This document shows, piece after piece, positions 1 to 64,000 of a stretch of DNA of 64,000 nt. Source of the stretch: a virus; IMG/VR virus record IMGVR_UViG_2858635475_000003, positions 1,400 through 65,399 of that record; one strand, given 5' to 3'. A program made the translations under genes and the position numbers. The notes beneath the pieces are model-generated. The model worked only from the letters and a program-made list of their open reading frames with translations, did not search any database and had not been told where the DNA came from. How positions within the stretch are numbered: the first letter of the stretch is position 1; every line of letters starts with the position of its first letter.

Positions 1-58
1 AATTGGAATCATTGGGAAATTTCGAATTCTTTCCGATATTTCCAACAGGATTCCAACA

Positions 59-814
59 TCATCGTTTTGCTTTGCTGGACTGGACTACGCCTTCGATATT
101 GGTGAAGTCCACGATCTCCGGAATCTCTTTGTTCCCGATGATAAGCCGATCCGCCGCAAATTCGCAATCGATTTCGGTGTACTCGCCGCGAACCTTACCT
201 TCATCGTTCATGATCGTTTCTGGCACGTTGAAGAAGCGGTAAACAGTAGGTGCGTCCGTTGGTATGACGATGATCGCGGCACCGACCGACAATGGCAGCG
301 AAACTCTAAAGGCGCCAGATGCAACACCGGGGCGAGCAGCCACGGTCTTTCTCCTGCCCTTCACGATCGTGTCCAGGTCGATCCCGACCCCTGCCTCATC
401 AGGAAAAGCGACGGACCCACCGGCCAGTTGGATTTGCGCAGCCACCATGTTGGCGGCCCCGCTTGCGAGAATGTTGCGCGACTTCTTTTCGCTGACTGTG
501 ATGTTGGGCGTCGAGCCGATCGCAAGCCACGCTTCGTCAACACCGAGAGCACGGGCCACGAGAGACATCATCTTGGGTTTTGGCTTGGCCTCGCCGGCAA
601 ACCACTTACGCACCGCTTCTCTGCTAACGGGTTCATTGAATTGCGCTTCGAGTTGGTTCTTCAGCCAAATTTGTCGACCGTGGGCGGCCGGCGCCTGCGG
701 TGAGTTTTCGCAGGCGATTCCGAGCCGTTTGGCAAAATCTTTGTGCCGGATCACCGCCTGAGATTGGGAGGAATTTGTCTTACCAGTGATGACTATCATT
801 CGCTGCGACCTCAT
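59..814 (-). CDS. HTH (XRE-family) transcriptional regulator, candidate phage repressor
   Basis: N-terminal helix-turn-helix segment (VSREAVRKWFAGE..MSLVARALGVDEAWL) typical of XRE/CI-like repressors. C-terminal domain unassigned. First gene of the minus-strand early operon, with a dyad motif just upstream (817-833). Confidence 0.5.
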   Translation of the reverse strand: MRSQRMIVITGKTNSSQSQAVIRHKDFAKRLGIACENSPQAPAAHGRQIWLKNQLEAQFNEPVSREAVRKWFAGEAKPKPKMMSLVARALGVDEAWLAIGSTPNITVSEKKSRNILASGAANMVAAQIQLAGGSVAFPDEAGVGIDLDTIVKGRRKTVAARPGVASGAFRVSLPLSVGAAIIVIPTDAPTVYRFFNVPETIMNDEGKVRGEYTEIDCEFAADRLIIGNKEIPEIVDFTNIEGVVQSSKAKR

Positions 815-908
815 TAATCAAGAACTGGTTGATAAATGAGCGCTTACCGCGAGAAAGTCAACAAACAGTCCCGCAATCAACTAAATGGTTGTATTTACTA
901 GTTAATAC

Positions 909-2507
909 CTAAACTTTTAATCGAACTCTAACTGCATCCATAATCTCGTCCTGAGTGATACCTTTCGTCCGCAAGGTCTCATATTGCACCTCATCCATAG
1001 TGTTTTTAGCCATGATAACGTGAATGAAAACAGAAGGATGAGGTTGGCCGGGGCGGGCCAGTCGCCGATTGAACTGATCCCACAATTCGAGCGACCAGGT
1101 GAGCCCGTACCAGACCTGAATGAAGCCACCGTACTGCAGGTTCAGACCATGCGCCATTGACGCCGGATGCGAAACACCCATCTGGATCTTGCCGGCGTTC
1201 CACTTCTTGACGAAATTCGGTTCCTCATCGAAGAAAACCGCCTTCGGAAACTTTTTGCGGATCCGCTCTTTGTCGAACTTGAAGCTGTATGCCACCAACA
1301 TGTTCTGACCGGCCGACTCTTCGACGATGCTCTCAAGCTCTTTGATTTTCGCATCATGCACATGGATCGTCTCGCGCACGGGCGGGTGGACATCCTCATC
1401 GGTACGGTAGAGTGAGCCATTGGCGAATTGGAGCAGTTTGTTTGTCAGCACCCCGCGGGAGACCGCTTCCACGTCGTAGCTCTCGGCGACCAGCGTCTTC
1501 TCAAAATCGCGGTACTGCTTCATGTGCTTCGGCGCCAGCGTAACGAAGCGCGGATTGAAAATCTGCGGCGGCAGATCGATATAATCCTGAGAGCGCAGGC
1601 TGATCATCACGTCTTTCATCAGCCCCATGATCTTGTCCTTCGCTCCCTCCTTCGGCGTTATCTTTTTTGAGAACGGGTTCTTGTCGAAGAATTTGTTCTC
1701 GAAACGGGTCTTGTTGATGCCAAGGCGCTCTCCCTGGTCCATTAGGTACGCCTGCCCTCCAAGGTCATGAACTCCGTTCGGCGATGGCGTCCCGCTTAGC
1801 TCGATCACGCGCTCCATCTTTTTGCGGGCTTGCGCGAGCACACCGAACTCCGTCAGGTTCGGTTTGACGCGGATTTTCTCACCGGTCTTGGGGTCTTTCT
1901 TTTTGCTTGGCGTGCGGAAGGTAAACCCCTTCAGTCGACTGGATTCGTCATAGACAAGGATCTGCCAGCGCCAGCCGGCATCGCCGCCGATCGTTTCCCA
2001 CAGCCATTGCAGGTTCTCACGATTGATGATCGTCAGGTCGGCGTCGACGGCCAGAGCGGCAATTCGTTGAGCAGCATCACCGACGACCACGGTGTAGGTC
2101 ATGTCCTGCAGGTGCTCCCACTCGCCGACTTCCGTGGGCCAGGTTTCCTCAGCCACTTTCAGAGGCGCGACAACCAGGCACCGCCAGTTCGTGTTCTTGC
2201 GCAAAAGACGGCGCACGCCGGTCAGCGTTGCACCGGTCTTGCCCAAGCTCATCTCGGCCGCGCCAAGAAGGTATTCGCGCTGCTCGATCTCGTCGGCCAG
2301 ATACCGCTGGTACGATCGAAGCATGGACTCAGGACGCAAACCCGATATCGGCTTACCGATATCGGCAACTACTTCCAAAATGGAAGGGGTTTCGATCAGG
2401 CCAAACGAGCGAAGATAGAGGTCGAGGGCGGCAGTCGTCTCGAATTTCCGGACAACTGGTATCGCGACGAACGATTGCCTGTAGATTTCAAATGGCGTCT
2501 GGATCAT
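909..2507 (-). CDS. SNF2-family DNA helicase
   Basis: SNF2 motifs in order: LRSYQ (Q-motif/I), SLGKTGATL (Walker A-like), VYDESSRLK (DExH-like box), and the C-terminal helicase block QMGVSHPASMAHGLNLQ. Confidence 0.8.
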   Translation of the reverse strand: MIQTPFEIYRQSFVAIPVVRKFETTAALDLYLRSFGLIETPSILEVVADIGKPISGLRPESMLRSYQRYLADEIEQREYLLGAAEMSLGKTGATLTGVRRLLRKNTNWRCLVVAPLKVAEETWPTEVGEWEHLQDMTYTVVVGDAAQRIAALAVDADLTIINRENLQWLWETIGGDAGWRWQILVYDESSRLKGFTFRTPSKKKDPKTGEKIRVKPNLTEFGVLAQARKKMERVIELSGTPSPNGVHDLGGQAYLMDQGERLGINKTRFENKFFDKNPFSKKITPKEGAKDKIMGLMKDVMISLRSQDYIDLPPQIFNPRFVTLAPKHMKQYRDFEKTLVAESYDVEAVSRGVLTNKLLQFANGSLYRTDEDVHPPVRETIHVHDAKIKELESIVEESAGQNMLVAYSFKFDKERIRKKFPKAVFFDEEPNFVKKWNAGKIQMGVSHPASMAHGLNLQYGGFIQVWYGLTWSLELWDQFNRRLARPGQPHPSVFIHVIMAKNTMDEVQYETLRTKGITQDEIMDAVRVRLKV

Positions 2508-2778
2508 ATCGGTCCAACAGAACTTTGCCGAGAGCGGCGTTGCTCACGACGAAAACCAACATCCCGGCTCGAAGCATCCGGGCATGTTCACGGTCCTGCA
2601 TGAGGGTGGTGTCCGAATCTTCATCCTTGAACTCGATCCAGATTGTCGGTGCACCTTTCTTGGAGAATACCGCGTCAGGCGCACCTACTCGCCCGATCCA
2701 CTGCACTCGACGAACGAACCATCCTGTCGATTTTGCATAGGCGATCACAGGGTTTTGGACGTGTGGTATCTCAGCCAA
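2488..2778 (-). CDS. VRR-NUC domain nuclease
   Basis: About 96 aa. PD-(D/E)xK core (GAPDAVF...IWIEFKDE). The small VRR-NUC gene next to an SNF2 helicase is the standard phage arrangement. Confidence 0.7.
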   Translation of the reverse strand: MAEIPHVQNPVIAYAKSTGWFVRRVQWIGRVGAPDAVFSKKGAPTIWIEFKDEDSDTTLMQDREHARMLRAGMLVFVVSNAALGKVLLDRYDPDAI

Positions 2779-3202
2779 GCGTCTTCACCTTGACGCCGGC
2801 TTCCGAGAACATTTCCCGCGAGGCGATGATGTCTGCTTCCCATCCTCCCGCAGCGCTCAGAAGGCCGCTCCCGATAGCCACGCATTTGATGCCGGCTTGA
2901 ATTATGGTGCGGGTGCACGCAGCGCACGGTGGATGGGTCACATAGAGCGTGCATCCCTCCGTCTGAATGCCGGCACGCGCAGCGAAGGCCAGAACGTTAG
3001 CTTCCGCATGTGATGCAAACAGGTATTTTGTGGGTCGCTCGCGGCGTTCGTCGGTCTCGTGGACTCCGATCGGCGGACCGTTGAAGCCCGTGAGCCGAAC
3101 CTCACGATTAGGCCCGACAAGCACAGCACCGACCTGAGTGCTGTCCTTAGACTTCTTGGCCGCGTGCTCGGCAAACCCTAGCAAATATTCATCCCATTTC
3201 AT
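2771..3202 (-). CDS. dCMP deaminase (cytidine/deoxycytidylate deaminase family)
   Basis: Zinc-binding deaminase motifs HAEANV ... PCAACTRTI. ATG at 3202 (MKWDEYLL) is preceded by the dyad motif plus a GGAG Shine-Dalgarno. Confidence 0.8.
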   Translation of the reverse strand: MKWDEYLLGFAEHAAKKSKDSTQVGAVLVGPNREVRLTGFNGPPIGVHETDERRERPTKYLFASHAEANVLAFAARAGIQTEGCTLYVTHPPCAACTRTIIQAGIKCVAIGSGLLSAAGGWEADIIASREMFSEAGVKVKTLG

Positions 3203-3224
3203 TGTTAACTCCACAAATGGTTGA

Positions 3225-3911
3225 TTATCCGAGAATGTCAGAAAAATCTAACTGGCTTGCGAGTTGGCTCGCGACATAACCACCCCATTGTTTTGCGATC
3301 GCCTTTGCATGGCCTGGATGTAACTTGGATCTAGCCATTCTACGAACTTCCGGATCGCTTGTCGGAGCATGTCGATGGACACTCTCTCTCGCTGTTTTTC
3401 CATCCAAAGTGCCGGTTCGCGTGAGCTTCGGCAAACCGCCTTCTGTCCACCAGCATGTCGCCTTCTTCTCGTTATCGGGACCATTTTCATCGTCACCGAA
3501 CCACCACGGTTGCACGGTCTGACATGGTAATTTTTCAACACCGCTCATGATCTGCGCATATCGCAACATCACGGGGTTTTCGTAAGCCACGTAACGTACA
3601 GGACAGCGTTCTCTCAGGTCATATAGATCCCATGCCGCTTGCCCCATTTTCACCCAACGGTCGATGTTCAGACCGCCCCGTTTATCCATTCCGTTGAAAA
3701 GGTGTTTTGAACTGGAATTTGCCATGAAAGTGCATGTTGGATGGAAAATTGCTAAATCCCAACCGTCGAACATCACGTCCCACCAGTTGCCCTGATAGTG
3801 TGGTCCCGGCACCTGCGTAGGAGACAGATCGCAGGACATCGCATCATAACCTTCGGCTATGAAGGCATCTCGTAACGTTCCCGAATATTCACCGCCGATT
3901 AAAACTCGCAT
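3225..3911 (-). CDS. putative DNA (cytosine-5) methyltransferase-like protein with C-terminal DFSDILG tail
   Basis: Start inferred at the internal Met (MRVLIGGEYSG, resembling C5-MTase motif I). PTCTF resembles motif IV (PCQ-F) and YENPV resembles motif VI (ENV). Ends ...QLDFSDILG*. Confidence 0.5.
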   Translation of the reverse strand: MRVLIGGEYSGTLRDAFIAEGYDAMSCDLSPTQVPGPHYQGNWWDVMFDGWDLAIFHPTCTFMANSSSKHLFNGMDKRGGLNIDRWVKMGQAAWDLYDLRERCPVRYVAYENPVMLRYAQIMSGVEKLPCQTVQPWWFGDDENGPDNEKKATCWWTEGGLPKLTRTGTLDGKTARESVHRHAPTSDPEVRRMARSKLHPGHAKAIAKQWGGYVASQLASQLDFSDILG

Positions 3912-3921
3912 AACACCATAT

Positions 3922-6039
3922 TCAACAATTTGTTGATTTTGTAAACGACGAAAGATAGAGATCGAGCGCTGTTTCCCGCTTTCCCCATCCCATGTTCCTG
4001 AGAATTTCGTAGGCTTCTTCGATGTAGCGCTCATGATCCACGTCCGCGGGCACAAACAGATCGTCCGGCAATGTCATGATTGGCCGGCAGCCGTCTGACC
4101 TCGAAACCTTGGCTCGGTTGCCGGTCTTGGCGTGCGGCTTGCCGCGCATGATCGGAGCACCGTCCTTCGCCCAATAGAACCGAACCGTTTTGCCGAGATA
4201 TTGACCGTTCCAGTCGCCGCCGCCCTTGGCCTTGATGACACGGACAAACCCGCGCACGTCAGGGTAATTCCGGATGAAATCCTCGATCGGAATGCCGTCA
4301 ACCAGAAATGCCAGGATCGCATCTCCGCACACCGTCATGTTCGGGTTCTTTTTCATTTGCTCGAACGACGGGCTGTATTCGGGAGAATCCTTCATCAGGA
4401 ATTTGCGCAAACCCTCGAGCTCGATCCCGGCCAGGAGCGGGTCGTCTTCCTTCAGTTTGTTCCGCCAGTGGTTCGCAATGTACCCCTTGCGCTTGGCCTT
4501 ACCATCGGGCTTGATCGCCAGGTAGAAGTTGACATCGCGGTTATAGATCGCCTTGTATTCAGCACCTTCGAGGATGAAACTTGTCGTGTTTTCCCACCAC
4601 TCGATAAGTTCTTTGAGGAAGCCGCCTGCCGGCCGGTCGCCCTTCATCCCTTCGTAAAGACGACGCGGTATCTTCATGACCACGCCGTCAGTGTTCGCCG
4701 AGACGATCCGGATACCGGCAAGTTCTGCGCGCTCGATCAGCATCAACAATGTTAGCTGACCGGTCAGCGTCGTAGCAATCATCAGGTGTGGAGCAAACAG
4801 AACGCTGTAACGGCTCCCGAGCTTGCCATATGGACCGTTCAGACCAACCTTTCGGCCATCCGACCGAACCTTGAAGAATAGTTCTTTCTCGCGGTCGCCG
4901 GCATCACGAGCGTCGTTCGAACGCTTCTTGTCTGCCATGCGCTCGGCTTTAATGCCGCCGTAGACAGGCTGGAATTTTGGGCCGACCGCTTTCGGGTAAA
5001 GGCCGAGCTTCAGGATGATAGAAGGGTACTGAGAGCCTACGTCGAAGTCGACAAGCTGCCAGTCGTCATCCGACTCCTCGACGCGGCATTTTTCCTGCGA
5101 ATGCAATCCGCCGATACCGAGCTTGTAGGTGGACTGCCCGATCTCGATCTTGAACTTTTTGAATTCGTCGGGGAACGGCACAGAGCCTGTGTCGGTGACC
5201 TCGATATCGGTCTCTCGAATGACCTTCAAAACGTTCTGTAGCAGCGGCGTTTTGAACTCTATGAAGTCGGGAACCTGGTATCGAAACTTGTAGCCGCCCT
5301 TGAACTTGGCTTTCTGAACCTGCTTTTTGATAAGACGCTCGACGCCGATCTTGATCATGCGCTCGCCCGTTTGCGCGTCAGACAGAGAGCGGGCATCGAT
5401 CCCGTAGATTTCGCCGATCGACTCGCGAAGTTCGAGCGCCTGTTTGCAATGTGAGTAAAGATTTGCGGTCGCGGGGCAGTCCGAATTTCGGCAATAGTCG
5501 TTCAGTACGTCCATCTCGTCGTGGGTGAGATCGGCATCGGGGTCTACGGGCAGGTCTTGGAGGCGCTTCGCGTGCAAGCGACCTGCAAGCGTCTTGAGGC
5601 TCGCACTACCAGAGGCGAAAACGTTCTCCTGCTCGTCGTCATCATCGGCACCGGTTCCAACGGAAGGGTTAGTGTCGAAAAGATCGATGTGATCCACGTA
5701 GGACGGAACGACGATCCCAAACTCGCGCTCGCAGTCCCACGGTTTTTTCCGCTTTTTGATAATCCAGTCAGAGAGTGCCTTCAGGTCCGCATTGCTCGCA
5801 CCGTTGAGCGCGTACAGCAGAACCATCATGTCGTAGTCCCGGCTATTGAAGCCGACCACAGTATACTTCTTGAGAATGCGCCTCACGCGCAGCGGATCGA
5901 AATCAGCGCGCTCGCTACGCTCGTAACCGATCGACCGGCCGTCCTCGGTCAGGAATGCTACATAGAAGTAATTCCGGTAGCATTCCAAGTCGAAGAAGGC
6001 GATCGGCCGCTCAGTTTTTGTCCTGACTTCTCTGGCCAT
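3922..6039 (-). CDS. DNA polymerase, family B-like, with 3'-5' exonuclease domain
   Basis: Exo I FFDLE near the N-terminus. Motif A-like DVGSQYPSIIL (cf. DxxSLYPSII) and motif C-like SANTDGV (cf. YGDTDS), in the canonical order. Confidence 0.75.
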   Translation of the reverse strand: MAREVRTKTERPIAFFDLECYRNYFYVAFLTEDGRSIGYERSERADFDPLRVRRILKKYTVVGFNSRDYDMMVLLYALNGASNADLKALSDWIIKKRKKPWDCEREFGIVVPSYVDHIDLFDTNPSVGTGADDDDEQENVFASGSASLKTLAGRLHAKRLQDLPVDPDADLTHDEMDVLNDYCRNSDCPATANLYSHCKQALELRESIGEIYGIDARSLSDAQTGERMIKIGVERLIKKQVQKAKFKGGYKFRYQVPDFIEFKTPLLQNVLKVIRETDIEVTDTGSVPFPDEFKKFKIEIGQSTYKLGIGGLHSQEKCRVEESDDDWQLVDFDVGSQYPSIILKLGLYPKAVGPKFQPVYGGIKAERMADKKRSNDARDAGDREKELFFKVRSDGRKVGLNGPYGKLGSRYSVLFAPHLMIATTLTGQLTLLMLIERAELAGIRIVSANTDGVVMKIPRRLYEGMKGDRPAGGFLKELIEWWENTTSFILEGAEYKAIYNRDVNFYLAIKPDGKAKRKGYIANHWRNKLKEDDPLLAGIELEGLRKFLMKDSPEYSPSFEQMKKNPNMTVCGDAILAFLVDGIPIEDFIRNYPDVRGFVRVIKAKGGGDWNGQYLGKTVRFYWAKDGAPIMRGKPHAKTGNRAKVSRSDGCRPIMTLPDDLFVPADVDHERYIEEAYEILRNMGWGKRETALDLYLSSFTKSTNC

Positions 6040-6452
6040 CAGATGTCGTCGAAGTCATTCGCGACTGTGACAGGCGCAGCAGAAATCCTTTGTAGGACTT
6101 CTGCTCTCACAACACTGTGGAACCTTACTCGGTCTTCTCGTGTCCGCATGTCGAAGCGAGAGTCGAAAAGCGCTTTCGCGCCGTATGCGATGGCGACTTC
6201 TGAAAGGAAAAAGGCACGGTCATTGACCGCGATTACATTGATGCTACCGCGGCGCCATGACTGCAGGGGTGACTCGTATTCAACTTCGATATCAGGTTGA
6301 AAACCCGCTCTAAGGAGAACCTCGTCGGAAGGAACGAGACACAGAAAATCAATGTCGTTACCCTTCCCGCAAATAAGGGTTGACCCAACCGTGCACACAT
6401 TTTCAACGGGCACCGATAACTCTTTCGCAATCTGCGTCTCTGTTGTCATCAC
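6039..6452 (-). CDS. nucleotidyltransferase-fold protein with DFDDI C-terminus
   Basis: GSTLICGKGNDIDFLCLV matches the minimal nucleotidyltransferase G[SG]...DxD signature. Ends ...VANDFDDI*. Start overlaps the polymerase stop. Confidence 0.5.
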   Translation of the reverse strand: MMTTETQIAKELSVPVENVCTVGSTLICGKGNDIDFLCLVPSDEVLLRAGFQPDIEVEYESPLQSWRRGSINVIAVNDRAFFLSEVAIAYGAKALFDSRFDMRTREDRVRFHSVVRAEVLQRISAAPVTVANDFDDI

Positions 6453-6483
6453 AGGACCCCAAAATCAACAAATGGTGGATTTA

Positions 6484-6505
6484 CAGGGCGCAGTTAAGCG
6501 CCCTG
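6484..6505 (-). terminator. perfect 8-bp stem hairpin (CAGGGCGC-agttaa-GCGCCCTG) between the SSB and nucleotidyltransferase genes
   Basis: Inverted repeat seen directly; no strong U-tract, so it may be an attenuator or processing site. Confidence 0.35.
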
Positions 6506-6515
6506 TAAACTGACA

Positions 6516-7193
6516 TCAAATTTCTTCGTCATCGTCGATAGAAGGTGCCTTCTTCTTGGCAGGCTTGCCGCCGAGATCATCATCGTCGTCATCGTCGCCG
6601 AGGTTTTCAATTTCGTCGTCGTCGATGCCGCCACCGGCAAATTCCTCGCCCTTCTTGAAGTACTGAAGCGCATCGAGAGTGGTGAAAATGCCGTTGCCGC
6701 CCTTGTCCTTGGCCTTGATGGCGTAAAGGTGGAAATAGGCGATCGCGTAGTAACCCGAGCGAAAAAGGTCTTCACCTTCGTCCTCGATGTCAATGTCCTC
6801 ACCGCGGCGGTTTTTGTACTTCGGCTTTCGGTCGTTGGTCAGGCGCAAATAGCGCATGCCCTCGTAACCGTCACGCACATCACCGTCATCGGTGACATAC
6901 TTGTCGCCATCGAACAGCGGCCAGCGGCCTTTCGGACCGTCGCCCATTGCTTCCTTGAGGTTCTTCAGTTCCTTGCCAGGCCACTCGGTGGAGCAAAGAT
7001 GACGAATGGCATCGTTGATCACCTTGATGCTGGCCTTACCGTCTTCGGTCGAAGGATCGATAAGACCATTGGTCCTGTATTTCAGAGCGCCGCTTTCAAA
7101 GGATTTCGTTTTCTCGAACCCTTTGAAGTAGCTTAGCCGCACCATAACTTTGATGGTGCCCTTCTCGGCGTTGAAAGATGGTTTGAATCCCAT
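6516..7193 (-). CDS. phage single-stranded DNA-binding protein, T7 gp2.5-like (DUF2815-type) with poly-acidic tail
   Basis: Size and composition resemble gp2.5-like SSBs. The C-terminus is extremely acidic (GDDDDDDDLGG...SIDDDEEI*). Sits next to a DUF2800-like nuclease, as in many phage replication modules. Confidence 0.5.
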   Translation of the reverse strand: MGFKPSFNAEKGTIKVMVRLSYFKGFEKTKSFESGALKYRTNGLIDPSTEDGKASIKVINDAIRHLCSTEWPGKELKNLKEAMGDGPKGRWPLFDGDKYVTDDGDVRDGYEGMRYLRLTNDRKPKYKNRRGEDIDIEDEGEDLFRSGYYAIAYFHLYAIKAKDKGGNGIFTTLDALQYFKKGEEFAGGGIDDDEIENLGDDDDDDDLGGKPAKKKAPSIDDDEEI

Positions 7194-7237
7194 TTGAACA
7201 TTTCCTTCTTACGTTTGAACAATGAAACGACTGCTAT

Positions 7238-8482
7238 TCAGTCGTCGAAATCTTCAAAATCCTCATCGAGATTTTCGAAGTCTGAGGTGACCAGAAGCGC
7301 TGGTCGCGCATCCTCGATCGAGACGATCGAAGGAGTTGGTTCGCCTCCGACGACAAAATCTCTTGGGAACTTCCCCTTCCCTACGATCTTGTCCAGCATT
7401 GCGGGCGTTTTCAACTTTTTGGTGATTATCTGGTCGTCCTTAAAGCCGTGCTTCTTGAGCCAGGCTTCCGACTGTTCTTCGTCAGCGTGCTTGCGGTTCG
7501 AGCGCCGGCCGGCGACGATCTTCAGCCCATACTTCTCACCATCACCGGTGCGCACGTCGGCAGCGACCGAAGCTTCCACGCGGGTGAGAAACTGCCGAGC
7601 GAGCGACAGGTGATCGTAGATCGCTTTCTTGCGGGCGGTCGTGAGACCTTCCACGTCAGGAAAGGTAATCTCGACGCCGAAGTCCTCGTACTCGTCAAGG
7701 TTCTCAAACTCGATACCAGCGAATTCGAGCGCCCAAGCTTCATATTCAGGACAGGCACCTTCCACCTTGGCGGCGGGGCACCAGGTGCACCCATCTTTCG
7801 AGGGAATGCATGGGGCGTTCGGATCGAACGTCAGCTTTGCACGTTCGCGGATCTCGGCAGCCTTCTTGCGAAGCTCGTCGATCGAGATCACCCACTCCCC
7901 GCCACCGCGACCATTTCTCGGCTGGTCAATGATGATTCGGACGCGCTTGATGTGGGGGTGGGTATCTTTGATCTGCTCCCACAGTGCATCGAAGTAGATG
8001 ATCTGTTGGGTGTTGCCGACTGCTTCGACAGGAATCCCCTTGCCGTATTTCAGGTCGGACTGAACCGCCTCGTCGCCCTGATCCGGAGCAGGAATGACCG
8101 CACAATCGAGCGTACCTTTCTGAGGTTCGCCGTGATCGTTCAGACCGGTAATGTGAGTGATGTCTACGCGACTTTCGATGATCATCTCACCGGGAAATTC
8201 GCGGATGCGGTCGATCCCCGGCTGCAGCGCATCGGCCATATCATCGTCACAGAGATAGATGACGCCGTTGACCTTCACCTCTGTTCCGACGAAATCGTGA
8301 GCATCGAGACCAACTGAGAGCGCCAGTTCTCGAATGAGGTGAGCGGCTGTGCCTTCATCGGCGGCAGGGTTGACCTTCCTGTCGTCCTTGTCGAGACCGA
8401 GCTTCTTGCACCGGTTCAGCGCACCGGGACATGTAGTCCATCTTTTCGCGTCGGAAGGCGCATTGCGAGCGTGTCCGGTCAT
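7238..8482 (-). CDS. Cas4/RecB-like PD-(D/E)xK exonuclease (DUF2800-type) with Fe-S cysteine cluster
   Basis: N-terminal Cys (TTCPGALNRC), nuclease core (D...DLKYGK) and C-terminal CTWCPAAKVEGAC: a 1+3 cysteine arrangement as in Cas4/AddB. Acidic C-terminus DEDFEDFDD*. Confidence 0.6.
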   Translation of the reverse strand: MTGHARNAPSDAKRWTTCPGALNRCKKLGLDKDDRKVNPAADEGTAAHLIRELALSVGLDAHDFVGTEVKVNGVIYLCDDDMADALQPGIDRIREFPGEMIIESRVDITHITGLNDHGEPQKGTLDCAVIPAPDQGDEAVQSDLKYGKGIPVEAVGNTQQIIYFDALWEQIKDTHPHIKRVRIIIDQPRNGRGGGEWVISIDELRKKAAEIRERAKLTFDPNAPCIPSKDGCTWCPAAKVEGACPEYEAWALEFAGIEFENLDEYEDFGVEITFPDVEGLTTARKKAIYDHLSLARQFLTRVEASVAADVRTGDGEKYGLKIVAGRRSNRKHADEEQSEAWLKKHGFKDDQIITKKLKTPAMLDKIVGKGKFPRDFVVGGEPTPSIVSIEDARPALLVTSDFENLDEDFEDFDD

Positions 8483-9030
8483 AGCACATGACCCTCGAAG
8501 GCTTTTCTCGCTTGAGCCGCCATTTCCTTCGTCGGAAAGTGCCCTAGACTACGAAATCTTCCTTTCTCATGACAGTATGCCTGCCACGGGTTCCTTCGAG
8601 TGGGTCTGTAACGAACTCCGAAAATTCCTGACGCAGCATTAGATTTATGGCGATTTCGGTTATTCTGAGAGCAGGTCAACCATCTGAGATTGGACAGACG
8701 ATTATCGTCCCTGACACCGTTCTTGTGGTCGGGAATGAGCGATGGGTCCTCTGGCGGTCCCAAAAACTGCAAAATCACTAAACGGTGGATTTTTCGGGTG
8801 TGCCTGATCCCATCTGCATCAAAAAGGTTAACCTGCAGGTAACCGTCTTTATCCGGAATGCCCTTCAAAATACGAACGGGTTTCACTCGTTTGTGAGACC
8901 CCTTCACGGCACTTTCAATATGCTGAACACGACCGAGGCTTCTGACACGGCCGAAATCACTGACTTGATACAGCCCTTCGTAACCAGAGATGTCTTTCCA
9001 GATTTCCTGCACAGTTTTTCCTCGGATCAT
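8479..9030 (-). CDS. HNH homing endonuclease (NUMOD4-HNH-AP2 architecture)
   Basis: From the internal Met: GYEGLYQVSDFGRVRSL (NUMOD4), DHKNGVRDDNRLSNLRWLTCSQNN (HNH), GVRYRP..WQAY...GHFPTKEMAA (AP2). Confidence 0.75.
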   Translation of the reverse strand: MIRGKTVQEIWKDISGYEGLYQVSDFGRVRSLGRVQHIESAVKGSHKRVKPVRILKGIPDKDGYLQVNLFDADGIRHTRKIHRLVILQFLGPPEDPSLIPDHKNGVRDDNRLSNLRWLTCSQNNRNRHKSNAASGIFGVRYRPTRRNPWQAYCHEKGRFRSLGHFPTKEMAAQARKAFEGHVL

Positions 9031-9162
9031 TTCAAAGGACGCTCGACGGTAGAGGCTGGGCCGTCTCAGCGGAGAAACTGAACACCGGGGGAATCGGTGG
9101 AGCGTCCTTTGAAATGATCCCGGCCCGAAGGCCGAGACCACTTTTCGCCTTGGGAGGCTTGA

Positions 9163-9750
9163 TCAGATTTCTTCGTCGTCGGAGCCGGCGTCGTCGGAAC
9201 CAGGAACAGCCGTGAGGCGACCCTTGCCGAAACCGTTGTCAGCTTCCTTCTGTTTGTTGACCCAATCGACGAGACGCTGAAGGTCTTTCGCGGGCACGTC
9301 AGCGACCGTCGCGCCTTCCTTGCCGACGAGCTTGGCCAGAGCGCCCTTGATCTTGGTCTTGCGGGCGTCGGTTTCCGGATCGCCTTCAACCTTGGCGAAT
9401 TCGCCGAGCCACGGTGCGACGATCTTCATCTTGACCGTCTCGTTGGTCAGCTTCGGCGCCGTGTCTTCTTCGCCCTCACCTTCGCCCTCGCCCGTTTCGG
9501 CGCCGGTCTCAGTCTTCGTATCTTCCTTCTTGGCGCGGGTGCGCTTGGGCTTGTCTTCGCCTTCACCGGCCGACGCCGACTTGCCGCCAGCAGCGAGCAC
9601 CGCATTCAGCTTTTCGGTATGGTCGTTCTGCGCTTCGGTGAGCGCCACGACGGCGCTGGTCAGAGCTTCGATCTTCGCTTCGAGAGACATTTCGTTCCTT
9701 TCAGGGTGACATTGAATGGTAAGATCGTGCGTTCGCCGCTTACGATGCAT
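9163..9750 (-). CDS. hypothetical acidic low-complexity protein ending DDEEI
   Basis: Start placed at the Met directly after the dyad motif (ATCAACtttttGTGGAaattgataATG); an alternative start at 9690 has an AAGGA SD. Contains GEGEGEGEE and ends GSDDEEI*. Confidence 0.5.
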   Translation of the reverse strand: MHRKRRTHDLTIQCHPERNEMSLEAKIEALTSAVVALTEAQNDHTEKLNAVLAAGGKSASAGEGEDKPKRTRAKKEDTKTETGAETGEGEGEGEEDTAPKLTNETVKMKIVAPWLGEFAKVEGDPETDARKTKIKGALAKLVGKEGATVADVPAKDLQRLVDWVNKQKEADNGFGKGRLTAVPGSDDAGSDDEEI

Positions 9751-9830
9751 TATCAATTTCCACAAAAAGTTGATTATGTCAACAAGCGATTGACTTCAAA
9801 ATCAACAAAAAGTACCTTTTCGGAAATCAC

Positions 9831-10163
9831 ATGTTCGAACAGGAAACGGGAATGACAGCCGAAACCAAACAGAAACGACGGAATTCCGGACCCTGCGGTC
9901 CTCTTTACGACCTTCTCGTGCAGAAGCTGCCAGATTACCACATGATCTATGGCGGGCACATCCGCCTCGACATCTACAAGCTCTCCGAGGCAATCGGCGT
10001 GAGCCCGCAGCACATTTATCAGGTTCTGCCGAGCGGCGACAAACCGGCTGCGGCAAAGAACCTCTCTGTCCGTCTGGCACGCAAGCTCATCGAATGTTCC
10101 GAGGAACACAAGACCATCGAGCCTCTGACCCTGCTCGACCTGGAACCCTTTCTTCCGTCCTGA
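9831..10163 (+). CDS. small HTH protein (Cro-like candidate)
   Basis: Predicted HTH (LSEAIGVSPQHIYQVL). Transcribed divergently from the early operon. Two dyad motifs lie in the 80-bp divergent intergenic region. Confidence 0.45.
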   Translation: MFEQETGMTAETKQKRRNSGPCGPLYDLLVQKLPDYHMIYGGHIRLDIYKLSEAIGVSPQHIYQVLPSGDKPAAAKNLSVRLARKLIECSEEHKTIEPLTLLDLEPFLPS

Positions 10164-10290
10164 TTCGTCCGCAGTTCTCCCTGATTTCTCTCTAACTGCG
10201 GACTGTCAGAAATGTTGAAACTGAAACTCGCTGGCCGTCCATCAGACGGATACACCTTCTGCCGTCTGCGCGAAGGGTTGGGGGCCGTAG

Positions 10291-12747
10291 ATGCTCCATG
10301 AAATTGAACCATTTGCGCGAGCAGGTTTTGCGATCCACTGGCTGCACCCGAAATCCAAGCGGCCGATCGGCAACGATTGGGCTTCGAAGCCAGTAAAGAC
10401 GCTGGACCAACTGCGCAGCAGCTACGAGGCCGGCGTATCCGGTAAAAACGTTGGCGTGAGACTCGGCAAGTGGTCGAAGGTCGGTTCCGATTTCCTGCTC
10501 GTCATCGATGTCGACATCCGCAAGCCGGAACTGGCGAAAGAAGCCTTTGCAGAACTAAAGCGCCTGTTTCCGGAATACGCGACGTATCCATCCGTGATCT
10601 CGGGATCGGGCGGCGCGAGCCGGCATTTCTACATCCTGACATCTCGTGAGTTCCCGTCGAAGCAGTTGGCTCACTCTGCACACCAATCCCTCGTTTGGGA
10701 TGAGAAGCAGCAGAAGGACGTGAAAAAGTGGGATTGGGAGATCGAGCTTTTCGGCACCGGCAAACAGGTTGCCATGCCGCCATCGATCCACCCGATCACC
10801 GGCAAACCCTATGTTTGGGAGCGCCCGTTCGACCTGGACGACCTCGATCTTGGCTTGGGTCCGTTCGTTGATTCGGATTACGTTGCCTCGCTAATCGACT
10901 ATGACGAGGAACGCGAGAACGCACCGGTCAATCCTGATGCCATTGAACCGCTCGGACTGACACCGGATCAGGTGCGCGAGATGTTGTCGAAGATCCCGAA
11001 TGAGGATTTCGACTACGAGGAATGGCTGAACGTCATGGCCTCTGTCCAGCATGAAGCGCAGGGACACCCTCTCTCGATCCGCAAGCAATTCTACGAGGTG
11101 TTTCGCGAGTGGTCAGCGAAATCATCCAAGCACGACGACGAGACGACCAAGGCCAAATACAAGAGCTTCAAGAACAGCCCGAACCGCAGGCAGCGCACGA
11201 TGCGCTCCATTCAGGCGCAGGTCCGCGAGATCGAGCTTGACGAGCAAATGGACGACCTCGGCGATGAGATTGATGATCTCGGGCCCGAGGAAGATGAGGA
11301 CGACGACGGCGAATTCGATGACGTGCTCGGCGGCGACCCCGACAAGCCGTCGAAACGAGAAATCAGACTGCGCAAGGCCGAGGTCGAGCACGCCTTCGGC
11401 ATTGTCCCGAAGCGCATCCAGCGCCTGAACGCAAAGCACGCCGTCACGTTTTTGAGCGGCAAGTGCGTGATTATCACCGAAAATTCTGACGGAACCACCT
11501 CTTACGGCACCCCCGGTGAGCTTCATAATTGGTACGAGAATGATCGCGTGGCGAGTGAGAAGGCCACGCAGCCTGTGTCAAAAGCCTGGATGCAGCATAA
11601 GGGGCGGCGCCAGTACCCGAACGGTGTCGTGTTCTCTCCTGGCAAGGAGCGGGACGGTTACTTCAACCACTGGAAAGGGTTCGATGTGGAGCCCGACCCC
11701 AAGGGTTCATGTCAAATGTGGCTGGACCACCTGCGCGAGATCATCTGTAACGGCAATGAAACGCACTACCGCTATGCGCTCGGCTGGTTCGCCCACATGA
11801 TCCAGAAGCCTTGGGAGAAACCAGGTGTCGCCATGGTGCTCCGCGGCAAAAAGCGGATCGGTAAGGATACGATCGCCGACTACTTCGCCGGCCTGATCAA
11901 GCGGTATCACGTCACGGTAGCAAATCAGGACCAGATGGTCGGCAAGTTCAATGCCCATCAGGAACGGTGCCTGCTTCTCCACGTGCAAGAAGGTTTTTGG
12001 GCCGGTAATAAGCAGGCCGAGGGTTCGCTGAAATACCTGATCACGTCCACCTCGGTGCTGATCGAGCCCAAGAGCGTCAACGCCTTTACGGTCGACAGTT
12101 ACCTGCGCCTTTTCATCTCGTCGAACGAAGATTGGGTGGTGCCAGCCACCGCGGACGAAGGCCGGTATTTTGTTCTCGACGTTTCCGACAAGCGAAAAGA
12201 CGACCACAAGTATTTCGGCGCGATGAAGCGCGAGATGATGAATGGCGGTCTGGAAGCCCTGCTCCACTACCTACAGAATTACGATCTCAGCAAGTTCGAG
12301 GTCCGCAAGGTGCCGGATACCAACGCGCTGGCCGATCAGAAAATCCAAGGCTTGAAGAACCTCGACAAATGGTGGTTCTCGATGCTCGAATCCGGCGAGC
12401 CCGAATTTGAATTCCAGAACATCAAGGGTATCGTTGCCGACTGGAATACGGAATCGATCGTTGTCGACCGAGACGATTTTCGCAATGTCTATTCAGCCTG
12501 GATGCGACACCAGCGTTATGACGGCAGTGAGCTTGTGAAATTCATGATCGGCAAGCGTCTGCGCGAACTGTGCCCGCAGATCGAGGACAGGCGGCGCCGG
12601 GACGGCGCGAAGCAGATTTGGACCTACGTGATTCCGAGCCTGCCGCAGTGCCGAGCGGAGTTCAGTAAATTCATGAATTCCGAGATCAAGTGGGAGACCA
12701 CTGATGTGCCTGAGATTATTCTGGAAGACGATTTCGACGATTTATAA
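10291..12747 (+). CDS. bifunctional primase-polymerase / D5-P4-type helicase
   Basis: PrimPol motifs (LLVIDVDIRKPE; SGSGGASRHFYIL). C-terminal P-loop NTPase (MVLRGKKRIGKDT). Ends EDDFDDL*. Confidence 0.8.
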   Translation: MLHEIEPFARAGFAIHWLHPKSKRPIGNDWASKPVKTLDQLRSSYEAGVSGKNVGVRLGKWSKVGSDFLLVIDVDIRKPELAKEAFAELKRLFPEYATYPSVISGSGGASRHFYILTSREFPSKQLAHSAHQSLVWDEKQQKDVKKWDWEIELFGTGKQVAMPPSIHPITGKPYVWERPFDLDDLDLGLGPFVDSDYVASLIDYDEERENAPVNPDAIEPLGLTPDQVREMLSKIPNEDFDYEEWLNVMASVQHEAQGHPLSIRKQFYEVFREWSAKSSKHDDETTKAKYKSFKNSPNRRQRTMRSIQAQVREIELDEQMDDLGDEIDDLGPEEDEDDDGEFDDVLGGDPDKPSKREIRLRKAEVEHAFGIVPKRIQRLNAKHAVTFLSGKCVIITENSDGTTSYGTPGELHNWYENDRVASEKATQPVSKAWMQHKGRRQYPNGVVFSPGKERDGYFNHWKGFDVEPDPKGSCQMWLDHLREIICNGNETHYRYALGWFAHMIQKPWEKPGVAMVLRGKKRIGKDTIADYFAGLIKRYHVTVANQDQMVGKFNAHQERCLLLHVQEGFWAGNKQAEGSLKYLITSTSVLIEPKSVNAFTVDSYLRLFISSNEDWVVPATADEGRYFVLDVSDKRKDDHKYFGAMKREMMNGGLEALLHYLQNYDLSKFEVRKVPDTNALADQKIQGLKNLDKWWFSMLESGEPEFEFQNIKGIVADWNTESIVVDRDDFRNVYSAWMRHQRYDGSELVKFMIGKRLRELCPQIEDRRRRDGAKQIWTYVIPSLPQCRAEFSKFMNSEIKWETTDVPEIILEDDFDDL

Positions 12748-12812
12748 TCAACTGTTTGTTGATTATGTAAACTGCTTGGGGTATGGTCATCGCAGTCACA
12801 AAGGAGATTGCG

Positions 12813-14219
12813 ATGACAGTTACTGGAAAAGATTTGATTGCGGCGGGCGCCGTGCCTGGAAAGTGGTTTCCGGAAGCTCTGCGTCTGATAAACGAAGAAG
12901 GTCTGACCATTCCGCAAGCGGTCGCGAGATGCGAACCCGCTCCTGCGTTGCCCCTGAGCCCCGCCCATTCGAAACCGATTTACGAAAACATCCGGTCCGA
13001 GAATGAGGCCGAAATGGCGAATGTTCTGGCCGTAAAACGCACTATGCAAGAAGTGATGCGCACGCCGGTCACGATCGCAGGCGCGATTATGCCAGATGCT
13101 TGCCCTGCCGGCCCGCTCGGAACGATTCCTGTCGGAGGCATCGTATCATCGACCGAAATCCATCCCGGTATGCATTCCGCCGACATCTGCTGCTCAATGG
13201 CAATCACTATCTTCGACGCCGCGGCGGATCCGAAAGAGCTTCTCGATGCTGTGAAAGAGGTTACCCACTTCGGACCAGGCGGTCGTCAGTTCGGCAACCA
13301 TGCGCTGAAAGCGGGAGAGTTTCGAGGCATCACTGACAGCGACAACCCCTTTCTTCAGGAGGCGAAAAAGTTGGCCTCGTCACATTTTGCCACACAAGGT
13401 GACGGAAACCATTTTGCCTATGTCGGGCGAATGAAGTCGGACGGTAAGGTTGCATTGGTGACCCACCACGGCTCTCGCGGTCCCGGCGCTATGCTCTACA
13501 AAGCAGGCATGCGGGTGGCCGAAAAGAACACTCGCGAAGTCTCACCTGAGACCCTGAAACAGAACGCCTGGATCAAGTCCGACAGCCGCGACGGCGAGCT
13601 TTATTGGGACGCCTTACAACATATCCGCAGGTGGACCAAAGCCAGCCATTTCCAAATCCATGACGATGCGGCGAAACTGTACCGTATGAACGTCAAGTCG
13701 GCCGGCTTCCGCACTCTGATGATCGAAGATCGATTTTGGAACGAGCACAACTTCGTTTTCAGGAAAAGCGATGGATTTTTCTATCACGCAAAGGGCGCGA
13801 CCCCTGCCTTCCTCAATTGGGCTGATGATGCCGGCGATCGAACCATCATTCCCTTGAACATGGGTGAGCCGATCTTGATTGTGCGCGGGCGCGATGCGCC
13901 CCATTCACTCGGGTTCTCGCCTCACGGCGCCGGCCGAAACTTCTCCCGCACTCAACACAAGCGTCTTATGGAGGGTCGCACCGACGAGGAAATCTTTGCC
14001 GAAGAAACCGCTCACATCGATGCACGCTTCTTCCTGGGCATCACCGATATTTCAGAGTTGCCGAGCGCATACAAAAACGCAGCGGCAGTGCGGGCGCAGA
14101 TCAACGAGTTCGGTCTGGCCGATATCGTTGATGAGGTGATCCCGTATGGCTGCATTATGGCCGGCGACTGGGAGCGGGATGCACCATGGAAGAAATCGCG
14201 GAAAGGCGGTGAAGCATGA
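12813..14219 (+). CDS. rtcB: RtcB-family RNA 3'-phosphate ligase
   Basis: RtcB signature blocks GDGNHF, HHGSRG and HGAGR. ATG at 12813 has an AAGGAG SD; an alternative upstream start at 12783 lies nearer the dyad motif. Confidence 0.85.
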   Translation: MTVTGKDLIAAGAVPGKWFPEALRLINEEGLTIPQAVARCEPAPALPLSPAHSKPIYENIRSENEAEMANVLAVKRTMQEVMRTPVTIAGAIMPDACPAGPLGTIPVGGIVSSTEIHPGMHSADICCSMAITIFDAAADPKELLDAVKEVTHFGPGGRQFGNHALKAGEFRGITDSDNPFLQEAKKLASSHFATQGDGNHFAYVGRMKSDGKVALVTHHGSRGPGAMLYKAGMRVAEKNTREVSPETLKQNAWIKSDSRDGELYWDALQHIRRWTKASHFQIHDDAAKLYRMNVKSAGFRTLMIEDRFWNEHNFVFRKSDGFFYHAKGATPAFLNWADDAGDRTIIPLNMGEPILIVRGRDAPHSLGFSPHGAGRNFSRTQHKRLMEGRTDEEIFAEETAHIDARFFLGITDISELPSAYKNAAAVRAQINEFGLADIVDEVIPYGCIMAGDWERDAPWKKSRKGGEA

Positions 14220-14413
14220 GTGCCGACTTCGTCACCGTCGCGCAGATTCGCGCCCAATTGGAGATCGCCCACGAACTGGCGAAATCCCATATCGGCTTCG
14301 TCGTTATGCCGGTGCTGAACAAGGACGCCTACCGCGTGCATCTGCTGAAACAGCAGGTCGCTTTGGAGGAAGTCGCGCAGGCCGCCGAACGAGCACAGGA
14401 GGGAGAGGTGTGA
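14216..14413 (+). CDS. hypothetical small protein
   Basis: ATGA overlap with the rtcB stop; 65 aa. Confidence 0.45.
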   Translation: MSADFVTVAQIRAQLEIAHELAKSHIGFVVMPVLNKDAYRVHLLKQQVALEEVAQAAERAQEGEV

Positions 14414-14922
14414 TGGATGATAACCAGATCAAACGCCTTGCCGCCGAAGCCTTCTGCCGATACCGAGGGATTGACCCGAATGCTCTTGAGCCAGGAGATG
14501 CCTATGGGATCGACGGCTATATGCGCAATGGCGATCCCGCACACTTCATCTGGCGGGAGTATGCCGATCATCGAGCAGTGGACGAGCTCGTTTACGGACT
14601 GAAGCAAATGTTCTCCCCGGCGAAACTCGCTCCGGATGAACTGAAACCGATCCGCCTCAGTTCCTTCCAGCGCGATGTGCTGCAACACCTGTTCGAGGAC
14701 GAGAAGCGCGAGTTTTATTCCTCGCTCAACAACATCGCGATCAACCTGCAGTGCGAAAAGAACAGGGTGCGGCTCGCCTGTCGAGCACTCAAACGGAAGG
14801 GTCTCGCCAAGCAGGTGCCGTTTCACGATGATGAGGGTTTCATCCGTGGCTCGGGTTACGGGATCACGCCGGACGGCATTACCTTTGCCGAGAAGCAGGG
14901 CTGGAAGGGAGCGGACGAATGA
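14413..14922 (+). CDS. hypothetical protein (possible winged-helix C-terminus)
   Basis: TGATG overlap with the upstream gene; 170 aa; ORF MDDNQIKRL... Confidence 0.5.
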   Translation: MDDNQIKRLAAEAFCRYRGIDPNALEPGDAYGIDGYMRNGDPAHFIWREYADHRAVDELVYGLKQMFSPAKLAPDELKPIRLSSFQRDVLQHLFEDEKREFYSSLNNIAINLQCEKNRVRLACRALKRKGLAKQVPFHDDEGFIRGSGYGITPDGITFAEKQGWKGADE

Positions 14923-15158
14923 AACTCCGCTGGGAGAAGCAGCCAAGTGTCCGCGGCGAGTCCTGGTTCGCCTACAGCGGCAAGCTGGTGATCGGCATGG
15001 TCGTCGAGCGTGATGATCGGACCATCGGCTACACCATGCATGCCGTCCATATGAAGTGGATTGGTAAGGGCTACGGAGAAGTCGCCTCGATCCAGTCTGG
15101 CAAGCGGGCGATCGAACGTGGGTGGCGCCAGTGGCTCACGGCAGCGGGATTGGTGTGA
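14919..15158 (+). CDS. hypothetical protein
   Basis: ATGA-coupled ORF; 79 aa. Confidence 0.45.
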   Translation: MKLRWEKQPSVRGESWFAYSGKLVIGMVVERDDRTIGYTMHAVHMKWIGKGYGEVASIQSGKRAIERGWRQWLTAAGLV

Positions 15159-15436
15159 TGGTCGCAAAACCAAAAACCCCATTGAGATGGTTCCCGGTCA
15201 TCCAAGAGCGCGCTGATTACAATGGGCGCTTTCCTGAAGACGACTTCCGCGCCTACCGAAAATTCTCGGTATGGCCGATCTCGTTTGCCACCCGCGCCGA
15301 ATGTGACGAGTTCATTTTCAGCACCTTCACGTTCGCCAACCTGCCACGCGCACGGAAGCGTTCGGTATCTTCGATGAACCAGGCGCAGCTTCGGAATGTG
15401 AACGTGCCAGGGCAGCCTTATCGGAGGTACGTGTGA
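15158..15436 (+). CDS. hypothetical protein
   Basis: TGATG-coupled; start at the internal Met (MVAKPKTPLRW). Confidence 0.45.
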   Translation: MVAKPKTPLRWFPVIQERADYNGRFPEDDFRAYRKFSVWPISFATRAECDEFIFSTFTFANLPRARKRSVSSMNQAQLRNVNVPGQPYRRYV

Positions 15437-15825
15437 TGCCGTTGACCAAACAGCAGATCGCCATCAAATGCTACTACGAGGGCCGGCGCAAACCGAAACG
15501 CCCGCCCCGTGACAAGATCGTGCTCGACGGCAAGGTCAAACTCACACCGCGGCGCCGTGAAATCCTGTTCCATATCGCTTTCACCGATGGCGTCCGGTGG
15601 CGGGAGGAACGCGATTGGAGCAATCGGTGGGAGAACCACCGCATCTTCGTTCCATATCTCGGTGAGACCTGCATCACGTCGATCGTCCAGTACCTGAAGC
15701 GGTGCCGGCTGATCGCTTGGCCCAAGGAAGGTGGTCATCCTTATCGACTGTCGTCCGTTCCGCCCATCTATCTCGTCATCCCTCGGGGTATGGATGCGCT
15801 TCTCGAATGCGTGGAGGGTTTGTGA
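15436..15825 (+). CDS. hypothetical protein
   Basis: Coupled ORF; 129 aa. Confidence 0.5.
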   Translation: MPLTKQQIAIKCYYEGRRKPKRPPRDKIVLDGKVKLTPRRREILFHIAFTDGVRWREERDWSNRWENHRIFVPYLGETCITSIVQYLKRCRLIAWPKEGGHPYRLSSVPPIYLVIPRGMDALLECVEGL

Positions 15826-15859
15826 TGAAGTGCTCATACTGCGGCAAGCCAGGGCACCC

Positions 15860-17002
15860 TTATTCGCCCGCTGGAACCGCAAGCTTGGCGCCGCCCATAT
15901 CCAGAGCAGGAAGTCCTTGATCCGTTTGCAACATCTTCGCCTTGGAGAGAGCAGTGACGCGGGGTCGAACGATTCTACGATATAGCCAATCTTCGGCTAT
16001 CCCGAAAAGGACACCTCCCGTGAGGCTGACCGTAATCATTATCGTAAATCGTTGAACCTCAGTGAGCGACGAGGTCATTTCTCCGACCAGAAAAATGATC
16101 GGGAAGTGGATTAGATATATCCCATACGACCAGCTACCCATCGAATTAATGTGTTTGGACACACGGTCGATCGGGTTCCTGATATTCGAAGCCGAATAGG
16201 TGATCCCAAGGCACGTGACAAGCAACAAGAATTGCCACAGAAACTGGTGCCGTTGTGCGAGTATGGTTACCACGCCCACCAAGGTCAGGAACACGCTCAG
16301 CGGGCCGTGCCTACCCTGTTTGGCAAGCGCCAGAAGCGCACCGCCGATGAAATACAAACCATAAGGGGACTGCCACACCATGGCCCCGAACAAACCATCA
16401 GGTGGCTCGGGAAAATTCGGGTACACGTAAAGAAGGGTTGCCGCCCACGCAACCATGAGCCAACCGTAAAACTGCCGCGGCATCAACATGATCAACGCGG
16501 TGATGAAGTAGAAATAGACCTCAAAATTCAACGTCCAGTACGGAACGCCGCTCCAACTGGCGTGTGATTTGCCCATCGGAAGCAAAAGAATGGAAGGGTC
16601 GAAAGAAATCTGTTCAGGTCGCACAGTCCCTCCCCCGACCATCATTGCGGTCCCGAGGACAAGAGCCACAAGATAACCGGGGTAAATGCGAGCAAGACGA
16701 AGGGTGATGAATGTGTTGACGCTAGAATGACGGGTCAGACACATAACGTAACCCGATATCACGAAGAAAATTAGCACTCCGACATTGCCAACATTCAGCG
16801 TCAGCCAATATTGATTGACAGGTTCCCACGGTCCATGTGGATTGGCCGGCGACGACCAGGCGAAAAGTGACGCGTGGAAGACAAGAACCAGGAGAGCGGT
16901 GCAAAATCTAAGACCTTGAATGCCGACGAGTTTACCGTCCCCCGCGCTCTTACCGTAATCCCCTATTGCCAAAGTCCCGCCTCCCGAGCCATTTATTAGC
17001 AT
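15860..17002 (-). CDS. acyltransferase family 3 membrane protein (candidate O-antigen/LPS acetyltransferase, lysogenic-conversion moron)
   Basis: Acyltransferase_3 N-terminal signature (GLRFCTALLVLVFHAS) and about 10 predicted TM helices. Oppositely oriented to the flanking phage genes. Confidence 0.75.
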   Translation of the reverse strand: MLINGSGGGTLAIGDYGKSAGDGKLVGIQGLRFCTALLVLVFHASLFAWSSPANPHGPWEPVNQYWLTLNVGNVGVLIFFVISGYVMCLTRHSSVNTFITLRLARIYPGYLVALVLGTAMMVGGGTVRPEQISFDPSILLLPMGKSHASWSGVPYWTLNFEVYFYFITALIMLMPRQFYGWLMVAWAATLLYVYPNFPEPPDGLFGAMVWQSPYGLYFIGGALLALAKQGRHGPLSVFLTLVGVVTILAQRHQFLWQFLLLVTCLGITYSASNIRNPIDRVSKHINSMGSWSYGIYLIHFPIIFLVGEMTSSLTEVQRFTIMITVSLTGGVLFGIAEDWLYRRIVRPRVTALSKAKMLQTDQGLPALDMGGAKLAVPAGE

Positions 17003-17138
17003 TTTGAAATGAAGTGCGCCTGATGATTGCGCCAGTCAAGAGCTTCTAACCTGAAGTGTGTACCTCGGTGATCACGAGGTCAGCAGGTGTTGTGAAGAAG
17101 CCGCAACATCCTTGCTTGCCTCGCAAGGTGCCGACAGT

Positions 17139-17696
17139 CTAAGCCCCAAGCACGTCCTCGAATTGAGCCATAGGGTTGGTGCGGCCATAAACTCTGAAAT
17201 TCACGTTACCGACCTTCCGTTCAAGACCGGTCGGCTGCCACCCGCCTTTTGTGAATGCCCGCTCAATCTTTCGGATTGGGCTCGCGTGCTCCCGCGACAA
17301 TCCGTTTGGGTCGACGCCAAAAAGGTTCTGCAAGACTGCCGCTGCGGTTATGGTGTGGCGCCGCGACTTTAGGAACTCGCGAACAAGCTTCTGATCCACA
17401 TTCCCAATGTCAAGCGGTTCTATGACCGATGCTTGATGGCCGGAAGGATAGTACATCCAATGTTGACGACCATCGATCCGTGCTCTGTCGCCACCCTTAA
17501 GCCATCCGCAATATGTCGACAGCACTATGCTCATTCGGTGCGCAACGTGCACGTCGTATTCGCTTGGGTCGCAACCAAGTGCTTCAACCCAAACCTGCTC
17601 GCAATAAGTTACGTCCTTGTCGCGCAGCCATTCTCGGATCTTATGAACCTGTTCGGATAGCTCCGACGTGTGATTAAGGGTCTTCATTTTTCTCAT
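17139..17696 (-). CDS. hypothetical protein ending QFEDVLGA
   Basis: 185 aa with no recognised domain. C-terminal F-E-D-V-L-G-A joins the recurrent tail-motif family. Lies next to the iteron region. Confidence 0.55.
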   Translation of the reverse strand: MRKMKTLNHTSELSEQVHKIREWLRDKDVTYCEQVWVEALGCDPSEYDVHVAHRMSIVLSTYCGWLKGGDRARIDGRQHWMYYPSGHQASVIEPLDIGNVDQKLVREFLKSRRHTITAAAVLQNLFGVDPNGLSREHASPIRKIERAFTKGGWQPTGLERKVGNVNFRVYGRTNPMAQFEDVLGA

Positions 17697-17784
17697 CTCG
17701 AACCTCTTTCGGTCAGGCAGTGAGATAAGTAAGGCAGAAATCCCGTGAAGTCAACTGTTTGTGGATTTTGGTTTGTTGAAAAGT

Positions 17785-18113
17785 CTCCTTATCTCACTTC
17801 CATGGTATCTTACACGTCCTTATCTCATTTTTTTCTCAGCAAGCTTCTGTAATTATTGAAGTTGTGACATTTTGAGATAGAGGAGATAAGGGAGATAAGG
17901 AGTTTTATTGCTCAGCAGAACAGACCGATTTTTTGCACACTTAGGTAGGTGCCTTTCCACTGGTTGGGTGGAGCATTCTTGTCGCCCTACACGGAAAACT
18001 CCTTATCTCATTTATCTACTCTATCTCAAAATGTCACTTATATAATAAAAACAATATGTTAAAAGAAAAAAAGTGAGATAAGGACGAGATAAGGAGGGGG
18101 TTTTGAGATAAGG
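17785..18113. repeat. AT-rich nested inverted iteron array, (T)GAGATAAGG / CCTTATCTC x >=11, plus 17-bp inverted repeat GTGACATTTTGAGATAG (17864-17880 / 18019-18035)
   Basis: Read directly. Copies point outward-inward symmetrically around a roughly 85-bp GC-richer core (17903-17985). Confidence 0.8.
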
Positions 18114-18293
18114 AGATTTTCGAAATCAGCGATTTTTTCCGAAAAACGGCAGTTTCGTAACGCTTAGAACCCTTCGGGCCAATTTCAGGGCCAAAATTTT
18201 TCCAAAAACTCTCGCAAGCCGGGGCTCGGCGCCCTCCGCACTGCGTTATTTCGATCGAGAGGGACCCGTAGCGCCTTGATAACGCTCATCTTT

Positions 18294-18500
18294 TCAAACG
18301 TAACGGTATGACGACAAGCCCGCGCTAACGCTATGTGAAGCTAACGCAATGAGGCCATCACATGTTACGTTCAGGTCGGTATGACAAGAATTGCATAAAC
18401 CCGTAACATGTGACGGTCTCGGTATGACAAGAAAGGTTTGCTTACCCACGGCGCATAAGTCCACAAACGGTTGACTATCTAACGCTATGACTGTATGAAA
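18294..18500. repeat. palindrome/direct-repeat cluster (CACATGTTACG..CGTAACATGTG inverted repeat; GGTATGACAAG x3; GCTAACGC x3)
   Basis: Read directly. Immediately upstream of the first plus-strand gene of the accessory cluster. Confidence 0.7.
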
Positions 18501-18525
18501 AGGATATGCGAAACGGATTGTCCAT

Positions 18526-19083
18526 ATGAACGGCGTAGGTACCAATCGAGCTATGGCGCTAAAGAAGGGGTTACCCTTCTATACCGGCAAGCAATGCTCT
18601 CAATGCCTGCAGCATAAGAAGCGGACGCACGATAAATGGTGTGCGGTATGCTACGATCTAGGGGACTTGAATTGGCAGTTAGCCCGCGCATGGGACCATG
18701 CCACACGCTCCCATATCAACGCCTTGGCACGCGCTCGATACCAGGCAAAGAAGGCGCATAACCCCGTCTTGTCTCTATATCTCAGAACATTCGAAACAGT
18801 CACCACAGTCACCACAAAGAAAGGAACTACCATGGCAACCGCATGCCCAAACAAAGCCAATGCCAGGAAGGCGGGCCGCAAGACTTACGGCACGGGAATA
18901 GCGTGTGAAGAATGCGACACTGATAGGCGCTATGTGGTGAGCGGCAATTGCGTGGAATGCGCCCGCGTATCAGCCAAGGCTTATCGCAAGACGCCTGCAG
19001 CACAAGAGGCGAACCGTGAACGGCAGGCCCGCTATAGGGCGCGCCAGTTGGCAAAGAAAATAGGTCTCCTTGATGATATTTAA
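18526..19083 (+). CDS. double zinc-ribbon protein (candidate regulator)
   Basis: Two C-x2-C-x12-C-x2-C units (CSQCLQHKKRTHDKWCAVC; CEECDTDRRYVVSGNCVEC) with a basic C-terminus. First gene after the repeat region, preceded by a dyad motif. Confidence 0.5.
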   Translation: MNGVGTNRAMALKKGLPFYTGKQCSQCLQHKKRTHDKWCAVCYDLGDLNWQLARAWDHATRSHINALARARYQAKKAHNPVLSLYLRTFETVTTVTTKKGTTMATACPNKANARKAGRKTYGTGIACEECDTDRRYVVSGNCVECARVSAKAYRKTPAAQEANRERQARYRARQLAKKIGLLDDI

Positions 19084-19163
19084 CCTGCCCCCATAATCAA
19101 CAAACAGTTGACTATTGCGTAACGCTGTGAGATAACAGACTCAACGAAACGGAGACGAGACAA

Positions 19164-19445
19164 ATGGAAACTACCCGTAAGAAAATCGGTCCTTTTTCCT
19201 TCACCTTTCGCGGGAACGTCGCATGGTGGAGTTATCGAAAAAAGCATTTCGGGACTTTGATTAAGGCAAGCGGGCGCGACAATATCTCAACAGTCGACAA
19301 GCTCAAAGCCTTCTTTGATCCAGCATGCCAAATCTATGGCGCAGACGGACTTGAGACGTTTGTACGCTGGAACATGAGCGATATTCCAGGGGCGCTTCAT
19401 TGGGCGGAGCATTACACGCGCTGCCGCTCCTCGGTCATTCGCTAA
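19164..19445 (+). CDS. hypothetical protein
   Basis: ORF with an upstream dyad motif (19093-19116). Confidence 0.4.
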   Translation: METTRKKIGPFSFTFRGNVAWWSYRKKHFGTLIKASGRDNISTVDKLKAFFDPACQIYGADGLETFVRWNMSDIPGALHWAEHYTRCRSSVIR

Positions 19446-19472
19446 AACTCAACCATTTGGGGATATATCACC

Positions 19473-19751
19473 ATGACAACTATCCGCACCATAGACCCCG
19501 CCATTCGGGAACATATCACGGGCACGGCACGCGGGTTTGCCGCTCTTGGATTGCTGGCAGGCGCCGGCTTGGCGGCAATGCTGCCGGTCGTTCTGCCGCT
19601 TGAACGCGATCGCACTTATGACCTTGTACAAGTGTCGCCAGACGGCGAGTCCGATATCGTCGATTATAATTTGAGTGCGACGGATTGCGGTTTTCTGAAA
19701 GAACGCCTGCAGGCTGCCGGTTATGAAATGCTGTGCGAACGCACGCGCTAA
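19473..19751 (+). CDS. hypothetical protein
   Basis: Dyad motif plus GGGGA directly upstream of the ATG. Confidence 0.4.
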   Translation: MTTIRTIDPAIREHITGTARGFAALGLLAGAGLAAMLPVVLPLERDRTYDLVQVSPDGESDIVDYNLSATDCGFLKERLQAAGYEMLCERTR

Positions 19752-19772
19752 CAATCAACCATTTGGGGATTA

Positions 19773-20237
19773 ATGATCATGACGAAACAATCCTTTCCAC
19801 ACTTCGATTCCTTCGTTTGCGACGGCGACACTGTATCGCTTGAAATTGAGGGTTTCACCCTTACAGCCACAATCTACCGTGACGACGATTGCAGCGCGCC
19901 CAATAAGCGGCAAGACGGTTTCTGGCCGTCTCTTGATCCAAGTAATGACGGCTATATTGGCGCAAAGTCCAAATCAACGCTTGCCCGTCATATGGCGCGA
20001 GCCCGCGAAGTTTTGCGGTCATGGTGCGCTGATGAATGGTTTTATGTCGGCGTGGCCGTGACTGTCGAAAAAGACGGCGTGCAACTCACTGGCGACTATG
20101 ACCATGCGCTGTGGGGTATCGAATGCAATTACCCGTTTGGCCGCAATCCTAACCACTATCTGAGTTCAGTTGCGGACGATTATATCGGCGAAGCTCTTGA
20201 CGCGGCACGGGCAAAGATTGCCAAGTTGGCGGCGTAA
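19773..20237 (+). CDS. hypothetical protein
   Basis: Dyad motif plus GGGGA directly upstream; 154 aa. Confidence 0.5.
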   Translation: MIMTKQSFPHFDSFVCDGDTVSLEIEGFTLTATIYRDDDCSAPNKRQDGFWPSLDPSNDGYIGAKSKSTLARHMARAREVLRSWCADEWFYVGVAVTVEKDGVQLTGDYDHALWGIECNYPFGRNPNHYLSSVADDYIGEALDAARAKIAKLAA

Positions 20238-20256
20238 ATTATGGGGATTAACGACT

Positions 20257-20565
20257 ATGGACAAGCATCTCACACGTAATGAAAAGAAGCTCAAGAAATT
20301 GATGGAAGCGGCCCACAATGAGGCGCTTGGAATTTACATTGATGAGGCGCGCCGCGTATTGTGTCGTTGTGCAACACTCTCCCATCTGGTTGCCGCAATG
20401 GGTTCAGCTTTTTGGGTTGATAGAGACGGCGACATAATCCACGAAGAAAGCGACTTACCGGCAATCGCACGGCATTTCATGATGAACATGGAAGACACTT
20501 ATTACAGTTATTTTCGCTCACCTGGAATCAAGATTTATCGCGACCGCATCATAACGGACTGGTGA
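20257..20565 (+). CDS. hypothetical protein
   Basis: ATG at 20257 after a GGGGATTAAC box. Confidence 0.45.
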   Translation: MDKHLTRNEKKLKKLMEAAHNEALGIYIDEARRVLCRCATLSHLVAAMGSAFWVDRDGDIIHEESDLPAIARHFMMNMEDTYYSYFRSPGIKIYRDRIITDW

Positions 20566-20686
20566 GTTGCTCACCTAAAATCGTCACTCAATAATCAACA
20601 AACGGTTGACTAATGCATAACACTGTGAGATAACCGGAACAACGAAACAAGAGCGCGCCGCGCTGCCACACTGAGGAGTCAAGGGA

Positions 20687-21352
20687 ATGAGCAAACACCC
20701 GCTAGAAGCTGCGATTGAGGCCCACGGCATTACCATTAAGGCCGAATTCGTGCCGTTCTCAAAGTCGCGCAATGCCACGCGTGCCGACATAGACGGCAAG
20801 CCTTGGCTTTCGCTCAACTGGAAAGTGACGCTGCAGCGCAACGGGCGCGATATCCTTACAACGGATTACGGCGCGGGAGTCGCACATTGCCCCGGCTATG
20901 CCGCCAAGGTCGCGCCAACGCATTTTCAGGCTCACAGTTACCGCAATGCAAGCGGCAAGCCTTACCCCGGCACGACAAGCATGTATCGCACGGCAACCCC
21001 TGCAGAACGGCTTAATCAGTATCGGGAAGCGATTGCAGCGGCGGAATGTGAGTCGGGTTTCCCTATGGAAATCGATCCATGGGGTCGCGGTCCTGAAAAC
21101 GTCTTCAAGCGCAAAGCAAAGGGTGAACCGATTGAGCCCAAAGTTACGGACGTTGTGCATTCCCTCATCATGGATGCAAGCGTTCTCGATAGCGGCGGCT
21201 TTGAAGATTGGGCGGCTGATTTAGGATATGACACGGACTCGCGCAAAGCAGAGTCCACCTATCGGGAATGCCTAGAAATCGCGTTGAAGCTTCGGGCGGG
21301 GTTGGGCGAGGCCATCCTGTCTGAATTGCGGGAAGCCGCGCAAGATTATTGA
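20687..21352 (+). CDS. hypothetical protein
   Basis: 221 aa; dyad motif at 20591-20614. Confidence 0.5.
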   Translation: MSKHPLEAAIEAHGITIKAEFVPFSKSRNATRADIDGKPWLSLNWKVTLQRNGRDILTTDYGAGVAHCPGYAAKVAPTHFQAHSYRNASGKPYPGTTSMYRTATPAERLNQYREAIAAAECESGFPMEIDPWGRGPENVFKRKAKGEPIEPKVTDVVHSLIMDASVLDSGGFEDWAADLGYDTDSRKAESTYRECLEIALKLRAGLGEAILSELREAAQDY

Positions 21353-21384
21353 CCTATAAGTCAACTATTTGGGGATTTATCAAC

Positions 21385-21600
21385 ATGAAAAGACTCGATT
21401 ATTGGCAGGCCCGCACGTTGGCGTCGACATTCGGTTTCAATCCGCTCGAAGATTTCCACGCTATGAGCACGGCCAGCAAAGAAGCCGTCATTCGTGCGGC
21501 CGACTCGGTGAAATACCGCCAGCCCAAAAACTCAAACGGGAGTCGTGGGCGATACTTCGCTGCCTACATCCGCCGCCTTATCGAAAAAGGGGACATCTGA
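21385..21600 (+). CDS. hypothetical protein
   Basis: Motif GTCAACtatttGGGGAtttatcaacATG. Confidence 0.4.
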   Translation: MKRLDYWQARTLASTFGFNPLEDFHAMSTASKEAVIRAADSVKYRQPKNSNGSRGRYFAAYIRRLIEKGDI

Positions 21601-21601
21601 C

Positions 21602-22057
21602 ATGACAACCACTCTTGAAGCAATGCGCGCCGATAGTCCGGTTTCCGGTCACAGCGCCGAATGGCACTTTTTCCGCTCCTATGTCGGCACTGCCTTTTGG
21701 GCAACAAATGCCAATCCGGATGATTGGGAACCAATGGATCGCAACTATGATATCAGCGATCTAGCGCCCGCCACGCTCGAATCCATGCTTGCAGATTGCG
21801 CACGTTTCTATGACGCAAACAAAGCGCATATCCATTGCGATGGTGCACCATGGGCTACTGACGGCGACTATGGAACACAAGCCGCACGTGAAGCCGCCAT
21901 GGCAGGTCACGATTTTTGGCTAACCCGTTGCGGCCACGGTGCGGGCTTTTGGGATGGTGACTGGCCGGAACCGGCAGCGAGCGCGCTCACTGAGGCAAGT
22001 AAGGAATTCGGCAACGTCGATTTGTATGTCGGCGATGACGGGCAGATTTACGCCTGA
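21602..22057 (+). CDS. hypothetical protein
   Basis: AAGGGGA SD; 151 aa. Confidence 0.5.
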   Translation: MTTTLEAMRADSPVSGHSAEWHFFRSYVGTAFWATNANPDDWEPMDRNYDISDLAPATLESMLADCARFYDANKAHIHCDGAPWATDGDYGTQAAREAAMAGHDFWLTRCGHGAGFWDGDWPEPAASALTEASKEFGNVDLYVGDDGQIYA

Positions 22058-22085
22058 ATAGTCAACCTTTTGTGGAGATGAAAAC

Positions 22086-22310
22086 ATGTCATTCGATCCA
22101 AGATTTGAAGCGTATGCGCAACACGGCAAGGCGGGCGAACCAATGCGGACAGAACGTGTTGACGTGCGTTTACGCCCTTCCCCTGCCGGTCACTATCAGG
22201 TCAAGCTTTTCGGCCGTTGGTTGCGCTTGCGGACAGATAAAAACGGCAAGGGATACGTGCTTACGCAAGACGGCGAAATAGCAATCAACCTTGTGCGGAA
22301 TGACGCCTGA
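22086..22310 (+). CDS. hypothetical protein
   Basis: Motif AGTCAACcttttGTGGAGatgaaaacATG. Confidence 0.4.
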   Translation: MSFDPRFEAYAQHGKAGEPMRTERVDVRLRPSPAGHYQVKLFGRWLRLRTDKNGKGYVLTQDGEIAINLVRNDA

Positions 22311-22327
22311 AGCGGTGACGTTTGGTT

Positions 22328-22350
22328 AGGCGCGTTCCACGGCGCGCCCT
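22328..22350 (+). terminator. GC-rich hairpin (GGCGCG-ttccac-GGCGCGCC) after gene 22086..22310
   Basis: Inverted repeat followed by a T-containing stretch. Confidence 0.3.
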
Positions 22351-22375
22351 TCCTAATTTCACACGGGAGTCAGTG

Positions 22376-22555
22376 ATGACGAAAATTGAAAAGTGGGCTG
22401 CGCGTGTTTTTGATGACGCTAACCGCCTTCTAGCTGAAAAGATTTGTGTAGGTGAAGTGGTCGCACGAATTGAGGGAGATCGTCTGTTGAGACGGCAAAA
22501 TCCTAAGGCAAATGCGCGACTTTTCATTGCCCCAACAGGGGAATTTTTCGAATGA
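22376..22555 (+). CDS. hypothetical small protein
   Basis: GGGAG SD with an ATG at 22376. Confidence 0.35.
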   Translation: MTKIEKWAARVFDDANRLLAEKICVGEVVARIEGDRLLRRQNPKANARLFIAPTGEFFE

Positions 22556-23841
22556 CACACGCCATGCTCAACACAAAAACCGGAATCCCGCTCAATAAGG
22601 CAAACCGGCATGGCCTCATAACCGGCCAAACCGGAACCGGCAAAACCGTCTCACTGCAACGCCTCACTGAGCAATTCAGCAAGGCAGGCGTGCCAGTCTT
22701 TATCAGTGACGTGAAAGGCGACATTGCCGCTCTTTCGCGATCCTGCCCTACTCAGTTTCTTGACGTTTTCGGGCAAACCGGAAAGCCGCTCAAAGCGGCC
22801 ATTTCCGCCATGGGTGCGGACTTAATGGCGCGTGCCCTGGAATTGACGGATACACAATCCGGCGTGCTCGAAATAGCGTTTGCTTATGCCCGCGATAGCG
22901 GCGCACCGCTGGCCACGATTGCCGATCTGCGGCAATTGCTTTCTGCCATTTCTGAGGACTCGGATTATGTGAATCGGCAGTATGGCCAGATATCGAAAGC
23001 AAGCGTTGGCGTGATTATGCGCGCCCTGTTGCGCCTGGAAACACAAGGCGGCAACGCCTTTTTCGGCAATCCGCAATTCGACGTGGCGGCATTGCTGGAA
23101 ACGATAGAAGAAAAAGTGCAGTTGCCCAACTTCGCTAACGCATTTCACGGTCGTCCACGTTCGCCGGATATCACCTTAGTAACAGACCGACGCGGTCAAG
23201 TTTCCATCCTGCAGGCCGAACGCCTCATTAACTCGCCACGGGTTTACGCGGCCTTCCTGCTATGGCTTCTAACGGAGCTATGGGAACGCCTGCCGGAAAT
23301 AGGCGACATGGATAAGCCGCGACTCGTCATGTTCTTTGATGAGGCACACTTGCTTTTCAGTGAGATCAACCCTGCCCTGTTGCGGCGGATTGAGCAAACC
23401 GTGCGCCTCATCCGCTCCAAAGGCGTTGGCGTCTATTTCGTCACGCAATCCCCCGACGACGTGCCGCACGCCATTCGGGAACAACTGGCATTCCAGATTG
23501 TGCATGATCGTGCCTATCGTATCGGGCAAGCGCACGTTTCCGGTCTCACACAAGACGGCAGGCCGGTTAATCATGGCCTTGTTCAAATCGACTTGCCGGA
23601 ATGCCCGCTAGGCGCGTTGACGGACGACGAGAAACCCGCCGCGCCGGTCACAGTTGAACCCATGGCCGAAAAGCCGCAATGGGCGCGCATGGGCAAGCCA
23701 GAGATTGCGCTGTTACTTGTGATCCTGGTAGCAGGCGGGTTTGTGTCATATGGGCTTGTATGGGCATGGGCGGCCGGTACAATCGGCAAGCTTGCAGCAA
23801 TCGGTTTTGCCGTGGCAATCGCTGGTGTTTTGAGGGGGTGA
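22552..23841 (+). CDS. P-loop NTPase (HerA/FtsK/TraD- or Zot-like) with C-terminal double-TM anchor
   Basis: Walker A ITGQTGTGKT and Walker B LVMFFDEAH. C-terminal hydrophobic segments IALLLVILVAGGFVSYGLVWAWAAGTIGKLAAIGFAVAIAGVL. Confidence 0.65.
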   Translation: MTHAMLNTKTGIPLNKANRHGLITGQTGTGKTVSLQRLTEQFSKAGVPVFISDVKGDIAALSRSCPTQFLDVFGQTGKPLKAAISAMGADLMARALELTDTQSGVLEIAFAYARDSGAPLATIADLRQLLSAISEDSDYVNRQYGQISKASVGVIMRALLRLETQGGNAFFGNPQFDVAALLETIEEKVQLPNFANAFHGRPRSPDITLVTDRRGQVSILQAERLINSPRVYAAFLLWLLTELWERLPEIGDMDKPRLVMFFDEAHLLFSEINPALLRRIEQTVRLIRSKGVGVYFVTQSPDDVPHAIREQLAFQIVHDRAYRIGQAHVSGLTQDGRPVNHGLVQIDLPECPLGALTDDEKPAAPVTVEPMAEKPQWARMGKPEIALLLVILVAGGFVSYGLVWAWAAGTIGKLAAIGFAVAIAGVLRG

Positions 23842-23846
23842 GGGAA

Positions 23847-24116
23847 ATGACCTATAGGGTTAGATTCATCAATCCCGACTTCACTAGACCGCCTGCAACG
23901 AACGTGTTTTGTGCACGCTGTGAAAGGGATATAAAGGAAGGCAAGCCGCGCCGATATATCTGCTATGAATTCGAAACCATGTCTGCAGTTCATCCGGACG
24001 ATTGGGAAAAGGCCAGATTTTCGAATCCTGTTGAATTCGCTTTTGCAGTTCTGCCCGTGGGCATGGATTGCGCAAAACGTATCGGGTTAGATTGGACGAA
24101 AGAGAGCGCGGAATGA
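23847..24116 (+). CDS. hypothetical protein
   Basis: GAGGGGGTGAGGG SD. Confidence 0.4.
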   Translation: MTYRVRFINPDFTRPPATNVFCARCERDIKEGKPRRYICYEFETMSAVHPDDWEKARFSNPVEFAFAVLPVGMDCAKRIGLDWTKESAE

Positions 24117-24298
24117 TTATCAACGGACAAGTGAAACACCCTGCCAGCGATGGAACGTACCACGACTCATGGTTTGCCGCGTGGCGTCGGTCACTGTCAT
24201 ATAGCATTTTCATGGGAACCTATGACGGCAGGCCGGAGTCGTGCGGTTATGGCTGGAACAAGGAAACGGGAAAGCCGATGGATCGTCATAAGGAGTGA
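24113..24298 (+). CDS. hypothetical small protein
   Basis: ATGA-coupled. Confidence 0.4.
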   Translation: MIINGQVKHPASDGTYHDSWFAAWRRSLSYSIFMGTYDGRPESCGYGWNKETGKPMDRHKE

Positions 24299-24489
24299 TG
24301 AATATGGATGATGCATGGATTGAGGGCGCGAATGCTGCCTATGACGGTAAATCTCGCAGCGCTAACCCTTACAGTTCCGCTCATAGTTTTTCTAGAAAAG
24401 ACCTTTGGAATGAAGGCTGGCTTTATGCTGCAAAACGAATAGCGATTCGCAAAATTGAAAAAGAGCGTGGTATATCAGACGACACTTGA
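24295..24489 (+). CDS. hypothetical small protein
   Basis: Coupled ORF. Confidence 0.4.
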   Translation: MMNMDDAWIEGANAAYDGKSRSANPYSSAHSFSRKDLWNEGWLYAAKRIAIRKIEKERGISDDT

Positions 24490-24512
24490 CCGCCAATAAC
24501 CTGCAGCACAAT

Positions 24513-24540
24513 GGCCCGCCTTAGAGCGGGCTTTTTGTTG
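24513..24540 (+). terminator. rho-independent terminator GGCCCGC-cttaga-GCGGGC-TTTTTGTTG
   Basis: Stem, loop and U-tract read directly. Confidence 0.6.
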
Positions 24541-24845
24541 TCCGTAGACCTGATTTTTATCTGCCCACGGTACAGCCTTTTCGGTTCCGTTTTCAGCCGG
24601 AATCCCCATATCTGCAAAACCCGCCGTAGAAGGCCGCACAGCGCGATTCCCGCATTTGCGCCATAACCGGACTCGCAACCCGTGAAAGCGTTTTCTTGGT
24701 GTTGCCAGCGACAGATATGAGGGGATTTTGACAGGACGGAGCCCGCCGTTTTGGCCGAAAATCACGGTTCGAGAGCGACGGCAACCATTCCCGATCGACG
24801 ACGTGGAGGCTTTGCGACCAGGCGGCCGGCCCGATTTCCCGTTTT

Positions 24846-24894
24846 GACCCTAAATCTCCAAAATGATCCGCGACCCTAAAATTCCAAATAGATC
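24846..24894. repeat. two 24-bp direct repeats GACCCTAAA(T/A)(C/T)TCCAAA(A/T)(T/A)GATCC inside a 420-bp non-coding spacer
   Basis: Read directly. The spacer (24541-25114) contains no convincing ORF. Confidence 0.6.
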
Positions 24895-25026
24895 CACGGC
24901 TCGGAAAACTCAAACGCCCCGTGCCGGCGAAAACCGAAACGAGGCGTTCTGAGGGGTCATGGTGATAGGAGGCGGGGACCTGCCTTCCGAGACACGAGCA
25001 ACATACCAGAAACCGGATCGAGCGCA

Positions 25027-25077
25027 ACAACTGTTTGTGGATTTTCGCATTGACTTTATCAACAAAATGTTGATTAT
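25027..25077 (+). promoter_or_regulatory. tandem pair of dyad motifs (CAACtgtttGTGGATttt ; ATCAACaaaatGTTGATtat) upstream of the BRCT gene
   Basis: Representative of the motif family found at more than 30 gene starts. Confidence 0.5.
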
Positions 25078-25114
25078 CGGATTAAAGATTGAACGCGAGC
25101 CCGAGGAGTCGGCG

Positions 25115-26467
25115 ATGAGTGAGTTGGGAATTTACGAGGGGTGTTACGTCCATCTCCGGAAGGGTGACGTGGTCGGGCCCCTTACGAAGGATGAAAACGC
25201 AGACCCTCTATACCAGTGGAGGGGCCCAAACGGTTTGTCCTGGTCGTCATCCGGCAAAGTTCTGCTTTCGGAATACGAGTTCCCGAATGACATCGTCCGC
25301 GTGATGCCGAAAGACGCAATCAAGTTGACGATGTCCAAGACATACGGCGACTTCTCCAAGCTCGGCGACTTCTCCAAGCTCGGCCAAGCCACCATCCCGC
25401 CCCACGTCACCAAGGCCGCAATGGACGCCGGCATCAAGGCCGACCCTGCCTACGAGCATTTCGTGAATGCGATACTGACGGCTGGCTTCAAGGCGCAGTA
25501 TGAGATCGAGTTCGTGCCGGTGGGTGAGATTATAGAACTCGCAAAGAACCTCATTGACGCCATTGATATGGAGCCGAGAGAGGCGTGGGGTTGCCGCAAC
25601 GTCGAGAGACCGAAATGGGAACGTCAAGTTTACGGGCCTGCGATCCGTGCGCTGAAATCGGCGTTTGAAAAAATTCCCAAAAACGAATCTGAAAAAAGGA
25701 TTCCGGATTCCGAAAAACCCAAAGGGGGTCTGAGCGGTCTACCACTCGAAGGCGTGACCATCTGCTTCACCGGCAGCATGAACATGCCCGTCGATACGCA
25801 CAAAGGGATTGCGGAAGCTCTCGGTGCCAAGGTTTCCGGCAGCGTCCATTCGAACACCACGCTGGTCGTCTTCGGAGCGGGCGCTCAATCGAAGCTCGAC
25901 AAGGCTATTGCGCATGATCTTCCCCGGATGAGCGAGAAAGCCTGGTTGTGGCTCGCCGGTCTGCTCGGATACGGCAAGCCGGAACATGTGAGCCCATACG
26001 GGAAGATCGGCGCACCCATTTCCAGGGCCGGCGAGAAGGTGCTTTTCGAAGTCCTGAAGCAGCGGTCGCGGGCAGATATCCCATCGGTGCAGACGATCGA
26101 CGAAGCTATCAGAGCAGCAGTTCGGGAATGGCGTGATAATAACCCCGTGGCCGTGATTCCACCGTCCCATTACATCGCCAAGAAGGTCCATGCGGCGATG
26201 GCGTGTGCATCCGGCGAGGATGTCGTCCATCTCGTGGCGCCGGAAGGTTGGTATCTCCACGAGTGCAAGCACGAGCACACCCCGCACCGGTTTGCAGGAC
26301 AGACGGTGGCCCCCTCAGACCATCCCGGTGGCGCGTGGTCCGTCGATTTCCAGCGCATTCAAAATGGTGGGATGCTAACTGGTGGCCGTGGAAAGACTCT
26401 TGTCGAAGCCTGGCAGAACGCGGTGGCGGCAATCAAACTCGCTGAAGAACACGGGCTTGACATTTAA
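25115..26467 (+). CDS. BRCT domain-containing protein with GDFSKL tandem repeat
   Basis: BRCT-like block GVTICFTGSMNMP...LVVFGAGAQSKLDKA. An 18-bp exact tandem duplication (25346-25381) encodes GDFSKLGDFSKLG. Confidence 0.6.
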   Translation: MSELGIYEGCYVHLRKGDVVGPLTKDENADPLYQWRGPNGLSWSSSGKVLLSEYEFPNDIVRVMPKDAIKLTMSKTYGDFSKLGDFSKLGQATIPPHVTKAAMDAGIKADPAYEHFVNAILTAGFKAQYEIEFVPVGEIIELAKNLIDAIDMEPREAWGCRNVERPKWERQVYGPAIRALKSAFEKIPKNESEKRIPDSEKPKGGLSGLPLEGVTICFTGSMNMPVDTHKGIAEALGAKVSGSVHSNTTLVVFGAGAQSKLDKAIAHDLPRMSEKAWLWLAGLLGYGKPEHVSPYGKIGAPISRAGEKVLFEVLKQRSRADIPSVQTIDEAIRAAVREWRDNNPVAVIPPSHYIAKKVHAAMACASGEDVVHLVAPEGWYLHECKHEHTPHRFAGQTVAPSDHPGGAWSVDFQRIQNGGMLTGGRGKTLVEAWQNAVAAIKLAEEHGLDI

Positions 26468-26488
26468 ATCAACAAAAGAGTGATTTCC

Positions 26489-26812
26489 ATGTCGAGACTG
26501 TGCCCGCACTGCCAGAGACCGCTCAATTCGAGCCTTCCGATGGAAGTGATCAACGAGCTAGATGCGCTCGAATTGCAGAGAAAGCAGCGTGCCGTGCTCG
26601 ATGCACTGGTCTCATCGTATCCGCGCTTTGTCACCGCAGCCGATCTGGAACAGTGGATGTGGGACGACGTGGGTGAGGCCATTCCAAAGAGTGATACTGC
26701 GATCTCATCGCATGTCTCGAAGCTGAGGAAAACGCTTCAGAAGCTCGGCTTTGGGATCGAGGCAAAACGGTTTGTCGGTTTGCGGCTGACCATAAAGTCA
26801 ACCAAGAGGTGA
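26489..26812 (+). CDS. zinc-ribbon + OmpR/PhoB-type winged-helix DNA-binding protein
   Basis: CPHCQRP zinc ribbon, then a trans_reg_C-like fold (RKQRAVLDALVSSYPRFVTAADLEQWMWDD...HVSKLRKTLQKLGFGIEAKRFVGLRL). Confidence 0.6.
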   Translation: MSRLCPHCQRPLNSSLPMEVINELDALELQRKQRAVLDALVSSYPRFVTAADLEQWMWDDVGEAIPKSDTAISSHVSKLRKTLQKLGFGIEAKRFVGLRLTIKSTKR

Positions 26813-26815
26813 TTT

Positions 26816-27004
26816 ATGCGCATCAAGGGCAATACCATCGAATGGAAGGGTTCGCACCTGCGGCTGAAACGGTCTTACCGCGAGTGGGTAGTATGGTGCG
26901 GGCAGAAATGCATCGCGACCGGAAGAACCAAAGCTGAAACTGTTGAAAACCTTAGGGCCTACCTCAGCGAAGTTGAGCGCGGCAACAAGGTTCTTGGCCA
27001 CTAA
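26816..27004 (+). CDS. hypothetical small protein
   Basis: Motif CAACcaagagGTGATTTATG. Confidence 0.4.
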   Translation: MRIKGNTIEWKGSHLRLKRSYREWVVWCGQKCIATGRTKAETVENLRAYLSEVERGNKVLGH

Positions 27005-27025
27005 ATCAACTAAAAGGTGATTTTC

Positions 27026-27292
27026 ATGATCCCCGATCATCAGGTGGTAGCCAGAGAACTCGACGAAGTGCCGGCCGGTTACCGTGGGCTCGGCCGGTGC
27101 CTCAACTCCACACATCGAGCCTACCTGTTCGAATATTACGGGCATGAGGTGTGGATTCCCAAGCGATCACTCGTGAAGGCCGAGGGCGGGTTTTGGGGGC
27201 CAGCGTGGGCGATCGAGAGCAGCAAGAAACATCAATCAGGATTTATGGTGGACTATGACAAACAGAGACGAGATCAAACAAAGCGTCGATGA
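27026..27292 (+). CDS. hypothetical protein
   Basis: Motif AAATCAACtaaaaGGTGATTTTCATG. Confidence 0.4.
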   Translation: MIPDHQVVARELDEVPAGYRGLGRCLNSTHRAYLFEYYGHEVWIPKRSLVKAEGGFWGPAWAIESSKKHQSGFMVDYDKQRRDQTKRR

Positions 27293-27896
27293 GATGCTGG
27301 CCGGCTGGTTCAACGGCGAGCGTTATGACGTGGACCGCAACGACATCATTGAACTGGTGATGAAGCATTGCGTGGGTGCTGCTCCTCCCGCGCCATCCGT
27401 GGCCGTGAAGGCTTTGGAGTGGCGCGAGAATTGGGGCGGCTTCGATGATAATATAGTGGAGTGGTCCGCCGATACTCCTTGGGGGCGGGTTCGCGTTTCT
27501 GTGGCTGGTCATCGTGATGTGGATGGGCAACCGTACGCGCGCCATGCTGACGTTCCTCATAAACTGCGTGACAGATTGCAAGCCGATGCTCAAGCCGACT
27601 ATGAGGCCCGCATTCGCTCCGCCCTGTCCGCACAGGTGCAGGACGTGGCGGGTTCCATCATAAAACTTGGCACCTACGGCAGAGCATACGACCGACCGGA
27701 GGAGCGCAGGGCTTACACGTATGAGCATCAGCCGGGGAATATCGAAGCTTACAAGCTTGGACGTGCTTGTTCAGATATTCACTCTGGCGGCGATTGGATA
27801 GATCGAGGTCTCAACCTTCTCAATTCTCTACAGCGGGAAGGGTTTGGCGTCTTCGAACTCCCCGCAGCACCCGCAAAGCAGGACAAGCCGGATTGA
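27255..27896 (+). CDS. hypothetical protein
   Basis: 213 aa ORF. Confidence 0.5.
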   Translation: MTNRDEIKQSVDEMLAGWFNGERYDVDRNDIIELVMKHCVGAAPPAPSVAVKALEWRENWGGFDDNIVEWSADTPWGRVRVSVAGHRDVDGQPYARHADVPHKLRDRLQADAQADYEARIRSALSAQVQDVAGSIIKLGTYGRAYDRPEERRAYTYEHQPGNIEAYKLGRACSDIHSGGDWIDRGLNLLNSLQREGFGVFELPAAPAKQDKPD

Positions 27897-28123
27897 GCGA
27901 TAAAGACCGCCAGATCCGCAGGAAGAACGCGATCTACCGCAAGGGGCTTCACGAGGGTTACCGGCTCGGCCTGGCAGCCGCAGAACGCGAAGCCCAACTC
28001 TGCCACATGGCGTGGGACGGTACTGCCAGGGTGGCTGCAAGCGCACTGGCAGATCAGATCGGCAAACTGGGAGTATCGGAAGACGATATCCAACGCATGG
28101 TCGTCAGCCGGCACGACGACTGA
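27893..28123 (+). CDS. hypothetical small protein (TTG start, tentative)
   Basis: Open frame coupled to the upstream stop; no ATG. Confidence 0.25.
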   Translation: MSDKDRQIRRKNAIYRKGLHEGYRLGLAAAEREAQLCHMAWDGTARVAASALADQIGKLGVSEDDIQRMVVSRHDD

Positions 28124-28127
28124 GCCG

Positions 28128-28466
28128 TCAGTCCCGAGCCAATTTCCCGATGATCCAGTTGTTGTTCCCTTTGTTGCCGCACTTCATGCATCGCAGTTTC
28201 TGCCGCAGGTGAGTGAGATAAATGCCCGATCCGAAGCGCCGCATTAGGTCATTGCGGTCGAGCCACCCTTCCCGTTCGCAACGTGAACACCGCCCGCCGA
28301 ACACGTACCACTCGGGATAGGAATCGAGAGTTGGATAGAGGTCGCGGCTGACCGTCCCTTCGTAGATGACGCGAAAGGAATCCGGAACAAGGTTTATGCT
28401 GCGGCGGTGTTTCATGTTCTTATTTTGTTCGCAAGGCCAGTAAAGAGTCAAGACAGTCCGCTCCAT
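28128..28466 (-). CDS. Cys-rich zinc-ribbon protein on the opposite strand (moron candidate)
   Basis: CSRCEREG and CMKCGNKG pairs. Lower GC than its neighbours. Antisense to the surrounding cluster. Confidence 0.45.
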   Translation of the reverse strand: MERTVLTLYWPCEQNKNMKHRRSINLVPDSFRVIYEGTVSRDLYPTLDSYPEWYVFGGRCSRCEREGWLDRNDLMRRFGSGIYLTHLRQKLRCMKCGNKGNNNWIIGKLARD

Positions 28467-28519
28467 CTTGACAATATCCACAAATAGTTGATTATCGAAA
28501 TCGAAGGTAAGGAAGAAAC

Positions 28520-29137
28520 ATGGGTACGCAGAACCGCATCAAATGGGATGATCGAAGTGTTGCCACGGCGAGCAGCCTGTGGGCCAGCGGCAAGTCCGTC
28601 ACCGATCTCGCGAGGCATTTCGATGTCAGCCGCAGCACCATCTCAGGCATGATCCTGCGCAACCGGGAAAAGTTCGAGAACCGGTCACGGGCTCCGGTTC
28701 AGCGAATTGAATGGAGCGAGCAGAGCATCGACAAGGCGGTTGCTCTCTGGAAGGAAGGCCGATCGGTCCGCGAGATTGCGGAAAACCTCAACGTTCCGAC
28801 CAGCCAGGCGAACGCCGTGATCTATCGCAACTATCGTGATCGGTTTCCGGTTAGATCGGGGAGCCGCAAACCGCCAAAGCCGGTCGGAGCGCCTGAGGTC
28901 GCCACGTCGTTCGTAAGCACCCAGGCGTCCGAGCGCTACGACTTCACGCAATACCAGATCGAGGGCACGGAACCGGTGCCATACTGGAAGCTCTCAGGCA
29001 GTCAGTGCCATTTTCCCCTCGAACGCTTTGAGGCTGTCAGCGGTCCCGAGACGCCGTGTTGCGGCCAGGGCAATCTCGAAGGGCGGTCCTACTGTAACAC
29101 CCACTGGAAGCTGATGCATGAGGTGAAGGTGCGATGA
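28520..29137 (+). CDS. GcrA-like cell-cycle regulator homologue with duplicated N-terminal DNA-binding domain
   Basis: Two GcrA-N-like repeats (W-DDRSV..LW.SGKSVTDLA..FDVSR.TI.G ; WSEQSI..ALWKEGRSVREIA..LNVP). C-terminal FCG/PYC-x-TH-like block (CCGQGNLEGRSYCNTHWKL). Confidence 0.7.
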   Translation: MGTQNRIKWDDRSVATASSLWASGKSVTDLARHFDVSRSTISGMILRNREKFENRSRAPVQRIEWSEQSIDKAVALWKEGRSVREIAENLNVPTSQANAVIYRNYRDRFPVRSGSRKPPKPVGAPEVATSFVSTQASERYDFTQYQIEGTEPVPYWKLSGSQCHFPLERFEAVSGPETPCCGQGNLEGRSYCNTHWKLMHEVKVR

Positions 29138-29520
29138 ACATCGTCGATTATATGCGCGATATGACCGATCAAATCGGCCGGTCCATGGGCATTCGTGAGG
29201 ACCTTTTGCGTTCCGAGGGGGTTCGCTCAACAGCCCGTGCCGTAGCAATCTCATTTGAGCAGCAACGAGCGCGGGTTTTTCGGCAGCGCAAGGAGTTGGA
29301 ACCGGTAGTGACGAGGATCTTCAATGACTTCCTCATAACGATCATCACGCCACGGCAACCACGCACTGCCGACATGCAGACGATGATCGATGACATCCAC
29401 CGCGTTGAACCTGTTCCACATCTGCGAACCGCAGAAAAAATCGAGGACGCAAAGCGCAAAGTGGCGAAGTCCTTTCGTGATGATTTCGACAGGATGCGAA
29501 CCGCGGGGTTGCTGCGATGA
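29134..29520 (+). CDS. hypothetical protein
   Basis: ATGA-coupled. Confidence 0.45.
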   Translation: MNIVDYMRDMTDQIGRSMGIREDLLRSEGVRSTARAVAISFEQQRARVFRQRKELEPVVTRIFNDFLITIITPRQPRTADMQTMIDDIHRVEPVPHLRTAEKIEDAKRKVAKSFRDDFDRMRTAGLLR

Positions 29521-29777
29521 ACCTCCCAATCACTAGCAAGTCCAAACATGCACTCGAACTGCAAGCCTATTACGTCTGGTGCGGCGCCAGTTCCGGCCGG
29601 CAGTTCGCCCGATCGGACGACCCTGACACCAGACTACGGGCTTGGGTCCGCTTGGACCCTCTCTCCCGCGTCAACAATGAGAAGTTCCCCTCGCTCACCC
29701 GCATCGCGCAAGACGCCGCACGGGATATTCGCCTGCAACTGGAAGCCTGGGAAGCTATGGAGCTATGGAGAACTTGA
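29517..29777 (+). CDS. hypothetical protein
   Basis: Coupled ORF. Confidence 0.4.
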   Translation: MNLPITSKSKHALELQAYYVWCGASSGRQFARSDDPDTRLRAWVRLDPLSRVNNEKFPSLTRIAQDAARDIRLQLEAWEAMELWRT

Positions 29778-29778
29778 G

Positions 29779-29943
29779 ATGAAGATCACCTATGAAGAAC
29801 GCGGAAGTAACGTGTTCACCAATGTCTCCTATGCCGACGAGAACGGCGTGCCCATGTACAGCCGGTTCGGGGAATACAAGAGCAAATCCCAGGTTGAGCA
29901 CTTTCTGGCTTGGGCGAGAAAGAACGATCGGAACGCCAAATGA
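29779..29943 (+). CDS. hypothetical small protein
   Basis: 54 aa; ATG 2 nt after the upstream stop. Confidence 0.35.
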   Translation: MKITYEERGSNVFTNVSYADENGVPMYSRFGEYKSKSQVEHFLAWARKNDRNAK

Positions 29944-30347
29944 TCGCCTGGATCGTCAAACTGCTCACCGGCTCCGTGCTCGACCGTCTGACCGGCTTGT
30001 ACGAAAAGAAACTGCAGGCCGATGGCGCCGCGCAGAAACTGGCCGCCGAGTTCGCCGTCAGGCAGATCGAAGCCGATCTCGAAGTGCGGCAGAACGCCAA
30101 GGAAATCCGACTGGCGACCGCAGGGTTTTGGGAAATGCGCACCATCACGTTCCTCATCGCCCTCCCCTTCGTGATCCACCTGTGGGCGGTCGGGCTCGAT
30201 ACCGTTTTTCGGTTCGGTTGGGGCGTACCGAAGTTCCCGAGTCCCATGGACGAATGGGAGGGGGCAATCCTGCTTTCGTTCTTCGGCGTGCAGGTAATTT
30301 CACGTGGATTCGACACGCTGGCGTTCATATTCAGGGGTAAGAAGTGA
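29940..30347 (+). CDS. hypothetical membrane protein
   Basis: Two or three hydrophobic helices (ITFLIALPFVIHLWAVGL; AILLSFFGVQVI). Confidence 0.45.
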   Translation: MIAWIVKLLTGSVLDRLTGLYEKKLQADGAAQKLAAEFAVRQIEADLEVRQNAKEIRLATAGFWEMRTITFLIALPFVIHLWAVGLDTVFRFGWGVPKFPSPMDEWEGAILLSFFGVQVISRGFDTLAFIFRGKK

Positions 30348-30640
30348 TGGAAAAGATCGTTGCTGCCGCTGTTTTCTATAAGCCAGAAAAACTTGATCCG
30401 AAGTGCCCCGATTATCGCGGTCTCATTTTCTCTGTTCCCGCACCTGGTCGGCACAGTGACGTGTTGATCCCGTTGAGCCAGATGCATGAAGACGCAGCGC
30501 TCGCATGTGAGCAAGGGTTTCTGACAGATCGAGGCCGTTTTGCCAACAGGGTAGCCGCCAAGGCACTCGTGCGCAGAAACAGGCAGCCGACCATCCGCGA
30601 CACACATCCAACGCAATTGTTTTCAGAGGATCTGTGGTGA
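30347..30640 (+). CDS. hypothetical protein
   Basis: Coupled ORF. Confidence 0.4.
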   Translation: MEKIVAAAVFYKPEKLDPKCPDYRGLIFSVPAPGRHSDVLIPLSQMHEDAALACEQGFLTDRGRFANRVAAKALVRRNRQPTIRDTHPTQLFSEDLW

Positions 30641-30993
30641 TGAAAGCCAAAAATCTGAAGGTCACTGCGGAATTTCTGTATGATCGTGCAATGCGATCTG
30701 TTCGCGCCGGCTATTCAATTCAACGGTGGGTGTGGTTCTGTGGAGAGATGTTGCAGCGTGGTTTCGATGTGCTGCTCTATGAGGCAAAGCACACCAACTC
30801 GAAATACGTGACGGTCATGGAAGGCGAGCGCAAATTTAAGGTCCGTTTCAGTGATCACAAACCAATTCCGGCTCGCGAAAAGAACAGTGATTGCGACTTC
30901 TTCGTCGGTAAAACCAACCTGACCGTGACGAACAATTCACAGGCGCTGGAAGCCACATTGAGGTTCTTCCGGACGGACAAAATATCTGCTTGA
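30640..30993 (+). CDS. hypothetical protein
   Basis: Coupled ORF; 117 aa. Confidence 0.45.
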   Translation: MKAKNLKVTAEFLYDRAMRSVRAGYSIQRWVWFCGEMLQRGFDVLLYEAKHTNSKYVTVMEGERKFKVRFSDHKPIPAREKNSDCDFFVGKTNLTVTNNSQALEATLRFFRTDKISA

Positions 30994-31053
30994 CCGCGTT
31001 TTTATAATCAACTATTTGTTGATTTAACCAATCAAACCCTGAAAGGAAACAGC

Positions 31054-31431
31054 ATGAACGTCTTCAACAAATTGGCAGGCGGTGATTTCGTCAGCACATT
31101 CCGCTTCGGCGCACCGCTCGGCGATGCCGCTGCGATCGATCGTCGCCTGACCACCATCGCGCAGATCACACGCGGCAAGGGTTTCCGCCTCTATCCCGGC
31201 AAGCCGGTGCGCACTGTCGGTGGCAAGACGCGGGCCGAGCGCAAGGCAGAACGGGTTGAGCGCGCAAATGAAGCAACCGCCACCTATCACGCCAATCTGC
31301 ACAAGGCTCGCGATCTTGGCCTGATCGGTATTGGCTACGTTTCGCCTGACCACGTGGCGAAGCTGCTGTCGGAGCATGCCGGCGTTCCCGCGAAGACGAA
31401 GAGGCCCCGCGCCAAAAAGGTTACCGCTTAA
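31054..31431 (+). CDS. hypothetical basic protein
   Basis: Dyad motif at 31006-31029; Lys/Arg-rich C-terminus. Confidence 0.45.
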   Translation: MNVFNKLAGGDFVSTFRFGAPLGDAAAIDRRLTTIAQITRGKGFRLYPGKPVRTVGGKTRAERKAERVERANEATATYHANLHKARDLGLIGIGYVSPDHVAKLLSEHAGVPAKTKRPRAKKVTA

Positions 31432-31461
31432 CCAACAAGTCACCTATTTGTGGATATCGAA

Positions 31462-31587
31462 ATGGCACTCAGGCTTATCGGCGCTTGTGTCGTCGTCACT
31501 CTGATCGCAATCGGCGCAACCTGGTTGCTCAACAATGTCCGCATCAAGCGGAATAACCGTCGCCCAAGGAGGGGCAAAACAGAATGA
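31462..31587 (+). CDS. 41-aa single-TM peptide coupled to the SPFH gene
   Basis: MALRLIGACVVVTLIAIGATWLLNN + basic tail. Preceded by the dyad motif; ATGA overlap with the next gene. Confidence 0.4.
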   Translation: MALRLIGACVVVTLIAIGATWLLNNVRIKRNNRRPRRGKTE

Positions 31588-32447
31588 ACCCTGCGTCTAT
31601 CGTCAAAACTGTTTTCTTTGGTCTGATAGCCATTGTCGCCGCTTCCGTCCTCGGCGGATCATTTTACACCGTCGATGAGGGCGAGCGCGCCGTTGTGGTC
31701 AGCCAAGGCAAGGTCTCCGGTGTATCGGCGCCTGGATTCCACTGGAAGGCTCCATTCATCACCGACGCGCATATCATCAGTGTTCGCACCCAGGCGATCG
31801 AGTTCAAGGACGAGCCGGTTTACACAGCAGACCGGCAGACTGCGACCGTAACGTTCTCGGTCAACTATGCGGCCACGCCCACAGATGCAGAGATCACCAC
31901 TCTATATCGTGAATTTCAGACTCTCGACGGCATCGAGACCCGCGCCCTGAAGCGTCAGGTTCGCGAGCAGATCAAAAACGTATTCGGCACATTCACGGCT
32001 GACACCGCTATCCGCGAGCGCGGCCGGCTGAATACTGAGGTTAGCGCGACCATTGCCACGCTCGGCGAACCTTTGATCAAGATTGAAGGCGTAAACATCG
32101 AGAATATCGACTTCTCCGACGCCGTCGAGCAGGCAGCCGAAGATCGCGCCAAAGCGGAAATGCTGGTGCAGACCGAAAAGCAGAAGCTTGCACGCGAAAA
32201 GGTGATCGCCGAGATCGCGGTCACACAGGCTCAAGCGCAGGCTGACAGCCAGGTCGCCACCGCCAAAGCAAATGCAGAAGCTGTACGATTGAACGGTGAA
32301 GCCGAGGCGGCCGCTATCAAGGCGAAATCTGACGCACTGGCATCGAGCCCCAACCTGGTCGAACTCACCAAAGCGGAAAAATGGAACGGCGCACTGCCCA
32401 CCACCATGGTTCCGGATGCCACCCTCCCCTTCATGCGCATGAACTGA
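31584..32447 (+). CDS. SPFH/band-7 (prohibitin/HflC-like) membrane protein
   Basis: N-terminal TM then an SPFH core (FYTVDEGERAVVVSQGKVSGVSAPGFHWKAPFI...), followed by an Ala/Glu/Gln-rich coiled coil. Confidence 0.75.
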   Translation: MNPASIVKTVFFGLIAIVAASVLGGSFYTVDEGERAVVVSQGKVSGVSAPGFHWKAPFITDAHIISVRTQAIEFKDEPVYTADRQTATVTFSVNYAATPTDAEITTLYREFQTLDGIETRALKRQVREQIKNVFGTFTADTAIRERGRLNTEVSATIATLGEPLIKIEGVNIENIDFSDAVEQAAEDRAKAEMLVQTEKQKLAREKVIAEIAVTQAQAQADSQVATAKANAEAVRLNGEAEAAAIKAKSDALASSPNLVELTKAEKWNGALPTTMVPDATLPFMRMN

Positions 32448-32515
32448 GTGACGGTTTCGGTCACCGGCAGGTCAGAGATGCCGGATTCCCAACCCGCCAC
32501 CAAGGAACCCTGACC

Positions 32516-33091
32516 ATGGATGAGCAACGAATTCAGATGATCATCGACAATAGCTTCAAGAACTTCCACGCGAAGGGGCTGGACTATATCTGCCTGAAAC
32601 GAACGCCGGAGCACACACGGAAGGCCTACTTCCTGAACGGTGATGTGACGAAGCTACCCGACGTGGTTAACCCGCACGATCATCGCTACCACTTCGATAC
32701 GACCGTTATTTGTGGGACGATGTCGAACTCGGAATACATCGAGAGTAGCTACGGCTCAGTTTACCAGCAGTTCGAGTGGCGCACCCCGCTCAACGGCGGC
32801 GACGGTTTCACCTGGAAACGAGAGACGAAACTTTTCGAGATCCAGCGCACCGGTTACCGTCCCGGCGAACAATACCGCATGAAGGCAGACGAATTTCACA
32901 CCATCCGTATGCACTCGGATCAGGTGATCATCATCCTCGATCAGTACGAAGACGTTGTGCCAGTCGACCAACCGACGCTCACCTTCATGCAATCGGACAA
33001 GGCTCCCGACCTCAACGGCCTGTATGAGCGCTTCACCGCGGACGACGTCTTAGATCGACTGACAGTTCTTCGGAATTTTGACGTCGAGTAA
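32516..33091 (+). CDS. hypothetical protein
   Basis: 191 aa ORF. Confidence 0.5.
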   Translation: MDEQRIQMIIDNSFKNFHAKGLDYICLKRTPEHTRKAYFLNGDVTKLPDVVNPHDHRYHFDTTVICGTMSNSEYIESSYGSVYQQFEWRTPLNGGDGFTWKRETKLFEIQRTGYRPGEQYRMKADEFHTIRMHSDQVIIILDQYEDVVPVDQPTLTFMQSDKAPDLNGLYERFTADDVLDRLTVLRNFDVE

Positions 33092-33122
33092 AAATCAACC
33101 ATTTGTAGAGAAAGCTCTGAAA

Positions 33123-33689
33123 ATGATCTCCAACATCCGAGAAATGCAGAAGCGCATCCATGCCCTGAACCACCGTTGGTGGCACGACGAGGCCGGCAAC
33201 CGGCTCGACCGTAACAAGGGTGAACTTATCTGCCTGTTTCATTCTGAGGTGTCCGAAGCAACCGAAGGTGCCCTCACCAACGCCATGGACGACAAGCTTC
33301 CGCATCGCCGGATGGACGAGGTGGAGATGGGTGACACCTACATCCGCGTTCTCGATTATGCGGAAGGTTTTGGGCACGACCTGGAATCGGCCGAGATTAC
33401 CGTATTTCCCGGCTGCCGCCGCTATTTCTACAATACCTCGGATGAAGGTAAGCTCGCGCAGCACGCCATCATCCACATGCATCTCAGCAAAGCAATGGAG
33501 TGCGAGCGGAAGGGAAATACTGCCAATGTCGCACGATGGCTCAATGGTGCACTTCATCTGATCGAGCAGTATTGCACACTTCACCGGTACGACTTGTTCG
33601 CCGCCATCGGCGAGAAGCTCGCCTATAACCAGCAGCGGCAAGACCACACCTACGAAGCCCGTGCGCAAGCCAACGGCAAGAAGTGGTGA
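33123..33689 (+). CDS. MazG-like nucleotide pyrophosphohydrolase
   Basis: EVEMGDTYIRVLDYAEGFGHDLESA resembles the MazG EExxE/D catalytic helix pair. Confidence 0.55.
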   Translation: MISNIREMQKRIHALNHRWWHDEAGNRLDRNKGELICLFHSEVSEATEGALTNAMDDKLPHRRMDEVEMGDTYIRVLDYAEGFGHDLESAEITVFPGCRRYFYNTSDEGKLAQHAIIHMHLSKAMECERKGNTANVARWLNGALHLIEQYCTLHRYDLFAAIGEKLAYNQQRQDHTYEARAQANGKKW

Positions 33690-33694
33690 TCGGT

Positions 33695-34027
33695 ATGGCG
33701 ATCCTCATATACCTCGTCGCCGCTCACTTCCTTTTTGACTACGCCCTGCAGGGCGACTGGATGAGCAGAGCGAAAAACCTGAAGCTCGATCTCGTGCTTG
33801 GCGAAACGATCTGGCCGCTGACATTGTTCGGGCACGCCCTCATTCACGCAACGGCTGTCCAACTCATCACCGGAAGCTGGATCTTGTTCACGGCCGAATT
33901 GGTCCTCCACACCTGGACTGATTACGAAAAGTGCCGCGGCAGTTTCGGATACAATACCGATCAGTTCATCCACATCGGCTGCAAAGTCGCATATGCTGCC
34001 GCACTGTTCTTTGAGGTGCTGGCATGA
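33695..34027 (+). CDS. hypothetical membrane protein
   Basis: Hydrophobic helices; ATG after the MazG stop. Confidence 0.4.
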   Translation: MAILIYLVAAHFLFDYALQGDWMSRAKNLKLDLVLGETIWPLTLFGHALIHATAVQLITGSWILFTAELVLHTWTDYEKCRGSFGYNTDQFIHIGCKVAYAAALFFEVLA

Positions 34028-34371
34028 ACATCGCCCTCGACTACGATTCCACCTACACGGCCGATCCGACCATGTGGGATGCATTCATCGAAATGGCGAC
34101 ACAGGTTTTTGGACATGACATCCGCATTGTGACCGCTCGTGATGACCGTCATGACCGAACCCCTGCTCTAATCGCTCTCGAAATGCGGCTGCCGGTCATC
34201 TACTGCCGTGGCGTTGCCAAGAGATGGTATCTGTCGCACCACGGCGAAGGGTTTGTCCCGCAGATTTGGATCGACGACAAGCCGGAGTCGATCTTGGAAA
34301 ACTCCACATTCGCTCCCGACAAGCTGGCGGAATGGCGTGCCAACCGCGTGGGCGAAGACGGCTGCGCGTAA
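34024..34371 (+). CDS. HAD-like phosphatase (candidate 5'-nucleotidase)
   Basis: N-terminal DxDxT (ALDYDST) HAD motif I. Confidence 0.45.
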   Translation: MNIALDYDSTYTADPTMWDAFIEMATQVFGHDIRIVTARDDRHDRTPALIALEMRLPVIYCRGVAKRWYLSHHGEGFVPQIWIDDKPESILENSTFAPDKLAEWRANRVGEDGCA

Positions 34372-34400
34372 AATCAACCATTTGTTGAAGGACAACCCTG

Positions 34401-35246
34401 ATGAATAACGTCGACAACCAGTACATCAGCACGCTGCGAAATCTCCTGGTCAACGGTATCTACCGAGAAGGCCGGAATGGTGGCACCTACGGTCTGTTCG
34501 GTCACCAGATGCGCTTCAATCTGGCCGAAGGATTTCCGCTGTTGACCACCAAGAAAGTTCACTTCCACTCGATCCTCGTTGAACTTTTATGGTTCCTGCG
34601 CGGCGACACGAACATCAAGTTCTTGCATGATCACGGCGTCACTATTTGGGATGAATGGGCTGACGAAAAAGGCGAACTCGGGCCGGTGTACGGGGCACAG
34701 TGGCGCAATTGGTACGGCGCGCATGTCATCGAAGGTACTAGCGATGACGGTGTGATCATTTCCCATAAGGACCAGATCACCGATCTCATCGACGGCATCA
34801 AGAATGACCCTCACGGTCGCCGGCATATCGTGACTGCATGGAATCCGGCCGAAATCGAAAACATGGCATTACCCCCATGCCACTGCCTGTTTCAGTTCCA
34901 TGTCGCCAAGGGTAAACTCTCTTGTCAACTTTATCAGAGATCCGCCGACTGGTTCTTGGGCGTACCCTTCAACATCGCCAGTTACGCACTGCTGACCCAT
35001 CTCGTGGCGCGAGAAACAGGGCTTGAGGTCGGTGACTTCATCCACACATTTGGCGATCTCCACCTCTACGCCAACCACGTAAATCAGGCATGGGAGCAGG
35101 TCGATAGAGAACCACGCCGGCTGCCAACCCTCAAGATCATGGACTTCGGCCAATCGATCCTGGTGAAGGACGACTATGGGGTTGATGACTTTGTGCTGGA
35201 AAACTACGACCCGCACCCTGTCATCCGGGCCGCAGTGTCGAAATGA
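34401..35246 (+). CDS. thyA: thymidylate synthase
   Basis: Full-length ThyA with conserved blocks ([34 protein letters not shown] active-site Cys, [16 protein letters not shown]). Confidence 0.9.
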
Positions 35247-35527
35247 CCTACGATCGCAACGCCACCCTGACCAATGCGCAGCCGGATGAACCATGGACGG
35301 CAGACCGGCTGCTCGACCTCATGGAGTCCATTCCACCGGTTTCGGACCCCCTCAATGGCGCCACCACGCTCTACGTGCATCCTTCTCGCGTCAGTGATGC
35401 AGATCGGATCAACGAGGCTGCCGGTGGTCGCCTCCACATTCAAACCAGCAAACTCGCATCGCCGAACGTCATTGCCGGATTCAAGGGCGACGACTGCGTG
35501 GTGATCATCAAAACGGAGAAGTCATGA
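35243..35527 (+). CDS. hypothetical protein
   Basis: Coupled ORF. Confidence 0.4.
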
Positions 35528-36075
35528 AGATTGTCTTTATCAATGGCAAGAAGCGAGCCGGCAAGGACACGTTCGTCGGATACCTGGAGTCTTCTGCTCG
35601 CTTCCACAAAATCCGTGTTCAGGCAGTTTCATCTATCGACCCTGTGCGCGAGGCGCTGGCCTCCATGGGTATCGACATCAACCAGAAGACACCTGAGTTG
35701 CGTGCCGCCATGTCGGAGATCGGAGATGTTCTGCAGAACAGGTTCCAGTTTCGATCGAAGTGGGTTTGCATGCGCGCCCTCGATGCGGACTTGGATTCCG
35801 CTCACATTTTCGTCGTCCATATGCGCGAACCCGAGATAATAGAGCAAACGATCGCTCTGCTGGCGCAATTCGATTTCCACGACGTGACGAAAATCTTCAT
35901 CGAATCTGATCGCGGTGACGTTGAGGAAAACAGTAACGCATCGGATCGGGATGTTTGGCGCGAGGGCTTCTATGACGAAGTCTATCCGAACAACGGCACC
36001 GTCCAGGAATTATCGCACAAGGCTGGCGCTTTTCTGAAAAAGCTGTTTCCGGGGCGCACTGGCGTCTTGCGCTAA
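35524..36075 (+). CDS. deoxynucleoside monophosphate kinase (T4 gp1-like)
   Basis: N-terminus [16 protein letters not shown] closely parallels T4 dNMP kinase MKLIFLSGVKRSGKDT. Confidence 0.65.
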   Translation: MKIVFINGKKRAGKDTFVGYLESSARFHKIRVQAVSSIDPVREALASMGIDINQKTPELRAAMSEIGDVLQNRFQFRSKWVCMRALDADLDSAHIFVVHMREPEIIEQTIALLAQFDFHDVTKIFIESDRGDVEENSNASDRDVWREGFYDEVYPNNGTVQELSHKAGAFLKKLFPGRTGVLR

Positions 36076-36125
36076 GCAAATAATCAACATATAGTTGACT
36101 AACACCACAAAAAGGAGTCGGGCGA

Positions 36126-36298
36126 TGGATCAGCCCATCTACCAGCGCATCGTGACGGAAAGTCATCTGGATGCGGAATGCCAGAAGTTCGTCGAGCGCG
36201 AGTTTCCGAAAGCCGTGCGCGCCGTGAACCGGTTCAGCGGCAAGGCCAATCCACCGGCTGCCGTCAAGTCCGCGGAGGGTCGTCCCGATGGTCGATAA
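36126..36298 (+). CDS. hypothetical small protein
   Basis: AAAGGAG SD. Confidence 0.35.
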
Positions 36299-36533
36299 CA
36301 GGGTTTTCGAGCGCATCAAGAACACGATGGTCAACTGCCAGCAGTTCCCGGCCGACCTGATCACGCCAGATGCGTCGATCGACAGTCTCGGCGGCGACAG
36401 CCTGGACGACATCGAGTTGGCGATCCTGCTCGAAGATGAATTCAACATCGAGATCAACGACGGTGCGTTCGACGTGAAGACGCCGATCTCGCAGATCGTA
36501 ACAGCAATCGAAGGGATCATGGCGGATGGCTAA
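36288..36533 (+). CDS. acyl carrier protein-like protein
   Basis: Phosphopantetheine-attachment signature [26 protein letters not shown] (cf. [20 protein letters not shown]). Confidence 0.65.
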
Positions 36534-36813
36534 GATCGGTCACAACAGCGGCGATGAAGACGACATCATGGGCACGACGGAGACGGTTGCTGCCGCCGAG
36601 CTTCGCCAGTTCGTCGAGCGGGTCGAAAGGCTGGAAGAAGAAAAGGCCGCCATCCAGGGCGACATCAAGGATGTGCTCGGAGAAGCCAAGGGTCGCGGCT
36701 ACGACACCAAGGCAATCCGCACCATCATCCGCCTGCGCAAGAAAGATGCGAACGAGCGGATCGAGGAAGAAACCATTCTGCAGACCTATATGGCTGCGCT
36801 CGGGATGGAGTGA
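36526..36813 (+). CDS. GapR-like nucleoid-associated protein (DUF2312/UPF0335)
   Basis: [70 protein letters not shown] matches the conserved GapR core. Confidence 0.75.
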
Positions 36814-36816
36814 CCG

Positions 36817-37029
36817 ATGACAATCCGTCTCTCCCAACCCCAAGCCGTTCTGCTCACCGAACTGCGCTCGGCCGGCAGCAAGGGCGTGTTCAAATCCACG
36901 GCTTACTCGCCGGCAGATCACCTCGTCGCCATGGGCTACGCCAAGTGGGCTCGCAGGTTCGACAATGGGCGTTCCGGCTGCCTGGTCATCACACCGAAGG
37001 GTGTGGCGTTTAAAGAGGGGCGCCTGTGA
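36817..37029 (+). CDS. hypothetical protein
   Basis: Coupled ORF. Confidence 0.4.
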   Translation: MTIRLSQPQAVLLTELRSAGSKGVFKSTAYSPADHLVAMGYAKWARRFDNGRSGCLVITPKGVAFKEGRL

Positions 37030-37241
37030 TGGCACAGCCGTTCTGGAAACGGGCACTTCTCGTCACAATCGATATCGGTGCGCTCGTGGCAGTAATCCTT
37101 TTGCTCTCGGCTTTGATCGCCGCGGTGCTGACCATCTCGCTACCAGTTCATGAGGATTATCTTTCTGTCTTGCGACGGGTCACGCTTCTGAACGCGGCTT
37201 TTGTTGCAGCGAAACTGTTCTTTGGTTGGGTGCAGAAATGA
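37026..37241 (+). CDS. hypothetical membrane protein
   Basis: Two hydrophobic helices. Confidence 0.4.
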   Translation: MMAQPFWKRALLVTIDIGALVAVILLLSALIAAVLTISLPVHEDYLSVLRRVTLLNAAFVAAKLFFGWVQK

Positions 37242-37444
37242 CCCCCTCTTTCGTCGAGCGTTTGAGAGACAGCGGGTTTACCCACATTTCGTTCGACCTG
37301 TCGAAGGCTGTCACGATCACGGCTTGGCGGAAGACGGAGCGGAAGACATACAGTGCCTACATGGCGCCTAGTCTGGCTGCCGCAGAAGCGCACATCCTCG
37401 CTCAACTGAAACCTGAACCAGATTTTTCGGATGTCCTCGGATGA
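37238..37444 (+). CDS. hypothetical small protein ending DFSDVLG
   Basis: C-terminal tail motif; ATGA-coupled. Confidence 0.4.
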   Translation: MTPSFVERLRDSGFTHISFDLSKAVTITAWRKTERKTYSAYMAPSLAAAEAHILAQLKPEPDFSDVLG

Positions 37445-37680
37445 GCGCTGATTTTCAAAAGTCCATCACGTTCTCGATCATGAGCGCCAAGGTCGAAGCG
37501 TTGGAAGACGCCATTCGTGCCATTCGCAATGCGCGGCAAGGCTTCCTTGAAGGAATACTCGGCGGCGAGGACATCGACGATTGCATTGACAGCGCGATCG
37601 AGTTGCTGCCGGAAAACGTGAAGCCAGACCGACGCAAGCAGCTAAAGCCCAAGGAGCCGTTCGATGACGTTCTCGGCTGA
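37441..37680 (+). CDS. hypothetical small protein ending PFDDVLG
   Basis: C-terminal tail motif. Confidence 0.45.
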   Translation: MSADFQKSITFSIMSAKVEALEDAIRAIRNARQGFLEGILGGEDIDDCIDSAIELLPENVKPDRRKQLKPKEPFDDVLG

Positions 37681-37948
37681 AGAACTGGTGTCCCTGCTGG
37701 ATGAGGCCATGACAAGCGGCGACTGGCACTCGGTTCGCATCTTCAATGGTGCGGCTGTCAGCAGCCCCGGCATTCTGGTGAGCATGGGTCGCGATCACAG
37801 TTCATTCACTGTCGACCAGCTTTCTGCCGAAGCGCGTCCATCCGAAAAGCTGCTTTGGCTGCTGAGAGACAATCTGCGCCGAGGAAGTGCGGGCGCACCT
37901 GAACTAACATCGAGCGATCCTATGGCTGATCTGCTCGAAGACATTTAG
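37664..37948 (+). CDS. hypothetical protein
   Basis: 94 aa; ends ADLLEDI. Confidence 0.4.
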   Translation: MTFSAEELVSLLDEAMTSGDWHSVRIFNGAAVSSPGILVSMGRDHSSFTVDQLSAEARPSEKLLWLLRDNLRRGSAGAPELTSSDPMADLLEDI

Positions 37949-37956
37949 GAATTTCG

Positions 37957-39555
37957 ATGACGACAATCACCCTGCACCCCGGCGATAACATTCTTTCAAT
38001 GAGAGGGATGGCGGAAAACAGCGTGCATAGCGTGGTGACAGACCCGCCGTATATGCTCACAAGCATCGTCAAGCGCTTTGGAAAAGAAGGTTCTGCGCCA
38101 GCCAAGACTTCTGGTAATGACGGTTCTTTTGCACGCCTTTCGGCTGGTTTCATGAACAAACAGTGGGACTCTCCAAGAGTGGAATTGCCGCCATTGAGTT
38201 CTGACTTCGGTCATTACATGGCAGGCTTGATTGACGGGGAAGGATGTTTTCATGTGCATCGGAAACTGGTAAACAACTGTGAGACCTACGACTGCCAATT
38301 TTCAATAACCCTCCGCTCTGATGACAAAGACATTCTCGTGGAGATGCAGCGCCAACTCGGCGGCATAGGCTCCTTGGCTCATCGGCCAGCGCGTGACAAC
38401 GCCAATAGCCAAGCGCGCTTCTGCATTAGCTCGAAAGCACATTGTCAGGTTCTACGGGCGGCTCTAAGCGTATTTCCATTGCGCGCAAAAAAGGCTCGTG
38501 ACTTTGAGATTTGGTGTCATGCACTTGATGCATGGGTCAATCACGAACCGAAATCCTCATGGGAAGACGTGTCTTTCTATCGTGACCAATTGATGATGGT
38601 GAAGCGTTTCGGAAGCCTCTATAAGCCCGAATTCCTTTTCCACTATCGTTGGGCCAAAGAAGCTTTCAGAGTTCTAAAACCAGGCGGCTGCATATTCGCC
38701 TTCTCCGGATCTCGCACTGGCCACTGGCAGGCAGCCGCCATGGAACTTGCAGGTTTTATCATGCATCCTATGCACGGTTGGTGTTTTGGATCTGGAATGC
38801 CGAAGCCTACCAATTTAAAAGGCGTTCCCGGTTACGAGGGGTGGGGTTATGGCACGCAAACACAGAAGCCTGCTCTGGAACCCATATACCTCGGTCAGAA
38901 GCCTTTCAGCGAAAAGACAGGTCCACTTAATGTTTTGAAGCACGGCGTGGGCGGTTTCAATCTTGAGGATTGTTCTGTCCCAAGTGCCAAGGGTGACCCC
39001 CGCCGACCCGCCAATCTGATCCTCGACGGCTCGCCGGAAGTGGTTGCGATGTTCCCTGACTCCAAAGGGCAGCAAGGCGCTGTGCGCGGCGATGAGCCTA
39101 GCGGTGTCACGAAGGATATCTACGGCAAGTTCAATGGCCGCGTTCCAGCGCCAGTCCGTGGTGACAGCGGTTCCGCAGCACGGTTCTTCCACCAGTTCGG
39201 ACCTGACGCCGACCCGCTGATCTATCACGGTAAAGCCGGCAAAACGGATCGCGCTGGCGGCAATCATCCCACGGTCAAGCCGATCGCCCTCATGAAGTAT
39301 CTCATCCGGCACATCACGCCACCTGGCGGCATTGTGCTCGACCCGTTCGCCGGCAGCGGCACCACAGGCGAAGCGGCGAAGCGTGAGGGCATGGACTGCA
39401 TTCTCATGGAAGCCGAGCCCGAATACATCGAATTTCTGGAAAAGCGGTTCGACATCGCAAAACCGGAGTTCGATTTCGACGACATCCTCGGCGAAGCTTT
39501 GCCGATCAAATCAACAAATAGTGGAGATACGTTTCATGACATTCTCGGTGCTTGA
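37957..39555 (+). CDS. beta-class (CcrM-type, DPPY) N6-adenine/N4-cytosine DNA methyltransferase with embedded LAGLIDADG domain and double DxxDILG tail
   Basis: Motif IV VVTDPPYML near the N-terminus and motif I LDPFAGSGTT near the C-terminus (beta order). Between them lies YMAGLIDGEGCF (LAGLIDADG). The C-terminus reads DFDDILGEALPIKSTNSGDTFHDILGA*. Confidence 0.8.
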   Translation: MTTITLHPGDNILSMRGMAENSVHSVVTDPPYMLTSIVKRFGKEGSAPAKTSGNDGSFARLSAGFMNKQWDSPRVELPPLSSDFGHYMAGLIDGEGCFHVHRKLVNNCETYDCQFSITLRSDDKDILVEMQRQLGGIGSLAHRPARDNANSQARFCISSKAHCQVLRAALSVFPLRAKKARDFEIWCHALDAWVNHEPKSSWEDVSFYRDQLMMVKRFGSLYKPEFLFHYRWAKEAFRVLKPGGCIFAFSGSRTGHWQAAAMELAGFIMHPMHGWCFGSGMPKPTNLKGVPGYEGWGYGTQTQKPALEPIYLGQKPFSEKTGPLNVLKHGVGGFNLEDCSVPSAKGDPRRPANLILDGSPEVVAMFPDSKGQQGAVRGDEPSGVTKDIYGKFNGRVPAPVRGDSGSAARFFHQFGPDADPLIYHGKAGKTDRAGGNHPTVKPIALMKYLIRHITPPGGIVLDPFAGSGTTGEAAKREGMDCILMEAEPEYIEFLEKRFDIAKPEFDFDDILGEALPIKSTNSGDTFHDILGA

Positions 39556-39832
39556 AGACGACAATAAGCTGAACCACATCGCCACAGACCTGTCGGCCCA
39601 ACTGAAGGCGTTGACGGACGCCCTGGTGGCGCAAGGCAAGCACGTGACCATCCTCGTCACCGAACAGGACGACCGAGGTGAATTCGAGTATGCTGTAGTC
39701 AGCACGATCGATGATCACGAGGAACTGATGACGATGGTCGACGACGTTTCCAGTGACCTGCTCGCGCCATATGTAGAGGTGGACGAGGACGACCAGCCGG
39801 AACTCCCGTTTAAGACCGAGACTATCCAATGA
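39536..39832 (+). CDS. hypothetical acidic protein
   Basis: ATG preceded by a dyad motif that lies inside the 3' end of the MTase gene. Confidence 0.5.
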   Translation: MTFSVLEDDNKLNHIATDLSAQLKALTDALVAQGKHVTILVTEQDDRGEFEYAVVSTIDDHEELMTMVDDVSSDLLAPYVEVDEDDQPELPFKTETIQ

Positions 39833-40065
39833 GGAAGATCGAGGTCACGCCGTCTGTCGACTGGCCGGTGGGCCGGAAAATCGTTCTGCTCGACGCCTAT
39901 CTGCAGAACCCTGTCACCGTGAAAATCACGCGACACCCTAATGCCGATCACCTGATCTGCGAGGATGACCGCGGTGTGGTCTATTACGCTCGCACCGACC
40001 GAGTTGAAGGTTTTGTGAACGAGCCTTTCGATTCAATTGATGACTTCTCCGACATTCTCGGTTAA
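39829..40065 (+). CDS. hypothetical small protein ending DDFSDILG
   Basis: C-terminal tail motif. Confidence 0.5.
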   Translation: MRKIEVTPSVDWPVGRKIVLLDAYLQNPVTVKITRHPNADHLICEDDRGVVYYARTDRVEGFVNEPFDSIDDFSDILG

Positions 40066-40149
40066 GGAAAACGAAACTTTTGTTCTTGCTCTGTTCTCCA
40101 TTTTATGAATATAATCCTAATTAGCAATTACGCAAAAAGGAGTGAGTGC

Positions 40150-40416
40150 ATGTATCGAGTAAAAATGACGCAAGCCCTTGATTTCGTGAAGGTTCGAAAC
40201 GGGGAGATCGACTATTGGCATGGGGATTGCGCCAAGACGGAATGGGGAGAAGGATGTGCTGAGGGCCGCAGGCGCGCAAGCGACCTTGTCGGTTTCATGC
40301 AGAACCAGAATGACCCTTCCCTCATGAATCGCGTCGGTAAGGCCATTGTCGGTTCCGGAAAATACGGAGCAGTCGAAACAGGGTTTTTTCAGGAGATCGG
40401 GAACAACCTGATCTAG
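40150..40416 (+). CDS. hypothetical protein in AT-rich convergent junction (moron candidate)
   Basis: AAAAAGGAG SD; low-GC leader; last plus-strand gene before the late module. Confidence 0.4.
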   Translation: MYRVKMTQALDFVKVRNGEIDYWHGDCAKTEWGEGCAEGRRRASDLVGFMQNQNDPSLMNRVGKAIVGSGKYGAVETGFFQEIGNNLI

Positions 40417-40432
40417 CCAGCGTCGGCCGGCG

Positions 40433-40942
40433 TCACAGTCCCGATAGCGATAGCGTGATCATGACGCCGGCAGCAAACGATCCGAGTCCCACGGACGTAA
40501 GAAGCCAGAAAATGTTACCTTTCGGGACGATCCCGCGCTCCGTGCCTGGGGCAAGAACAACGAGAGATCCTGCGATCATAAGGCACCAGACGACAAACGC
40601 TGTTACCGGCGAGTCGACAGCCCACGTCGGACGAATGACCTTGACGCCGTCATAGGTGGAACTCCACCGGATGATGTTCGTCCACAGCCGCCAAAACGCC
40701 GTGCAGGCACCAATTCCAAAGATCGCCACAGACAGAAAGTTCGGGCCCGCCTGCCCGCCGTCCTTGATGGCATCGTATGCCGGTACTGTCCACCGAACCA
40801 TAATGGCGAAGAAGACCCCAAGCATGAGGTTTGAGGCGATTTCGAGCATTATCGCCGGCCCGAACAGCGGCAGGATGATCCAGAAGCTCAAGACGCCGAT
40901 CAGAGCGACCATGGCCGCGGTATTGTTGGTGATGCGCTTCAC
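40433..40942 (-). CDS. 4-TM membrane protein (holin-like candidate)
   Basis: Four hydrophobic helices; terminal gene of the late operon. Confidence 0.45.
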   Translation of the reverse strand: MKRITNNTAAMVALIGVLSFWIILPLFGPAIMLEIASNLMLGVFFAIMVRWTVPAYDAIKDGGQAGPNFLSVAIFGIGACTAFWRLWTNIIRWSSTYDGVKVIRPTWAVDSPVTAFVVWCLMIAGSLVVLAPGTERGIVPKGNIFWLLTSVGLGSFAAGVMITLSLSGL

Positions 40943-41190
40943 GAGCGGCCTCCATTGAAGTTTTTGAGTGTGAGTTCGGCCAGGGTCGTGTTGAGGTGTG
41001 CAGCCTTGCGTTCCATGTTCAGGATCGCCTGGATGAAGTTGGTTTGCTCGCGCTTGCTTTCCGCCGCTAGGGATTTGTTGGGAAGCTCGGCTGCCGGCAC
41101 CTCGCTCACGATCACAACGTCCCGCGTCCTCGGCCGGCTGCGCGGTTTAGGGGCAGATTTCCTCTTGAACCAGTCACACAGTGCCATCAT
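40939..41190 (-). CDS. hypothetical protein
   Basis: 83 aa coupled ORF. Confidence 0.4.
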   Translation of the reverse strand: MMALCDWFKRKSAPKPRSRPRTRDVVIVSEVPAAELPNKSLAAESKREQTNFIQAILNMERKAAHLNTTLAELTLKNFNGGRS

Positions 41191-41543
41191 TTGAGGTTCC
41201 TCTGCACGATCGCCAGCGTGGTGTTCACAGCGTCGGTCGCGTTCTGGATGGTTACGGTGACCTTCTGGATCGCCTCCATGGCGCTCCGCGTTTCCAGAAG
41301 GCGGGTTTCCTGCAGTTCGGCATTCAGCTTGCGTTCTGCGGCAATCTCGATGGCGTGGCGCGTGCGCTCTGCGACCATATCCTCATCGAACTCGTCTCGT
41401 TGCGCCTCAATCTTGGTCTGAAGCTCCGACACCTTCCGCCAAAGCATGATTGCCGAGCCGACCAGGAACAGAACAAGCACGATCGTGGCGACGTGCACCC
41501 CCTGTTTGTCGGCCAGGTCAATAAGCTTGTCGGCGCTTTCCAT
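41187..41543 (-). CDS. N-terminal TM + coiled-coil protein (spanin/holin-like candidate)
   Basis: VATIVLVLFLVGSAIMLW then a long coiled coil. Confidence 0.45.
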   Translation of the reverse strand: MESADKLIDLADKQGVHVATIVLVLFLVGSAIMLWRKVSELQTKIEAQRDEFDEDMVAERTRHAIEIAAERKLNAELQETRLLETRSAMEAIQKVTVTIQNATDAVNTTLAIVQRNLK

Positions 41544-41573
41544 CCAAAAATCCCCAATTAGTTGATTTTGACG

Positions 41574-43268
41574 TCAAACAACGTTGTTGGGAGATACGAC
41601 CAGTGACGTGGAGCCAACCGAAATCCCGCCCGCTTGCGCATAGTTGCTACAAACGTTGTTGGAGATGATCCCCCGGCCGATGCTTCCGGACTCGCGGATA
41701 GCCCAACCCACGTTGAACGCTGCGCCGCCGATAGTGTTTCCTGACACAACGAAGTCGCCGCAACCAGTAAGATCGATGCCGTGCGAACCGGAATTGTTCT
41801 TATTTACATCGCGGACAACATTGTTATCGACATGAAGGTCTCTGACACCATTGAATATGGTGCCGAAATTCCCGCAGGAATAAACCTCCACCCCTTGCAG
41901 ACGAACGTCGTTGGCAGCAGTTTGCCAATTGATGCCGTGGGATTTCAGAAGCTTGATGGCCCCACCCTTGAACTCAATGCCACGCACTGTACGACCGGTC
42001 GCGCCGCCCGCTTGAATACCGATGTTCCCACCAAACGAACCATCGAAATACGTATTGAGAAAGTGCACGTTCTGAATGTTGTGCCCCGGCGTTGCCACCG
42101 GAGTAATGGAAAGCTGCGTATTGTCGGCAAAACCGATATGACCGCCGTTGAACCATACGCCGTCGACCCCTTCGATCAAGACAGCGTTATCAAGCATATA
42201 GTTGTTGCCTGCGTAAGACGCGCCTTTGATGTTGAAGTCGCTGAAGAAGATTTCAGAGAGTTCCTGGGGGGAGCCGTTGTGCGAAGACGACCGGAGCTTC
42301 AACAGGAAGCTACCGACCTTCTTGGATGTCCAACTATATCCCCCACCCAAAAACAGGCCGGGAAACTGGTGACCAAACCCACCCTCGATGTCGAGTGCCG
42401 CGAAGGCATGTACTGCGGCAACTTTGTCGAACACCGGATTGACGAGTTTCTGCAGGAAAAACGCCCGACCTGATGTCGGACCACCTGGACCGAAGTCATG
42501 CTCGATACCGATCCTCGATACGGACACATCGTAGAGGAATTCGGTCGCGGGATTGTTAGGCTTGAAAACCAGTGTATCGCGGTTGCCCTGCTGAGCAAAG
42601 ACCGTTGCGGTGCGGTTAGCACCCTTAATCGTTGAGCCGTTCTTTGTGAACGTCAGGGTGTCATTAAGGAGATAGCGACCGTTCTCAATGGTGATCTCTC
42701 TTTTTTCGCCCGCGTTCATCCATTCTTCCATGTCCTTCAGCTTGAGGGTGTCATCGGTTGAACTGTCACCTTTGGCACCAAAACTGTTCTTCAGGCTGAG
42801 TTGGGAAGCGAATATGGTCCTGAGGACGGCCGGCATTTTCCACCCCGGCACAGCATGGGCAATGTCGGCAATATAATCGCCTGCACCGCCACCCAGGTTC
42901 GCCAGTTTGTCCAGAGTGACGCTACCGGTTGCGGGGAAACCCGTCGACGCAGCTTCAGCGTAGTCTTGCGCCTGATCGCGTGCGGCTTCGGAAGCGTTTT
43001 TGGCAAGGACAGATTCGTCACGGGCAAGCTCGGAGCCTTCTTTCGCATCTACGGCGGCATCGCGGGCGGCCTCGCTTTGAGAAAGAATGTTGCCGGCCGC
43101 GACATTTATTTCGGTATCTTTGTCTTTCAGAAACTTCCGGATAGTTGGAACATTCTGACCGCCGCTCGTGACAAATGTCTGCGTGTCTGAGCCGTTAACA
43201 AAACGGTCAGTGCGATCTTCGTTCTGCTTGAAGCGATCGATGCCTTGCGCAAGAGGTAGTTCGGCCAT
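41574..43268 (-). CDS. tail fibre/tailspike with right-handed beta-helix (pectate-lyase-like) repeats
   Basis: Repetitive N/G-rich beta-helix rungs (NNVVRDVNKNNSGSHGIDLTGCGDFVVSGNTIGG...); N-terminal coiled-coil anchor. Confidence 0.6.
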   Translation of the reverse strand: MAELPLAQGIDRFKQNEDRTDRFVNGSDTQTFVTSGGQNVPTIRKFLKDKDTEINVAAGNILSQSEAARDAAVDAKEGSELARDESVLAKNASEAARDQAQDYAEAASTGFPATGSVTLDKLANLGGGAGDYIADIAHAVPGWKMPAVLRTIFASQLSLKNSFGAKGDSSTDDTLKLKDMEEWMNAGEKREITIENGRYLLNDTLTFTKNGSTIKGANRTATVFAQQGNRDTLVFKPNNPATEFLYDVSVSRIGIEHDFGPGGPTSGRAFFLQKLVNPVFDKVAAVHAFAALDIEGGFGHQFPGLFLGGGYSWTSKKVGSFLLKLRSSSHNGSPQELSEIFFSDFNIKGASYAGNNYMLDNAVLIEGVDGVWFNGGHIGFADNTQLSITPVATPGHNIQNVHFLNTYFDGSFGGNIGIQAGGATGRTVRGIEFKGGAIKLLKSHGINWQTAANDVRLQGVEVYSCGNFGTIFNGVRDLHVDNNVVRDVNKNNSGSHGIDLTGCGDFVVSGNTIGGAAFNVGWAIRESGSIGRGIISNNVCSNYAQAGGISVGSTSLVVSPNNVV

Positions 43269-43280
43269 GGACGCAAACCT

Positions 43281-44201
43281 TTATGGGTAGGTGATGACCT
43301 GGCCGTAATCGGCGTCAGGCATGAAAGTGTTGATGATCTCGTCAAGGCGATCTTCCCAATACGGGAATTCTTCGAGGGTCATCTGACCTCGATCGATGAT
43401 TGCTCGTTCATCGTCAGTGAGCAGCGGGCCAGCCAAACGCTTGACGTACACGAAGTTGGTAAGAGCATTCAGCTTGCGAATATCCAGGTCGAACGAGAGT
43501 TCCTGCCAGCCGTCGCCTTTGAGATCGACTTGAGAGGCTGGCTTCAGACGGACATACGGAAAGAAGTAGCTGACCACCGGCCCGACCGGATTTTTGGAAA
43601 TGTAGCGGAGCGCACCAACAACTTCCTTGGCACTGTCCACGACATCCACAGTGGCGGACTGGCGCCACTGGAATGTGACCGAAAGGTCGTCACCATCAGC
43701 AATCGTCTCCGACTCGTCCATGACGTAGAACCGACCTTCAGTGCGATCCACGATCAGGTTGCTTTCGACATCAAAGGGATTACCGTTACGCAGAAAGGCA
43801 ATGTCTGGCTCAACGTGTCGGATACCAAACGGCTCAACCGTGGTGCCTAGTTGATACCAGCGACCCTTTTTGACTTTGATGACCTCGGTGATGTCGCCGA
43901 TCGCAATCTGTCCGGTTTTGTCCGGTTCTGAGCCGAACCAGAGTGCAATATTGTCCATCGACATGTTGTCGGTGGTTATGTCCGCGCTATGCACCTCGCG
44001 AGTGACCAGACTGTCGATTTGGATCTGCTGACCGCCGTATGACGTGAAGCGTTCAACTTCCTCAACCGTTCTCGATATAGTGAAACCGGGGGTGTTGCCG
44101 AGATAGAGTTCCCCTTCCCCCTTCAACGTGCCCGCAGCGAAACGATCGAAGTAAAGCTCACCTCGACCAATCACCAGCGTTGCATTCGACGTGGTTGTCA
44201 C
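43281..44201 (-). CDS. paralogue of the major tail (tube-like) protein
   Basis: N-terminus LVIGRGELYFDRFAAGTLKGEGELYLGNTPGF aligns with the 56101..56892 product (TLGRGELHFSRFKPGTQIGEGYRYLGNSPEF). C-terminal KGDGWQE block also shared. Confidence 0.55.
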   Translation of the reverse strand: MTTTSNATLVIGRGELYFDRFAAGTLKGEGELYLGNTPGFTISRTVEEVERFTSYGGQQIQIDSLVTREVHSADITTDNMSMDNIALWFGSEPDKTGQIAIGDITEVIKVKKGRWYQLGTTVEPFGIRHVEPDIAFLRNGNPFDVESNLIVDRTEGRFYVMDESETIADGDDLSVTFQWRQSATVDVVDSAKEVVGALRYISKNPVGPVVSYFFPYVRLKPASQVDLKGDGWQELSFDLDIRKLNALTNFVYVKRLAGPLLTDDERAIIDRGQMTLEEFPYWEDRLDEIINTFMPDADYGQVITYP

Positions 44202-45421
44202 AGGGCCCGACCCTCACGGTAAGCCTCGACATACTTGTGAACGGCTCGGCGGCCGAAATAGAAAACGCCTGCGCCGGCAGCGGCCATCAGGAGCCACGGC
44301 AAGAACGGCTGGATCGTTTCGAAGATTGTTCGGACCTGCGTGACACCGTTGGAGATGTCTTCGAGACTGGCAGTACCATCTGTCACGCCGCCGAACAGGG
44401 CGCCGCCGAAAATGGTCATACCGATCTTCTTGAGCCACGAGGCTTCCTTGACGACCGGTTCTGCCTTCAGGTCTTTTTCGGTGGCGTTCTGGCGCGCTGG
44501 CGCCATCTCGCGCTTGGGTGCCTTCACCAATTGCGCAAGAAGCTCATCGGTGATCTCACCGGTCAGCGGCAGATTATTGTCGGCTTGGAACGCCAAGATG
44601 GCGTTGCGCGTGCGCCGTTCGTACTTGTTGTCGGACTCACCAACTTCGGGGTATCCTTTGTCCCACAGAAGATCCTGAACGCGCTCGATCAATTTGGTGT
44701 CTTGCGCGACCGGCTTGGGTTCAGGGACCGGCACATTAACAGGAACGGCAACAGCGTTGTTGGTTTCCGGCGACCAGGGGGTATCCTTGATAGAGCGCCA
44801 CTTGTTATGGGCCGCTGCCATCTTGATGTGATACCGATTTTTCTTGTAACCAGGGCCATTGTAGACACTGACGATCTTTTCGCAGTCCGCTGCAGTCGTC
44901 TTGCGTTTCAATGCAGCGAGCTTGCGGAGTTCGCCATCAATTTTCGCTGAAACCAGAAAATCCACCATAGCCTCAAGGTGGACTGCCTCATCTTCCATGA
45001 AGGCTCGAACCATACCTTGGACGGTTGAGAAACCAACCATTTCGTGGTTCTCGCCGAGGATTTGCCCTAATCCCCAAGAGGTTGATTTTAGCGCCGCAGT
45101 TTCGTTGATCGCCATCGCCTTTTTCAGGCGCGGGTAACTGTCAGCCGGGTAAGGTTTCTCGCCCCATTTTGCATAAGCAAGCCCCTGCTTGACAGCATCA
45201 TCTCGCTGCTTTCCTGTCAGGTTTCTGTAGAATACGTGGGGCTCGAAAAGGATCTTGGGACGCTTTTGCGCGTCGAAACCCGAGCCGCTTGTCTCGACAT
45301 CCATAAATGCGTGAAGTTCGTCCTCACCAACCCTGATCTTGTGGGCGATGCGCGGAATATCGATATCGGTTATGCGCTTGGCTGCGCCTTTGAAGTTGTT
45401 CCAAGCGGACGAGGTGGCCAC
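44198..45421 (-). CDS. peptidoglycan hydrolase (DUF3380-type muramidase-like) with PG-binding domain and C-terminal TM
   Basis: N-terminal muramidase-like domain; PG_binding_1-like block (RNAILAFQADNNLPLTGEITDELLAQL); C-terminal hydrophobic helix. GTG start with an AGGAG SD. Confidence 0.6.
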   Translation of the reverse strand: MATSSAWNNFKGAAKRITDIDIPRIAHKIRVGEDELHAFMDVETSGSGFDAQKRPKILFEPHVFYRNLTGKQRDDAVKQGLAYAKWGEKPYPADSYPRLKKAMAINETAALKSTSWGLGQILGENHEMVGFSTVQGMVRAFMEDEAVHLEAMVDFLVSAKIDGELRKLAALKRKTTAADCEKIVSVYNGPGYKKNRYHIKMAAAHNKWRSIKDTPWSPETNNAVAVPVNVPVPEPKPVAQDTKLIERVQDLLWDKGYPEVGESDNKYERRTRNAILAFQADNNLPLTGEITDELLAQLVKAPKREMAPARQNATEKDLKAEPVVKEASWLKKIGMTIFGGALFGGVTDGTASLEDISNGVTQVRTIFETIQPFLPWLLMAAAGAGVFYFGRRAVHKYVEAYREGRAL

Positions 45422-45474
45422 GGCAAACTCCTATGGTTTGCACATCAATACCACAATTTGTTGATTAATCCACT

Positions 45475-47682
45475 TCAAAGTGTGCGCGACATTGGGAACC
45501 GATACTTTTGGAATGATGTCAAGCCGCCTCGAACTGCTTCAAGTTCGACAAACATGGAACCGGTAAGGGTATTGTCCGACGAGGTGAATGTGCGGAAGTT
45601 CGTAGTGATGCCGGCGATCGTTCGGATCAAAGCGTTGCTCGAACTGTAGAATCTCAGGGTGTAGGTCGTATCCGGTTCAGGGCCTACGCTCGCATCCCAA
45701 TGGCTCACAATCTGGTCCGACTGCATCTTGCGGTCACGATGCGCCCAATCAATCCGAAAACTTGATCCGGCCGCAACATTGTTGAAAGCCGGCGTCGAGT
45801 TGACCGTGACCCCGCCAGGAACGTATGGACGCCCCTGCCGCCCGACAATCGAGAGGGTGTCCGTTGGCGCGAGAGTCGGATCGAGGGTTGCCGACGAGCT
45901 ATTCGATAGCAACTTCGCTTCCACCACATCGCTCGACACGTATTCACGAGAATCGGTTCCGACATACTCGCCGAGGAAGATGATCTGAGCATTGTCAGAG
46001 TGCGGTGCTGGCACCGTATCAACACAGCCCCGCTTCACCGTGAATGTTCCCGCGATCCCCGTTCCATCGAGCGCGATATCCACGACTTGGAGGATTTCCG
46101 TGTCGATCTGCAGCAAGCTACCGGCTACCATCAAGCCCACATCAACACCGCCGTCAAAGGGAACCGTGGTGTCGTAGTAACCGATCGCCCCGTTGCATAA
46201 GGCACCTGGAGCAAACGCCTCGCTTCCTCTGATCGTGAAATCCTCGGCACCGACGCGGGTTGAGATCGAATAATTCAACAGCATCTGTGCCGGTCGAACG
46301 GCGGCTGTCACCAGAGCGGATGAGTTTACGTCAAGGATTGCGAGATCGGCCGGCGTCAACTGTCCAATCAGTTCTTGGTAAGTTGCCTCCCTGACGATAC
46401 GAACCGGGACAACTTGCGGAGTGGAAATCGGCGGAACCCAAGCTGGATTTTCCGGTGAGACGAAAGCAGTTGACGAAAGGCCAAACACATCCAGCGCCGC
46501 CTCAACGGTAATCGTTCCATCCTTCAAGGTGCCATCGTTGATCTTCCCGGCACGTAGCACAAGGTTCTGGATGCCCATGTCCGGATCGGAGATGCGAAAG
46601 ACCTTGCCGGGGTGAATGCGCCATGCTCGCCGGTCCAACTTCACCGTATAGCGGTTCGTGCTTGCAGAAAGGGTTCTCAGGTCCCGTTGCGCGACACGAG
46701 CCGCGAGAGACAGGATTGGAATTCCATCGTAAGTGTTGGTCTTGGAACTCGTGCCTTCATTCGATTGAATGGCTGCCAGATTTTGGGCACGCACCTCTTT
46801 CGAACCGTTGAGAATTACGTCTTTGTATCTGATAATAACCTCGCTTATGGCGTCGGCCTGCGTTGCAGCTTCCGACTGGTCGACTGACAACAAACCCGTG
46901 TTGCGGTCAAACAGGGGAATCTCGTCGACATCATAGTCATCGCGGATCAGGTCTAGGTCCAGAAGGCCGGTCTCACGATTCACGTAAAGCGTTCCGCCAA
47001 TGTGGTCCAACACCTCTTGAATAAAGCTTTCGAGAGAATCCTGGCGGGACCAGCGCATGCAGAGCCCGAAACCCTCATTGAAAAGCGTTGTGGCTGTCTT
47101 GAACCATGTCGCATCACCGATGCGCGATCTGTCGTATCCGCGTCCCCACTCTCTATTGGTCACGCATTCGTACAAGATATGCGCGGCGTTCATGGCGCGA
47201 ATCTGGCCACCTGCGAGCCAAATGGTTGCTAGTTCCGGATGCCAGACAGGACCGTCCCATCCCGCCGTGGTTCGTCGCAAGCGAAAAGACCACTTCTTGG
47301 GGTAAGGGTTCAGCGCGCATATCATGCCGTCAAAGACAACGGTTGCTACGCCGCGAAAATCCGGAACGTCGCCACCGAGAAGCCCTTTGAACCAACTTGG
47401 ATAAAACTGCGAGGCACTACCCATCAGTGCGGTCAGCGAGCCTTGGATACCGCCTTCCGCCTTCTCCCCGCCGAACAAATCTGGCGCGTTAATTGAGGTG
47501 ACCCTGTCCCCTGTTATGGTTGAATCGTAATTGCCCTGCCCCTCCCGATAGGGCCAGGCGGATTTATCCCCCACCTTTATCTGCACGATCTCGTCTACCG
47601 GACCGCGGCAAAGCCCGTATTGGACTGTCATGAAATATCGATAGCCAATGGTTTGGCTTTTACCTTTACCGCCCACGCTCAA
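45475..47682 (-). CDS. host-specificity/central tail fibre protein (GTA g15 / Phage-tail_3-like)
   Basis: Size, position after the distal-tail genes and N-terminal conserved block typical of gpJ/g15-like proteins. Confidence 0.65.
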   Translation of the reverse strand: MSVGGKGKSQTIGYRYFMTVQYGLCRGPVDEIVQIKVGDKSAWPYREGQGNYDSTITGDRVTSINAPDLFGGEKAEGGIQGSLTALMGSASQFYPSWFKGLLGGDVPDFRGVATVVFDGMICALNPYPKKWSFRLRRTTAGWDGPVWHPELATIWLAGGQIRAMNAAHILYECVTNREWGRGYDRSRIGDATWFKTATTLFNEGFGLCMRWSRQDSLESFIQEVLDHIGGTLYVNRETGLLDLDLIRDDYDVDEIPLFDRNTGLLSVDQSEAATQADAISEVIIRYKDVILNGSKEVRAQNLAAIQSNEGTSSKTNTYDGIPILSLAARVAQRDLRTLSASTNRYTVKLDRRAWRIHPGKVFRISDPDMGIQNLVLRAGKINDGTLKDGTITVEAALDVFGLSSTAFVSPENPAWVPPISTPQVVPVRIVREATYQELIGQLTPADLAILDVNSSALVTAAVRPAQMLLNYSISTRVGAEDFTIRGSEAFAPGALCNGAIGYYDTTVPFDGGVDVGLMVAGSLLQIDTEILQVVDIALDGTGIAGTFTVKRGCVDTVPAPHSDNAQIIFLGEYVGTDSREYVSSDVVEAKLLSNSSSATLDPTLAPTDTLSIVGRQGRPYVPGGVTVNSTPAFNNVAAGSSFRIDWAHRDRKMQSDQIVSHWDASVGPEPDTTYTLRFYSSSNALIRTIAGITTNFRTFTSSDNTLTGSMFVELEAVRGGLTSFQKYRFPMSRTL

Positions 47683-47878
47683 ACTCCTTCCGAGCCTGTG
47701 CCGTGACCCTCAGTGCAAGGGGATCGCCCGTGGCTTCCATTTTCTCGATGGGAATTCCGTTGGCGATGAAATCGGACCAGTCGAAACCATGTCGAGAGAA
47801 CCATTCTCTTGTCCCGCCCGCACAAAGATTGGCTGCTCTGATGTGACGCATGAAAACGGTGATGGATTGGTTCGCCAT
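47666..47878 (-). CDS. hypothetical small tail-module protein
   Basis: 70 aa coupled ORF. Confidence 0.4.
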   Translation of the reverse strand: MANQSITVFMRHIRAANLCAGGTREWFSRHGFDWSDFIANGIPIEKMEATGDPLALRVTAQARKEFERGR

Positions 47879-47879
47879 G

Positions 47880-48185
47880 TTACTTCTTTCCGCCGCCAGA
47901 TTTTATTGCTGATGTACGCAGATTGCCGTACCAGAGGACAAACTGGTCCTCAGTCCAAACGTCACCGAAAACAACGGGCTGGGGCGTTCCCTCGTCGAAT
48001 TGAGGGAAGTCGAATTCTTCGAGAGAAGCAGGCTTCTGAGCCTCTGTTTTGGGTGTCAGAAGAACCTGGATAGCGTAGGATGCGATCAGCATCCCCAAGC
48101 CCCAAAGGAAGTTGATGAATGCGTAGACCGGCTTGATCTCGCCACTTGCAATCATCTCGACGCTCAATGTTTTCAAATCACTCAT
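47880..48185 (-). CDS. hypothetical tail-module membrane protein
   Basis: Start at the internal Met (MSDLKTLSVEM) overlapping the upstream stop (ATGA); one TM. Confidence 0.45.
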   Translation of the reverse strand: MSDLKTLSVEMIASGEIKPVYAFINFLWGLGMLIASYAIQVLLTPKTEAQKPASLEEFDFPQFDEGTPQPVVFGDVWTEDQFVLWYGNLRTSAIKSGGGKK

Positions 48186-49000
48186 CAGAACACCGGATCG
48201 CCTTGGAACGGTGATTTTCCAGGCATGTGCGGAATGCCACCGAAGTTCGGAAGGTTGTTGAATTTGTTCTTGCAGTCTTCGCGAGTGCGGGAACACCCTG
48301 GATAGGCAGTGATCATGTCACCCGCTTTCAGACCGGCGCCCGTTCCGAAAATGTTGAAGGTCGTGCCAGAATGGTTCTCGATCCCGCGGCGTTCAATCGC
48401 ACCGGCAAACCGAGGCCACTCGATAAAACCATTGGAGAAATGTGCGGCCGGAAAGCCCGCAAGGTCTGACGAGGTTATGACGTTCCCGCTGATTGCGTCG
48501 ATTTCAAACGTCACCCCGTATGAAGCCTTTGGAACTCTGCAACTGATGTCATAGAGGGCGTGCGGGCATTGCCGACCCCAACTCAACCGCAACCCGTTTC
48601 GATTGAAACCGGATGTCAGCATCTTGAGCGAGATTTCGACAGATACTGTGTCGATCTGTTTGCAACTAACCGCGTACCCTACCCACACGATCGGAGCAGA
48701 TGTTTCCCCACGGTGATGGCGCCGGATCAACAGCCAGACTTTTTCGCTTGGTGGCTGCCCGTTGAGCATGATTGCGACCGGGAGTGACTTAGGTAACGTG
48801 ACCTTCATTTCATCCGAGGACGCATCGCCTGATTGTTCGACGCCAGAATCCGTAATGGGTATCGCGATGTAGGTGGTGTCACCAAGCACGGTGTCTTCGT
48901 CGTCAGTTGAGTATTCCCACTTGGCAGTCCCGAACGTAAACTCGTAAAGGGCAATCGGTTCACCAAGGTTGTTCGAGATTTCGATTGCGTCGTGACTCAT
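48185..49000 (-). CDS. distal tail protein (BR0599/DUF2163-like, GTA g13 analogue)
   Basis: Conserved-phage-protein pattern and position between g12-like and g15-like genes. Confidence 0.6.
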   Translation of the reverse strand: MSHDAIEISNNLGEPIALYEFTFGTAKWEYSTDDEDTVLGDTTYIAIPITDSGVEQSGDASSDEMKVTLPKSLPVAIMLNGQPPSEKVWLLIRRHHRGETSAPIVWVGYAVSCKQIDTVSVEISLKMLTSGFNRNGLRLSWGRQCPHALYDISCRVPKASYGVTFEIDAISGNVITSSDLAGFPAAHFSNGFIEWPRFAGAIERRGIENHSGTTFNIFGTGAGLKAGDMITAYPGCSRTREDCKNKFNNLPNFGGIPHMPGKSPFQGDPVF

Positions 49001-49001
49001 C

Positions 49002-50234
49002 TTAGAACCCCGCCAGTGCAGTTCGGAGCGGTGGCGCCGACTTGAAGGTTGCAGCGCAACGAGAGACCCCTTGAGTGTCAGTCACGTGCACGATCTCGAT
49101 CCGGTCTTGGTCCAGGCGGGACAACCTCATGAAGCTGACACGCATCACATCTTCCGGAAGCAAACCTTCCTCAAAAGGCTGATCAACGCCGATAACCTCC
49201 ACGTCGTCATTCAAAACCGTGCTGCTCGTTACGCGGCGGTATTCTCGCCGCCCATCGCAGAAGAAGATTGCAAGATGATCGTGTCCAACTTGAAGTCCGC
49301 CCGACAAGGTGAAGCCGAAGTTCTCGACAAGTAGATACTGGTCGCCGGCCGGCGTCGGATCGGCGAGGCGCATATCGTCAGTGAACGAAGGGAGCCAGAC
49401 ACTCCCCCATCGCCCACGCAGCCCGAACAGTAGTGATTTCAGCTTCCTATAGTCTTGTCTGCCGGAAGAAACCCAATTGTGCTTCTGCGTCGGAAACGGG
49501 ATGCCCGCGATGTCAAAGAATTGCGGGATCGAGGTGTCGTTATCAAGTTCATCCATAATCCGGCTGAACGTGAAATCAGTGTTGTCGCTCTCGTCTGGCG
49601 GTGTGTTGAGAACGTTAAGCCCTCCGTAAACATCCAGATGTGAGACGATTACGGTGTCAGTCACTACATCGTCATTTCGTTCCATTATCCGGAAGTTGAT
49701 CGAGAACGACATCGCGCTGTCGCTGACCTTCCGGAGTGTCGGCTGATCATCCAATCGCGCCTTGCGCACCGGATGGATTTTCGAAAAGGCTTCCCATCCG
49801 CTTTCCAGCGGCGCGGCCAAGGTGATGGTGGTTGACGACACTGCGGAGACTTCCGCGAGTTCGAACTGACGGGCCTTGGCTCCCCCGATGAAGATTACGT
49901 CACCGACGCGGATACCGCCATTGTCCGCAAACGGAATCGGTATTGATGTTGCACCCGCCAGAACGCCGGCACCCGATCGGTAAGACTCATGCCATTGTGG
50001 CAGATAGAAGTTGCGACCACTGTGCGCTTCAAGGAACTGCCGGAACACCTGCCTGTCGTTGTTGCCGACTGCGGAGGTGAACTCGATCGTCTTGCGAGGA
50101 TAGAGGCGCAGCGATCGACGCTGTTCCGCACCTTTCGGCGAGGTTAGAACATCCGTCAGCCACTCAAGGGCTTCCGTATATGTTCCAGCCCAATTCGGCT
50201 CGAAGGTCCAGGTGGGTAAAATCTCAATCGCCAT
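49002..50234 (-). CDS. distal tail protein (DUF2460-like, GTA g12 analogue)
   Basis: Directly downstream of the tape measure; start at the in-frame ATG. Confidence 0.55.
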   Translation of the reverse strand: MAIEILPTWTFEPNWAGTYTEALEWLTDVLTSPKGAEQRRSLRLYPRKTIEFTSAVGNNDRQVFRQFLEAHSGRNFYLPQWHESYRSGAGVLAGATSIPIPFADNGGIRVGDVIFIGGAKARQFELAEVSAVSSTTITLAAPLESGWEAFSKIHPVRKARLDDQPTLRKVSDSAMSFSINFRIMERNDDVVTDTVIVSHLDVYGGLNVLNTPPDESDNTDFTFSRIMDELDNDTSIPQFFDIAGIPFPTQKHNWVSSGRQDYRKLKSLLFGLRGRWGSVWLPSFTDDMRLADPTPAGDQYLLVENFGFTLSGGLQVGHDHLAIFFCDGRREYRRVTSSTVLNDDVEVIGVDQPFEEGLLPEDVMRVSFMRLSRLDQDRIEIVHVTDTQGVSRCAATFKSAPPLRTALAGF

Positions 50235-50285
50235 TGCGCAGCACCATGTCAACCATTTCAGGGTTAGTCAACAAACAGTTGATTG

Positions 50286-53200
50286 TCAACCTAACAAGCT
50301 TCTAAGTTTTCCCTTGTTGCGACCGAGCACACCCATGATGACCTTTTCACCGGAGGCACTGTCCATCCAATTGGAGGCACTGGCTTCATCGAGAACGACA
50401 ATGTTCCTGATAGCACTCGGGCCGCTATTGGACGAACCACGCTCTGCGGCAGCCATCCGCTCCGTCAGAGCGCTCTCCTGCGCTTCCGTCCGGATCGTCT
50501 CCCCACGTTCGAGAATGGTCGGCACCTCGTTAGACTTCAGACCTGCAACGCCGCCGCTGTGATAATAGGACGCGACACTGAAGACGCCGGGGTCAACCCT
50601 GCGAGAGCGCGTGGTCGAGCCAATGGTCCCGCCACCGTGGGCAACCGCTCCACCGAGCGCCGACGCCGCCTTCCCGATTGGTCCGCCGAACCCTGCCAGT
50701 GCGTTGAGGATCGTCTGTTTCAAGATCATCATGGCGATCTCGCGCAGGAAGTTTGCAGCGAATTGCAGGAACGCTTTACCGAGAGCCTGAAACGCATTCT
50801 CACCGTTGGCAACCGCTTGGGCAAACGAGTCAAATACGCCAACCAGTCCGTCCACAAACGAGCCGACAAGCTGCTGTGTTTGCTGCGAGGTGAGACCAAG
50901 CGTATTGATTGCTCGCCCTACGTTCGAAATCGTGACCGCCGCAGTCTGAGTCTTCGTGATCAGCGCATCGATGACAGGCAACTTCGCAGCCGCTTCCGGC
51001 CCGCCGATCGCCTCCCACATGGCGCGAGCATTCTCGGCTGCTGTGACGATCTGGCTGTTCAGCCCGAGGATCTGCTGTTGAAGCGTTTCGGTTTGACTGG
51101 TATCGCCGCTCTGCACAGCCTGCTTGTACTGCTGCATGAGGGCATTACGCTGCTGCTCAAGAGCCTGTGCCTGTTGAAGTGCGGTGTTGGCTTCCTGAAT
51201 TGACGCCTTCTGGTCACGCTTTTCCTGGCTGATCTTGTATTCTTCTGTCGCCAGAGCCTTAATCTTCGCGATCTGTTCATCTGTGAGGACGACACCAGCT
51301 TCCTTGGCCTTCTTCTGTTCCTCGGCCAGTTTTTTCTGGACGAACGCTTCCTCGGTCAGCCGGCCGGCATTACCGTTCTCGGCCTCCTGCAATGTCAGGC
51401 GCTGCGCGAGCTCGTCATTGTATTCCTTCTGCGTCTGTAACCGTTTCCGCTCAGTCTCGAACTGCTTCTCGGTGAAATCGCCTCCGCCCTGGAAAAGCGT
51501 GGCTTCCTGGTTGCGACGACTGGTGTTGATACCACCGTTATGGGACGCGAGGCTACGGATGGCTTCGGCGATCTGCTCGACAGTGCCCTGCTGGATCGTC
51601 TCAAGGATGCCCGTGCTTTTCAGATCACCGTAGTTGTATGCGATCGATGTCAGGACACCCTGCTGCTGTGGCGAGAAGGCATCAAAGCGAGTTGCGCCGA
51701 CCTGATCGCGGGCAATCTTGCCAAACTCGTCCACGCGGCGCGTCAGATCGCGCACAGCGTCAGAGATAGGGACAGTCATCCCCTGAACGACTTTCTGGAT
51801 CGATCCGTCCGACAGGGTGACGGTGTCCGAACCATAGCCGGCACGATAAGCGTTCACATCCCAATACGGGGTGGAACGGTAGCCCTCGAACTGCTTGATG
51901 ATGTTGAAAGCCGCCGAGCCGCCGTCGCTACCAAGGTTGCCGAAATTGACGGCAGTCATGCCAGCCTGATAGCGTTCCTGCGCCTTCACGAGGTCATCGA
52001 ACGAACGGGCGAACTTGATCGCCTGATTGTACTGTTCTTCGAGCCCCTTGATCGTTTCCAGCTTTTTCAGTTCTTCGGCGACAGACGGAATGAGCTTCCC
52101 CATCTCATCCATCGCTTCGTTGAACTTTTTCGCTTTTTCCTCGGCCAGCTTGGTCGAGTCACCGTAGTTGTCTGTTGCCGCCTTTGTCCCGATAAGCGCC
52201 TTGTCCGCTTCCGTGGCAGTGCCGCTGAATGCCTTCACGACCGCGTCGGCCTGCTGCATGGCGTCATATAGTTCGAGCAGGCTCTTGGCCGTGCCGTCAC
52301 CAGTGTTTACGAGGTTGAGCAGTTCGAGCGCAATTTCCTTAAACTGCTCATCGGCAGGATTAAGCGCTATGTCGTTCAGCACCTTCTCCAAATCGCGCAG
52401 CGTCTTGGTGCCATCACGAACACCATTGATCGCTTCCTCGATCTGGCGAAACTGCTTGATCTGCGGCGAGTTGGACGGCAGATCGGCGTTGCCCGCATAG
52501 AGCACACGAGACAACCGCTCGGCGTCCTTGAGGCTCGACTGGAATGTGCTGCGCAGCTTTTCCGCACTCGACAATGCTTGCGCGAGCGTGGCGCCCTTGA
52601 TGTTGTCAGCAACCTTCTTCGTGGTGCCTTCGATTGAGTCGTATGCCGTCTGAACGGCCTGCAGGATTCGTTCGTGCTCGCTGACAGCGGTAACCGTCTT
52701 GTCGACTTCCGTTGCCCACGAACTCACAGCCAGTGTCACACCGGTCAGGATGATGCCGGGAAGGCCACCGACCGCCGACCAAAGCAGGCGGAAAGCGCCG
52801 GCCGCGATTCCTGCCAGTCTCGTGAGCCCGCCAACAGCAACCTGCAATGCGAGAAAGCGTGAACCGGCAGTGCCGCCGACGACGGTTGCCACCCGCAACT
52901 GCGCATTCATCGCCGCGATGATACCGGTGCCACGGGTCAGCGATCCAGTCAGCGCATTCCATTTCGCCTGGGTGGCGGTGACAGTGCCAGCCCACGTGAA
53001 CATTTCACGGTTCAGCGTTCCGGTGGCAACCGCGTTAGCCTTGATGGCGGAAAGCCAGTTGCCAAGGCTGCCTGCCACCTTCAGCGCAACCAGCACGCCG
53101 GCAATACGGGCGAAGTCGTCCATGTATGGCAGCAGCGCCACAAGACCGCGTGTGACATTACCGAGTGCCGCGCCGAGCGACAGGAAGAACTCACGGCCTT

Positions 53201-55316
53201 CCGTGCTCTGGAAGTAGGTGTTGAGCGTCCGCAACCCATCTGTAAAGGCATCAATGAACCCACCCTCACCGACGCGGAGTTGGGCCTGGAATATGTTGTT
53301 TTGGAAGCGACCGAGTTCAGCCGTGGTCGAAGCTAGAGCCGTACCAAGCTGTGGGCCGAAACGCCGTTTCAGTTCATCTGCGAATTTGAGAAGCGTGGTC
53401 TGGTCAGCCAGAACCTCACCCTTCTTCATCATCTCGCCGAGTTCTGCAGCGCTGACGCCGATCGCCTCTGCGAAGATATTGAACGCGCCGGCAAGACGGT
53501 CACCCAACTGGCGCCGCAGTTCTTCCGACGAGACCTTACCCTTGGAGATCATCTGTTCGAGGGCGAGGAACACGCCGTTCAACTGATCGATCGACAGCTT
53601 GTTGACACGACCAGCCTCGGCAACCGACAGGAAAATATCTCGGGTGGCACCGGCAGAGAAGTTCGCGGCGTTGGCTGCCACGGCGAATTTCGAATATTGA
53701 TCTGCGAGGACACCGAACTCGATACCGAGCCGAGCGGCGTTGCGCTCCAGGAAATCGAGTTCCTTGCTGACCTTACCCGTGTCCTGATTGAAGACCACGC
53801 CGAGTCGGCTTTGGGCTGCTTCGAGCGTCTGATACGCCTTTAGCACGCCGCCGATCTGCGCGATCGCGGCATTCAGACCAATGTAGCTTGCGGTGAGCGA
53901 AAGGATCTCACCACGGATGCGCTGAAAGAGCGATAGGGCGTCCCGGCCACCGCGAGTGCTGCTACGGAGAGCACTGTCGAGGTTCTTCGCACCGGATGCG
54001 CCCGATTCCATTGCCGAGCCAGCAGTCTGAGCCGCCTGCCCCATAGCGCGGATTGGCGGGAGCGAGGCGTTTGCACTATTGCCAAGCTGGCGATTTGCCG
54101 CGGCACTCGATGTAGCTGCCTGCGCAATGCGGGCCAACCCCGATACAGGCAAGCCGGCAGCGGCGCGCAGCTTGTCGAGGGCGTCAACCTGAGAGAAGTA
54201 TTCCGTCTTGGCACGGCGAGCGGCTTCCGTAATGCGTTTGAACGCATCCACCTGTTGCGTGGCATTGCCGCTGACCGACTGTAAACCGGTGGCAAGACGC
54301 TTGGCCTCACCTTCCAGTGCTTTCCAGTCGTCGCGCAGAGTGTTGATGGCCGCAATCTGCTTTTGGAGGGCAGCAGCCTGTTTCGGATCAACGACCTCCG
54401 CGCCACCGCTGCTGAACTTGTTGAGTGCTTCGATAGCTCGACGAGTCCGATCAATCTCAGCGGCGTTTTTCGCGGCAGCCGCAGCGACCTCATTCTGGCG
54501 AAGCGCGAGCCCGCCCATGGCGGTGCTGGCCTGATCGGCAACAGCTTTAACCTTGGACTGTTCGGCAGTCACCGTCACCAGCGCCGCTTCATTGCGCTTC
54601 ATCTCGGCAGTGGCTTTTGCCGTCTCGCGGGCAAGGTCTCTCTCATATTTGGCAGCCGCATCGAGCTTGGGGTTGAGCCGTGCCAGTTCGGCTTCCGTTG
54701 CGGCTATGGTGCGGTTCTGGTCGGCAAGCTGCTGTTGAACCTGCGCCTGAAGACCGCGGGCGGCCTGCGCATCACGGAAGACGGACGTGTCGCCGGAAGG
54801 TGCTACCGGTCCCGGCGCCTTGCGCGGCGTGCGAGCGAGTTCCTTGTTGTATTGATTTTGAGCCCGTTCGGTTTCCTTGACTAGGCGGTTTACCTCGGCC
54901 AGATCCTTCTTATAGGCGTCTCGCGCTGTCTTGGCGCGATTGAGAACATCGTTCTGCGCCTGAACTTCGTCGCGAAATTTCTTGGCGTTTTGAGCAGCTT
55001 CCGCCTGAAGTTGAGACCAGTCCTTGGTTTCCTGCGAACTCTTTTTCAGCGCAGTCGCGGCTTCACTGGCTGCCTTATCGACGCGATCCAGATTGTCGGC
55101 GATCGTGCCGAGCGCAGAAAGACCCTTGGCCTGCTGCAAGAGCGTGCCAAGGGCATTGCCGAGTTGTCCGAGAGTGTTTGTCGCCTTGGAGGCTTCGCCG
55201 CCACCGTCCTTGAGCGAAGCCTTTAGTTCTTTCCACGACTCCGTGATGACATCGAGGTTCTTTGAGGCTTCGTTTCTGGCTTTTACGACCAGGTCGACGA
55301 CATTTTCCTTGGCCAT
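50286..55316 (-). CDS. tail tape-measure protein with internal lysozyme-like (GH24-type) domain
   Basis: 1676 aa, Ala/Gln-rich coiled coil. Internal block AFNIIKQFEGYRSTPYWDVNAYRAGYGSDT matches the T4-lysozyme-family catalytic region. Confidence 0.8.
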   Translation of the reverse strand: MAKENVVDLVVKARNEASKNLDVITESWKELKASLKDGGGEASKATNTLGQLGNALGTLLQQAKGLSALGTIADNLDRVDKAASEAATALKKSSQETKDWSQLQAEAAQNAKKFRDEVQAQNDVLNRAKTARDAYKKDLAEVNRLVKETERAQNQYNKELARTPRKAPGPVAPSGDTSVFRDAQAARGLQAQVQQQLADQNRTIAATEAELARLNPKLDAAAKYERDLARETAKATAEMKRNEAALVTVTAEQSKVKAVADQASTAMGGLALRQNEVAAAAAKNAAEIDRTRRAIEALNKFSSGGAEVVDPKQAAALQKQIAAINTLRDDWKALEGEAKRLATGLQSVSGNATQQVDAFKRITEAARRAKTEYFSQVDALDKLRAAAGLPVSGLARIAQAATSSAAANRQLGNSANASLPPIRAMGQAAQTAGSAMESGASGAKNLDSALRSSTRGGRDALSLFQRIRGEILSLTASYIGLNAAIAQIGGVLKAYQTLEAAQSRLGVVFNQDTGKVSKELDFLERNAARLGIEFGVLADQYSKFAVAANAANFSAGATRDIFLSVAEAGRVNKLSIDQLNGVFLALEQMISKGKVSSEELRRQLGDRLAGAFNIFAEAIGVSAAELGEMMKKGEVLADQTTLLKFADELKRRFGPQLGTALASTTAELGRFQNNIFQAQLRVGEGGFIDAFTDGLRTLNTYFQSTEGREFFLSLGAALGNVTRGLVALLPYMDDFARIAGVLVALKVAGSLGNWLSAIKANAVATGTLNREMFTWAGTVTATQAKWNALTGSLTRGTGIIAAMNAQLRVATVVGGTAGSRFLALQVAVGGLTRLAGIAAGAFRLLWSAVGGLPGIILTGVTLAVSSWATEVDKTVTAVSEHERILQAVQTAYDSIEGTTKKVADNIKGATLAQALSSAEKLRSTFQSSLKDAERLSRVLYAGNADLPSNSPQIKQFRQIEEAINGVRDGTKTLRDLEKVLNDIALNPADEQFKEIALELLNLVNTGDGTAKSLLELYDAMQQADAVVKAFSGTATEADKALIGTKAATDNYGDSTKLAEEKAKKFNEAMDEMGKLIPSVAEELKKLETIKGLEEQYNQAIKFARSFDDLVKAQERYQAGMTAVNFGNLGSDGGSAAFNIIKQFEGYRSTPYWDVNAYRAGYGSDTVTLSDGSIQKVVQGMTVPISDAVRDLTRRVDEFGKIARDQVGATRFDAFSPQQQGVLTSIAYNYGDLKSTGILETIQQGTVEQIAEAIRSLASHNGGINTSRRNQEATLFQGGGDFTEKQFETERKRLQTQKEYNDELAQRLTLQEAENGNAGRLTEEAFVQKKLAEEQKKAKEAGVVLTDEQIAKIKALATEEYKISQEKRDQKASIQEANTALQQAQALEQQRNALMQQYKQAVQSGDTSQTETLQQQILGLNSQIVTAAENARAMWEAIGGPEAAAKLPVIDALITKTQTAAVTISNVGRAINTLGLTSQQTQQLVGSFVDGLVGVFDSFAQAVANGENAFQALGKAFLQFAANFLREIAMMILKQTILNALAGFGGPIGKAASALGGAVAHGGGTIGSTTRSRRVDPGVFSVASYYHSGGVAGLKSNEVPTILERGETIRTEAQESALTERMAAAERGSSNSGPSAIRNIVVLDEASASNWMDSASGEKVIMGVLGRNKGKLRSLLG

Positions 55317-55609
55317 CAGCCCTTCCTTTTAAGCAACTCGCTTATGTCTTTGGTCGGTTTGGCGCTGGTCGATTCATCATCTCGGTCGTTCGATCCGTTC
55401 AGGTTCTCGATCAGTTCCTTCAGGGCTTCACCGGCCTTCTCGGCGTCTTTCTTTTTGCCGAACGCAGCCACGGCGGATGTCATGACTGCACTCAGGATCG
55501 TGGCGGTAGTTGCGTGATGGCGGTTGACGCGATCCACAACTAGTTGATTTTCTTCCCAAACCTTGCCGATTGTGTAGTGCTCGGCGTTTACGTGACCTGC
55601 TGCCAGCAA
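55316..55609 (-). CDS. tail assembly chaperone frameshift-extension-like ORF (gpT analogue)
   Basis: Frame stays open upstream across the end of the gpG-like gene in the -1 frame; no ATG; TTG annotated. Confidence 0.35.
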   Translation of the reverse strand: MLAAGHVNAEHYTIGKVWEENQLVVDRVNRHHATTATILSAVMTSAVAAFGKKKDAEKAGEALKELIENLNGSNDRDDESTSAKPTKDISELLKRKG

Positions 55610-55647
55610 CTGGCTGAGTTGTCCTCGTAGACCCCAAATCCACTCGT

Positions 55648-56085
55648 CTAGGCTTGGGGCTTTCTGAGTTCTTTGCTGAGACCGCCCGCGTTCGCCACGA
55701 GTCGCACGACGGTCTCGACGAAGTTTTTTACGCCACCCTGCATCGCGAATGTCAGTGCGGCGATCTTTTCGAGAGCGGCCACCTGCACGTCGATCGGAAG
55801 GCTGGCGTAGGGTTCAACGGTCGTATCGGGCTCGCGGTCTGCGTCACAGAGATAGAGCAGGTGGGCGATAGCCGAGGGGAATTTGCCGAGGATTTCGAGG
55901 GCAACGGATTCTACGGTCTGCTCGCTAAGAGCTTCCGCATTCTTGCCACTGAATTTCTCATAGATTGCAACCGCACTGTCCTGGTGGACTTCGACAAGCT
56001 GCGTAAGATCAGGGACGGTAAGACCGCGGACTACGATCTCACCGCCCTCGAAATGAACTGCTTCAGTTTTCAGGGTGTATTTCAA
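55648..56085 (-). CDS. tail assembly chaperone (gpG-like)
   Basis: Position between the tail tube and tape-measure genes; acidic 145-aa protein. Confidence 0.5.
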   Translation of the reverse strand: MKYTLKTEAVHFEGGEIVVRGLTVPDLTQLVEVHQDSAVAIYEKFSGKNAEALSEQTVESVALEILGKFPSAIAHLLYLCDADREPDTTVEPYASLPIDVQVAALEKIAALTFAMQGGVKNFVETVVRLVANAGGLSKELRKPQA

Positions 56086-56100
56086 AGCACGGGCTCCGCG

Positions 56101-56892
56101 TTAAGCTGCCTTGGGCATGCTGGTGATGTAGATGGATTCGGTCGCGCCCTTACGCAGCAACTCAAGTGTGAACGGGATCTGCTGCCAGTCGTCACCCTTG
56201 AGATTGTAGTCACCGTTCGGAGCGAGCGTGACGTAAGGCATAAGAATCTTGCGATCCGGACCTGATGCGTTGCGCGTAATGAACAGAAGCTGGCCTTCCA
56301 CCTTCTCCGAACCAGAAATGACGCGGTCGTAACTGGACGCGAGGGTAGTGTAGTCGACCGTCAGATCATCACCCTCAACGATGGCCCCCCCTTCGACGAT
56401 CGTAAGCAGGCCGCGCTCGTAATCGATCAGGTAATCATCCAAGATCGTGAACGTGGTTGCACCCTTCTTGACGGTAAGACCAGTGGTGCTGATCTTCACG
56501 TCACCGACCGGATCAGTAAGCGTTTCGCCAAGCTGATACGAACGGCCGGGGATGGCGTCGGCGATTGCGTAGCCGGTCACAGTGCCACCGGCTTCCGTGA
56601 TCGTTTCCTTGCCGGCCGCAGAGAAGAAGTAATAGGCCAGGTTGTCTTCGTTGATCTCGTCGAGAACGAGTGAACCGGATCGCGTCACTTCGAGGGTGAT
56701 CGACTTGTCCTTTTCGCGGATGCCTCGGTCGCTGTTGAAATGGGCGAGTTCTTCGGTTTCCAGCGTCAGAGAAAACTCGGGCGAATTGCCGAGATAACGA
56801 TAGCCTTCGCCGATCTGTGTGCCAGGCTTGAAACGCGAGAAGTGAAGTTCCCCGCGACCAAGTGTATAGTTTTCACTTCCCATTATTGTCAC
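56101..56892 (-). CDS. major tail (tube) protein
   Basis: Position; AAGGAG SD and dyad motif upstream; paralogous to 43281..44201. Confidence 0.55.
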   Translation of the reverse strand: MTIMGSENYTLGRGELHFSRFKPGTQIGEGYRYLGNSPEFSLTLETEELAHFNSDRGIREKDKSITLEVTRSGSLVLDEINEDNLAYYFFSAAGKETITEAGGTVTGYAIADAIPGRSYQLGETLTDPVGDVKISTTGLTVKKGATTFTILDDYLIDYERGLLTIVEGGAIVEGDDLTVDYTTLASSYDRVISGSEKVEGQLLFITRNASGPDRKILMPYVTLAPNGDYNLKGDDWQQIPFTLELLRKGATESIYITSMPKAA

Positions 56893-56930
56893 TCCTTTGT
56901 TGCCAAATCGACAAACGGTTGATTTTTCTT

Positions 56931-57470
56931 TTAGCCGAAAGGATCGCTGTTGTCCTCAACGATTTTCAGCTTCAGGGTGAGCCAGAAATACGCCTTCGTG
57001 GATACGGCTTCTTCCGGAGGGCGTACAACCCCGGCGCCGATCTTGAATTGCTCGATCCGGTTCTTACGAGGCGTCCCGTCGTTATTGAAATTGACGCCGA
57101 ACGGATCAGGTTGACGGAAAGCTGATCCCGGTCCTTTGCGGTCGTTTTCCTTCGCCAGCCGCTTCTTCACGTCAGCCATTGCGACGTGAGCAGGATCGGT
57201 CGGGTTGTTGCGGTCATCACGCACGAAACCCTGCACGATTATGTCCCACCAGCCGTCTTCAGTCGTTGAAAGGAAAGGTGACGGACGCATTTCGTTCGGC
57301 AGCGGAGGCTCGATGATGCTGACCATGGGGATGGGATCGCCCTCGCCGAAAATCAGCCGGCCACGGAAAACCTTGCCCGTAAAATCGAGACTGTAACCCG
57401 TAGCGACACTGATCTCATCGATAGCGGCAGCAATCTCTTTTTGGGTTTTCAGGCGGAAAGGATCGCTCAT
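56931..57470 (-). CDS. head-tail/tail completion protein (hypothetical)
   Basis: Position in the connector module. Confidence 0.45.
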   Translation of the reverse strand: MSDPFRLKTQKEIAAAIDEISVATGYSLDFTGKVFRGRLIFGEGDPIPMVSIIEPPLPNEMRPSPFLSTTEDGWWDIIVQGFVRDDRNNPTDPAHVAMADVKKRLAKENDRKGPGSAFRQPDPFGVNFNNDGTPRKNRIEQFKIGAGVVRPPEEAVSTKAYFWLTLKLKIVEDNSDPFG

Positions 57471-58045
57471 GTCTGTGCCTCAAGTAGCCGCTCGAATTTG
57501 TCGCGCAGCAAGTCTTCCAGTTCGGGTTTAAGTTCTTCGCGGGTTTCGTCGAACACCTGATCGACCGCGGGCCCATACAAAAGCCAGAGACCCTTACCAA
57601 GCTGCTTCGCACCGCGGCTCGGCGCTTTGCCGTTCTTCGTGCGGTAGGCCAGTCCGATGTTATTGTTGCGGAGTTTGATGAGAAACGCGCTCGGCATGAA
57701 CTCGGACTTGCCGGGATCAACCGTCACGCTCACACCCTTGGCACCGACTTTCGGACTGCCCTGAACGAAACGAGCGAGCGAGGTGGGACGATCGCGACCG
57801 CGGACGATACCTGTCAGATCACCCTTGGTCGCGTACTTCGCAATTCCCAATCGGCCGGCCTGCCCCGTCAGGTATCCACGTGGAAAGTTGACCTGCTTTT
57901 CCATCGAGCGCGCTGCGCGCCGCCGACCTTCTTGCGTGGTCTCATTGACAGCTTGACGAAGAATGCTTGCAATTTTCGGATCGAGAGTTTCGATCTCATC
58001 GAACGAAGTAATGCCCTGAATGACGATATCGACAGCGCGGACCAT
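57467..58045 (-). CDS. head-tail connector module protein (hypothetical)
   Basis: Start at Met6, overlapping the upstream stop. Confidence 0.45.
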   Translation of the reverse strand: MVRAVDIVIQGITSFDEIETLDPKIASILRQAVNETTQEGRRRAARSMEKQVNFPRGYLTGQAGRLGIAKYATKGDLTGIVRGRDRPTSLARFVQGSPKVGAKGVSVTVDPGKSEFMPSAFLIKLRNNNIGLAYRTKNGKAPSRGAKQLGKGLWLLYGPAVDQVFDETREELKPELEDLLRDKFERLLEAQT

Positions 58046-58362
58046 CAGCCGCTCTCCCAATCGGGAATGTCGACCGTTTTGCCGGCGAGCGCATGAGTGC
58101 AGTCAGACAGAAACTGGATCCGGCCATCAGTCACGAACGAATGACAGATCGCTGGTGGAGCGCCGTCCTTGCCGGCGTCGGGGCCATTATACGTGACCAA
58201 TACTGACGGCGTGAATGTCGGCGCCTCCGGATTCCCGTTGTAACCCCACCGTGGTCCGGAGCCTTCACCAACACTGACCTGATGCGCCCCGTCACAACCG
58301 GGACACCAGAACATCAGTCGACCACCTTCGAGGCTGCGGAGCTTGGGAGAAATGAGCGCCAT
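58045..58362 (-). CDS. hypothetical protein with CxxC pair
   Basis: FWCPGCDG motif. Confidence 0.4.
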   Translation of the reverse strand: MALISPKLRSLEGGRLMFWCPGCDGAHQVSVGEGSGPRWGYNGNPEAPTFTPSVLVTYNGPDAGKDGAPPAICHSFVTDGRIQFLSDCTHALAGKTVDIPDWESG

Positions 58363-58763
58363 CACGGAGACTCCGGTGGAGCGTATGTTGCCGGGATTGG
58401 CAGAAGCGCCAGCTTCTCATCGTCTGCGTCCAACTGAAGCACCATGGCGGTGATCGTCAGATCGTCAGGCGGCTGAATGTTGTCGAGATAATAGGCTTCA
58501 CCCGCTTCCACGGAGATGATCGCATTGCGTACCGGCTGCGGGATTTCTTCGCGCCAGATGATAATGCGAGGGGTGATGTCTTCACGCTCTGCGTAATTGA
58601 AATTCGTGCCCTTCATATCCCCAAGGGCTTGGAACTTGGTGTGCACGCGCACGAAGCACGGGACCGGCTCAGCGTCGATTGACGCGAGATAGAGCGCGGG
58701 CACGCGCAAATGGAGTTGCACGGCCCGCCTCGCATTCCGCTTAATGTCGCGGAAAGATGCCAT
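58362..58763 (-). CDS. head completion/adaptor-like protein (hypothetical)
   Basis: Position. Confidence 0.45.
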   Translation of the reverse strand: MASFRDIKRNARRAVQLHLRVPALYLASIDAEPVPCFVRVHTKFQALGDMKGTNFNYAEREDITPRIIIWREEIPQPVRNAIISVEAGEAYYLDNIQPPDDLTITAMVLQLDADDEKLALLPIPATYAPPESP

Positions 58764-59095
58764 CAGATTTCTTCGTCCTTGGAAGCAGCCTTTGCGGCGC
58801 CTTTCGGTTTTCCCTGGGGGTCACCTTCCGCGCCGGAAGCAGGTTTCGCTTCTTCAGCAGCAAGCTGCTTTTCGACGTTGGTTGGTGCATTTTCCTCACC
58901 CGACTGAACCTTGGCGATAGCGACTTCTTCCTTCGTGGCCTTGCGGGCCGCGCCGAGAGCGATCAGCTTTTCCAGTTCTTCGTCGGTGGCATCGAACACC
59001 GAAACTCGGGTTTTCGTGGAAGCCGGCACGACGTTCTTTTCGCCGTCAACGCGGCGATGGATGGTGGTGATTGCATAACCTTTTACAGCGGCCAT
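58763..59095 (-). CDS. small Ala/Lys/Glu-rich head-module protein ending KDEEI
   Basis: Dyad motif and SD upstream; C-terminal DEEI. Confidence 0.5.
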   Translation of the reverse strand: MAAVKGYAITTIHRRVDGEKNVVPASTKTRVSVFDATDEELEKLIALGAARKATKEEVAIAKVQSGEENAPTNVEKQLAAEEAKPASGAEGDPQGKPKGAAKAASKDEEI

Positions 59096-59141
59096 TTCTC
59101 TGTTCCTTATCAGGGGTTAACTTATCCACAAACAGTTGACA

Positions 59142-59165
59142 TTGGCGGTATGACGTTACCGCCAA
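59142..59165 (-). terminator. perfect 9-bp stem hairpin TTGGCGGTA-tgacg-TACCGCCAA immediately downstream of the major capsid gene
   Basis: Read directly. The stem contains GGTATGAC, which also recurs in the 18300-18440 repeats. Confidence 0.4.
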
Positions 59166-59176
59166 TGTCAGTTCGG

Positions 59177-60271
59177 TTACGCCAGAACGCGAGCCTTGAG
59201 GGTGCGGTTCGGGTAGAGCGGGATCGGCAGCGGCGAAGACTGCGAGAGAACGAACTTCTCGCCGGGATCGTCGGTCTCGAACATCTTCTGGAAGATGTCG
59301 CTGTTCTGCAGGCCGGCTTCGATCGCCTTGGTGTCGTAGATCGCACCGTAGCAACGGACGCCGGTTGCGCCGGGAGCAATGAGCATGATGTCCTTTTCGT
59401 TGAAAAGGTCGATCTTGGTCTTGCCACCGGAACCGTTCGGGATATCGACCGTATCCTTGTACATCCAGACTTCGATGTTGTTCGAAAGCTGGCCGATACG
59501 GGTCATCGGCTGTTCGCGGATCTGGATGCCGCGATCGAAGGTCACGCTCTCGCCGCCACGGTAGCGGGTATCGAGCATATCCTTGATGCCGGCGTTGTTG
59601 CGGAAATAAGGGGCAACCTGTGCACCAACCAGCAGAATGGTCGGAGCGCCGCCGCGCAGAGCGCGAACCATGGTGTTCGCCCAAGCTTCCACATCGCCGA
59701 TGATGTCGGTGGCGGGATCGGACCAGAAGTCGTCGGTCTTCACGATCGTCTGACCGGGGTCGCGGCCGAAGTCGAGAAGGACGGACGGATTGGCGGCGCC
59801 CTGATCACGGTCGTAATCGACCTGAACCTTCGCGTCGATGAAGGCACGTGCCGCCATCCAGATTTCGCGAACGCGGATGGCACGCAGATGCCGTTCGACG
59901 ATCTCGGCCACGCGCATGTCGAAACGCTGTGCCAGTGTGGGACGCTGGCCGCCGTTGCGGAAAATTTCGGACGGCTTCAGGTTGCGCGCATCTTCCGGAC
60001 GAACGGCATTTTTCAGCTTGATGTACGGAGGTGCGAACGCACTGATCGATTCGCCGTGACGAATGTCGAGCGGCTTGCCCTGCTCGTAAGGCAGGACGAA
60101 CATCGCCATGAAGCGGTCGGCTTCAGGCAGATCGGCGAAGCGGATTTCGTCGTCTTCGGAGTAGAAGGTCTCACCGAAGTACGTGTCGAGAATCCACGAC
60201 GGCAACGCGTCCATGCGCGGGTCATTCCGCAGCATGAACAGATCGTTGGGGGTCCACAATTCAATAGCCAT
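59177..60271 (-). CDS. major capsid protein (lambda gpE family)
   Basis: Size (364 aa), position after the decoration and protease genes, and overall Phage_cap_E-like sequence. Confidence 0.75.
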   Translation of the reverse strand: MAIELWTPNDLFMLRNDPRMDALPSWILDTYFGETFYSEDDEIRFADLPEADRFMAMFVLPYEQGKPLDIRHGESISAFAPPYIKLKNAVRPEDARNLKPSEIFRNGGQRPTLAQRFDMRVAEIVERHLRAIRVREIWMAARAFIDAKVQVDYDRDQGAANPSVLLDFGRDPGQTIVKTDDFWSDPATDIIGDVEAWANTMVRALRGGAPTILLVGAQVAPYFRNNAGIKDMLDTRYRGGESVTFDRGIQIREQPMTRIGQLSNNIEVWMYKDTVDIPNGSGGKTKIDLFNEKDIMLIAPGATGVRCYGAIYDTKAIEAGLQNSDIFQKMFETDDPGEKFVLSQSSPLPIPLYPNRTLKARVLA

Positions 60272-60310
60272 GGTCTTGGTTCCTTTCTTTGGAGAGCGCT
60301 AGGCCACGGC

Positions 60311-60748
60311 TTATGGCTGTGCGACGATGGAGCCAGCGCGGACTTTGCGGACCACGATGGAGGATGGGGTCGGAGCGCCGCGGAAGGCTTCCAGCTTCTT
60401 CTCTTCGGTGTCGTAGGAAGCCGGCCATGCGATCATGTCCATGTTCACGCAGCCCTGACGGAGAACCGGCTGCCCCTGGATGGGAGACGCCGGCGTGGTG
60501 ATGGGGCGAAGCAGAATACCGATAGCCTGCGTCGTGCCGGAAACGGCAGGAACAAGGTTGCCCGAGCCGTCAAAACCGACCGGAACGTAGACGCCGGTAA
60601 TGGTCTGGCTTGCAGCAATGGTCATATCTTCGGTCACGACGGCCGGCGTCTCGCCGACGATCAGACCTTCAGCGACGGGATTGATGGAGTCGGTCCACTG
60701 GCGCGGAACACCGGCCATGTGGGCGTCATAGGGAGCATTGATTGCCAT
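60311..60748 (-). CDS. head decoration protein (gpD-like)
   Basis: 145 aa between the protease and MCP genes. Confidence 0.5.
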   Translation of the reverse strand: MAINAPYDAHMAGVPRQWTDSINPVAEGLIVGETPAVVTEDMTIAASQTITGVYVPVGFDGSGNLVPAVSGTTQAIGILLRPITTPASPIQGQPVLRQGCVNMDMIAWPASYDTEEKKLEAFRGAPTPSSIVVRKVRAGSIVAQP

Positions 60749-60812
60749 TTTCGGTGTCCTTTCACCAATTCGTTGGCCTCAAATCAACATTCAGTTGACT
60801 TTCGGCGCGAGA

Positions 60813-62147
60813 TTAAGCGGCAGCGGCGTCCCGCGGTCCTTTGGTCAGACCGAGTACCCGTTCGTGACGCGGAACTTCAGCCTGTTCGCCTTCACCAGGA
60901 ACGCCGACATCGGCCTTCTTGGTCTCGTCCATGGCTTCCTTGAAGTTCTTGCCGGTGGCATTGGTCTTCGTGTCAGCCGCAGCGGCTTTTTCTTCCGGCA
61001 TGTCCGCCAGCATCTCGGTGACCGTTTCAGCATCGAGCGATGCGAACTTGTCGCCGGTTGCCATCTTGAGGGCGATTACGGGGCGCTTCTTGCCTTCCTC
61101 GGAATTGACGATCGCCGAGATGCGAGCGCGTTCCGCGGTAGCACCTTCCTTGGCGCCCTCGATCTTGCCAACCTTCACACCTTCAGCGTGGCCTTCGGCG
61201 CGAGCGGTATCAACAGCAGCCTGATCGACTGCCGCGTCATTTTTCGTCTGTCCAGACATGGTTTCGTCTCCTTCATCTGAGGACAGTTCTGCCGCAAATG
61301 CGGCGACGGAGTCGTCAAGCGTACCGATCGCATCGGCCAGCCCGTTCGACGTTGCTTGCGAGGCAGTGAATGTGAGGGCTTCGGTGTCCCGAACAGCCTT
61401 TTCATCCATGCCTCTATTCCGCGCCACGGTGGACACGAAAACTGCGCCAAGCTCATCGATGCGAGCCTGGATGCGTTCTTTGACTTCGGGTTTCAGCGCC
61501 TCATAGGGATTGCCATCGACCTTGTGGGCGCCGAAGTGAATGAAGGTGACCTTGTAGCCGCGCTGCTCCATGGCGGCCGAGATATCGATGTGCGCCGTGA
61601 CCACGCCGATCGAGCCCACGCCGCCAGTGCGCGAGACCGTGATGGAGTCTGCGACGGACGCGATCGAATAGGCTGCTGAATAGGCGCTCTCCATCGCGTA
61701 AGCACGAACCGGCTTCGTCCCGCGAGCCGCGAACATCTTGTCCACGAGATCGAAGTTGCCGGCGACCTCGCCACCGGGGGAGTCGATGATCAGCGCAATG
61801 CCGCGGACACTGCCGTCCTCCAAGCCGCGTTCGAACGCCTTTTGGATATAAGCGTAGCCGGTTGCCCAAGATCCGAAAGCATAAGGGAAGTCGTGCAGAA
61901 GCACGCCTTTGACCGGGATCATCAGCACGCCGTCTTTGACGACATACGGTCGCAGCATCGAGCGGAACGAACCAGGCTCACCCCACCAGTTCTCGTCGAC
62001 AGACGCCATCTCGGCCTTGAATTCCGCCGAGTTCATCTGCGCGGCAACCTGATGCAGCGAGGCTTCGAAGATACCCTGCATTTCCGGTGCGACGATGGAA
62101 GGCTTCTGATCGAAACGGGCGAGAAGCGGGTTCATGTTATTCGGCAT
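60813..62147 (-). CDS. prohead protease (S49/SppA-ClpP fold) fused to scaffold-like C-terminal domain
   Basis: S49 peptidase core (IALIIDSPGGEVAG...SAAYSIASVAD...). Ala/Glu-rich C-terminal region. Start at the ATG 5 nt before the portal stop. Confidence 0.75.
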   Translation of the reverse strand: MPNNMNPLLARFDQKPSIVAPEMQGIFEASLHQVAAQMNSAEFKAEMASVDENWWGEPGSFRSMLRPYVVKDGVLMIPVKGVLLHDFPYAFGSWATGYAYIQKAFERGLEDGSVRGIALIIDSPGGEVAGNFDLVDKMFAARGTKPVRAYAMESAYSAAYSIASVADSITVSRTGGVGSIGVVTAHIDISAAMEQRGYKVTFIHFGAHKVDGNPYEALKPEVKERIQARIDELGAVFVSTVARNRGMDEKAVRDTEALTFTASQATSNGLADAIGTLDDSVAAFAAELSSDEGDETMSGQTKNDAAVDQAAVDTARAEGHAEGVKVGKIEGAKEGATAERARISAIVNSEEGKKRPVIALKMATGDKFASLDAETVTEMLADMPEEKAAAADTKTNATGKNFKEAMDETKKADVGVPGEGEQAEVPRHERVLGLTKGPRDAAAA

Positions 62148-63954
62148 CGCGGCCTCGCTTGTCTGGATCTGGATGAACGGCATCCATGAAGTCGTTCGCG
62201 AGCGTTCCATTCTCGCTGCCAAGGATGTCTGAGAAATCGTGCTTCGCGGCTTCGCTGACGTTCTTTTCACCGGAAGCGGCGTTTACGGTGTTGTCCTGCA
62301 CATCATCGATGTAGGTGAGATCGTAGTGTTCGAACTCTTTCTTCTCACGTGCGACCTGACGCAATTCGCGGCGCCAGTCGCTACCGTGGATGCGGGCAAG
62401 CTCGCGCTCGTAGGTTGAGAGCTTGTGCTTGATGAGAAGAACGGAGGACTGAGTTTCCTTGAGCGGATCAATCTGACCACGGGCCGCGCCGATCCACTCG
62501 CAAGCCGTGATCGCTTCCATGGCGAGCGGCGCGTAAAGCCATGCGCTGTCAGCACCCATGCGCTTCGGCAGAGACTTGATGACGCCCTTGTTGATCGCTT
62601 CTTCAAGCCACAGGCGGTAGACGATGTTGGCGAACCGATCGGCGACAACCTTTTTGCGGCCGACCATGAACTTCCAAGTCTCGGTCATCGCAGCGCGGGC
62701 CGAAGAATAGTTCGTCTCGGTGTAATCCTTCGAAAGCTGTTCGTAGGATACGCCGAGCAGCGCTGCGATGTTGCGCAGAATGGATTGCTCGAACTCCATG
62801 CCAAGCGGCGCACCCTGACCGGGAGACTGCATCTTGAGTTTGGAGCCGAGCGGCAGTGCCGGAATACGGACGCCGTTGAGCTTCAACTGATCTGCGGCAG
62901 CCATAAAGTCCGACATGACCTCAAGGTGCTGGCCGAGACCCTGCTTGATCGCCGTGTCGGCATCTGTATCAGACGCCATCAGGCGAGCGAAGATATCCTG
63001 CGCAGGCAGATCGGATTCCACGACAGCGGCATATGTCGCCTGAACCACGGCGTTCTGAAGCGCCACGTCGCGGAACTGGCGAGCCATGTGCGTTTCGCGA
63101 ATGCCGGCAGCCATGTCGGACATGCCTCGGGTCTGGTTCGGACGCATCTGCTCGAACAAATGGATGAACTGAGGACGACCCCACCAGAGTTTCGCCGGCA
63201 GGCGCTCCCACTGATAGGCTTGCGCCAAATAGACATCGCGAGGATTCGCCTTGCGAATATGGTAGTGGGTCGGAACGTGATCCTGATTGACCTCAACACC
63301 GCCAATGATGAAAGCGTTCGAGAGCTTGTCCATCGGGGTGGAGAGCCGATCCACGTCGATCATTCGGATTGAGGTGCTGAACGGGCGATCGGATTTTGAA
63401 GACCGGTCCCAATCGACAGCGGCAAGCACTTCACCGCACATCAGGTAGGTGCCGACAGCCTGGCGAACCAACATCGTGAAGGAGTTGCGTCGGGTGGAGT
63501 CGATGTAATTCGCATCGGACTCAGCCCAAAGGCCGAACTTTTCTTCGACTTCTTCCTGAAACTCTTCTTCCCACTTCTCGTCAAGCTTGCCCATCAGCAC
63601 TTGGCTGTTCGGCTTGGCGTTCAGAAGGAACTGGCTGCCAACGATGTTGTCCTGATGAAGGCGCTGGCCGTTCTGCGCGTAGGCGTCGTTCTGCAGGATG
63701 TTGCGAATACGAGCGTCGGAAAGGCGTTTCGCGGGCAGGATGTCCTGATCGGCGGTGCGGTTTCCCGGCTGCCAGAGCGCCAGTTCACGCGAAAACCGGC
63801 TTGCGCCCTCGTAGGCTTCGCCCGCAATGGCTGTTTCTTTACCCGCGCCTGACGCCACCCTGATAACGTCAGGCGCGGGAGTGCTCGAAACACCTTGGGA
63901 GGAGTCAGGACCGAGCACATCTGTGAAATCTTTTGAAGATGCCATCAAAACCAT
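62137..63954 (-). CDS. portal protein (lambda gpB-like) carrying two copies of the DF[ST]D[IV]LG motif
   Basis: 605 aa upstream of the S49 protease, the lambda B-C order. KDFTDVLG at residues 8-15 and HDFSDILG 27 residues before the C-terminus. Confidence 0.7.
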   Translation of the reverse strand: MVLMASSKDFTDVLGPDSSQGVSSTPAPDVIRVASGAGKETAIAGEAYEGASRFSRELALWQPGNRTADQDILPAKRLSDARIRNILQNDAYAQNGQRLHQDNIVGSQFLLNAKPNSQVLMGKLDEKWEEEFQEEVEEKFGLWAESDANYIDSTRRNSFTMLVRQAVGTYLMCGEVLAAVDWDRSSKSDRPFSTSIRMIDVDRLSTPMDKLSNAFIIGGVEVNQDHVPTHYHIRKANPRDVYLAQAYQWERLPAKLWWGRPQFIHLFEQMRPNQTRGMSDMAAGIRETHMARQFRDVALQNAVVQATYAAVVESDLPAQDIFARLMASDTDADTAIKQGLGQHLEVMSDFMAAADQLKLNGVRIPALPLGSKLKMQSPGQGAPLGMEFEQSILRNIAALLGVSYEQLSKDYTETNYSSARAAMTETWKFMVGRKKVVADRFANIVYRLWLEEAINKGVIKSLPKRMGADSAWLYAPLAMEAITACEWIGAARGQIDPLKETQSSVLLIKHKLSTYERELARIHGSDWRRELRQVAREKKEFEHYDLTYIDDVQDNTVNAASGEKNVSEAAKHDFSDILGSENGTLANDFMDAVHPDPDKRGRDAE

Positions 63955-64000
63955 GGGCGCATCGCCCCAACGGCTTTGGTTCCTGTGGAAAGCTCTGCTT

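Follow-up and report, generated by a model that had tools for sequence, protein, structure and literature searches.

Dyads at the gene starts of an Agrobacterium prophage are most likely putative DNA operators of its own lambda/434-type regulator

Comparable described systems are the stoperators of mycobacteriophage L5 and the CIRs of phage phiC31 and, on the protein side, the 434 repressor, in which Gln28 contacts the adenine of ACAA. Here, we analyzed a window of 64,000 nucleotides (positions 1,400 to 65,399 of IMG/VR record IMGVR_UViG_2858635475_000003; coordinates below are those of the window) from an Agrobacterium prophage, in which an inverted repeat of 15–21 bp was present in ~40 copies and occupied the majority of the intergenic gaps. 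Sequence comparisons suggested that these dyads are most likely putative DNA operators of the phage's own lambda/434-type regulator and not RNA hairpins.

The repeat had the form TCAAC-N5-GTTGA (extended, AWAATCAAC-N5-GTTGATTWT). Sites were called with a 27-nt symmetric PWM at a threshold of at least 12 bits, and 39 occurrences were found in the window, compared with 0.4 expected under first-order Markov nulls. When at most one mismatch was allowed, TCAAC-N5-GTTGA had 29 matches, against 2.2 ± 1.4 in shuffles. The initial annotation had placed a dyad at at least 30 gene starts; all 32 of its instances were recovered at this threshold, and the scan added seven sites (3650, 7411, 8775, 9779, 41551, 45071, and 55533). 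It had allowed a spacer of 4–5 nt, of which the 5-nt form was confirmed and the 4-nt form was not, as ATCAAC-N4-GTTGAT had no match. About four further sites were located in the part of the prophage outside the window (L001), which brought the total to about 43 putative operators. Neither 10 kb of host flank nor 200 kb of Rhizobiaceae replicons contained the motif, so that host-type DNA, 210 kb in all, was free of sites.

Fully intergenic positions accounted for 29 of the 39 sites, although only 6.5% of the window was intergenic, and 26 of the 39 gaps of at least 20 bp held a site. About five sites in the window were truly intragenic. A weak and doubtful match fell within coding sequence at 3650..3664 (PWM 14.0), and dyads were found at 7411..7425 within the DUF2800 gene (the orthologous place was kept in Rhizobium phage RHph_X2_30), at 8775..8789 within an HNH homing-endonuclease ORF, and, on the minus strand, at 45071..45085 within ORF 44198-45421, an ORF split into two PHROGs families, and at 55533..55547 within ORF 55316-55609. 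The distance from the end of the core to the start codon was 3–77 nt and not 2–30 nt as first described, with 14 window sites at 3–15 nt, 12 at 18–49 nt, and 6 at 37–77 nt. The shared orientation of element and gene held in a precise sense: the 5′ arm, TCAAC in gene direction, was invariant in 51–53 of 53 sites, and the degenerate arm was the 3′ arm, which was the worse one in 36 sites compared with 6 for the 5′ arm (binomial p = 3e-6). This polarity persisted at sites 16–36 nt from the start with their own Shine-Dalgarno (SD) sequence (3′ arm worse in 13, 5′ arm in 1), and it argues against a purely symmetric dimer operator, which does not predict polarity.

Three classes of sites were distinguished. 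In class A, the 3′ arm was the -35 hexamer of early promoters. On the minus strand, the arm GTTGACT at 17751..17765 formed a -35-like hexamer facing gene 17139-17696; on the plus strand, the class comprised 18460..18474 (GTTGACT-N17-TATGAA; start at 18526, 51 nt away), the promoter-like 19097..19111 (TTGACT-N17-GATAAC, preceded by TG), and 20595..20609, which nearly duplicated the promoter region at 19097. A divergent control region between genes 9163-9690 (minus) and 9831-10163 (plus) contained O1 (9759..9773, minus strand; conserved in five phages) and O2 (9779..9793, plus strand), whose 3′ arm ATTGAC contained the -35 of a conserved TTGACT-N17-TACCTT promoter directed toward the PrimPol operon. 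The arrangement TTGACT-N17-TAnnnT with a dyad over the -35 was conserved in five phages. A half-site in the spacer of the TTGACT-N17-TACCTT promoter (9802..9816, plus strand) was lineage-specific and absent in X2_30, L011, and L014. In class B, the site sat between the -35 and the -10. The dyad at 25059..25073 (plus strand) followed TTGACT by 3 nt and preceded a -10 of GATTAT (16-nt spacer), and it was adjoined by a weak dyad at 25027..25041 (plus strand; PWM 14.4). The dyad at 28477..28491, between divergent genes, was of class B (TTGACA-16-GATTAT) for the GcrA-like gene at 28520 (plus) and SD-type for 28466 (minus). The best two sigma70-like matches in 20–40 kb were class B sites.

Class C sites were located within operons, in the gap that separates a stop codon from the following start, and their degenerate 3′ arm (GKKGA) was the SD. 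SD-type sites on the plus strand were located at 19449..19463 (GGGGAT; start at 19473, 9 nt away), 19755..19769 (GGGGAT; 19773, 3 nt), 21361..21375 (21385, 9 nt), 22062..22076 (GTGGAG; 22086, 9 nt), 26469..26483 (GAGTGAT; 5 nt before the wHTH gene start at 26489), 26798..26812 (GGTGAT; 26816, 3 nt, overlapping the upstream gene end), 27006..27020 (GGTGAT; 27026, 5 nt), and 39511..39525 (GTGGAG; 39536, 10 nt, within the 3′ end of the MTase gene). On the minus strand, 41551..41565 was SD-type (GGGGAT; start at 41543, 7 nt; PWM 31.9), and at 3210..3224 the 3′ arm GTGGAG supplied the SD for the dCMP-deaminase gene (start at 3202, 7 nt). Other dyads on the minus strand lay at 3922..3936 (overlapping the last DNA polymerase codons; gene 3225-3911 starts 10 nt further on; PWM 33.2), 6465..6479 (start at 6449, 15 nt; PWM 32.7), 45450..45464 (beginning at a tail gene stop codon; start at 45421, 28 nt), and 50268..50282 (start at 50234, 33 nt), a perfect dyad 3 nt past the tape-measure stop codon and flanked by extra TTGAC half-sites. 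On the plus strand, perfect dyads were found at 12748..12762 (beginning at the stop codon of PrimPol; ATG at 12783, 20 nt; PWM 32.2), 31008..31022 (start at 31054, 31 nt, SD separate; PWM 33.6), and 36084..36098 (start at 36125, 26 nt), and further dyads at 31440..31454, 33095..33109 (start at 33129, 19 nt), and 34374..34388 (thymidylate-synthase start at 34401, 12 nt). The dyad at 31440 was followed by ATG 31462 of a mere 14-codon ORF, and the next called gene ran from 31584.

Alternatively, each dyad might mark a unit of transcription initiation. It could be a promoter element, or it could be bound by an activator that recruits host RNA polymerase, for which the phage's own HTH regulator and the GcrA-like protein 28520-29137 are candidates. 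On this reading, a regulated promoter would stand before each of many genes, as is the case for the MotA boxes and the late promoters of T4. The element was polar, upstream of genes and almost exclusively intergenic, a subset clearly overlapped -35/-10 pairs, and TTGAC within 30 nt upstream was commoner than expected (10 of 52 sites vs. 1.2). In addition, late-operon sites on the minus strand bracketed units for abundant proteins at positions conserved in X2_30: 60784..60798, 35 nt before the decoration-protein start (60748); 59125..59139, abutting a 14-bp terminator-like hairpin 3′ of the major capsid gene; and 56908..56922, 24 nt before the major-tail-protein start (56883). However, 23 of 58 oriented sites in two phages (14 in the window) contained the SD and ended 3–15 nt short of the start codon, so that a transcription start would fall inside the dyad. 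The mini-promoter at every cistron suggested in the initial annotation was not borne out, since, within ±45 nt, no conserved element kept a constant distance, and real-looking promoters were overlapped by only a subset of sites. Sigma70-like matches showed no overall enrichment, and the classes differed in their position relative to the -35 and -10, as would be expected of a repressor more than of an activator. We consider it rather unlikely that the dyads are start units.

The proximity of the element to start codons, its gene orientation, and the 3′ arm doubling as SD would also suit an element of the mRNA that masks or exposes the SD, as had been proposed at the outset, either as a hairpin or as a single-stranded operator for a RegA-like translational regulator that binds RNA, and perfect dyads were predicted to form hairpins of 7–10 bp (-8 to -10 kcal/mol). 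Yet across 93 sites, all 93 arm changes were one-sided and none was compensatory. The pairs at the variable arm position were A:T (45), C:T (23), and A:G (20), never C:G, and pairing there was lower than expected under independence (47 vs. 57.6). SD-type sites (-3.5 to -5.7 kcal/mol; z +1.3 to -0.3) folded no better than shuffles, and half of the sites lay 20–77 nt from the start codon with a separate SD. Moreover, the dyad centre flipped orientation between close relatives at the same junction (TGTTT in the window, AAACG in L010), no Rfam family matched the element, and the motif followed a DNA-binding HTH family. The constraint acts at the DNA level, and an RNA operator is very improbable.

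The proposed binder is an XRE/434-type HTH regulator of 246 aa (59..799, minus strand; recognition helix S-R-E-A-V-R-K-W-F-A-G-E). Its N-terminal domain superposed on P22 c2, lambda cI, and 434 repressor, and its C-terminal domain had a PD-(D/E)XK-nuclease-like fold. A dyad at 818..832 (minus strand; PWM 22.1), 18 nt upstream of the regulator ATG, is a putative autoregulatory operator. Among 79 IMG/VR loci encoding relatives of the regulator, which were fetched through the protein alone, the top enriched dyad was CAAC-N5-GTTG, and 45 of the 79 carried an exact copy in the 260 bp preceding the regulator gene, at the same position as in the window (3.9 expected). In the pooled loci, TCAAC-N5-GTTGA occurred 62 times (0.98 expected) where the first recognition-helix residue was not Gln, and ACAAC-N5-GTTGT occurred 33 times (0.61 expected) where it was Gln, a pairing that mirrors the contact of Gln28 in 434 repressor. 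A T flanked 138 of 162 half-sites in the non-Gln group, and an A flanked 104 of 192 in the Gln group; by distinct helix variants, the split was 10/15 vs. 0/12 (Fisher p = 3.6e-4), of which shared ancestry may be a partial cause. The CAAC dyad was largely missing from loci with the helix E-T-V in place of E-A-V. This family co-occurrence, the position upstream of its own gene and the residue-base covariation favor the HTH protein that had been named as a candidate dimeric factor (59..814), and the protein-DNA link they suggest is correlative.

Binding by the second named candidate, the wHTH protein (26489-26812), is unlikely: RHph_X2_30 has the motif and no detectable homologue of this protein. 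The small HTH protein adjoining O1-O2 (9831..10163, plus strand; 110 aa) has an HTH visible in its sequence and a moderately conserved recognition helix, and it could be a second, Cro-like binder. Its link was weaker than that of the regulator: a homologue was found in 3 of the 79 dyad-bearing loci, compared with 31 for the adjacent PrimPol. No S24 autocleavage domain was found in the regulator, and shorter homologues occur in phages described as lytic; it may thus not be the lysogeny repressor and may instead regulate timing in general. Gene 17139-17696 and nine GAGATAAG repeats formed a separate, highly variable locus resembling a second control or origin region. This locus could be the seat of the real immunity function, which counts against assigning the dyads to the regulator at 59-799.

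In RHph_X2_30, the same motif occurred at 35 sites, 28 of them intergenic, at orthologous gene junctions where the DNA no longer aligned with the window. The regulators of phages sharing the motif were only 46% identical, and a conserved motif beside such divergent proteins could point to a host protein, most obviously IHF: ATCAAC-nnnTT-G matches WATCAANNNNTTR, and exact matches to the IHF consensus numbered 18 (1.4 expected), with 16 in dyads on the gene strand. Against this, the IHF consensus does not cover the invariant positions C5, G11, G14, and A15, the X2_30 sites were mostly TTCAAC and not ATCAAC, and distant family members retained the arms and lost the central TT. The covariation of the flanking base with a residue of the phage protein and the lack of sites in host-type DNA also speak against a host factor, which we regard as highly unlikely. 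DnaA, also suggested initially, is an improbable binder, as the consensus half-site differs at three of nine positions from the DnaA box, for which we assumed the textbook consensus.

The early region was highly mosaic between the window and its close relatives, and about 12 of about 30 homology-block ends were within 36 bp of a dyad centre, compared with about 1.3 expected at random positions. The repeats might accordingly be short homologies at gene borders for cassette swapping, as in the PeSL cassettes of T4-type phages, with protein binding secondary. The association is confounded, since block ends also occurred at dyad-free gene borders and dyads lie at gene borders anyway. Such a role would account neither for the symmetry of the dyad and its overlap with promoters nor for the site ahead of the regulator gene and the residue-base covariation, and we give it very little credence.

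We therefore favor as probable a DNA operator bound by the phage's own regulator in three contexts. The regulator would bind presumably as a dimer, each monomer reading one xCAAC half-site, with half-site centres 10 bp apart. At class A sites, where the GTTGAC(T) arm would itself be the -35 of sigma70-type early promoters, bound regulator would exclude RNA polymerase, and class B sites between TTGACA and GATTAT would again be in a repressing position. Promoter occlusion alone does not account for repressor sites ahead of late structural genes. Class C sites would fill the 20–40 bp from stop codon to next start; because this space is short, the 3′ arm would have to double as SD and would therefore drift to GKKGA(T), with the 5′ arm staying TCAAC. 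Bound regulator there might be a roadblock for elongating polymerase or a silencer of internal initiation, and the site upstream of the regulator gene would provide autoregulation. The comparisons establish the site statistics, the constraint at the DNA level and the genomic association with the regulator, from which we infer dimeric binding, repression and, least securely, roadblocking at class C sites.

In Nazgul-like (Casjensviridae-type) siphoviruses, the regulator-operator pair appears, from these comparisons, to be a conserved component of the replication/control module, and the dyad network is apparently undescribed for this phage family. If the proposal is correct, it would constitute a genome-wide control network combining repression and roadblocking. 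It would fall into the known kind represented by the CIRs of phiC31, and it can be likened to the stoperators of mycobacteriophage L5, especially in the roadblocking or silencing proposed for class C.

The inverted repeat TCAAC-N5-GTTGA (hereafter the dyad) was found 29 times in the window when at most one mismatch was allowed, compared with 2.2 occurrences expected. An iterated symmetric position weight matrix of 27 nt with a threshold of at least 12 bits detected 39 sites in the window, compared with 0.4 in Markov nulls, and the whole prophage contained ~43 dyads. All 32 sites listed in the initial annotation were recovered by this matrix. The spacer of four or five nucleotides proposed there was narrowed to N5, since the N4 version had no match. 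Twenty-nine of the 39 sites were fully intergenic, although intergenic DNA accounted for only 6.5% of the window, and of the 39 gaps measuring 20 bp or more, 26 contained a site. The same dyad ranked first in the window and in its relatives, and its occurrence is a solid observation. Scans of 10 kb of adjoining host DNA and of 200 kb from the S. meliloti pSymA/pSymB and A. fabrum pAt replicons detected no site. This indicated that the dyad is not a Shine-Dalgarno (SD) or promoter habit of the host, and the possibility that the motif was an SD context of the host genus, or equally common in random host DNA, was thus discarded.

The window represented most of a ~69-kb prophage within the 2.97-Mb chromosome CP169641.1, integrated at the 3′ end of a tRNA-Met gene. 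The NCBI name of the regulator protein encoded at 59–799 (minus strand) carried the label Agrobacterium radiobacter. Both ends of the prophage were located (window 1–60, and 500–1000 of locus L001, which covers a part beyond the window), with attL at the 3′ end of the tRNA-Met gene and the core ...TCCGGGCCCACCA. Next to each of the two att sites were repeated TTGGAATCC/GTTGGAAA-type motifs, probably arm-type sites of the integrase. The prophage was that of a siphovirus with lambda-like head genes, T1-like tail genes, a replication module comprising DUF2800, PolA, Enc34-type SSB, SNF2 helicase and PrimPol, and an extended run of small early genes.

The sole close isolate was Rhizobium phage RHph_X2_30 (Casjensviridae; hereafter X2_30). 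Its portal protein was 70% identical, and despite this relatedness its DNA was essentially unalignable with the window. X2_30, whose genome was 93% coding, contained 35 sites, and 28 of these were intergenic. The two phages shared the dyad at the junctions before the major tail protein, decoration protein, gpW and dCMP deaminase genes, and at those after the capsid and PrimPol genes. The ends of homology blocks fell near dyads, which suggested a role of the dyads in recombination junctions; however, the mosaic-breakpoint analysis is confounded by gene borders. The motif was also present in IMG/VR relatives down to ~53% PrimPol identity. An exact-pattern scan of IMG/VR returned mostly random single matches, the motif-rich ones being pieces of the same few close relatives only, and a PrimPol-based search of genome contigs yielded only distant relatives, all without the motif.

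Several accessory genes were observed, encoding an RtcB-like RNA ligase (12783–14219), an O-acyltransferase (15860–16972), a HerA/DUF853 ATPase (22552–23841) and an SPFH/Band-7 protein (31584–32447). The O-acyltransferase gene, on the opposite strand, is likely a lysogenic-conversion gene. The HerA/DUF853 gene included a 270-nt stretch with 82% DNA identity to X2_30, the only aligning stretch between 20000 and 32000 of the window. A LAGLIDADG homing-endonuclease domain was found in the N-terminal part of the N6/N4 DNA methyltransferase gene (37957–39555, plus strand). An HNH/NUMOD4 homing-endonuclease ORF (8479–9141, minus strand), which contained a dyad, separated the DUF2800 gene from the gene that follows and was missing from the corresponding place in X2_30.

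The anatomy of the dyad was analyzed in 53 sites of the window and X2_30, oriented by the downstream gene. The 5′ arm was near-invariant (T53, C53, A51, A51, C52), and the 3′ arm was more variable (G51, T38/G13, T28/G22, G52, A49). The centre showed a preference for nnnTT, and the flanks were A/T-rich. The degenerate arm was the 3′ one in 36 sites and the 5′ one in 6 (p = 3e-6); the polarity thus tracked the direction of transcription. This bias persisted in sites 16–36 nt from the start codon that had a separate SD (13 vs. 1) and was gone at distances of at least 37 nt. Binding of IHF at the dyads would account for the centre preference in this clade, and 16 of the 39 dyads matched the consensus WATCAANNNNTTR exactly. 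However, the invariant positions lie outside that consensus, the flank in X2_30 is unaccounted for, and distant relatives lose the TT of the centre.

The relation between dyad and start codon differed with distance. Where the dyad ended 3–15 nt before the start, the 3′ arm (GGGGAT, GTGGAG or GGTGAT) was itself the SD, and the upstream stop codon often overlapped the A-rich 5′ flank, so that the element made up the entire intergenic spacer. At 18–49 nt, a separate AGGA-type SD was found downstream of the site. The sites at 37–77 nt were those in which the 3′ arm, GTTGAC(T), formed the -35 of a sigma70-like promoter (class A). Downstream of the dyad at 31440–31454, an ATG at SD distance opened an ORF of merely 14 codons (31462–31504), which could be a remnant or encode a leader peptide upstream of the gene at 31584.

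Overlap with -35/-10 elements was restricted to six class A sites and two class B sites, in which the dyad lay between the -35 and the -10. The clearest class A promoter was upstream of 9831, where TTGACT-N17-TA(C/G)nnT was kept in four of five phages, with a poorer -10 in one. The spacer of this promoter was variable, and one dyad lay over the -35 with a second 20 bp upstream. The class B sites at 25059 and 28477 were placed between TTGACA/T and GATTAT, the best sigma70-like matches in their 20-kb segment. A generic sigma70 scan showed no enrichment compared with shuffles. No position was conserved within 45 nt on either side of the ~21-bp element, and no -35 or -10 stood at a fixed distance from it, which argued against a mini-promoter at every cistron, as had been suggested at first. 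A reading of the dyads as promoter or activator elements keeps some weight, given their polarity and their placement around genes for abundant proteins, but it does not hold for 23 of 58 oriented sites, which ended 3–15 nt before a start codon.

One of the two class B dyad promoters belonged to the gene of a GcrA-like protein (28520–29137, plus strand) with an extra N-terminal resolvase-type HTH, and X2_30 also had an annotated GcrA-like gene. The CcrM/GcrA site GANTC was considered as the identity of the element and rejected; the element has ANTC...GANT and almost never the full GANTC. A strong terminator-like hairpin with a 14-bp stem (59137–59170, minus strand) was observed directly after the major capsid gene, and its 3′ side overlapped the 5′ arm of a dyad.

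The nature of the constraint was analyzed in 93 sites pooled from five phages. Across the five arm pairs, 93 one-sided changes and no two-sided change were counted. The most variable arm pair was A:T in 45 sites, C:T in 23, A:G in 20 and never C:G, and it was paired in 47 cases compared with 57.6 expected under independence. SD-type sites folded no better than shuffles (z from +1.3 to -0.3), and perfect palindromes alone gave modest hairpins, as any palindrome would. Rfam held no match to the element. Given zero compensatory changes, folding at the level of shuffles and no Rfam family, the earlier proposal of an RNA hairpin or translational operator was not sustained. At one junction, the centre was inverted between close relatives while the arms were unchanged. 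These results on covariation, folding, the inverted centre and Rfam indicated that the constraint acts on duplex DNA, in the form of two half-sites, at least one of which has to match the consensus.

Three recognizable DNA-binding proteins were encoded in the window, in addition to a small HTH protein (gp9831; 9831–10163, plus strand) visible in the sequence only. The initial annotation had named the winged-HTH protein at 26489–26812 and host DnaA among the candidate binders of the dyad. The former had no detectable homologue in X2_30; for the latter, only a few TCCAC variants resembled TTATCCACA and the consensus half-site had three mismatches. As the main binder, gp9831 was likewise rejected: its recognition helix was variable to moderately conserved, and it was detectable in three of the 79 dyad-bearing related loci, compared with 31 for the adjacent PrimPol.

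The regulator at 59–799 contained an HTH_3 / lambda-repressor-like DNA-binding domain. Its structure model (pLDDT 83) had two domains. The modelled N-terminal domain superposed on P22 c2, TP901-1 CI, lambda cI and 434 repressor, and the C-terminal domain was predicted to adopt a PD-(D/E)XK-like (nuclease) fold. A search of Pfam gave no match to the S24 peptidase domain in this protein. A CI/LexA-type repressor cleavable in the SOS response was therefore rejected, on the lack of S24 and the PD-(D/E)XK-like C-terminal domain.

Seventy-nine IMG/VR loci were fetched by alignment of the 59–799 protein, a selection independent of the motif, and CAAC-N5-GTTG was the most enriched dyad among them. In loci whose first recognition-helix residue was not Gln, TCAAC-N5-GTTGA occurred 62 times (0.98 expected), whereas in loci with Gln at this position, ACAAC-N5-GTTGT occurred 33 times (0.61 expected). 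The flanking base was T in 138 of 162 half-sites of the non-Gln group and A in 104 of 192 of the Gln group; counted per distinct helix variant, the split was 10 of 15 vs. 0 of 12 (p = 3.6e-4). This covariation may partly reflect shared ancestry of the Gln group. In 45 of the 79 loci, compared with 3.9 expected, an exact dyad was present in the 260 bp that precede the regulator gene, and the corresponding site in the window was at 818–832. Burkholderia phage AH2 encoded a 'repressor' (gp70) with Gln at the same helix position and had approximately eight ACAAC-type dyads. In the 434 repressor, the A of the ACAA half-site is read by a Gln that begins the recognition helix. The top-ranking dyad of the 79 loci, the split between Gln and flanking base, the dyads upstream of regulator genes, phage AH2 and the 434 precedent together pointed to the 59–799 protein as the probable, predicted binder. 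Loci in which the helix reads E-T-V rather than E-A-V (e.g., L164, L191, L169, and L170) were mostly without the CAAC dyad; when they were pooled, TCACG-N5-CGTGA was found seven times compared with 0.42 expected, which may represent a shifted operator specificity.

A mechanism can be proposed for each placement. Dimers bound to class A and B sites would lie over the -35 or the spacer and repress initiation, and the site before the regulator's own gene would lead to autoregulation. For the operon-internal majority, which lie between a stop codon and the next start with the 3′ arm as SD (class C), the action may be modelled on that of the L5 repressor, the closest precedent. Gaps of 20–40 bp have to hold an operator of 15–21 bp and an SD, and the proximal half-site would be pushed to K-variants that keep G..GA; the SD overlap would thus result from lack of space, although the polarity of the dyad persisted where space was not limiting.

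Here, we tentatively speculated that a dimeric 434-type regulator, with a degenerate restriction-endonuclease fold for oligomerization, blocks initiation and elongation on ~40 dyads throughout the prophage. If so, it would be the first system of stoperator type outside the actinobacteriophages, and one of different construction. The promoter-distal half of every site would be fixed, and the proximal half would also belong to the ribosome-binding site of the gene that follows. The regulator-site pair would form a conserved core circuit in Nazgul-like/Casjensviridae phages infecting alpha-, beta-, and gammaproteobacteria, and its operator specificity would be readable from one helix residue. We regard this full proposal as possible but rather doubtful. 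In a more remote variant, the nuclease-like domain would be active and the polar sites would serve for nicking.

A separate variable locus comprised the gene at 17139–17696 and nine GAGATAAG repeats. These nine copies, all perfect and in both orientations, were found within ~400 bp (17700–18130) and nowhere else in the window. They lay in a ~760-bp non-coding region (17697–18459) between two outward-facing dyad promoters and were arranged partly as a 59-nt inverted repeat; this could represent an origin of the iteron type or another operator system. The sequence TGAGATAAC formed the -10 region of two near-identical early promoters (19129–19136 and 20627–20634). Further short direct repeats, three copies each of TCGGTATGACAAGAA and CTAACGCTATG, were observed in the same non-coding region (18303–18433 and 18325–18489). 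The adjacent gene (17139–17696) apparently consisted of two tandem repeats, as judged by eye, and was poorly conserved among relatives. Together with the GAGATAAG repeats, it may be the real immunity or origin region. Shorter homologues of the regulator were found in phages described as lytic, and the pair of regulator and site was conserved among phages with differing immunity regions. Considering also this variable locus, the absence of S24 and the polarity where space is not limiting, the regulator, instead of being the actual lysogeny repressor, may be a conserved one with a global or timing role.

Literature searches on the motif, RHph_X2_30 and the assembly accession, together with the AH2 genome paper, provided no earlier description of the motif or of a regulator-site pair for Nazgul-like/Casjensviridae phages. 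Dispersed repressor sites are already known in L5, phiC31, and P1, and the present motif in Nazgul-like/Casjensviridae phages is apparently undescribed. If the proposed function is true, genome-wide operator and roadblock control, hitherto detailed only for relatives of mycobacteriophage L5, arose independently in proteobacterial siphoviruses. The results offer a candidate regulator-site pair for a widespread, little-studied phage family that includes the AH2, AchV4, DSS3-P1, and RcPescado types. The covariation of one residue with one base gives a handle to predict or re-engineer immunity or regulatory specificity, and the fusion of an operator half-site with an SD provides a single sequence with two readers. 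The motif is also a useful marker to detect and delimit prophages of this family.

Like the operators of 434, P22 c2, and lambda CI/Cro, the sites are dyad-symmetric, with half-sites one helical turn (~10 bp) apart, and lie upstream of the regulator's own gene; as in 434, A at position 1 of the half-site (ACAA) accompanies Gln as the first recognition-helix residue. However, the spacing is xCAA-N7-TTGx here and ACAA-N6-TTGT in 434, and those phages have six operators in two clusters, whereas ~40 are spread here over all modules, with a regulator that lacks S24. For the phiC31 CIRs and the P1 C1 operators, one repressor has ~17–20 highly conserved sites scattered in intergenic regions, which in phiC31 are inverted repeats; they differ in protein family, host and sequence and in their lower copy number, and to our knowledge no SD overlap has been reported for them. 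The SAS/ESAS of Cluster K mycobacteriophages are conserved motifs that include the ribosome-binding site a few nucleotides upstream of many start codons. The SAS is tightly bound to the start, whereas the dyads lie 3–77 nt away and their SD overlap is apparently a by-product of short gaps. In the T1-like phages T1 and Stevie, a 22-bp repeat of unknown function occurs in 16–20 copies, mostly intergenic and oriented with transcription, and has been likened to stoperators (PMC4319613). That repeat is asymmetric, differs in sequence, belongs to lytic phages and has no proposed binder. The repressors of Cluster A mycobacteriophages (L5 gp71, TipsytheTRex) bind >20 transcription-oriented sites in promoters and short intergenic spaces and stop elongation (PMC9283540). 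Both L5 and the present prophage are temperate siphoviruses with >20 genome-wide copies of one site (39 in the window, ~43 in the prophage), some in promoters and most in short intergenic spaces, with an orientation that follows transcription. In L5, asymmetric 13-mers are recognized by a monomer that has an HTH and a 'stoperator' domain, whereas the site here is a 15-bp dyad, and its predicted regulator, in an alphaproteobacterial host, combines an HTH of XRE/434 type with a C-terminal domain of nuclease fold and has no homology to gp71. Judged by sequence, and with a block of elongation that is putative here, the dyads carry the hallmarks of a stoperator network, except for the symmetry of the site and the unrelated protein.

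Follow-up and report, generated by a model that had tools for sequence, protein, structure and literature searches.

The window analysed here, a stretch of 64,000 nucleotides of viral (prophage) DNA, encodes a short acidic peptide, D-F-x-D-[IV]-L-G, on a series of proteins. The portal gene of the lambda family (PF05136, Pfam E 2.8e-81) lies at 62137..63954 on the minus strand and carries two copies: DFTDVLG, followed by PD, at residues 9-15 of 605 (63910..63930, minus strand) and DFSDILG 26 residues before the C-terminus (62218..62238, minus strand). Beside it, also on the minus strand, is the gene of an S49 prohead protease–scaffold (60813..62183), a homolog of lambda gpC/Nu3. The ending ...QLDFSDILG* (3228..3248, minus strand) closes the 228-aa product of gene 3225-3911, which the sequence-only reading had labelled C5-methyltransferase-like; its sole match, PHROG 757, is annotated as DNA methyltransferase, but there is no Pfam hit. 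Among 120 listed homologs of this protein, the tag is restricted to one, which is 88% identical; most finish in ...LAxxAA*, which looks like a ClpX-type ending, so the tag takes the place of what may be a degron. The tag QFEDVLG(A*) (17145..17165, minus strand) ends a 185-aa orphan (gene 17139-17696) with no Pfam or PHROG matches. An "island" of tagged genes at 37.2-40.1 kb, all on the plus strand, contains orphans of 68, 79 and 78 aa that end in DFSDVLG* (37421..37441, gene 37238-37444), PFDDVLG* (37657..37677, gene 37441-37680) and DFSDILG* (40042..40062, gene 39829-40065), as well as an N6/N4 DNA methyltransferase (gene 37957-39555). This enzyme ends in a bipartite tail, DFDDILG-EALPIKSTNSGDT-FHDILG(A*) (39472..39549), with its single copies at 39472-39492 and 39529-39549. 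Its gene also contains a LAGLIDADG insert. One copy had been overlooked: EFDDVLG (11311..11331, plus strand), at residue 342 of the 818-residue primase-polymerase/helicase (gene 10291-12747), lies in an acidic linker between the PriCT-2 and DUF5906 domains.

The full copies listed by the sequence-only reading are all present where it put them, in real reading frames. The pattern F.D[IV]LG is matched 10 times in the 95 gene calls of the window (20,069 aa), against a composition expectation of 0.043 (Poisson P = 5e-21). The shuffled-proteome check proposed earlier shows the enrichment to be genuine, with 0.036 matches on average and never more than 2 in 2,000 shuffles. Seven of the ten copies lie at most one residue from the C-terminus. 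Every copy is in a true reading frame, and the strict pattern is absent from all other frames in a scan of the whole window. The copies are encoded by differing synonymous codons, and in other genomes this holds even where the peptides match at 7/7 positions; the motif is therefore not a DNA repeat, and selection acts on the peptide rather than on the DNA. A reading without function (chance, compositional bias or a translated DNA-level repeat) is refuted by the enrichment (P ~5e-21), the lack of matches in non-coding frames and the synonymous differences. The conservation of the motif in relatives whose flanks diverge also speaks against it, and we give it practically no weight.

Several endings that had been grouped with the motif belong to a separate tail class, an acidic run ending in I/V/L. 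These are NDFDDI* (6042..6059, minus strand; gene 6039-6449), which had been counted as a copy but is incomplete, and EDDFDDL* of the primase-polymerase and DEDFEDFDD* of a Cas4-like nuclease, which had been called related tails. The gp2.5-like SSB of this phage, ending in ...DDDEEI*, is in the same class, and the analogy to SSB-Ct and gp2.5 drawn earlier fits these tails (...DDEEI*), not the motif. A tandem in the so-called BRCT protein, GDFSKLGDFSKLG (24959-26467, at about residue 130), cannot count as a copy, since D-[IV]-L is missing.

In the closest annotated relative, RHph_X2_30, 11 copies are found in equivalent places despite diverged flanks. The ortholog of 3225-3911 ends there in ...EFSDVLG*, the counterpart of the 39829-40065 orphan ends in ...DDFADILG*, the internal copy of the primase-polymerase is kept as AEFDDILG, and five tagged genes follow in direct succession. 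The 30-aa bipartite tail of 39472..39549 recurs on a non-orthologous methyltransferase of the same relative and is the best BLASTP segment between the two enzymes (E 2e-6). The DFSDVLG* tag of the 37238-37444 orphan is kept in another relative from IMG/VR (L007). The window portal is 98% identical to that of an Agrobacterium tumefaciens prophage, and the small terminase (TerS) of that prophage begins MADIFDDILG; by this neighbour, a further copy is predicted on the small terminase just outside the window. Elsewhere among relatives, copies occur at the N-terminus of the small terminase and at the C-termini of integrases and AlpA regulators (both verified by Pfam), non-homologous methyltransferases and small orphans. 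RcPescado has TDL[ST]D[LI][LF] on its portal, small terminase, integrase, a methyltransferase and gp54, and a Mesorhizobium prophage has DLTDLLG on its portal and ...DLTDLLG* on its integrase. DNA-modification enzymes, orphans and the portal were correctly named as carriers, but the small terminase, with its N-terminal copy, has to be added to them. Four orphans and two unrelated methyltransferases bear grafted copies in this lineage, together with the linker of the primase-polymerase, the C-tail of the portal and the N-terminus of TerS.

Portals of the lambda family share a conserved element at residues ~5-15, phi-x-[DE]-phi-L-G, with P-D often coming next, and the motif is its version in this lineage. 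A related N-terminal motif is present in nearly all of 120 portal homologs; G15 is at least 90% conserved in both portal alignments and L14 in the alignment of 24 portals, and enterobacterial portals have MK[ST]PALLGPDG. In lambda gpB, MKTPTIPTLLGPDG lies inside the 22 residues lost at maturation, and the annotated 22-aa leader contains IPTLLGPDG, the counterpart of FTDVLGPDS in the window. A passing remark in the sequence-only reading on gpB processing was therefore well aimed: the motif is homologous to a conserved element of the removed leader of lambda-family portals. Removal of the lambda leader, reportedly 20-22 N-terminal residues, is said to depend on gpC. In the literature, 21-22 residues are removed with an effect on interactions stated to be unknown, the initiator is made up of B, C and Nu3, and the incorporation of B requires Nu3 (PMC3224144). 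The structure of gpB in the lambda virion leaves residues 1-23 and the final 20 unmodelled, with the wing domain starting at residue 24 (PMC10721106). The portal C-terminal copy is confined to the closest portal clade (P0001-P0014, P0016, P0022), mostly as ...DFADILG[EA]*. An AF2 model of the portal displays a short helix at residues 8-14 (pLDDT ~56), a disordered stretch at 21-47 and pLDDT <50 in the region of the C-terminal copy. From general portal architecture, both ends of the protein would face the capsid interior. The motif can be described as an acidic, amphipathic mini-helix carried on flexible protein ends and linkers.

The copies in each genome follow the portal variant of that genome. 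C-terminal tails match the leader of their own portal at >=5/7 positions ~9 times more often than they match the leaders of other loci (17/7954 against 102/428k ORF-leader comparisons), and a second dataset, 80 prophage loci in bacterial genomes, gave the same co-variation. For the TerS N-terminal motif, the mean identity to the portal leader is 4.2 versus 3.2 of 7, and the observed value was reached in 0/10,000 permutations. Phages and prophages of Rhizobiaceae use DFxDVLG, EIMELLG and ESAELLG, those of Mesorhizobium use DLTDLLG, and the carriers match their own phage.

Some related portals have no leader. At matched portal divergence, they always occur with a distinct S49 protease–scaffold (<=226 bits, against >=258 bits with a leader); the TerL and capsid-protein scores of the two groups overlap. 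The protease divergence of the leaderless-portal phages is concentrated in the N-terminal 95 aa (8.7 vs 55.8 bits), with 160 vs 241 bits for the core. Peptidase_S49 is recorded in the protease–scaffold of relatives. The first ~95 residues of the 60813..62183 protein are a receptor candidate, and the correlation between leader and protease may be confounded by the common descent of the leaderless clade.

In our reading, which we hold with a probability of about 0.85, D-F-x-D-[IV]-L-G is a short linear docking motif, namely the portal-leader element of this lineage, grafted onto other proteins and tracking the lineage's own portal. The earlier proposal of a shared docking or tagging peptide, here seen to be under protein-level selection, is supported. 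As to the partner, we tentatively suggest, at somewhat less than even odds, that the peptide docks on the prohead protease–scaffold, recruits the portal and routes tagged enzymes into proheads. The gpC/Nu3 homolog would bind the peptide, probably via its first ~95 residues, so that the portal, with its 12-24 copies, would be linked to the initiator complex of protease and scaffold, and the protease would then remove the portal's copies. On the other carriers, the same peptide would be a capsid-targeting tag, by which methyltransferases, integrases and small proteins with a probable anti-defence role would be co-assembled into proheads and delivered along with the DNA. The methyltransferase DarB of P1 and the internal proteins and Alt of T4 are packaged and injected. 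Of the possibilities raised by the sequence-only reading, capsid targeting or processing is favoured because of the portal-leader homology and the match between leader and S49 subfamily. The TerS copy, however, misfits a pure capsid-interior signal, since TerS acts on DNA and TerL in the cytoplasm, where a tag for the capsid interior would have little point. The internal position of the primase-polymerase copy also counts against a capsid tag, as do the AlpA- and excisionase-like carriers, which are odd cargo for injection, and the degron that the tag may have replaced in 3225-3911.

The misfit of the TerS copy keeps alive a large-terminase hub, which we consider unlikely. The peptide would dock on TerL or the holoterminase, with TerS and the portal binding sequentially or mutually exclusively, and it would bring methyltransferases, integrase/AlpA and the primase-polymerase to DNA about to be packaged, for instance for methylation at that moment or for excision coupled to packaging. 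TerS and the portal are the two known partners of TerL, the N-terminal motif of TerS in this lineage and many relatives co-varies with the portal leader, and phage DNA is the substrate of all functionally assigned carriers. The order int–alpA–(MTase)–terS–terL–portal is adjacent in these genomes, and TerL is present in every genome without itself being a carrier. On the other hand, the lambda leader is removed at prohead maturation, which precedes packaging, and the portal ends would lie on the capsid-interior side. No TerL subfamily is tracked by leader presence, one clade has a portal leader without a TerS motif, and three to five small orphans are unlikely all to be TerL binders. The known lambda contact between TerL and the portal, moreover, is made with the TerL C-tail (PMC3224144, table 2). 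It is improbable to a greater degree that the peptide recruits a host protein that varies between genera, such as a GroEL paralog, the beta clamp, an SSB partner or IHF/HU. Such a hub would agree with the dependence of the lambda portal on GroEL/ES (PMC3224144) and with the terminal acidic-hydrophobic peptides typical of bacterial hub motifs, and motif variants could in principle track host differences; yet closely related hosts carry phages or prophages with different variants, each carrier matching its own phage. QL[SD]LF does not describe the motif, a need for a free C-terminal carboxylate as in SSB-Ct is ruled out by the N-terminal and linker copies, and Chi-like and other leaderless relatives manage without it.

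Two further readings are both improbable. The portal itself might be the receptor, with a groove in the ring that binds the peptide and with its own leader and C-tail as cis or trans pseudo-ligands in ring assembly or auto-inhibition that proteolysis would release; TerS and the tagged enzymes would then dock at the portal vertex as does SPP1 gp7, a minor head protein that binds its portal. Ligand and receptor in one protein would be the easiest account of the co-variation, and a TerS–portal contact would aid DNA delivery. The AF2 monomer gives no docking evidence, as both copies are on low-confidence tails (pLDDT ~56 and <50), although a groove between subunits would be invisible in a monomer; cargo would be out-competed by 24 cis ligands, and the groove would have to be accessible from inside and outside the shell. 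The peptide might instead act as a signal for processing or degradation by the S49 prohead protease or a host AAA+ protease, so as to limit the activity window of early methyltransferases, Int, AlpA and TerS and to direct only leader removal on the portal. Proteolysis classically targets Int, Xis and CcrM-type methyltransferases, the lambda leader is removed by proteolysis, the protease subfamily tracks leader presence, and in the 3225-3911 family the tag stands in place of an ...AA* end. Nevertheless, with 0-1 residues past the G there is nothing to cleave, and the lambda cut is ~11 residues past the motif. S49 enzymes lack unfoldase activity, degrons would do harm if present twice on the portal and once in the primase-polymerase linker, and acidic residues are atypical for ClpX and Lon tags.

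Docking on the protease–scaffold can be set beside several known systems. The lambda gpB leader shares with that of the window portal its position, family (PF05136) and core phi-x-x-phi-L-G-P-D, and both motifs are beside S49 protease and scaffold genes. In lambda, the motif was found on the portal and on no other protein, whereas here it is also on TerS, methyltransferases, the portal C-tail and orphans and, in relatives, on integrases and AlpA. The T4 capsid targeting sequence, CTS (IPI-III, Alt), our working analogy, is likewise a ~10-residue peptide on unrelated proteins, tied to prohead-protease processing, and through it enzymes and anti-defence proteins enter the prohead to be injected. 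It is, however, strictly N-terminal, with a gp21 cleavage site behind it, shows no sequence similarity to the motif and is absent from the T4 portal and terminase; the protease family also differs (gp21, here S49). SSB-Ct (DDDIPF) and the T7 gp2.5/gp4 tails are acidic-hydrophobic peptides on flexible ends as well and converge on one hub, and E. coli SSB ends in DFDDDIPF, which resembles DFDDILG. These tails occur on replication proteins and need a free C-terminal aromatic carboxylate, whereas the motif ends in L-G, is anchored on the portal and is also found at N-termini and in a linker. Encapsulin cargo-loading peptides are likewise short and C-terminal and bring unrelated enzymes into an HK97-fold shell, but with a GSL-type consensus, a shell-protein receptor and no role for portal, terminase or protease. 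P1 Dar is a precedent for a packaged methyltransferase (DarB) and SPP1 gp7 for a head protein recruited via the portal; neither has a sequence relationship to the motif or, to our knowledge, relies on a shared short peptide mimicking a portal leader.

The motif had been thought undescribed, and literature searches found no description of it or of a portal-leader peptide on other proteins. These general searches also brought up no virion proteome of a phage with the tags. The copying of a portal-leader peptide onto unrelated proteins in this prophage and related ones suggests that head assembly and DNA packaging involve a docking system that has gone undescribed.

A six-frame scan of the window for F-x-D-[IV]-L-G gave 10 matches, all of them in frames that are coding according to gene calls and homology searches. 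This count, in 20,069 residues, compares with 0.043 expected from composition (Poisson P 5e-21), and the average over 2,000 shuffles was 0.036, with no shuffle above 2, so the recurring heptapeptide D-F-x-D-[IV]-L-G described in the sequence-only reading is real. Seven of the ten copies end 0-1 residues ahead of the stop codon. Two belong to the portal (62137-63954, minus strand), at residues 9-15 and 26 residues from the C-terminal end, and one, overlooked earlier, occupies the acidic inter-domain linker of the primase-polymerase (10291-12747, plus strand). The codons vary synonymously among the copies (TTT/TTC, TCT/TCG/TCC/TCA, GAC/GAT, ATT/ATC/GTG/GTC/GTT, CTC/CTT, GGA/GGC/GGG/GGT). Consequently, the conserved object is a peptide and not a DNA element, and a DNA-level repeat, promoter or terminator is ruled out. 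Two looser internal matches, QFLDVFG at residue 69 of 22552-23841 and DIKDVLG at residue 47 of 36526-36813, are of uncertain significance and lie outside the ten. The BRCT/ligase-like protein at 24959-26467 bears the tandem GDFSKLGDFSKLG; its GDFSKLG units, formerly counted as an instance, lack the D-[IV]-L core. Elsewhere in the window, 12783-14219 encodes an RtcB-like RNA ligase, and the gene at 15860-16972, which resembles O-acetyltransferases and runs on the opposite strand, is a possible lysogenic-conversion gene.

The window has a G+C content of 55% and represents a siphophage or prophage of Casjensviridae-like type. Its portal shares 98% identity with the portal of a prophage in an Agrobacterium tumefaciens chromosome (CP049216.1, 731-753 kb) and 70% with the portal of Rhizobium phage RHph_X2_30. 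The Agrobacterium prophage lies beside a bacteriophytochrome gene and has the gene order int–alpA–terS–terL–W–portal. For this reason, the window is probably a prophage, with its small and large terminases (TerS and TerL) just past coordinate 64000. In the portal, the PF05136 match spans residues 55-430, and the N-terminal copy lies in the first ~20 residues, ahead of the wing domain. A related motif stands at residues ~5-15 in almost all of the 120 top-ranking portal homologs; it takes the form DF[SAT]DVLGP within the close clade and, for example, DPEI.ELLG, FDDLFGG or DIEELLG in more distant portals, and lambda has its leader motif at the same position. Its core, phi-x-x-phi-L-G, frequently has P-D behind it; conservation reaches at least 90% for L14 in a 24-portal alignment and for G15 in both alignments. 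The corresponding cores are TLLGPDG in lambda, MK[ST]PALLGPDG in enterobacterial lambda-like prophages and DVLGPDS in the window. Since a conserved motif occupies this position in portal homologs, enterobacterial prophages and lambda gpB alike, the heptapeptide is, by position and consensus, this lineage's form of the portal leader motif of the lambda family.

The N-terminus of the lambda portal, gpB, reads MKTPTIPTLLGPDGMTSLREYA and then GYH, and according to its RefSeq record, residues 1-22 form a leader peptide that is missing from the mature portal. To our knowledge, this leader has been without an assigned function since the 1970s. No second leader-like tag was found in lambda itself; LADIFG of Nu1 was discarded as a candidate because it is helix 1 of the HTH in the known Nu1 structure. 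The effect of leader removal on the interaction properties of the portal is described as “not known” (PMC3224144). The lambda initiator consists of B, the S49 protease C and the scaffold Nu3, and B incorporation needs Nu3 (PMC3224144). The structure of the lambda virion leaves gpB residues 1-23 and the 20 C-terminal residues unmodelled, with the wing domain beginning at residue 24 (PMC10721106). From general portal architecture, and not from a statement in that paper, we infer that both portal ends lie on the capsid-interior side. An AlphaFold2 model of the window portal monomer (116-sequence alignment, mean pLDDT 79) predicts that residues 8-14 form a short helix (pLDDT about 56) and residues 21-47 a disordered tether, and has a pLDDT below 50 around the C-terminal copy; with both copies on low-confidence tails, no docking site in cis is evident in this monomer.

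Comparison with close relatives indicates how the tag is maintained. RHph_X2_30 has 11 copies at equivalent places with diverged flanks: on both portal ends, in the primase-polymerase linker, on the PHROG 757 protein, on a methyltransferase (two copies) and on a run of small genes. The 37-40 kb “island” of the window is repeated in an IMG/VR contig (L007). The methyltransferases at corresponding positions are non-orthologous, since the N6/N4 enzyme of the window (37957-39555, plus strand) has the beta-class motif order and that of RHph_X2_30 the opposite one. The best BLASTP segment between them is a common bipartite tail of ~30 residues (window 39472-39549, RHph_X2_30 locus 19335-19412) with the pattern DF[DE]DILG-x3-P[IV]-x-ST-x-SG-x-F-x-D[IV]LG and a conserved spacer P[IV]-x-ST-x-SG, as if the methyltransferase body had been swapped and the tail retained. 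Additionally, the 228-aa PHROG 757 protein (3225-3911, minus strand) shares its tag with only one of 120 listed homologs, the 88%-identical one. Most of the listed homologs (P0121-P0240) end instead in (Q/K)LAxxAA, similar in appearance to a degron of the ssrA/ClpX type, and DFSDILG takes the place of this end in the window lineage. These observations together show that the tag is a portable add-on retained by selection.

The same methyltransferase carries a LAGLIDADG endonuclease domain at residues 88-189, inserted between motif IV (DPPY) and the remainder of the enzyme, and the 1,046-aa TerL of a related phage (L186, 6578-9718) also has a LAGLIDADG insert. The GenBank annotation of RHph_X2_30 has a gap that holds an unannotated ORF of ~90 codons (1245-1527) with the ending GFDDVLG, an example of how the tag could help gene finding. 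Exact-pattern scans are poorly suited to mapping the motif, since a codon-restricted IMG/VR scan for DFxD[IV]LG followed by a stop returned 18 loci, of which one (L007) was a true relative and the remainder were chance-like.

More distant phages carry other versions of the leader, and the tags of other proteins follow the version of their own portal. In 80 IMG/VR loci around related portals, the C-terminal tails of non-portal ORFs were compared with the leaders, at least 5/7 identical residues counting as a match. Tails matched their own portal leader in 17 of 7,954 ORFs and the leaders of other loci in 102 of ~428,000 ORF-leader comparisons, so the own-leader rate was roughly 9-fold higher. 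The portal leader EIDALLG (L027) is thus found with an integrase ending in DDVAELLG and an AlpA ending in DVADLLG, DPEVEELLG (L029) with an AlpA in DPEVADLIG, TFEEMLG (L051) with an integrase in DPFLDMLG, and EFDELLG (L058) with an AlpA in DEFDELVG. With ELSELLS (L062), the integrase ends in DDLSDLLS, and the final G-to-S change is common to both. The co-variation was reproduced independently in 80 prophage loci drawn from bacterial genomes. Here, the leader DLTDLLG of Mesorhizobium sp. AR07 is matched 7/7 by an integrase ending in KDTDLTDLLG, DLDDLLG (L145) accompanies an integrase in DLADLLG and an AlpA in DVADLLG, and further cases occur in Bradyrhizobium, Sphingomonas and Asticcacaulis. 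By Pfam, the carriers include four integrases, five AlpA proteins and one YpsA/SLOG protein. In Rhodobacter phage RcPescado, the sequence TDL[ST]D[LI][LF] occurs on the N-termini of its portal and TerS, on the integrase, on the N6/N4 methyltransferase gp52 and on gp54. Identical peptides within a locus can differ at synonymous sites (GAT CTG ACA GAC TTG CTG GGC and GAT CTC ACA GAC CTG CTT GGA in L121), so the matching is kept by selection and not by recent copying. The (pro)phages of related Rhizobiales hosts have differing variants, and this favours a phage-encoded receptor that would co-evolve with the peptide.

The TerS is a further carrier. In DUF1441-type TerS proteins, whose gene lies just upstream of a GpA-type TerL, the motif stands at the extreme N-terminus and is followed by a basic AT-hook-like stretch. 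The TerS N-termini and the respective portal leaders are MADIFDDILGSDNSPARSRGRPKG and DFSDVLG in the Agrobacterium prophage with the 98%-identical portal, MEDFDDIFGAPAKKRGRPKG and EFADVLG in RHph_X2_30, and MTTDLTDLFAADE and DLSDLLG in RcPescado. The compared loci add MSYDDLFG with IFDDLFG (L185), SEFDELLG with EFDELLG (L058, 7/7), MTDLDDLLG with DLDDLLG (L145, 7/7), MSIDEMLG with SVDEMLG (L035) and DDFEAMLG with TFEEMLG (L051). Mean identity of TerS to its own portal leader is 4.2/7 and to those of other genomes 3.2/7; the observed value lay above those of all 10,000 permutations, a significance inflated by the relatedness of the loci. In terms of presence and absence, the association based on automatic calls is weakly significant (Fisher P 0.09), because in one clade (leader [ED]-I-D-x-L-V-G) the portal leader is present without the TerS motif. 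In phages with leaderless portals, the TerS is also without the motif, apart from an apparent exception classed as leaderless (L094, TerS EDEDILG). This pattern makes the portal copy look ancestral and the TerS one more acquirer. The Chi-like phage Siskin was dismissed as a model of the system, as its portal is leaderless and its TerS motif-less.

The tag was compared with several known peptide classes. The T4 capsid targeting sequence is N-terminal and is followed by a site for a gp21-type prohead protease, whereas the motif is C-terminal in 7 of 10 copies, with 0-1 residues after it, and the protease is of the S49 type. By analogy, the motif would work like the T4 sequence; its C-terminal position and the different protease set it outside that class. 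Nor is it an SSB-Ct/gp2.5 tail, a clamp-binding motif or an ssrA-type degron. SSB-Ct/gp2.5 tails sit at the extreme C-terminus, need the terminal carboxylate and occur on SSB and its replisome partners, while the motif is also N-terminal (portal, TerS), in a linker (primase-polymerase) or 20-26 residues from the end. Beta-clamp motifs (Q-L-[SD]-L-F or Q-L-x-L-x-L) have a glutamine that the tag lacks, and the tag has an acidic residue at the second-leucine position in 26/26 clade copies. The ssrA/ClpX degron has a non-polar (L)AA-COOH end, in contrast to [IV]LG(A/E/G). Encapsulin cargo-loading peptides are C-terminal, GSL-type and bind the shell interior; the tag does not match their consensus, and capsid-protein similarity does not track leader presence. 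Full-text literature searches found no description of a peptide common to the portal leader, TerS and DNA enzymes.

A separate tail class in the window is defined by an acidic stretch at the very C-terminus whose last residue is I, V or L. The gp2.5-like SSB (6516-7193, PHROG 112) ends in SIDDDEEI and so belongs here, together with 9163-9690 (SDDEEI), the FI-position head gene at 58763-59095 (SKDEEI), the primase-polymerase (DFDDL), the Cas4-like exonuclease, 6039-6449 and others; the loci of the class include 7238-8482, 18526-19083, 37664-37948 and 2488-2706, and 6314-6982 of the Agrobacterium prophage locus. The TerS of this sister prophage ends in TTDDAI, the class is conserved in RHph_X2_30, and Siskin has a very regular D[DE]EDEV on six proteins (TerS, primase, gp2.5, exonuclease, helicase and gp19). 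By analogy, these are probably hub tails of the T7 gp2.5/gp4 type, here extended to packaging and head proteins. The ends NDFDDI, EDDFDDL and DEDFEDFDD, once considered related to the heptapeptide, are members of this class. The SSB-tail analogy of the sequence-only reading, given the resemblance to T7 tails, must likewise be moved from DFxD[IV]LG to this class, while its docking-tag idea and its connection to lambda gpB hold.

For the heptapeptide itself, we propose, with a probability of roughly 0.35, that lambda-type phages of alphaproteobacteria have a general, phage-specific “address label”, which is the leader peptide of their portal and is read by one head-assembly or packaging component. 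Any gene could gain the label, and its product would then be recruited to the apparatus of head assembly or packaging. Virions might in that case contain an integrase, methyltransferases and anti-defence proteins of their own; alternatively, enzymes of DNA modification and recombination would travel on the terminase motor.

Which component would read the label is addressed by two indirect clues of opposite leaning, one to the S49 protease–scaffold (60813-62183, minus strand) and one to TerL. Among phages matched for portal divergence (about 450-490 bits), the protease–scaffold scores 157-226 bits against that of the window in leaderless phages and at least 258, typically 320-370, in leader-bearing ones. 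In the same phages, TerL scores overlap (577-720 and 603-944 bits) and do not separate the two groups, and capsid-protein scores overlap too. The split is strongest over protease residues 1-95 (8.7 bits in leaderless and 55.8 in leader-bearing phages, as against 160 and 241 in the catalytic core). This N-terminal segment of ~95 residues (about 61863-62147) is conserved only with leader-bearing portals and is a candidate peptide-binding domain. The bit-score split points to the protease–scaffold, as do the B–C–Nu3 complex of lambda and the fact that leader removal there depends on the protease. The clue for TerL is that its two known partners, TerS and the portal, both carry the motif, and every functionally assigned carrier acts on DNA that TerL handles. 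A protease–scaffold receptor does not explain the TerS copy, and mainly for this reason the protease–scaffold, possibly through its N-terminal segment, is favoured at somewhat less than even odds. TerS is a cytoplasmic protein.

TerL is nevertheless weighed below the protease–scaffold, as the actual correlation in the data is with the latter. Prohead maturation precedes packaging, and the lambda leader is proteolysed at that earlier step; both portal copies would lie on the interior side; and the run of three to five tagged small orphans beside a methyltransferase resembles known injected-protein sets, such as the T4 internal proteins and the P1 dar operon, more closely than it does a group of ligands for TerL. 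Two further elements were rejected as instances of the motif. GpA-type TerLs (L024-L188, outside the window) have a conserved C-terminal tail of amphipathic character, [DS]-[LF]-x-x-L-[AG]-x-x-L-[AGT] (TLADYARALSGEDE in lambda), whose likeness to the motif is superficial. This tail occurs in all family members including those of leaderless phages, does not co-vary and is treated as a separate tail that probably binds the portal. The C-terminal scaffold element x-x-[ILV]-L-[GAS]-x-[YF] is basic, not acidic, and shows no co-variation by eye. Whether the biological outcome would be encapsidation or terminase recruitment depends on the receptor.

If the address label exists, either outcome would give the lambda gpB leader a function, and for lambda-type phages the proposal assigns the portal leader a concrete role that can be tested. 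Temperate phages would then use modular tagging to direct integrases, regulators, several kinds of DNA methyltransferases and small orphans to the apparatus of head assembly or packaging. If capsids are loaded through the tag, integrase and protective methyltransferases would be delivered with the DNA, which would change the view of how lysogeny is established and restriction evaded, and a 7-residue tag would become available for the cargo loading of lambda-like capsids. If it binds the terminase, DNA modification and excision would be coupled to packaging. In annotation, an orphan protein that ends in the leader motif of its own portal is probably a virion- or packaging-associated factor.

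Follow-up and report, generated by a model that had tools for sequence, protein, structure and literature searches.

A mirrored iteron array beside a putative cos site as the likely replication origin of a temperate relative of Rhizobium phage RHph_X2_30

Introduction

In the satellite phage P4, in which the alpha protein is paired with ori/crr iterons, ori and crr form separate loci. In lambdoid phages, the DNA-binding domain of the O protein and the iterons of ori-lambda are exchanged together between related phages as a specificity module (for context, see PMC7466680). Inverted protein-binding repeats are also a feature of lambda cosB, where they flank an IHF site (R3-I1-R2-R1). P4 alpha and other D5-family SF3 helicases bind the origin via a C-terminal winged helix (PMC4889955, PMC2777425), and the C-terminal domain of ORF904 of the archaeal plasmid pRN1 has been aligned to RFX and to 1ka8, the origin-binding domain of P4 alpha (PMC2777425). 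Iterons could not be found at the pRN1 origin (PMC2777425, PMC4234260). In the pri-rep origins of PICI/SaPI, two iteron sets flank an AT-rich presumed melting site, and the initiators occur as allelic variants (PMC6092414).

Here, we describe an iteron array in a 64,000-nucleotide stretch of viral DNA (the whole stretch is hereafter called the window). It differs from the P4 arrangement in several respects: the window primase is an archaeo-eukaryotic (AEP) Prim-Pol and not of the DnaG type of P4, the iterons form one compact palindromic array of 12 sites, the sole iteron cluster in 64 kb, instead of two separated loci, and the element is a 65-70-kb temperate siphophage instead of a satellite. 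By analogy, the array would work like P4 alpha, PICI and plasmid iteron origins, yet the AEP-type primase and the single array mean that it is not a strict P4 replicon. The window protein shares with pRN1 ORF904 the domain order Prim-Pol, SF3 helicase, C-terminal winged helix (PMC2777425), but in the window there are explicit iterons that co-vary with the domain. The likeness to PICI lies in the iteron sets flanking AT-rich DNA and in the initiator variants. However, the PICI origin is located immediately beside the rep gene, while that of the window would be 5 kb downstream (3 kb in RHph_X2_30), beside cos, and comprises two iteron/AT-rich units mirrored around a conserved core. In lambdoid phages the iterons reside inside the O gene as one block, whereas in the window family domain and array are 2-5 kb apart and change together. 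Finally, as in lambda cosB, inverted repeats flank an IHF(-like) site, at a distance of no more than about 100-150 bp from the nick (in the window, that of the putative cos), but cosB has three sites read by TerS, whereas the window has twelve sites and TerS does not appear to be their reader. In all, origins of this kind are known, the layout here being unusually tidy. What is particular here is the mirrored set of 4 × 3 sites about a conserved core, the constant adjacency to cos and the paired exchange of domain and iterons over 2-5 kb. The underlying mechanism would be the standard one of iterons plus initiator; hence, the general understanding is not changed and no new principle is involved.

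Results and Discussion

The window and its relatives

Judging from its sequence, the window is the genome of a temperate cos siphophage, or a prophage, related to Rhizobium phage RHph_X2_30 (MW980061, Casjensviridae, host Sinorhizobium americanum). The latter was the nearest deposited phage by protein, with primase-polymerases 58% identical, and carries lambda-like terminase, portal and capsid genes as well as an integrase. No DNA-level matches among deposited phages were obtained by megablast with 15000-22000 or by blastn with 17600-18550. The main gene features of the window are the following (position, strand, feature, basis):

Left end of the window, minus strand: SNF2 helicase (family search)
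3922-6039, minus strand: 705-aa ORF, 80% identical to and collinear with the RHph_X2_30 product annotated as DNA polymerase (protein comparison)
Left part of the window, minus strand: DUF2800 nuclease (family search)
10291-12747, plus strand: initiator candidate of 818 aa with Prim-Pol, PriCT-2, DUF5906 (D5/P4-type SF3 helicase) and a C-terminal domain (Pfam)
12388-12744, plus strand: C-terminal winged-helix domain of this protein, approximately aa 700-818, proposed iteron reader (predicted fold and co-variation)
12783-14219, plus strand: RtcB-like RNA ligase, directly after the primase-helicase (family search)
15860-17696, minus strand: acyltransferase-3 (O-antigen acetylase-like) moron and a 185-aa orphan gene, just left of the putative origin (family search)
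Right of the non-coding region, plus strand: early genes, including a HerA-like ATPase (family search)
Right part of the window, minus strand: tail and head genes (family search)

The gene for the RtcB-like ligase occurs in the window and in the related contig L003 and is absent from the other relatives examined. Homology between the window and L117 jumps the moron/orphan stretch (window 15862 to 18123, L117 14173 to 15557), and 15860-17696 may represent an insertion in the window. For the product of 17139-17696 we found no relatives in viral contigs and no family match; this variable protein was set aside as a possible iteron reader. At 37957-39555 (plus strand), a 532-aa product combines a LAGLIDADG homing endonuclease (aa 88-189) with an N6/N4 DNA methylase (aa 228-494).

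Anatomy of the array

An earlier note, made from the sequence by itself, had reported an AT-rich nested inverted iteron array, and this array is real. Exact copies of GAGATAAGG/CCTTATCTC number eight, all confined to 17787-18113, with none elsewhere in the 64 kb scanned; one-mismatch copies of GAGATAAGG outside the array are few and at chance level. The G+C content of the array region is 37.7% as compared to 55.4% for the window. Together with four degenerate 9-mers, the exact copies make up 12 sites in four triplets, disposed with mirror symmetry about a 100-bp core:

17722-17730, plus strand: outlying iteron GAGATAAGT, one mismatch (sequence reading)
17787-17795 and 17818-17826, minus strand: outer-left iterons, CCTTATCTC (sequence reading and repeat finder)
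17827-17873: left AT-rich spacer, 72% A+T, candidate melting/helicase-loading region
17874-17900, plus strand: inner-left triplet GAGATAGAG-GAGATAAGG-GAGATAAGG, abutting, with 9-bp spacing (sequence reading and repeat finder)
17901-18000: central core between the iterons, 100 bp, 47% G+C
18001-18027, minus strand: inner-right triplet, CCTTATCTC exact, then degenerate ATTTATCTA and CTCTATCTC (sequence and repeat finder)
18028-18074: right AT-rich spacer, 85% A+T, with an IHF-like match inside (composition)
18075, 18086 and 18105 (to 18113), plus strand: outer-right triplet, GAGATAAGG (sequence reading)

The middle copy of the outer-left triplet is present in relatives and decayed in the window. 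The core had been put at about 85 bp and has to be corrected to the 100 bp measured between the iterons. The 17-bp perfect inverted repeat noted before does exist, with one copy, GTGACATTTTGAGATAG, at 17864-17880, but its complement, CTATCTCAAAATGTCAC, is located at 18021-18037 and not at 18019-18035. This repeat sits within a longer imperfect one with 59-nt arms (17848-17906 and 17995-18053) that are 83% complementary and separated by 88 nt. As single-stranded DNA, 17840-18060 gives a fold of -47 kcal/mol (z = -9.2 vs shuffles). Conservation of the core among relatives is patchy (TTTT..GCACAC, CTTCCAC, TACACGGGAAA), and a core hairpin at 17955-17973 is not conserved in them. DnaA-box-like matches seen by eye in the core were too weak for a claim, and no tRNA, tmRNA or Rfam matches were found.

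The array occupies a non-coding, divergent intergenic region of 830 bp. It had been placed simply between the moron and the accessory cluster; the moron is indeed at its left, but the array is rather situated about 100 bp from the putative cos, in a large control region that starts where the replication operon ends and extends to the first early promoter.

A conserved layout with changing repeats

Loci of relatives were obtained by primpol-anchored searches of viral contigs, metagenomes and bacterial genomes, supplemented with contig look-ups for six homologues. We found that the layout triplet, AT-rich spacer, triplet, core, triplet, AT-rich spacer, triplet is kept in the loci of more than 15 relatives, the hosts of which include Sinorhizobium, Rhizobium, Bosea, Aureimonas and Roseibium. 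The core in these loci spans about 90-120 bp, in each half the outer triplet is inverted relative to the inner one, and the perfect 3-3-3-3 arrangement is found in L006 and L119. RHph_X2_30 possesses the same layout in the matching place, with a different 9-mer, GGTCCAAGG. Across the loci, the 9-mers differ (GAGAYARG, GGTCYAKG, GGTCCAAGG, GGTCAGGGT, GTAGGGACA, GGGTTGGC) and are distributed as follows:

GAGATAAGG/GAGACAGA/GAGACAAG (GAGAYARG): window, L003/L107, L005, L119, L120, L125, L103
GGTCTAGG/GGTCCAAG/GGTCCATG (GGTCYAKG): L004, L117, L123, L124
GGTCCAAGG: RHph_X2_30, L109
GGTCAGGGT: L006, L104
GTAGGGACA: L008/L105
GGGTTGGC: L106

A fixed scaffold combined with a changing short repeat is what would be expected of a site evolving together with one specific DNA-binding protein.

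Three loci were left out of this comparison. In L007, the primpol homologue belongs to a different integrative element beside a tRNA gene, without the array. In this element (L007 15470-15671), the homologue is 53% identical, the contig ends at the tRNA gene, and no such array is present in the 3.2 kb downstream; this integrative element is probably satellite-like. In L009 and L010, the similarity is limited to the Prim-Pol N-terminus and no clear 3-3-3-3 layout is seen in the repeat clusters. The contigs obtained by a DNA pattern scan with TTTTCC..AAAACTCTCGC were for the most part unrelated.

In some prophages the array is found upstream of the primase gene and in opposite orientation (L008/L105 6600-6940, L104 8335-8600, L110 6700-7020). 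A cos-like sequence lies beside it in L008 and L110; none was seen beside the L104 array. The short-read contigs of L124, L125 and L118 end inside or just before the iteron array, which suggests that the iteron repeats break assemblies. In L119, a tRNA-like sequence was seen by eye on the minus strand immediately left of the array (about 14010-14110).

The C-terminal winged helix of the primase-helicase as candidate reader

We found that the C-terminal domain is the sole patch of the primase-helicase gene that is replaced when the iteron family changes. Identities were compared separately for the helicase core (aa 420-690) and the C-terminus (the last ~120 residues):

Window and P0007/L117: helicase core 99%, C-terminus 38%, iterons different
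Window and L004: helicase core 90%, C-terminus 35%, iterons different
Window and L005: helicase core 79%, C-terminus 61%, same iteron family
RHph_X2_30 and L005: helicase core 96%, C-terminus 41%, iterons different

The borders of the exchange are sharp at the nucleotide level. Between L005 and RHph_X2_30, homology (85%) breaks off 360 nt short of the primpol stop codon and returns exactly at the stop; it then continues through about 1.5 kb of downstream genes (79-87%), is gone over the array and is back in the spacer toward cos. Similarly, homology between the window and L117 (89%) ends at 12365 and returns at 12741, the downstream genes being 91-95% identical and the sequence right of the array 92% identical. 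Within the array of this pair, the core and AT spacer are partly retained, the iteron positions are not. Domain and array thus form two separate replaced patches and were not swapped as one block. Their joint exchange over 2-5 kb points to selection for cognate pairs.

The class of the C-terminus also predicts the array. For this, the C-terminal class was assigned first and the array DNA was fetched afterwards, and the prediction was correct in six cases out of six. Class B proteins P0007, P0009 and P0011, with C-termini 52-72% identical mutually and to L004 and 36-38% identical to the window, belong to GGTCYAKG arrays; class A proteins P0010, P0012 and P0014, with C-termini 60-72% identical to the window, belong to GAGAYARG arrays. 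P0009 and P0013 stem from prophages of R. nepotum and S. meliloti, respectively. The co-variation screen covered proteins in roughly ±10-kb loci, plus TerS. Taking each ORF's best-scoring match in the ±10-kb loci, no other shared gene was closer to L005 than to L004. For the first early protein (product of 18526-19083), identity to L003, a locus with the same iterons, is only 58%.

Cognate specificity of domain and iterons is suggested by the co-variation in three near-isogenic pairs, along with the two replaced patches and the six predictions. In distant pairs sharing an 8-mer, winged-helix identity is not raised (L109 vs RHph_X2_30 36%, L104 vs L006 34%, against a background of ~30-40%), and only a few wing residues are in common; the co-variation therefore rests on closely related lineages. 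A homology search with the C-terminal domain by itself yielded two matches, and a full-length search was used instead.

As for the protein itself, Pfam recognizes Prim-Pol, PriCT_2 and DUF5906 in the product of 10291-12747, the helicase part of which matches the NrS-1 primase C-terminal region (E = 7e-7). AlphaFold2 modelling of residues 680-818 with an 83-sequence alignment predicted a strand-helix-helix-hairpin winged-helix topology (pLDDT 82). The best PDB matches in Foldseek were the DNA-binding domains of RFX5 and RFX1 (probability 1.00 and 0.99); next came winged helices of Orc1/Cdc6 and ORC in complex with origin DNA. At the sequence level, no match to 1ka8 was found. The predicted winged-helix fold, with its modest scores, supports a role of this domain as reader without proving it.

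The putative cos site

A putative cleavage region of cos, based on the ends of the linear RHph_X2_30 record, was located right of the array:

18216-18239: aagccggggct followed directly by cggcgccctccgc

The RHph_X2_30 record ends with aaaactctcgcg and starts with cggcgcccccgc; about 11 nt that are present between these sequences in every relative separate the two ends. In the window, these ~11 extra nt are aagccggggct (18216-18226). The flanks, CCGGGG(T)CTCGGCGCCCCCGC and GGGACCCGTAGCG, are conserved in all iteron classes. Assembled contigs tend to begin and end at cos, and 3' overhangs are lost during end repair (PMC5557969). From the record ends, the missing ~11 nt and this behavior of assemblies, we infer a cos that is located roughly 100 bp right of the array, is not part of it and has a 3' overhang of ~10-11 nt.

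The array as an origin and the alternatives

We consider it likely that the array is the iteron-type replication origin of the phage, or the main cis site of initiator assembly, since the 9-bp iterons and the DNA-binding tail of the primase-helicase vary in concert. The earlier proposal of an iteron origin with an AT-rich unwinding element, the first of two options given, is supported, as the repeats co-vary with the winged helix of the primase-helicase across many relatives and not with TerS; the AT-rich element, in turn, would correspond to the two spacers and not to the central core. That the core is not AT-rich (47% G+C) was counted against the origin reading, as was the resemblance of the triplet/IHF-like-spacer/triplet units beside cos to lambda cosB (R3-I1-R2). 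GC skew, which had been suggested as a check, has no inflection at the array and follows gene orientation.

From these observations a mechanism can be proposed, in which physical binding, melting of the spacers, any involvement of IHF and firing of the origin are inferred steps. The 818-aa Prim-Pol/SF3-helicase protein (10291-12747) would read the 9-bp iterons (T)GAGATAAGG via its RFX-type C-terminal winged helix. Each inverted pair of outer and inner triplets would bracket an AT-rich spacer of ~45-47 bp, and initiator bound on both sides of the spacer would allow assembly of the SF3 helicase ring and melting there, possibly helped by a bend that host IHF introduces into the spacer. Priming would then fall to the Prim-Pol domain and extension to the phage DNA polymerase (3922-6039). 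The two triplet-spacer-triplet units face each other across the 100-bp core.

With regard to IHF, a perfect WATCAANNNNTTR was found in five spacers of relatives, on the minus strand in left spacers and on the plus strand in right ones, with scores equalled in 0 to 3 of 500 shuffles per spacer. In the window, the right spacer contains the IHF-like AAACAATATGTTA at 18049-18061, matching WATCAANNNNTTR in 8 of 9 positions, while the best match in the left spacer is 6 of 9. A role of IHF is therefore a hint at the level of the family and not a finding for this window.

The array and cos are ~100-135 bp apart in loci from several host genera and remain together also in the moved, inverted module of L008/L105. 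This raises the idea that origin and cos form one conserved ori-cos module, in which initiation would be mechanistically coupled to genome-end biology and the exchange of winged helix and iterons would act as a replicon-incompatibility or anti-interference system among co-resident prophages. We regard this extension as rather unlikely. If true, the initiator might, e.g., assemble on freshly circularised cos DNA or, when bound to the origin, gate the access of terminase.

Leaving such coupling aside, the origin reading has to be weighed against regulation. Initiators that bind iterons commonly autoregulate. Moreover, the outlying iteron at 17722-17730 lies between a -35-like TTGACT element (17749-17754, minus strand) and the start codon of the leftward gene 17139-17696, overlapping the probable -10 region of this gene, and the whole array is in a divergent intergenic region. 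It could then be an operator array, on which the winged helix or another DNA-binding protein mainly controls the divergent flanking genes or titrates the initiator. Yet, no sigma-70-like promoter was found within the array, and the likely promoters (CCACAAACNGTTGACT, 17749-17764 and 18461-18476) are outside of it; a sigma-70 promoter-like scan of 17600-18600 gave one match, at chance level and also outside (18381-18409). In addition, the left neighbor gene varies among relatives while the array is conserved, and twelve sites with AT-rich spacers exceed the needs of an operator. We therefore consider a mainly regulatory array quite improbable, though some autoregulation via the outlying iteron is possible alongside origin function.

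Packaging offers another explanation, namely that the triplets are cosB-like sites of the terminase small subunit, bent by IHF, that position terminase at cos. The array ends ~100 bp from the putative cos (itself deduced from the RHph_X2_30 record ends), the two stay adjacent even where the module has moved and reversed (L008/L105), and the inverted sites around an IHF-like sequence recall lambda R3-I1-R2. However, TerS of RHph_X2_30 and of the L005 phage (encoded on the same contig as L005) are 87% identical overall and 95-97% identical in the helix-turn-helix, although their iterons are different. TerS of window-like and L004-like phages is 83% identical with no N-terminal drop; here the contigs were paired indirectly, L003+L023 and L004+L025 being treated as single genomes because of their common metagenome and the sizes of the contigs. 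That TerS is nearly unchanged while the iterons differ argues that it is not the reader. The iterons track the primase-helicase C-terminus instead, and the GC-rich cos-proximal sequence is conserved across all iteron classes. Altogether, this makes cosB-like sites very unlikely.

It is highly improbable that the core is a gene for a small RNA or small peptide, with the repeats as its regulatory or terminator context: a 45-aa ORF is present at 17908-18045 and a 40-aa ORF is annotated over the RHph_X2_30 core, but the two are on opposite strands, Rfam gave no match, the RNAalifold consensus of eight cores amounts to -0.5 kcal/mol with essentially no covariation, and the core sequence is conserved only in patches. 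The recombination or invertible site also proposed in the earlier note, with the inverted arms as crossover or arm-type sites and the core flipping or being the crossover region, has next to no chance of being correct: despite the 59-nt imperfect arms around 88 nt, the core is oriented alike with respect to the cos-like sequence in 13 of 13 aligned loci, none of ten neighboring products scanned contains a Pfam recombinase domain, the RHph_X2_30 integrase is ~18 kb away, and the repeat family co-varies with a replication protein.

With the array read as an origin, a likely origin and its reader are located for temperate rhizobial phages and prophages (Casjensviridae-like, relatives of RHph_X2_30). 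The deposited RHph_X2_30 annotation has no origin marked, and a literature search by this phage name found no paper. The family would also constitute a natural specificity series, in which at least six different 9-mers occur on one scaffold and each has a winged-helix variant of its own as partner. Such a series could be used to study DNA reading by RFX-type winged helices and to develop orthogonal replicons in Rhizobium and Sinorhizobium.

A second repeat array and a promoter-like motif

Right of the putative cos, 18299-18490 contains a second array, in which a (C/G)TAACG(C/G)(T/A)ATGAC-like motif is repeated ~8 times, with copies in either orientation. Its last copy is positioned between a -35-like TTGACT (18471-18476) and the -10 region of the first early gene, and versions of this array are found in relatives: GATCACAGCGTTACG in about 12 copies in RHph_X2_30, AATCACAGT in L005 and GCGTCCGTTGTGCC in L006. 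It looks like an operator array for a repressor or activator of the early genes.

The 16-nt motif CCACAAACNGTTGACT occurs in 27 copies at up to three mismatches in the whole window, as compared to 1.6 expected. Examples are located at 17749-17764 (minus strand), 18461-18476, 19098-19113 and 20596-20611 (all plus strand). Several copies lie ~50 bp upstream of start codons, a placement as expected of a promoter that has a conserved element upstream. On the opposite strand, weaker copies (AxTCAACnnTTTGGGG) are found ~10 nt before the start codons at 19473, 19773 and near 21380.
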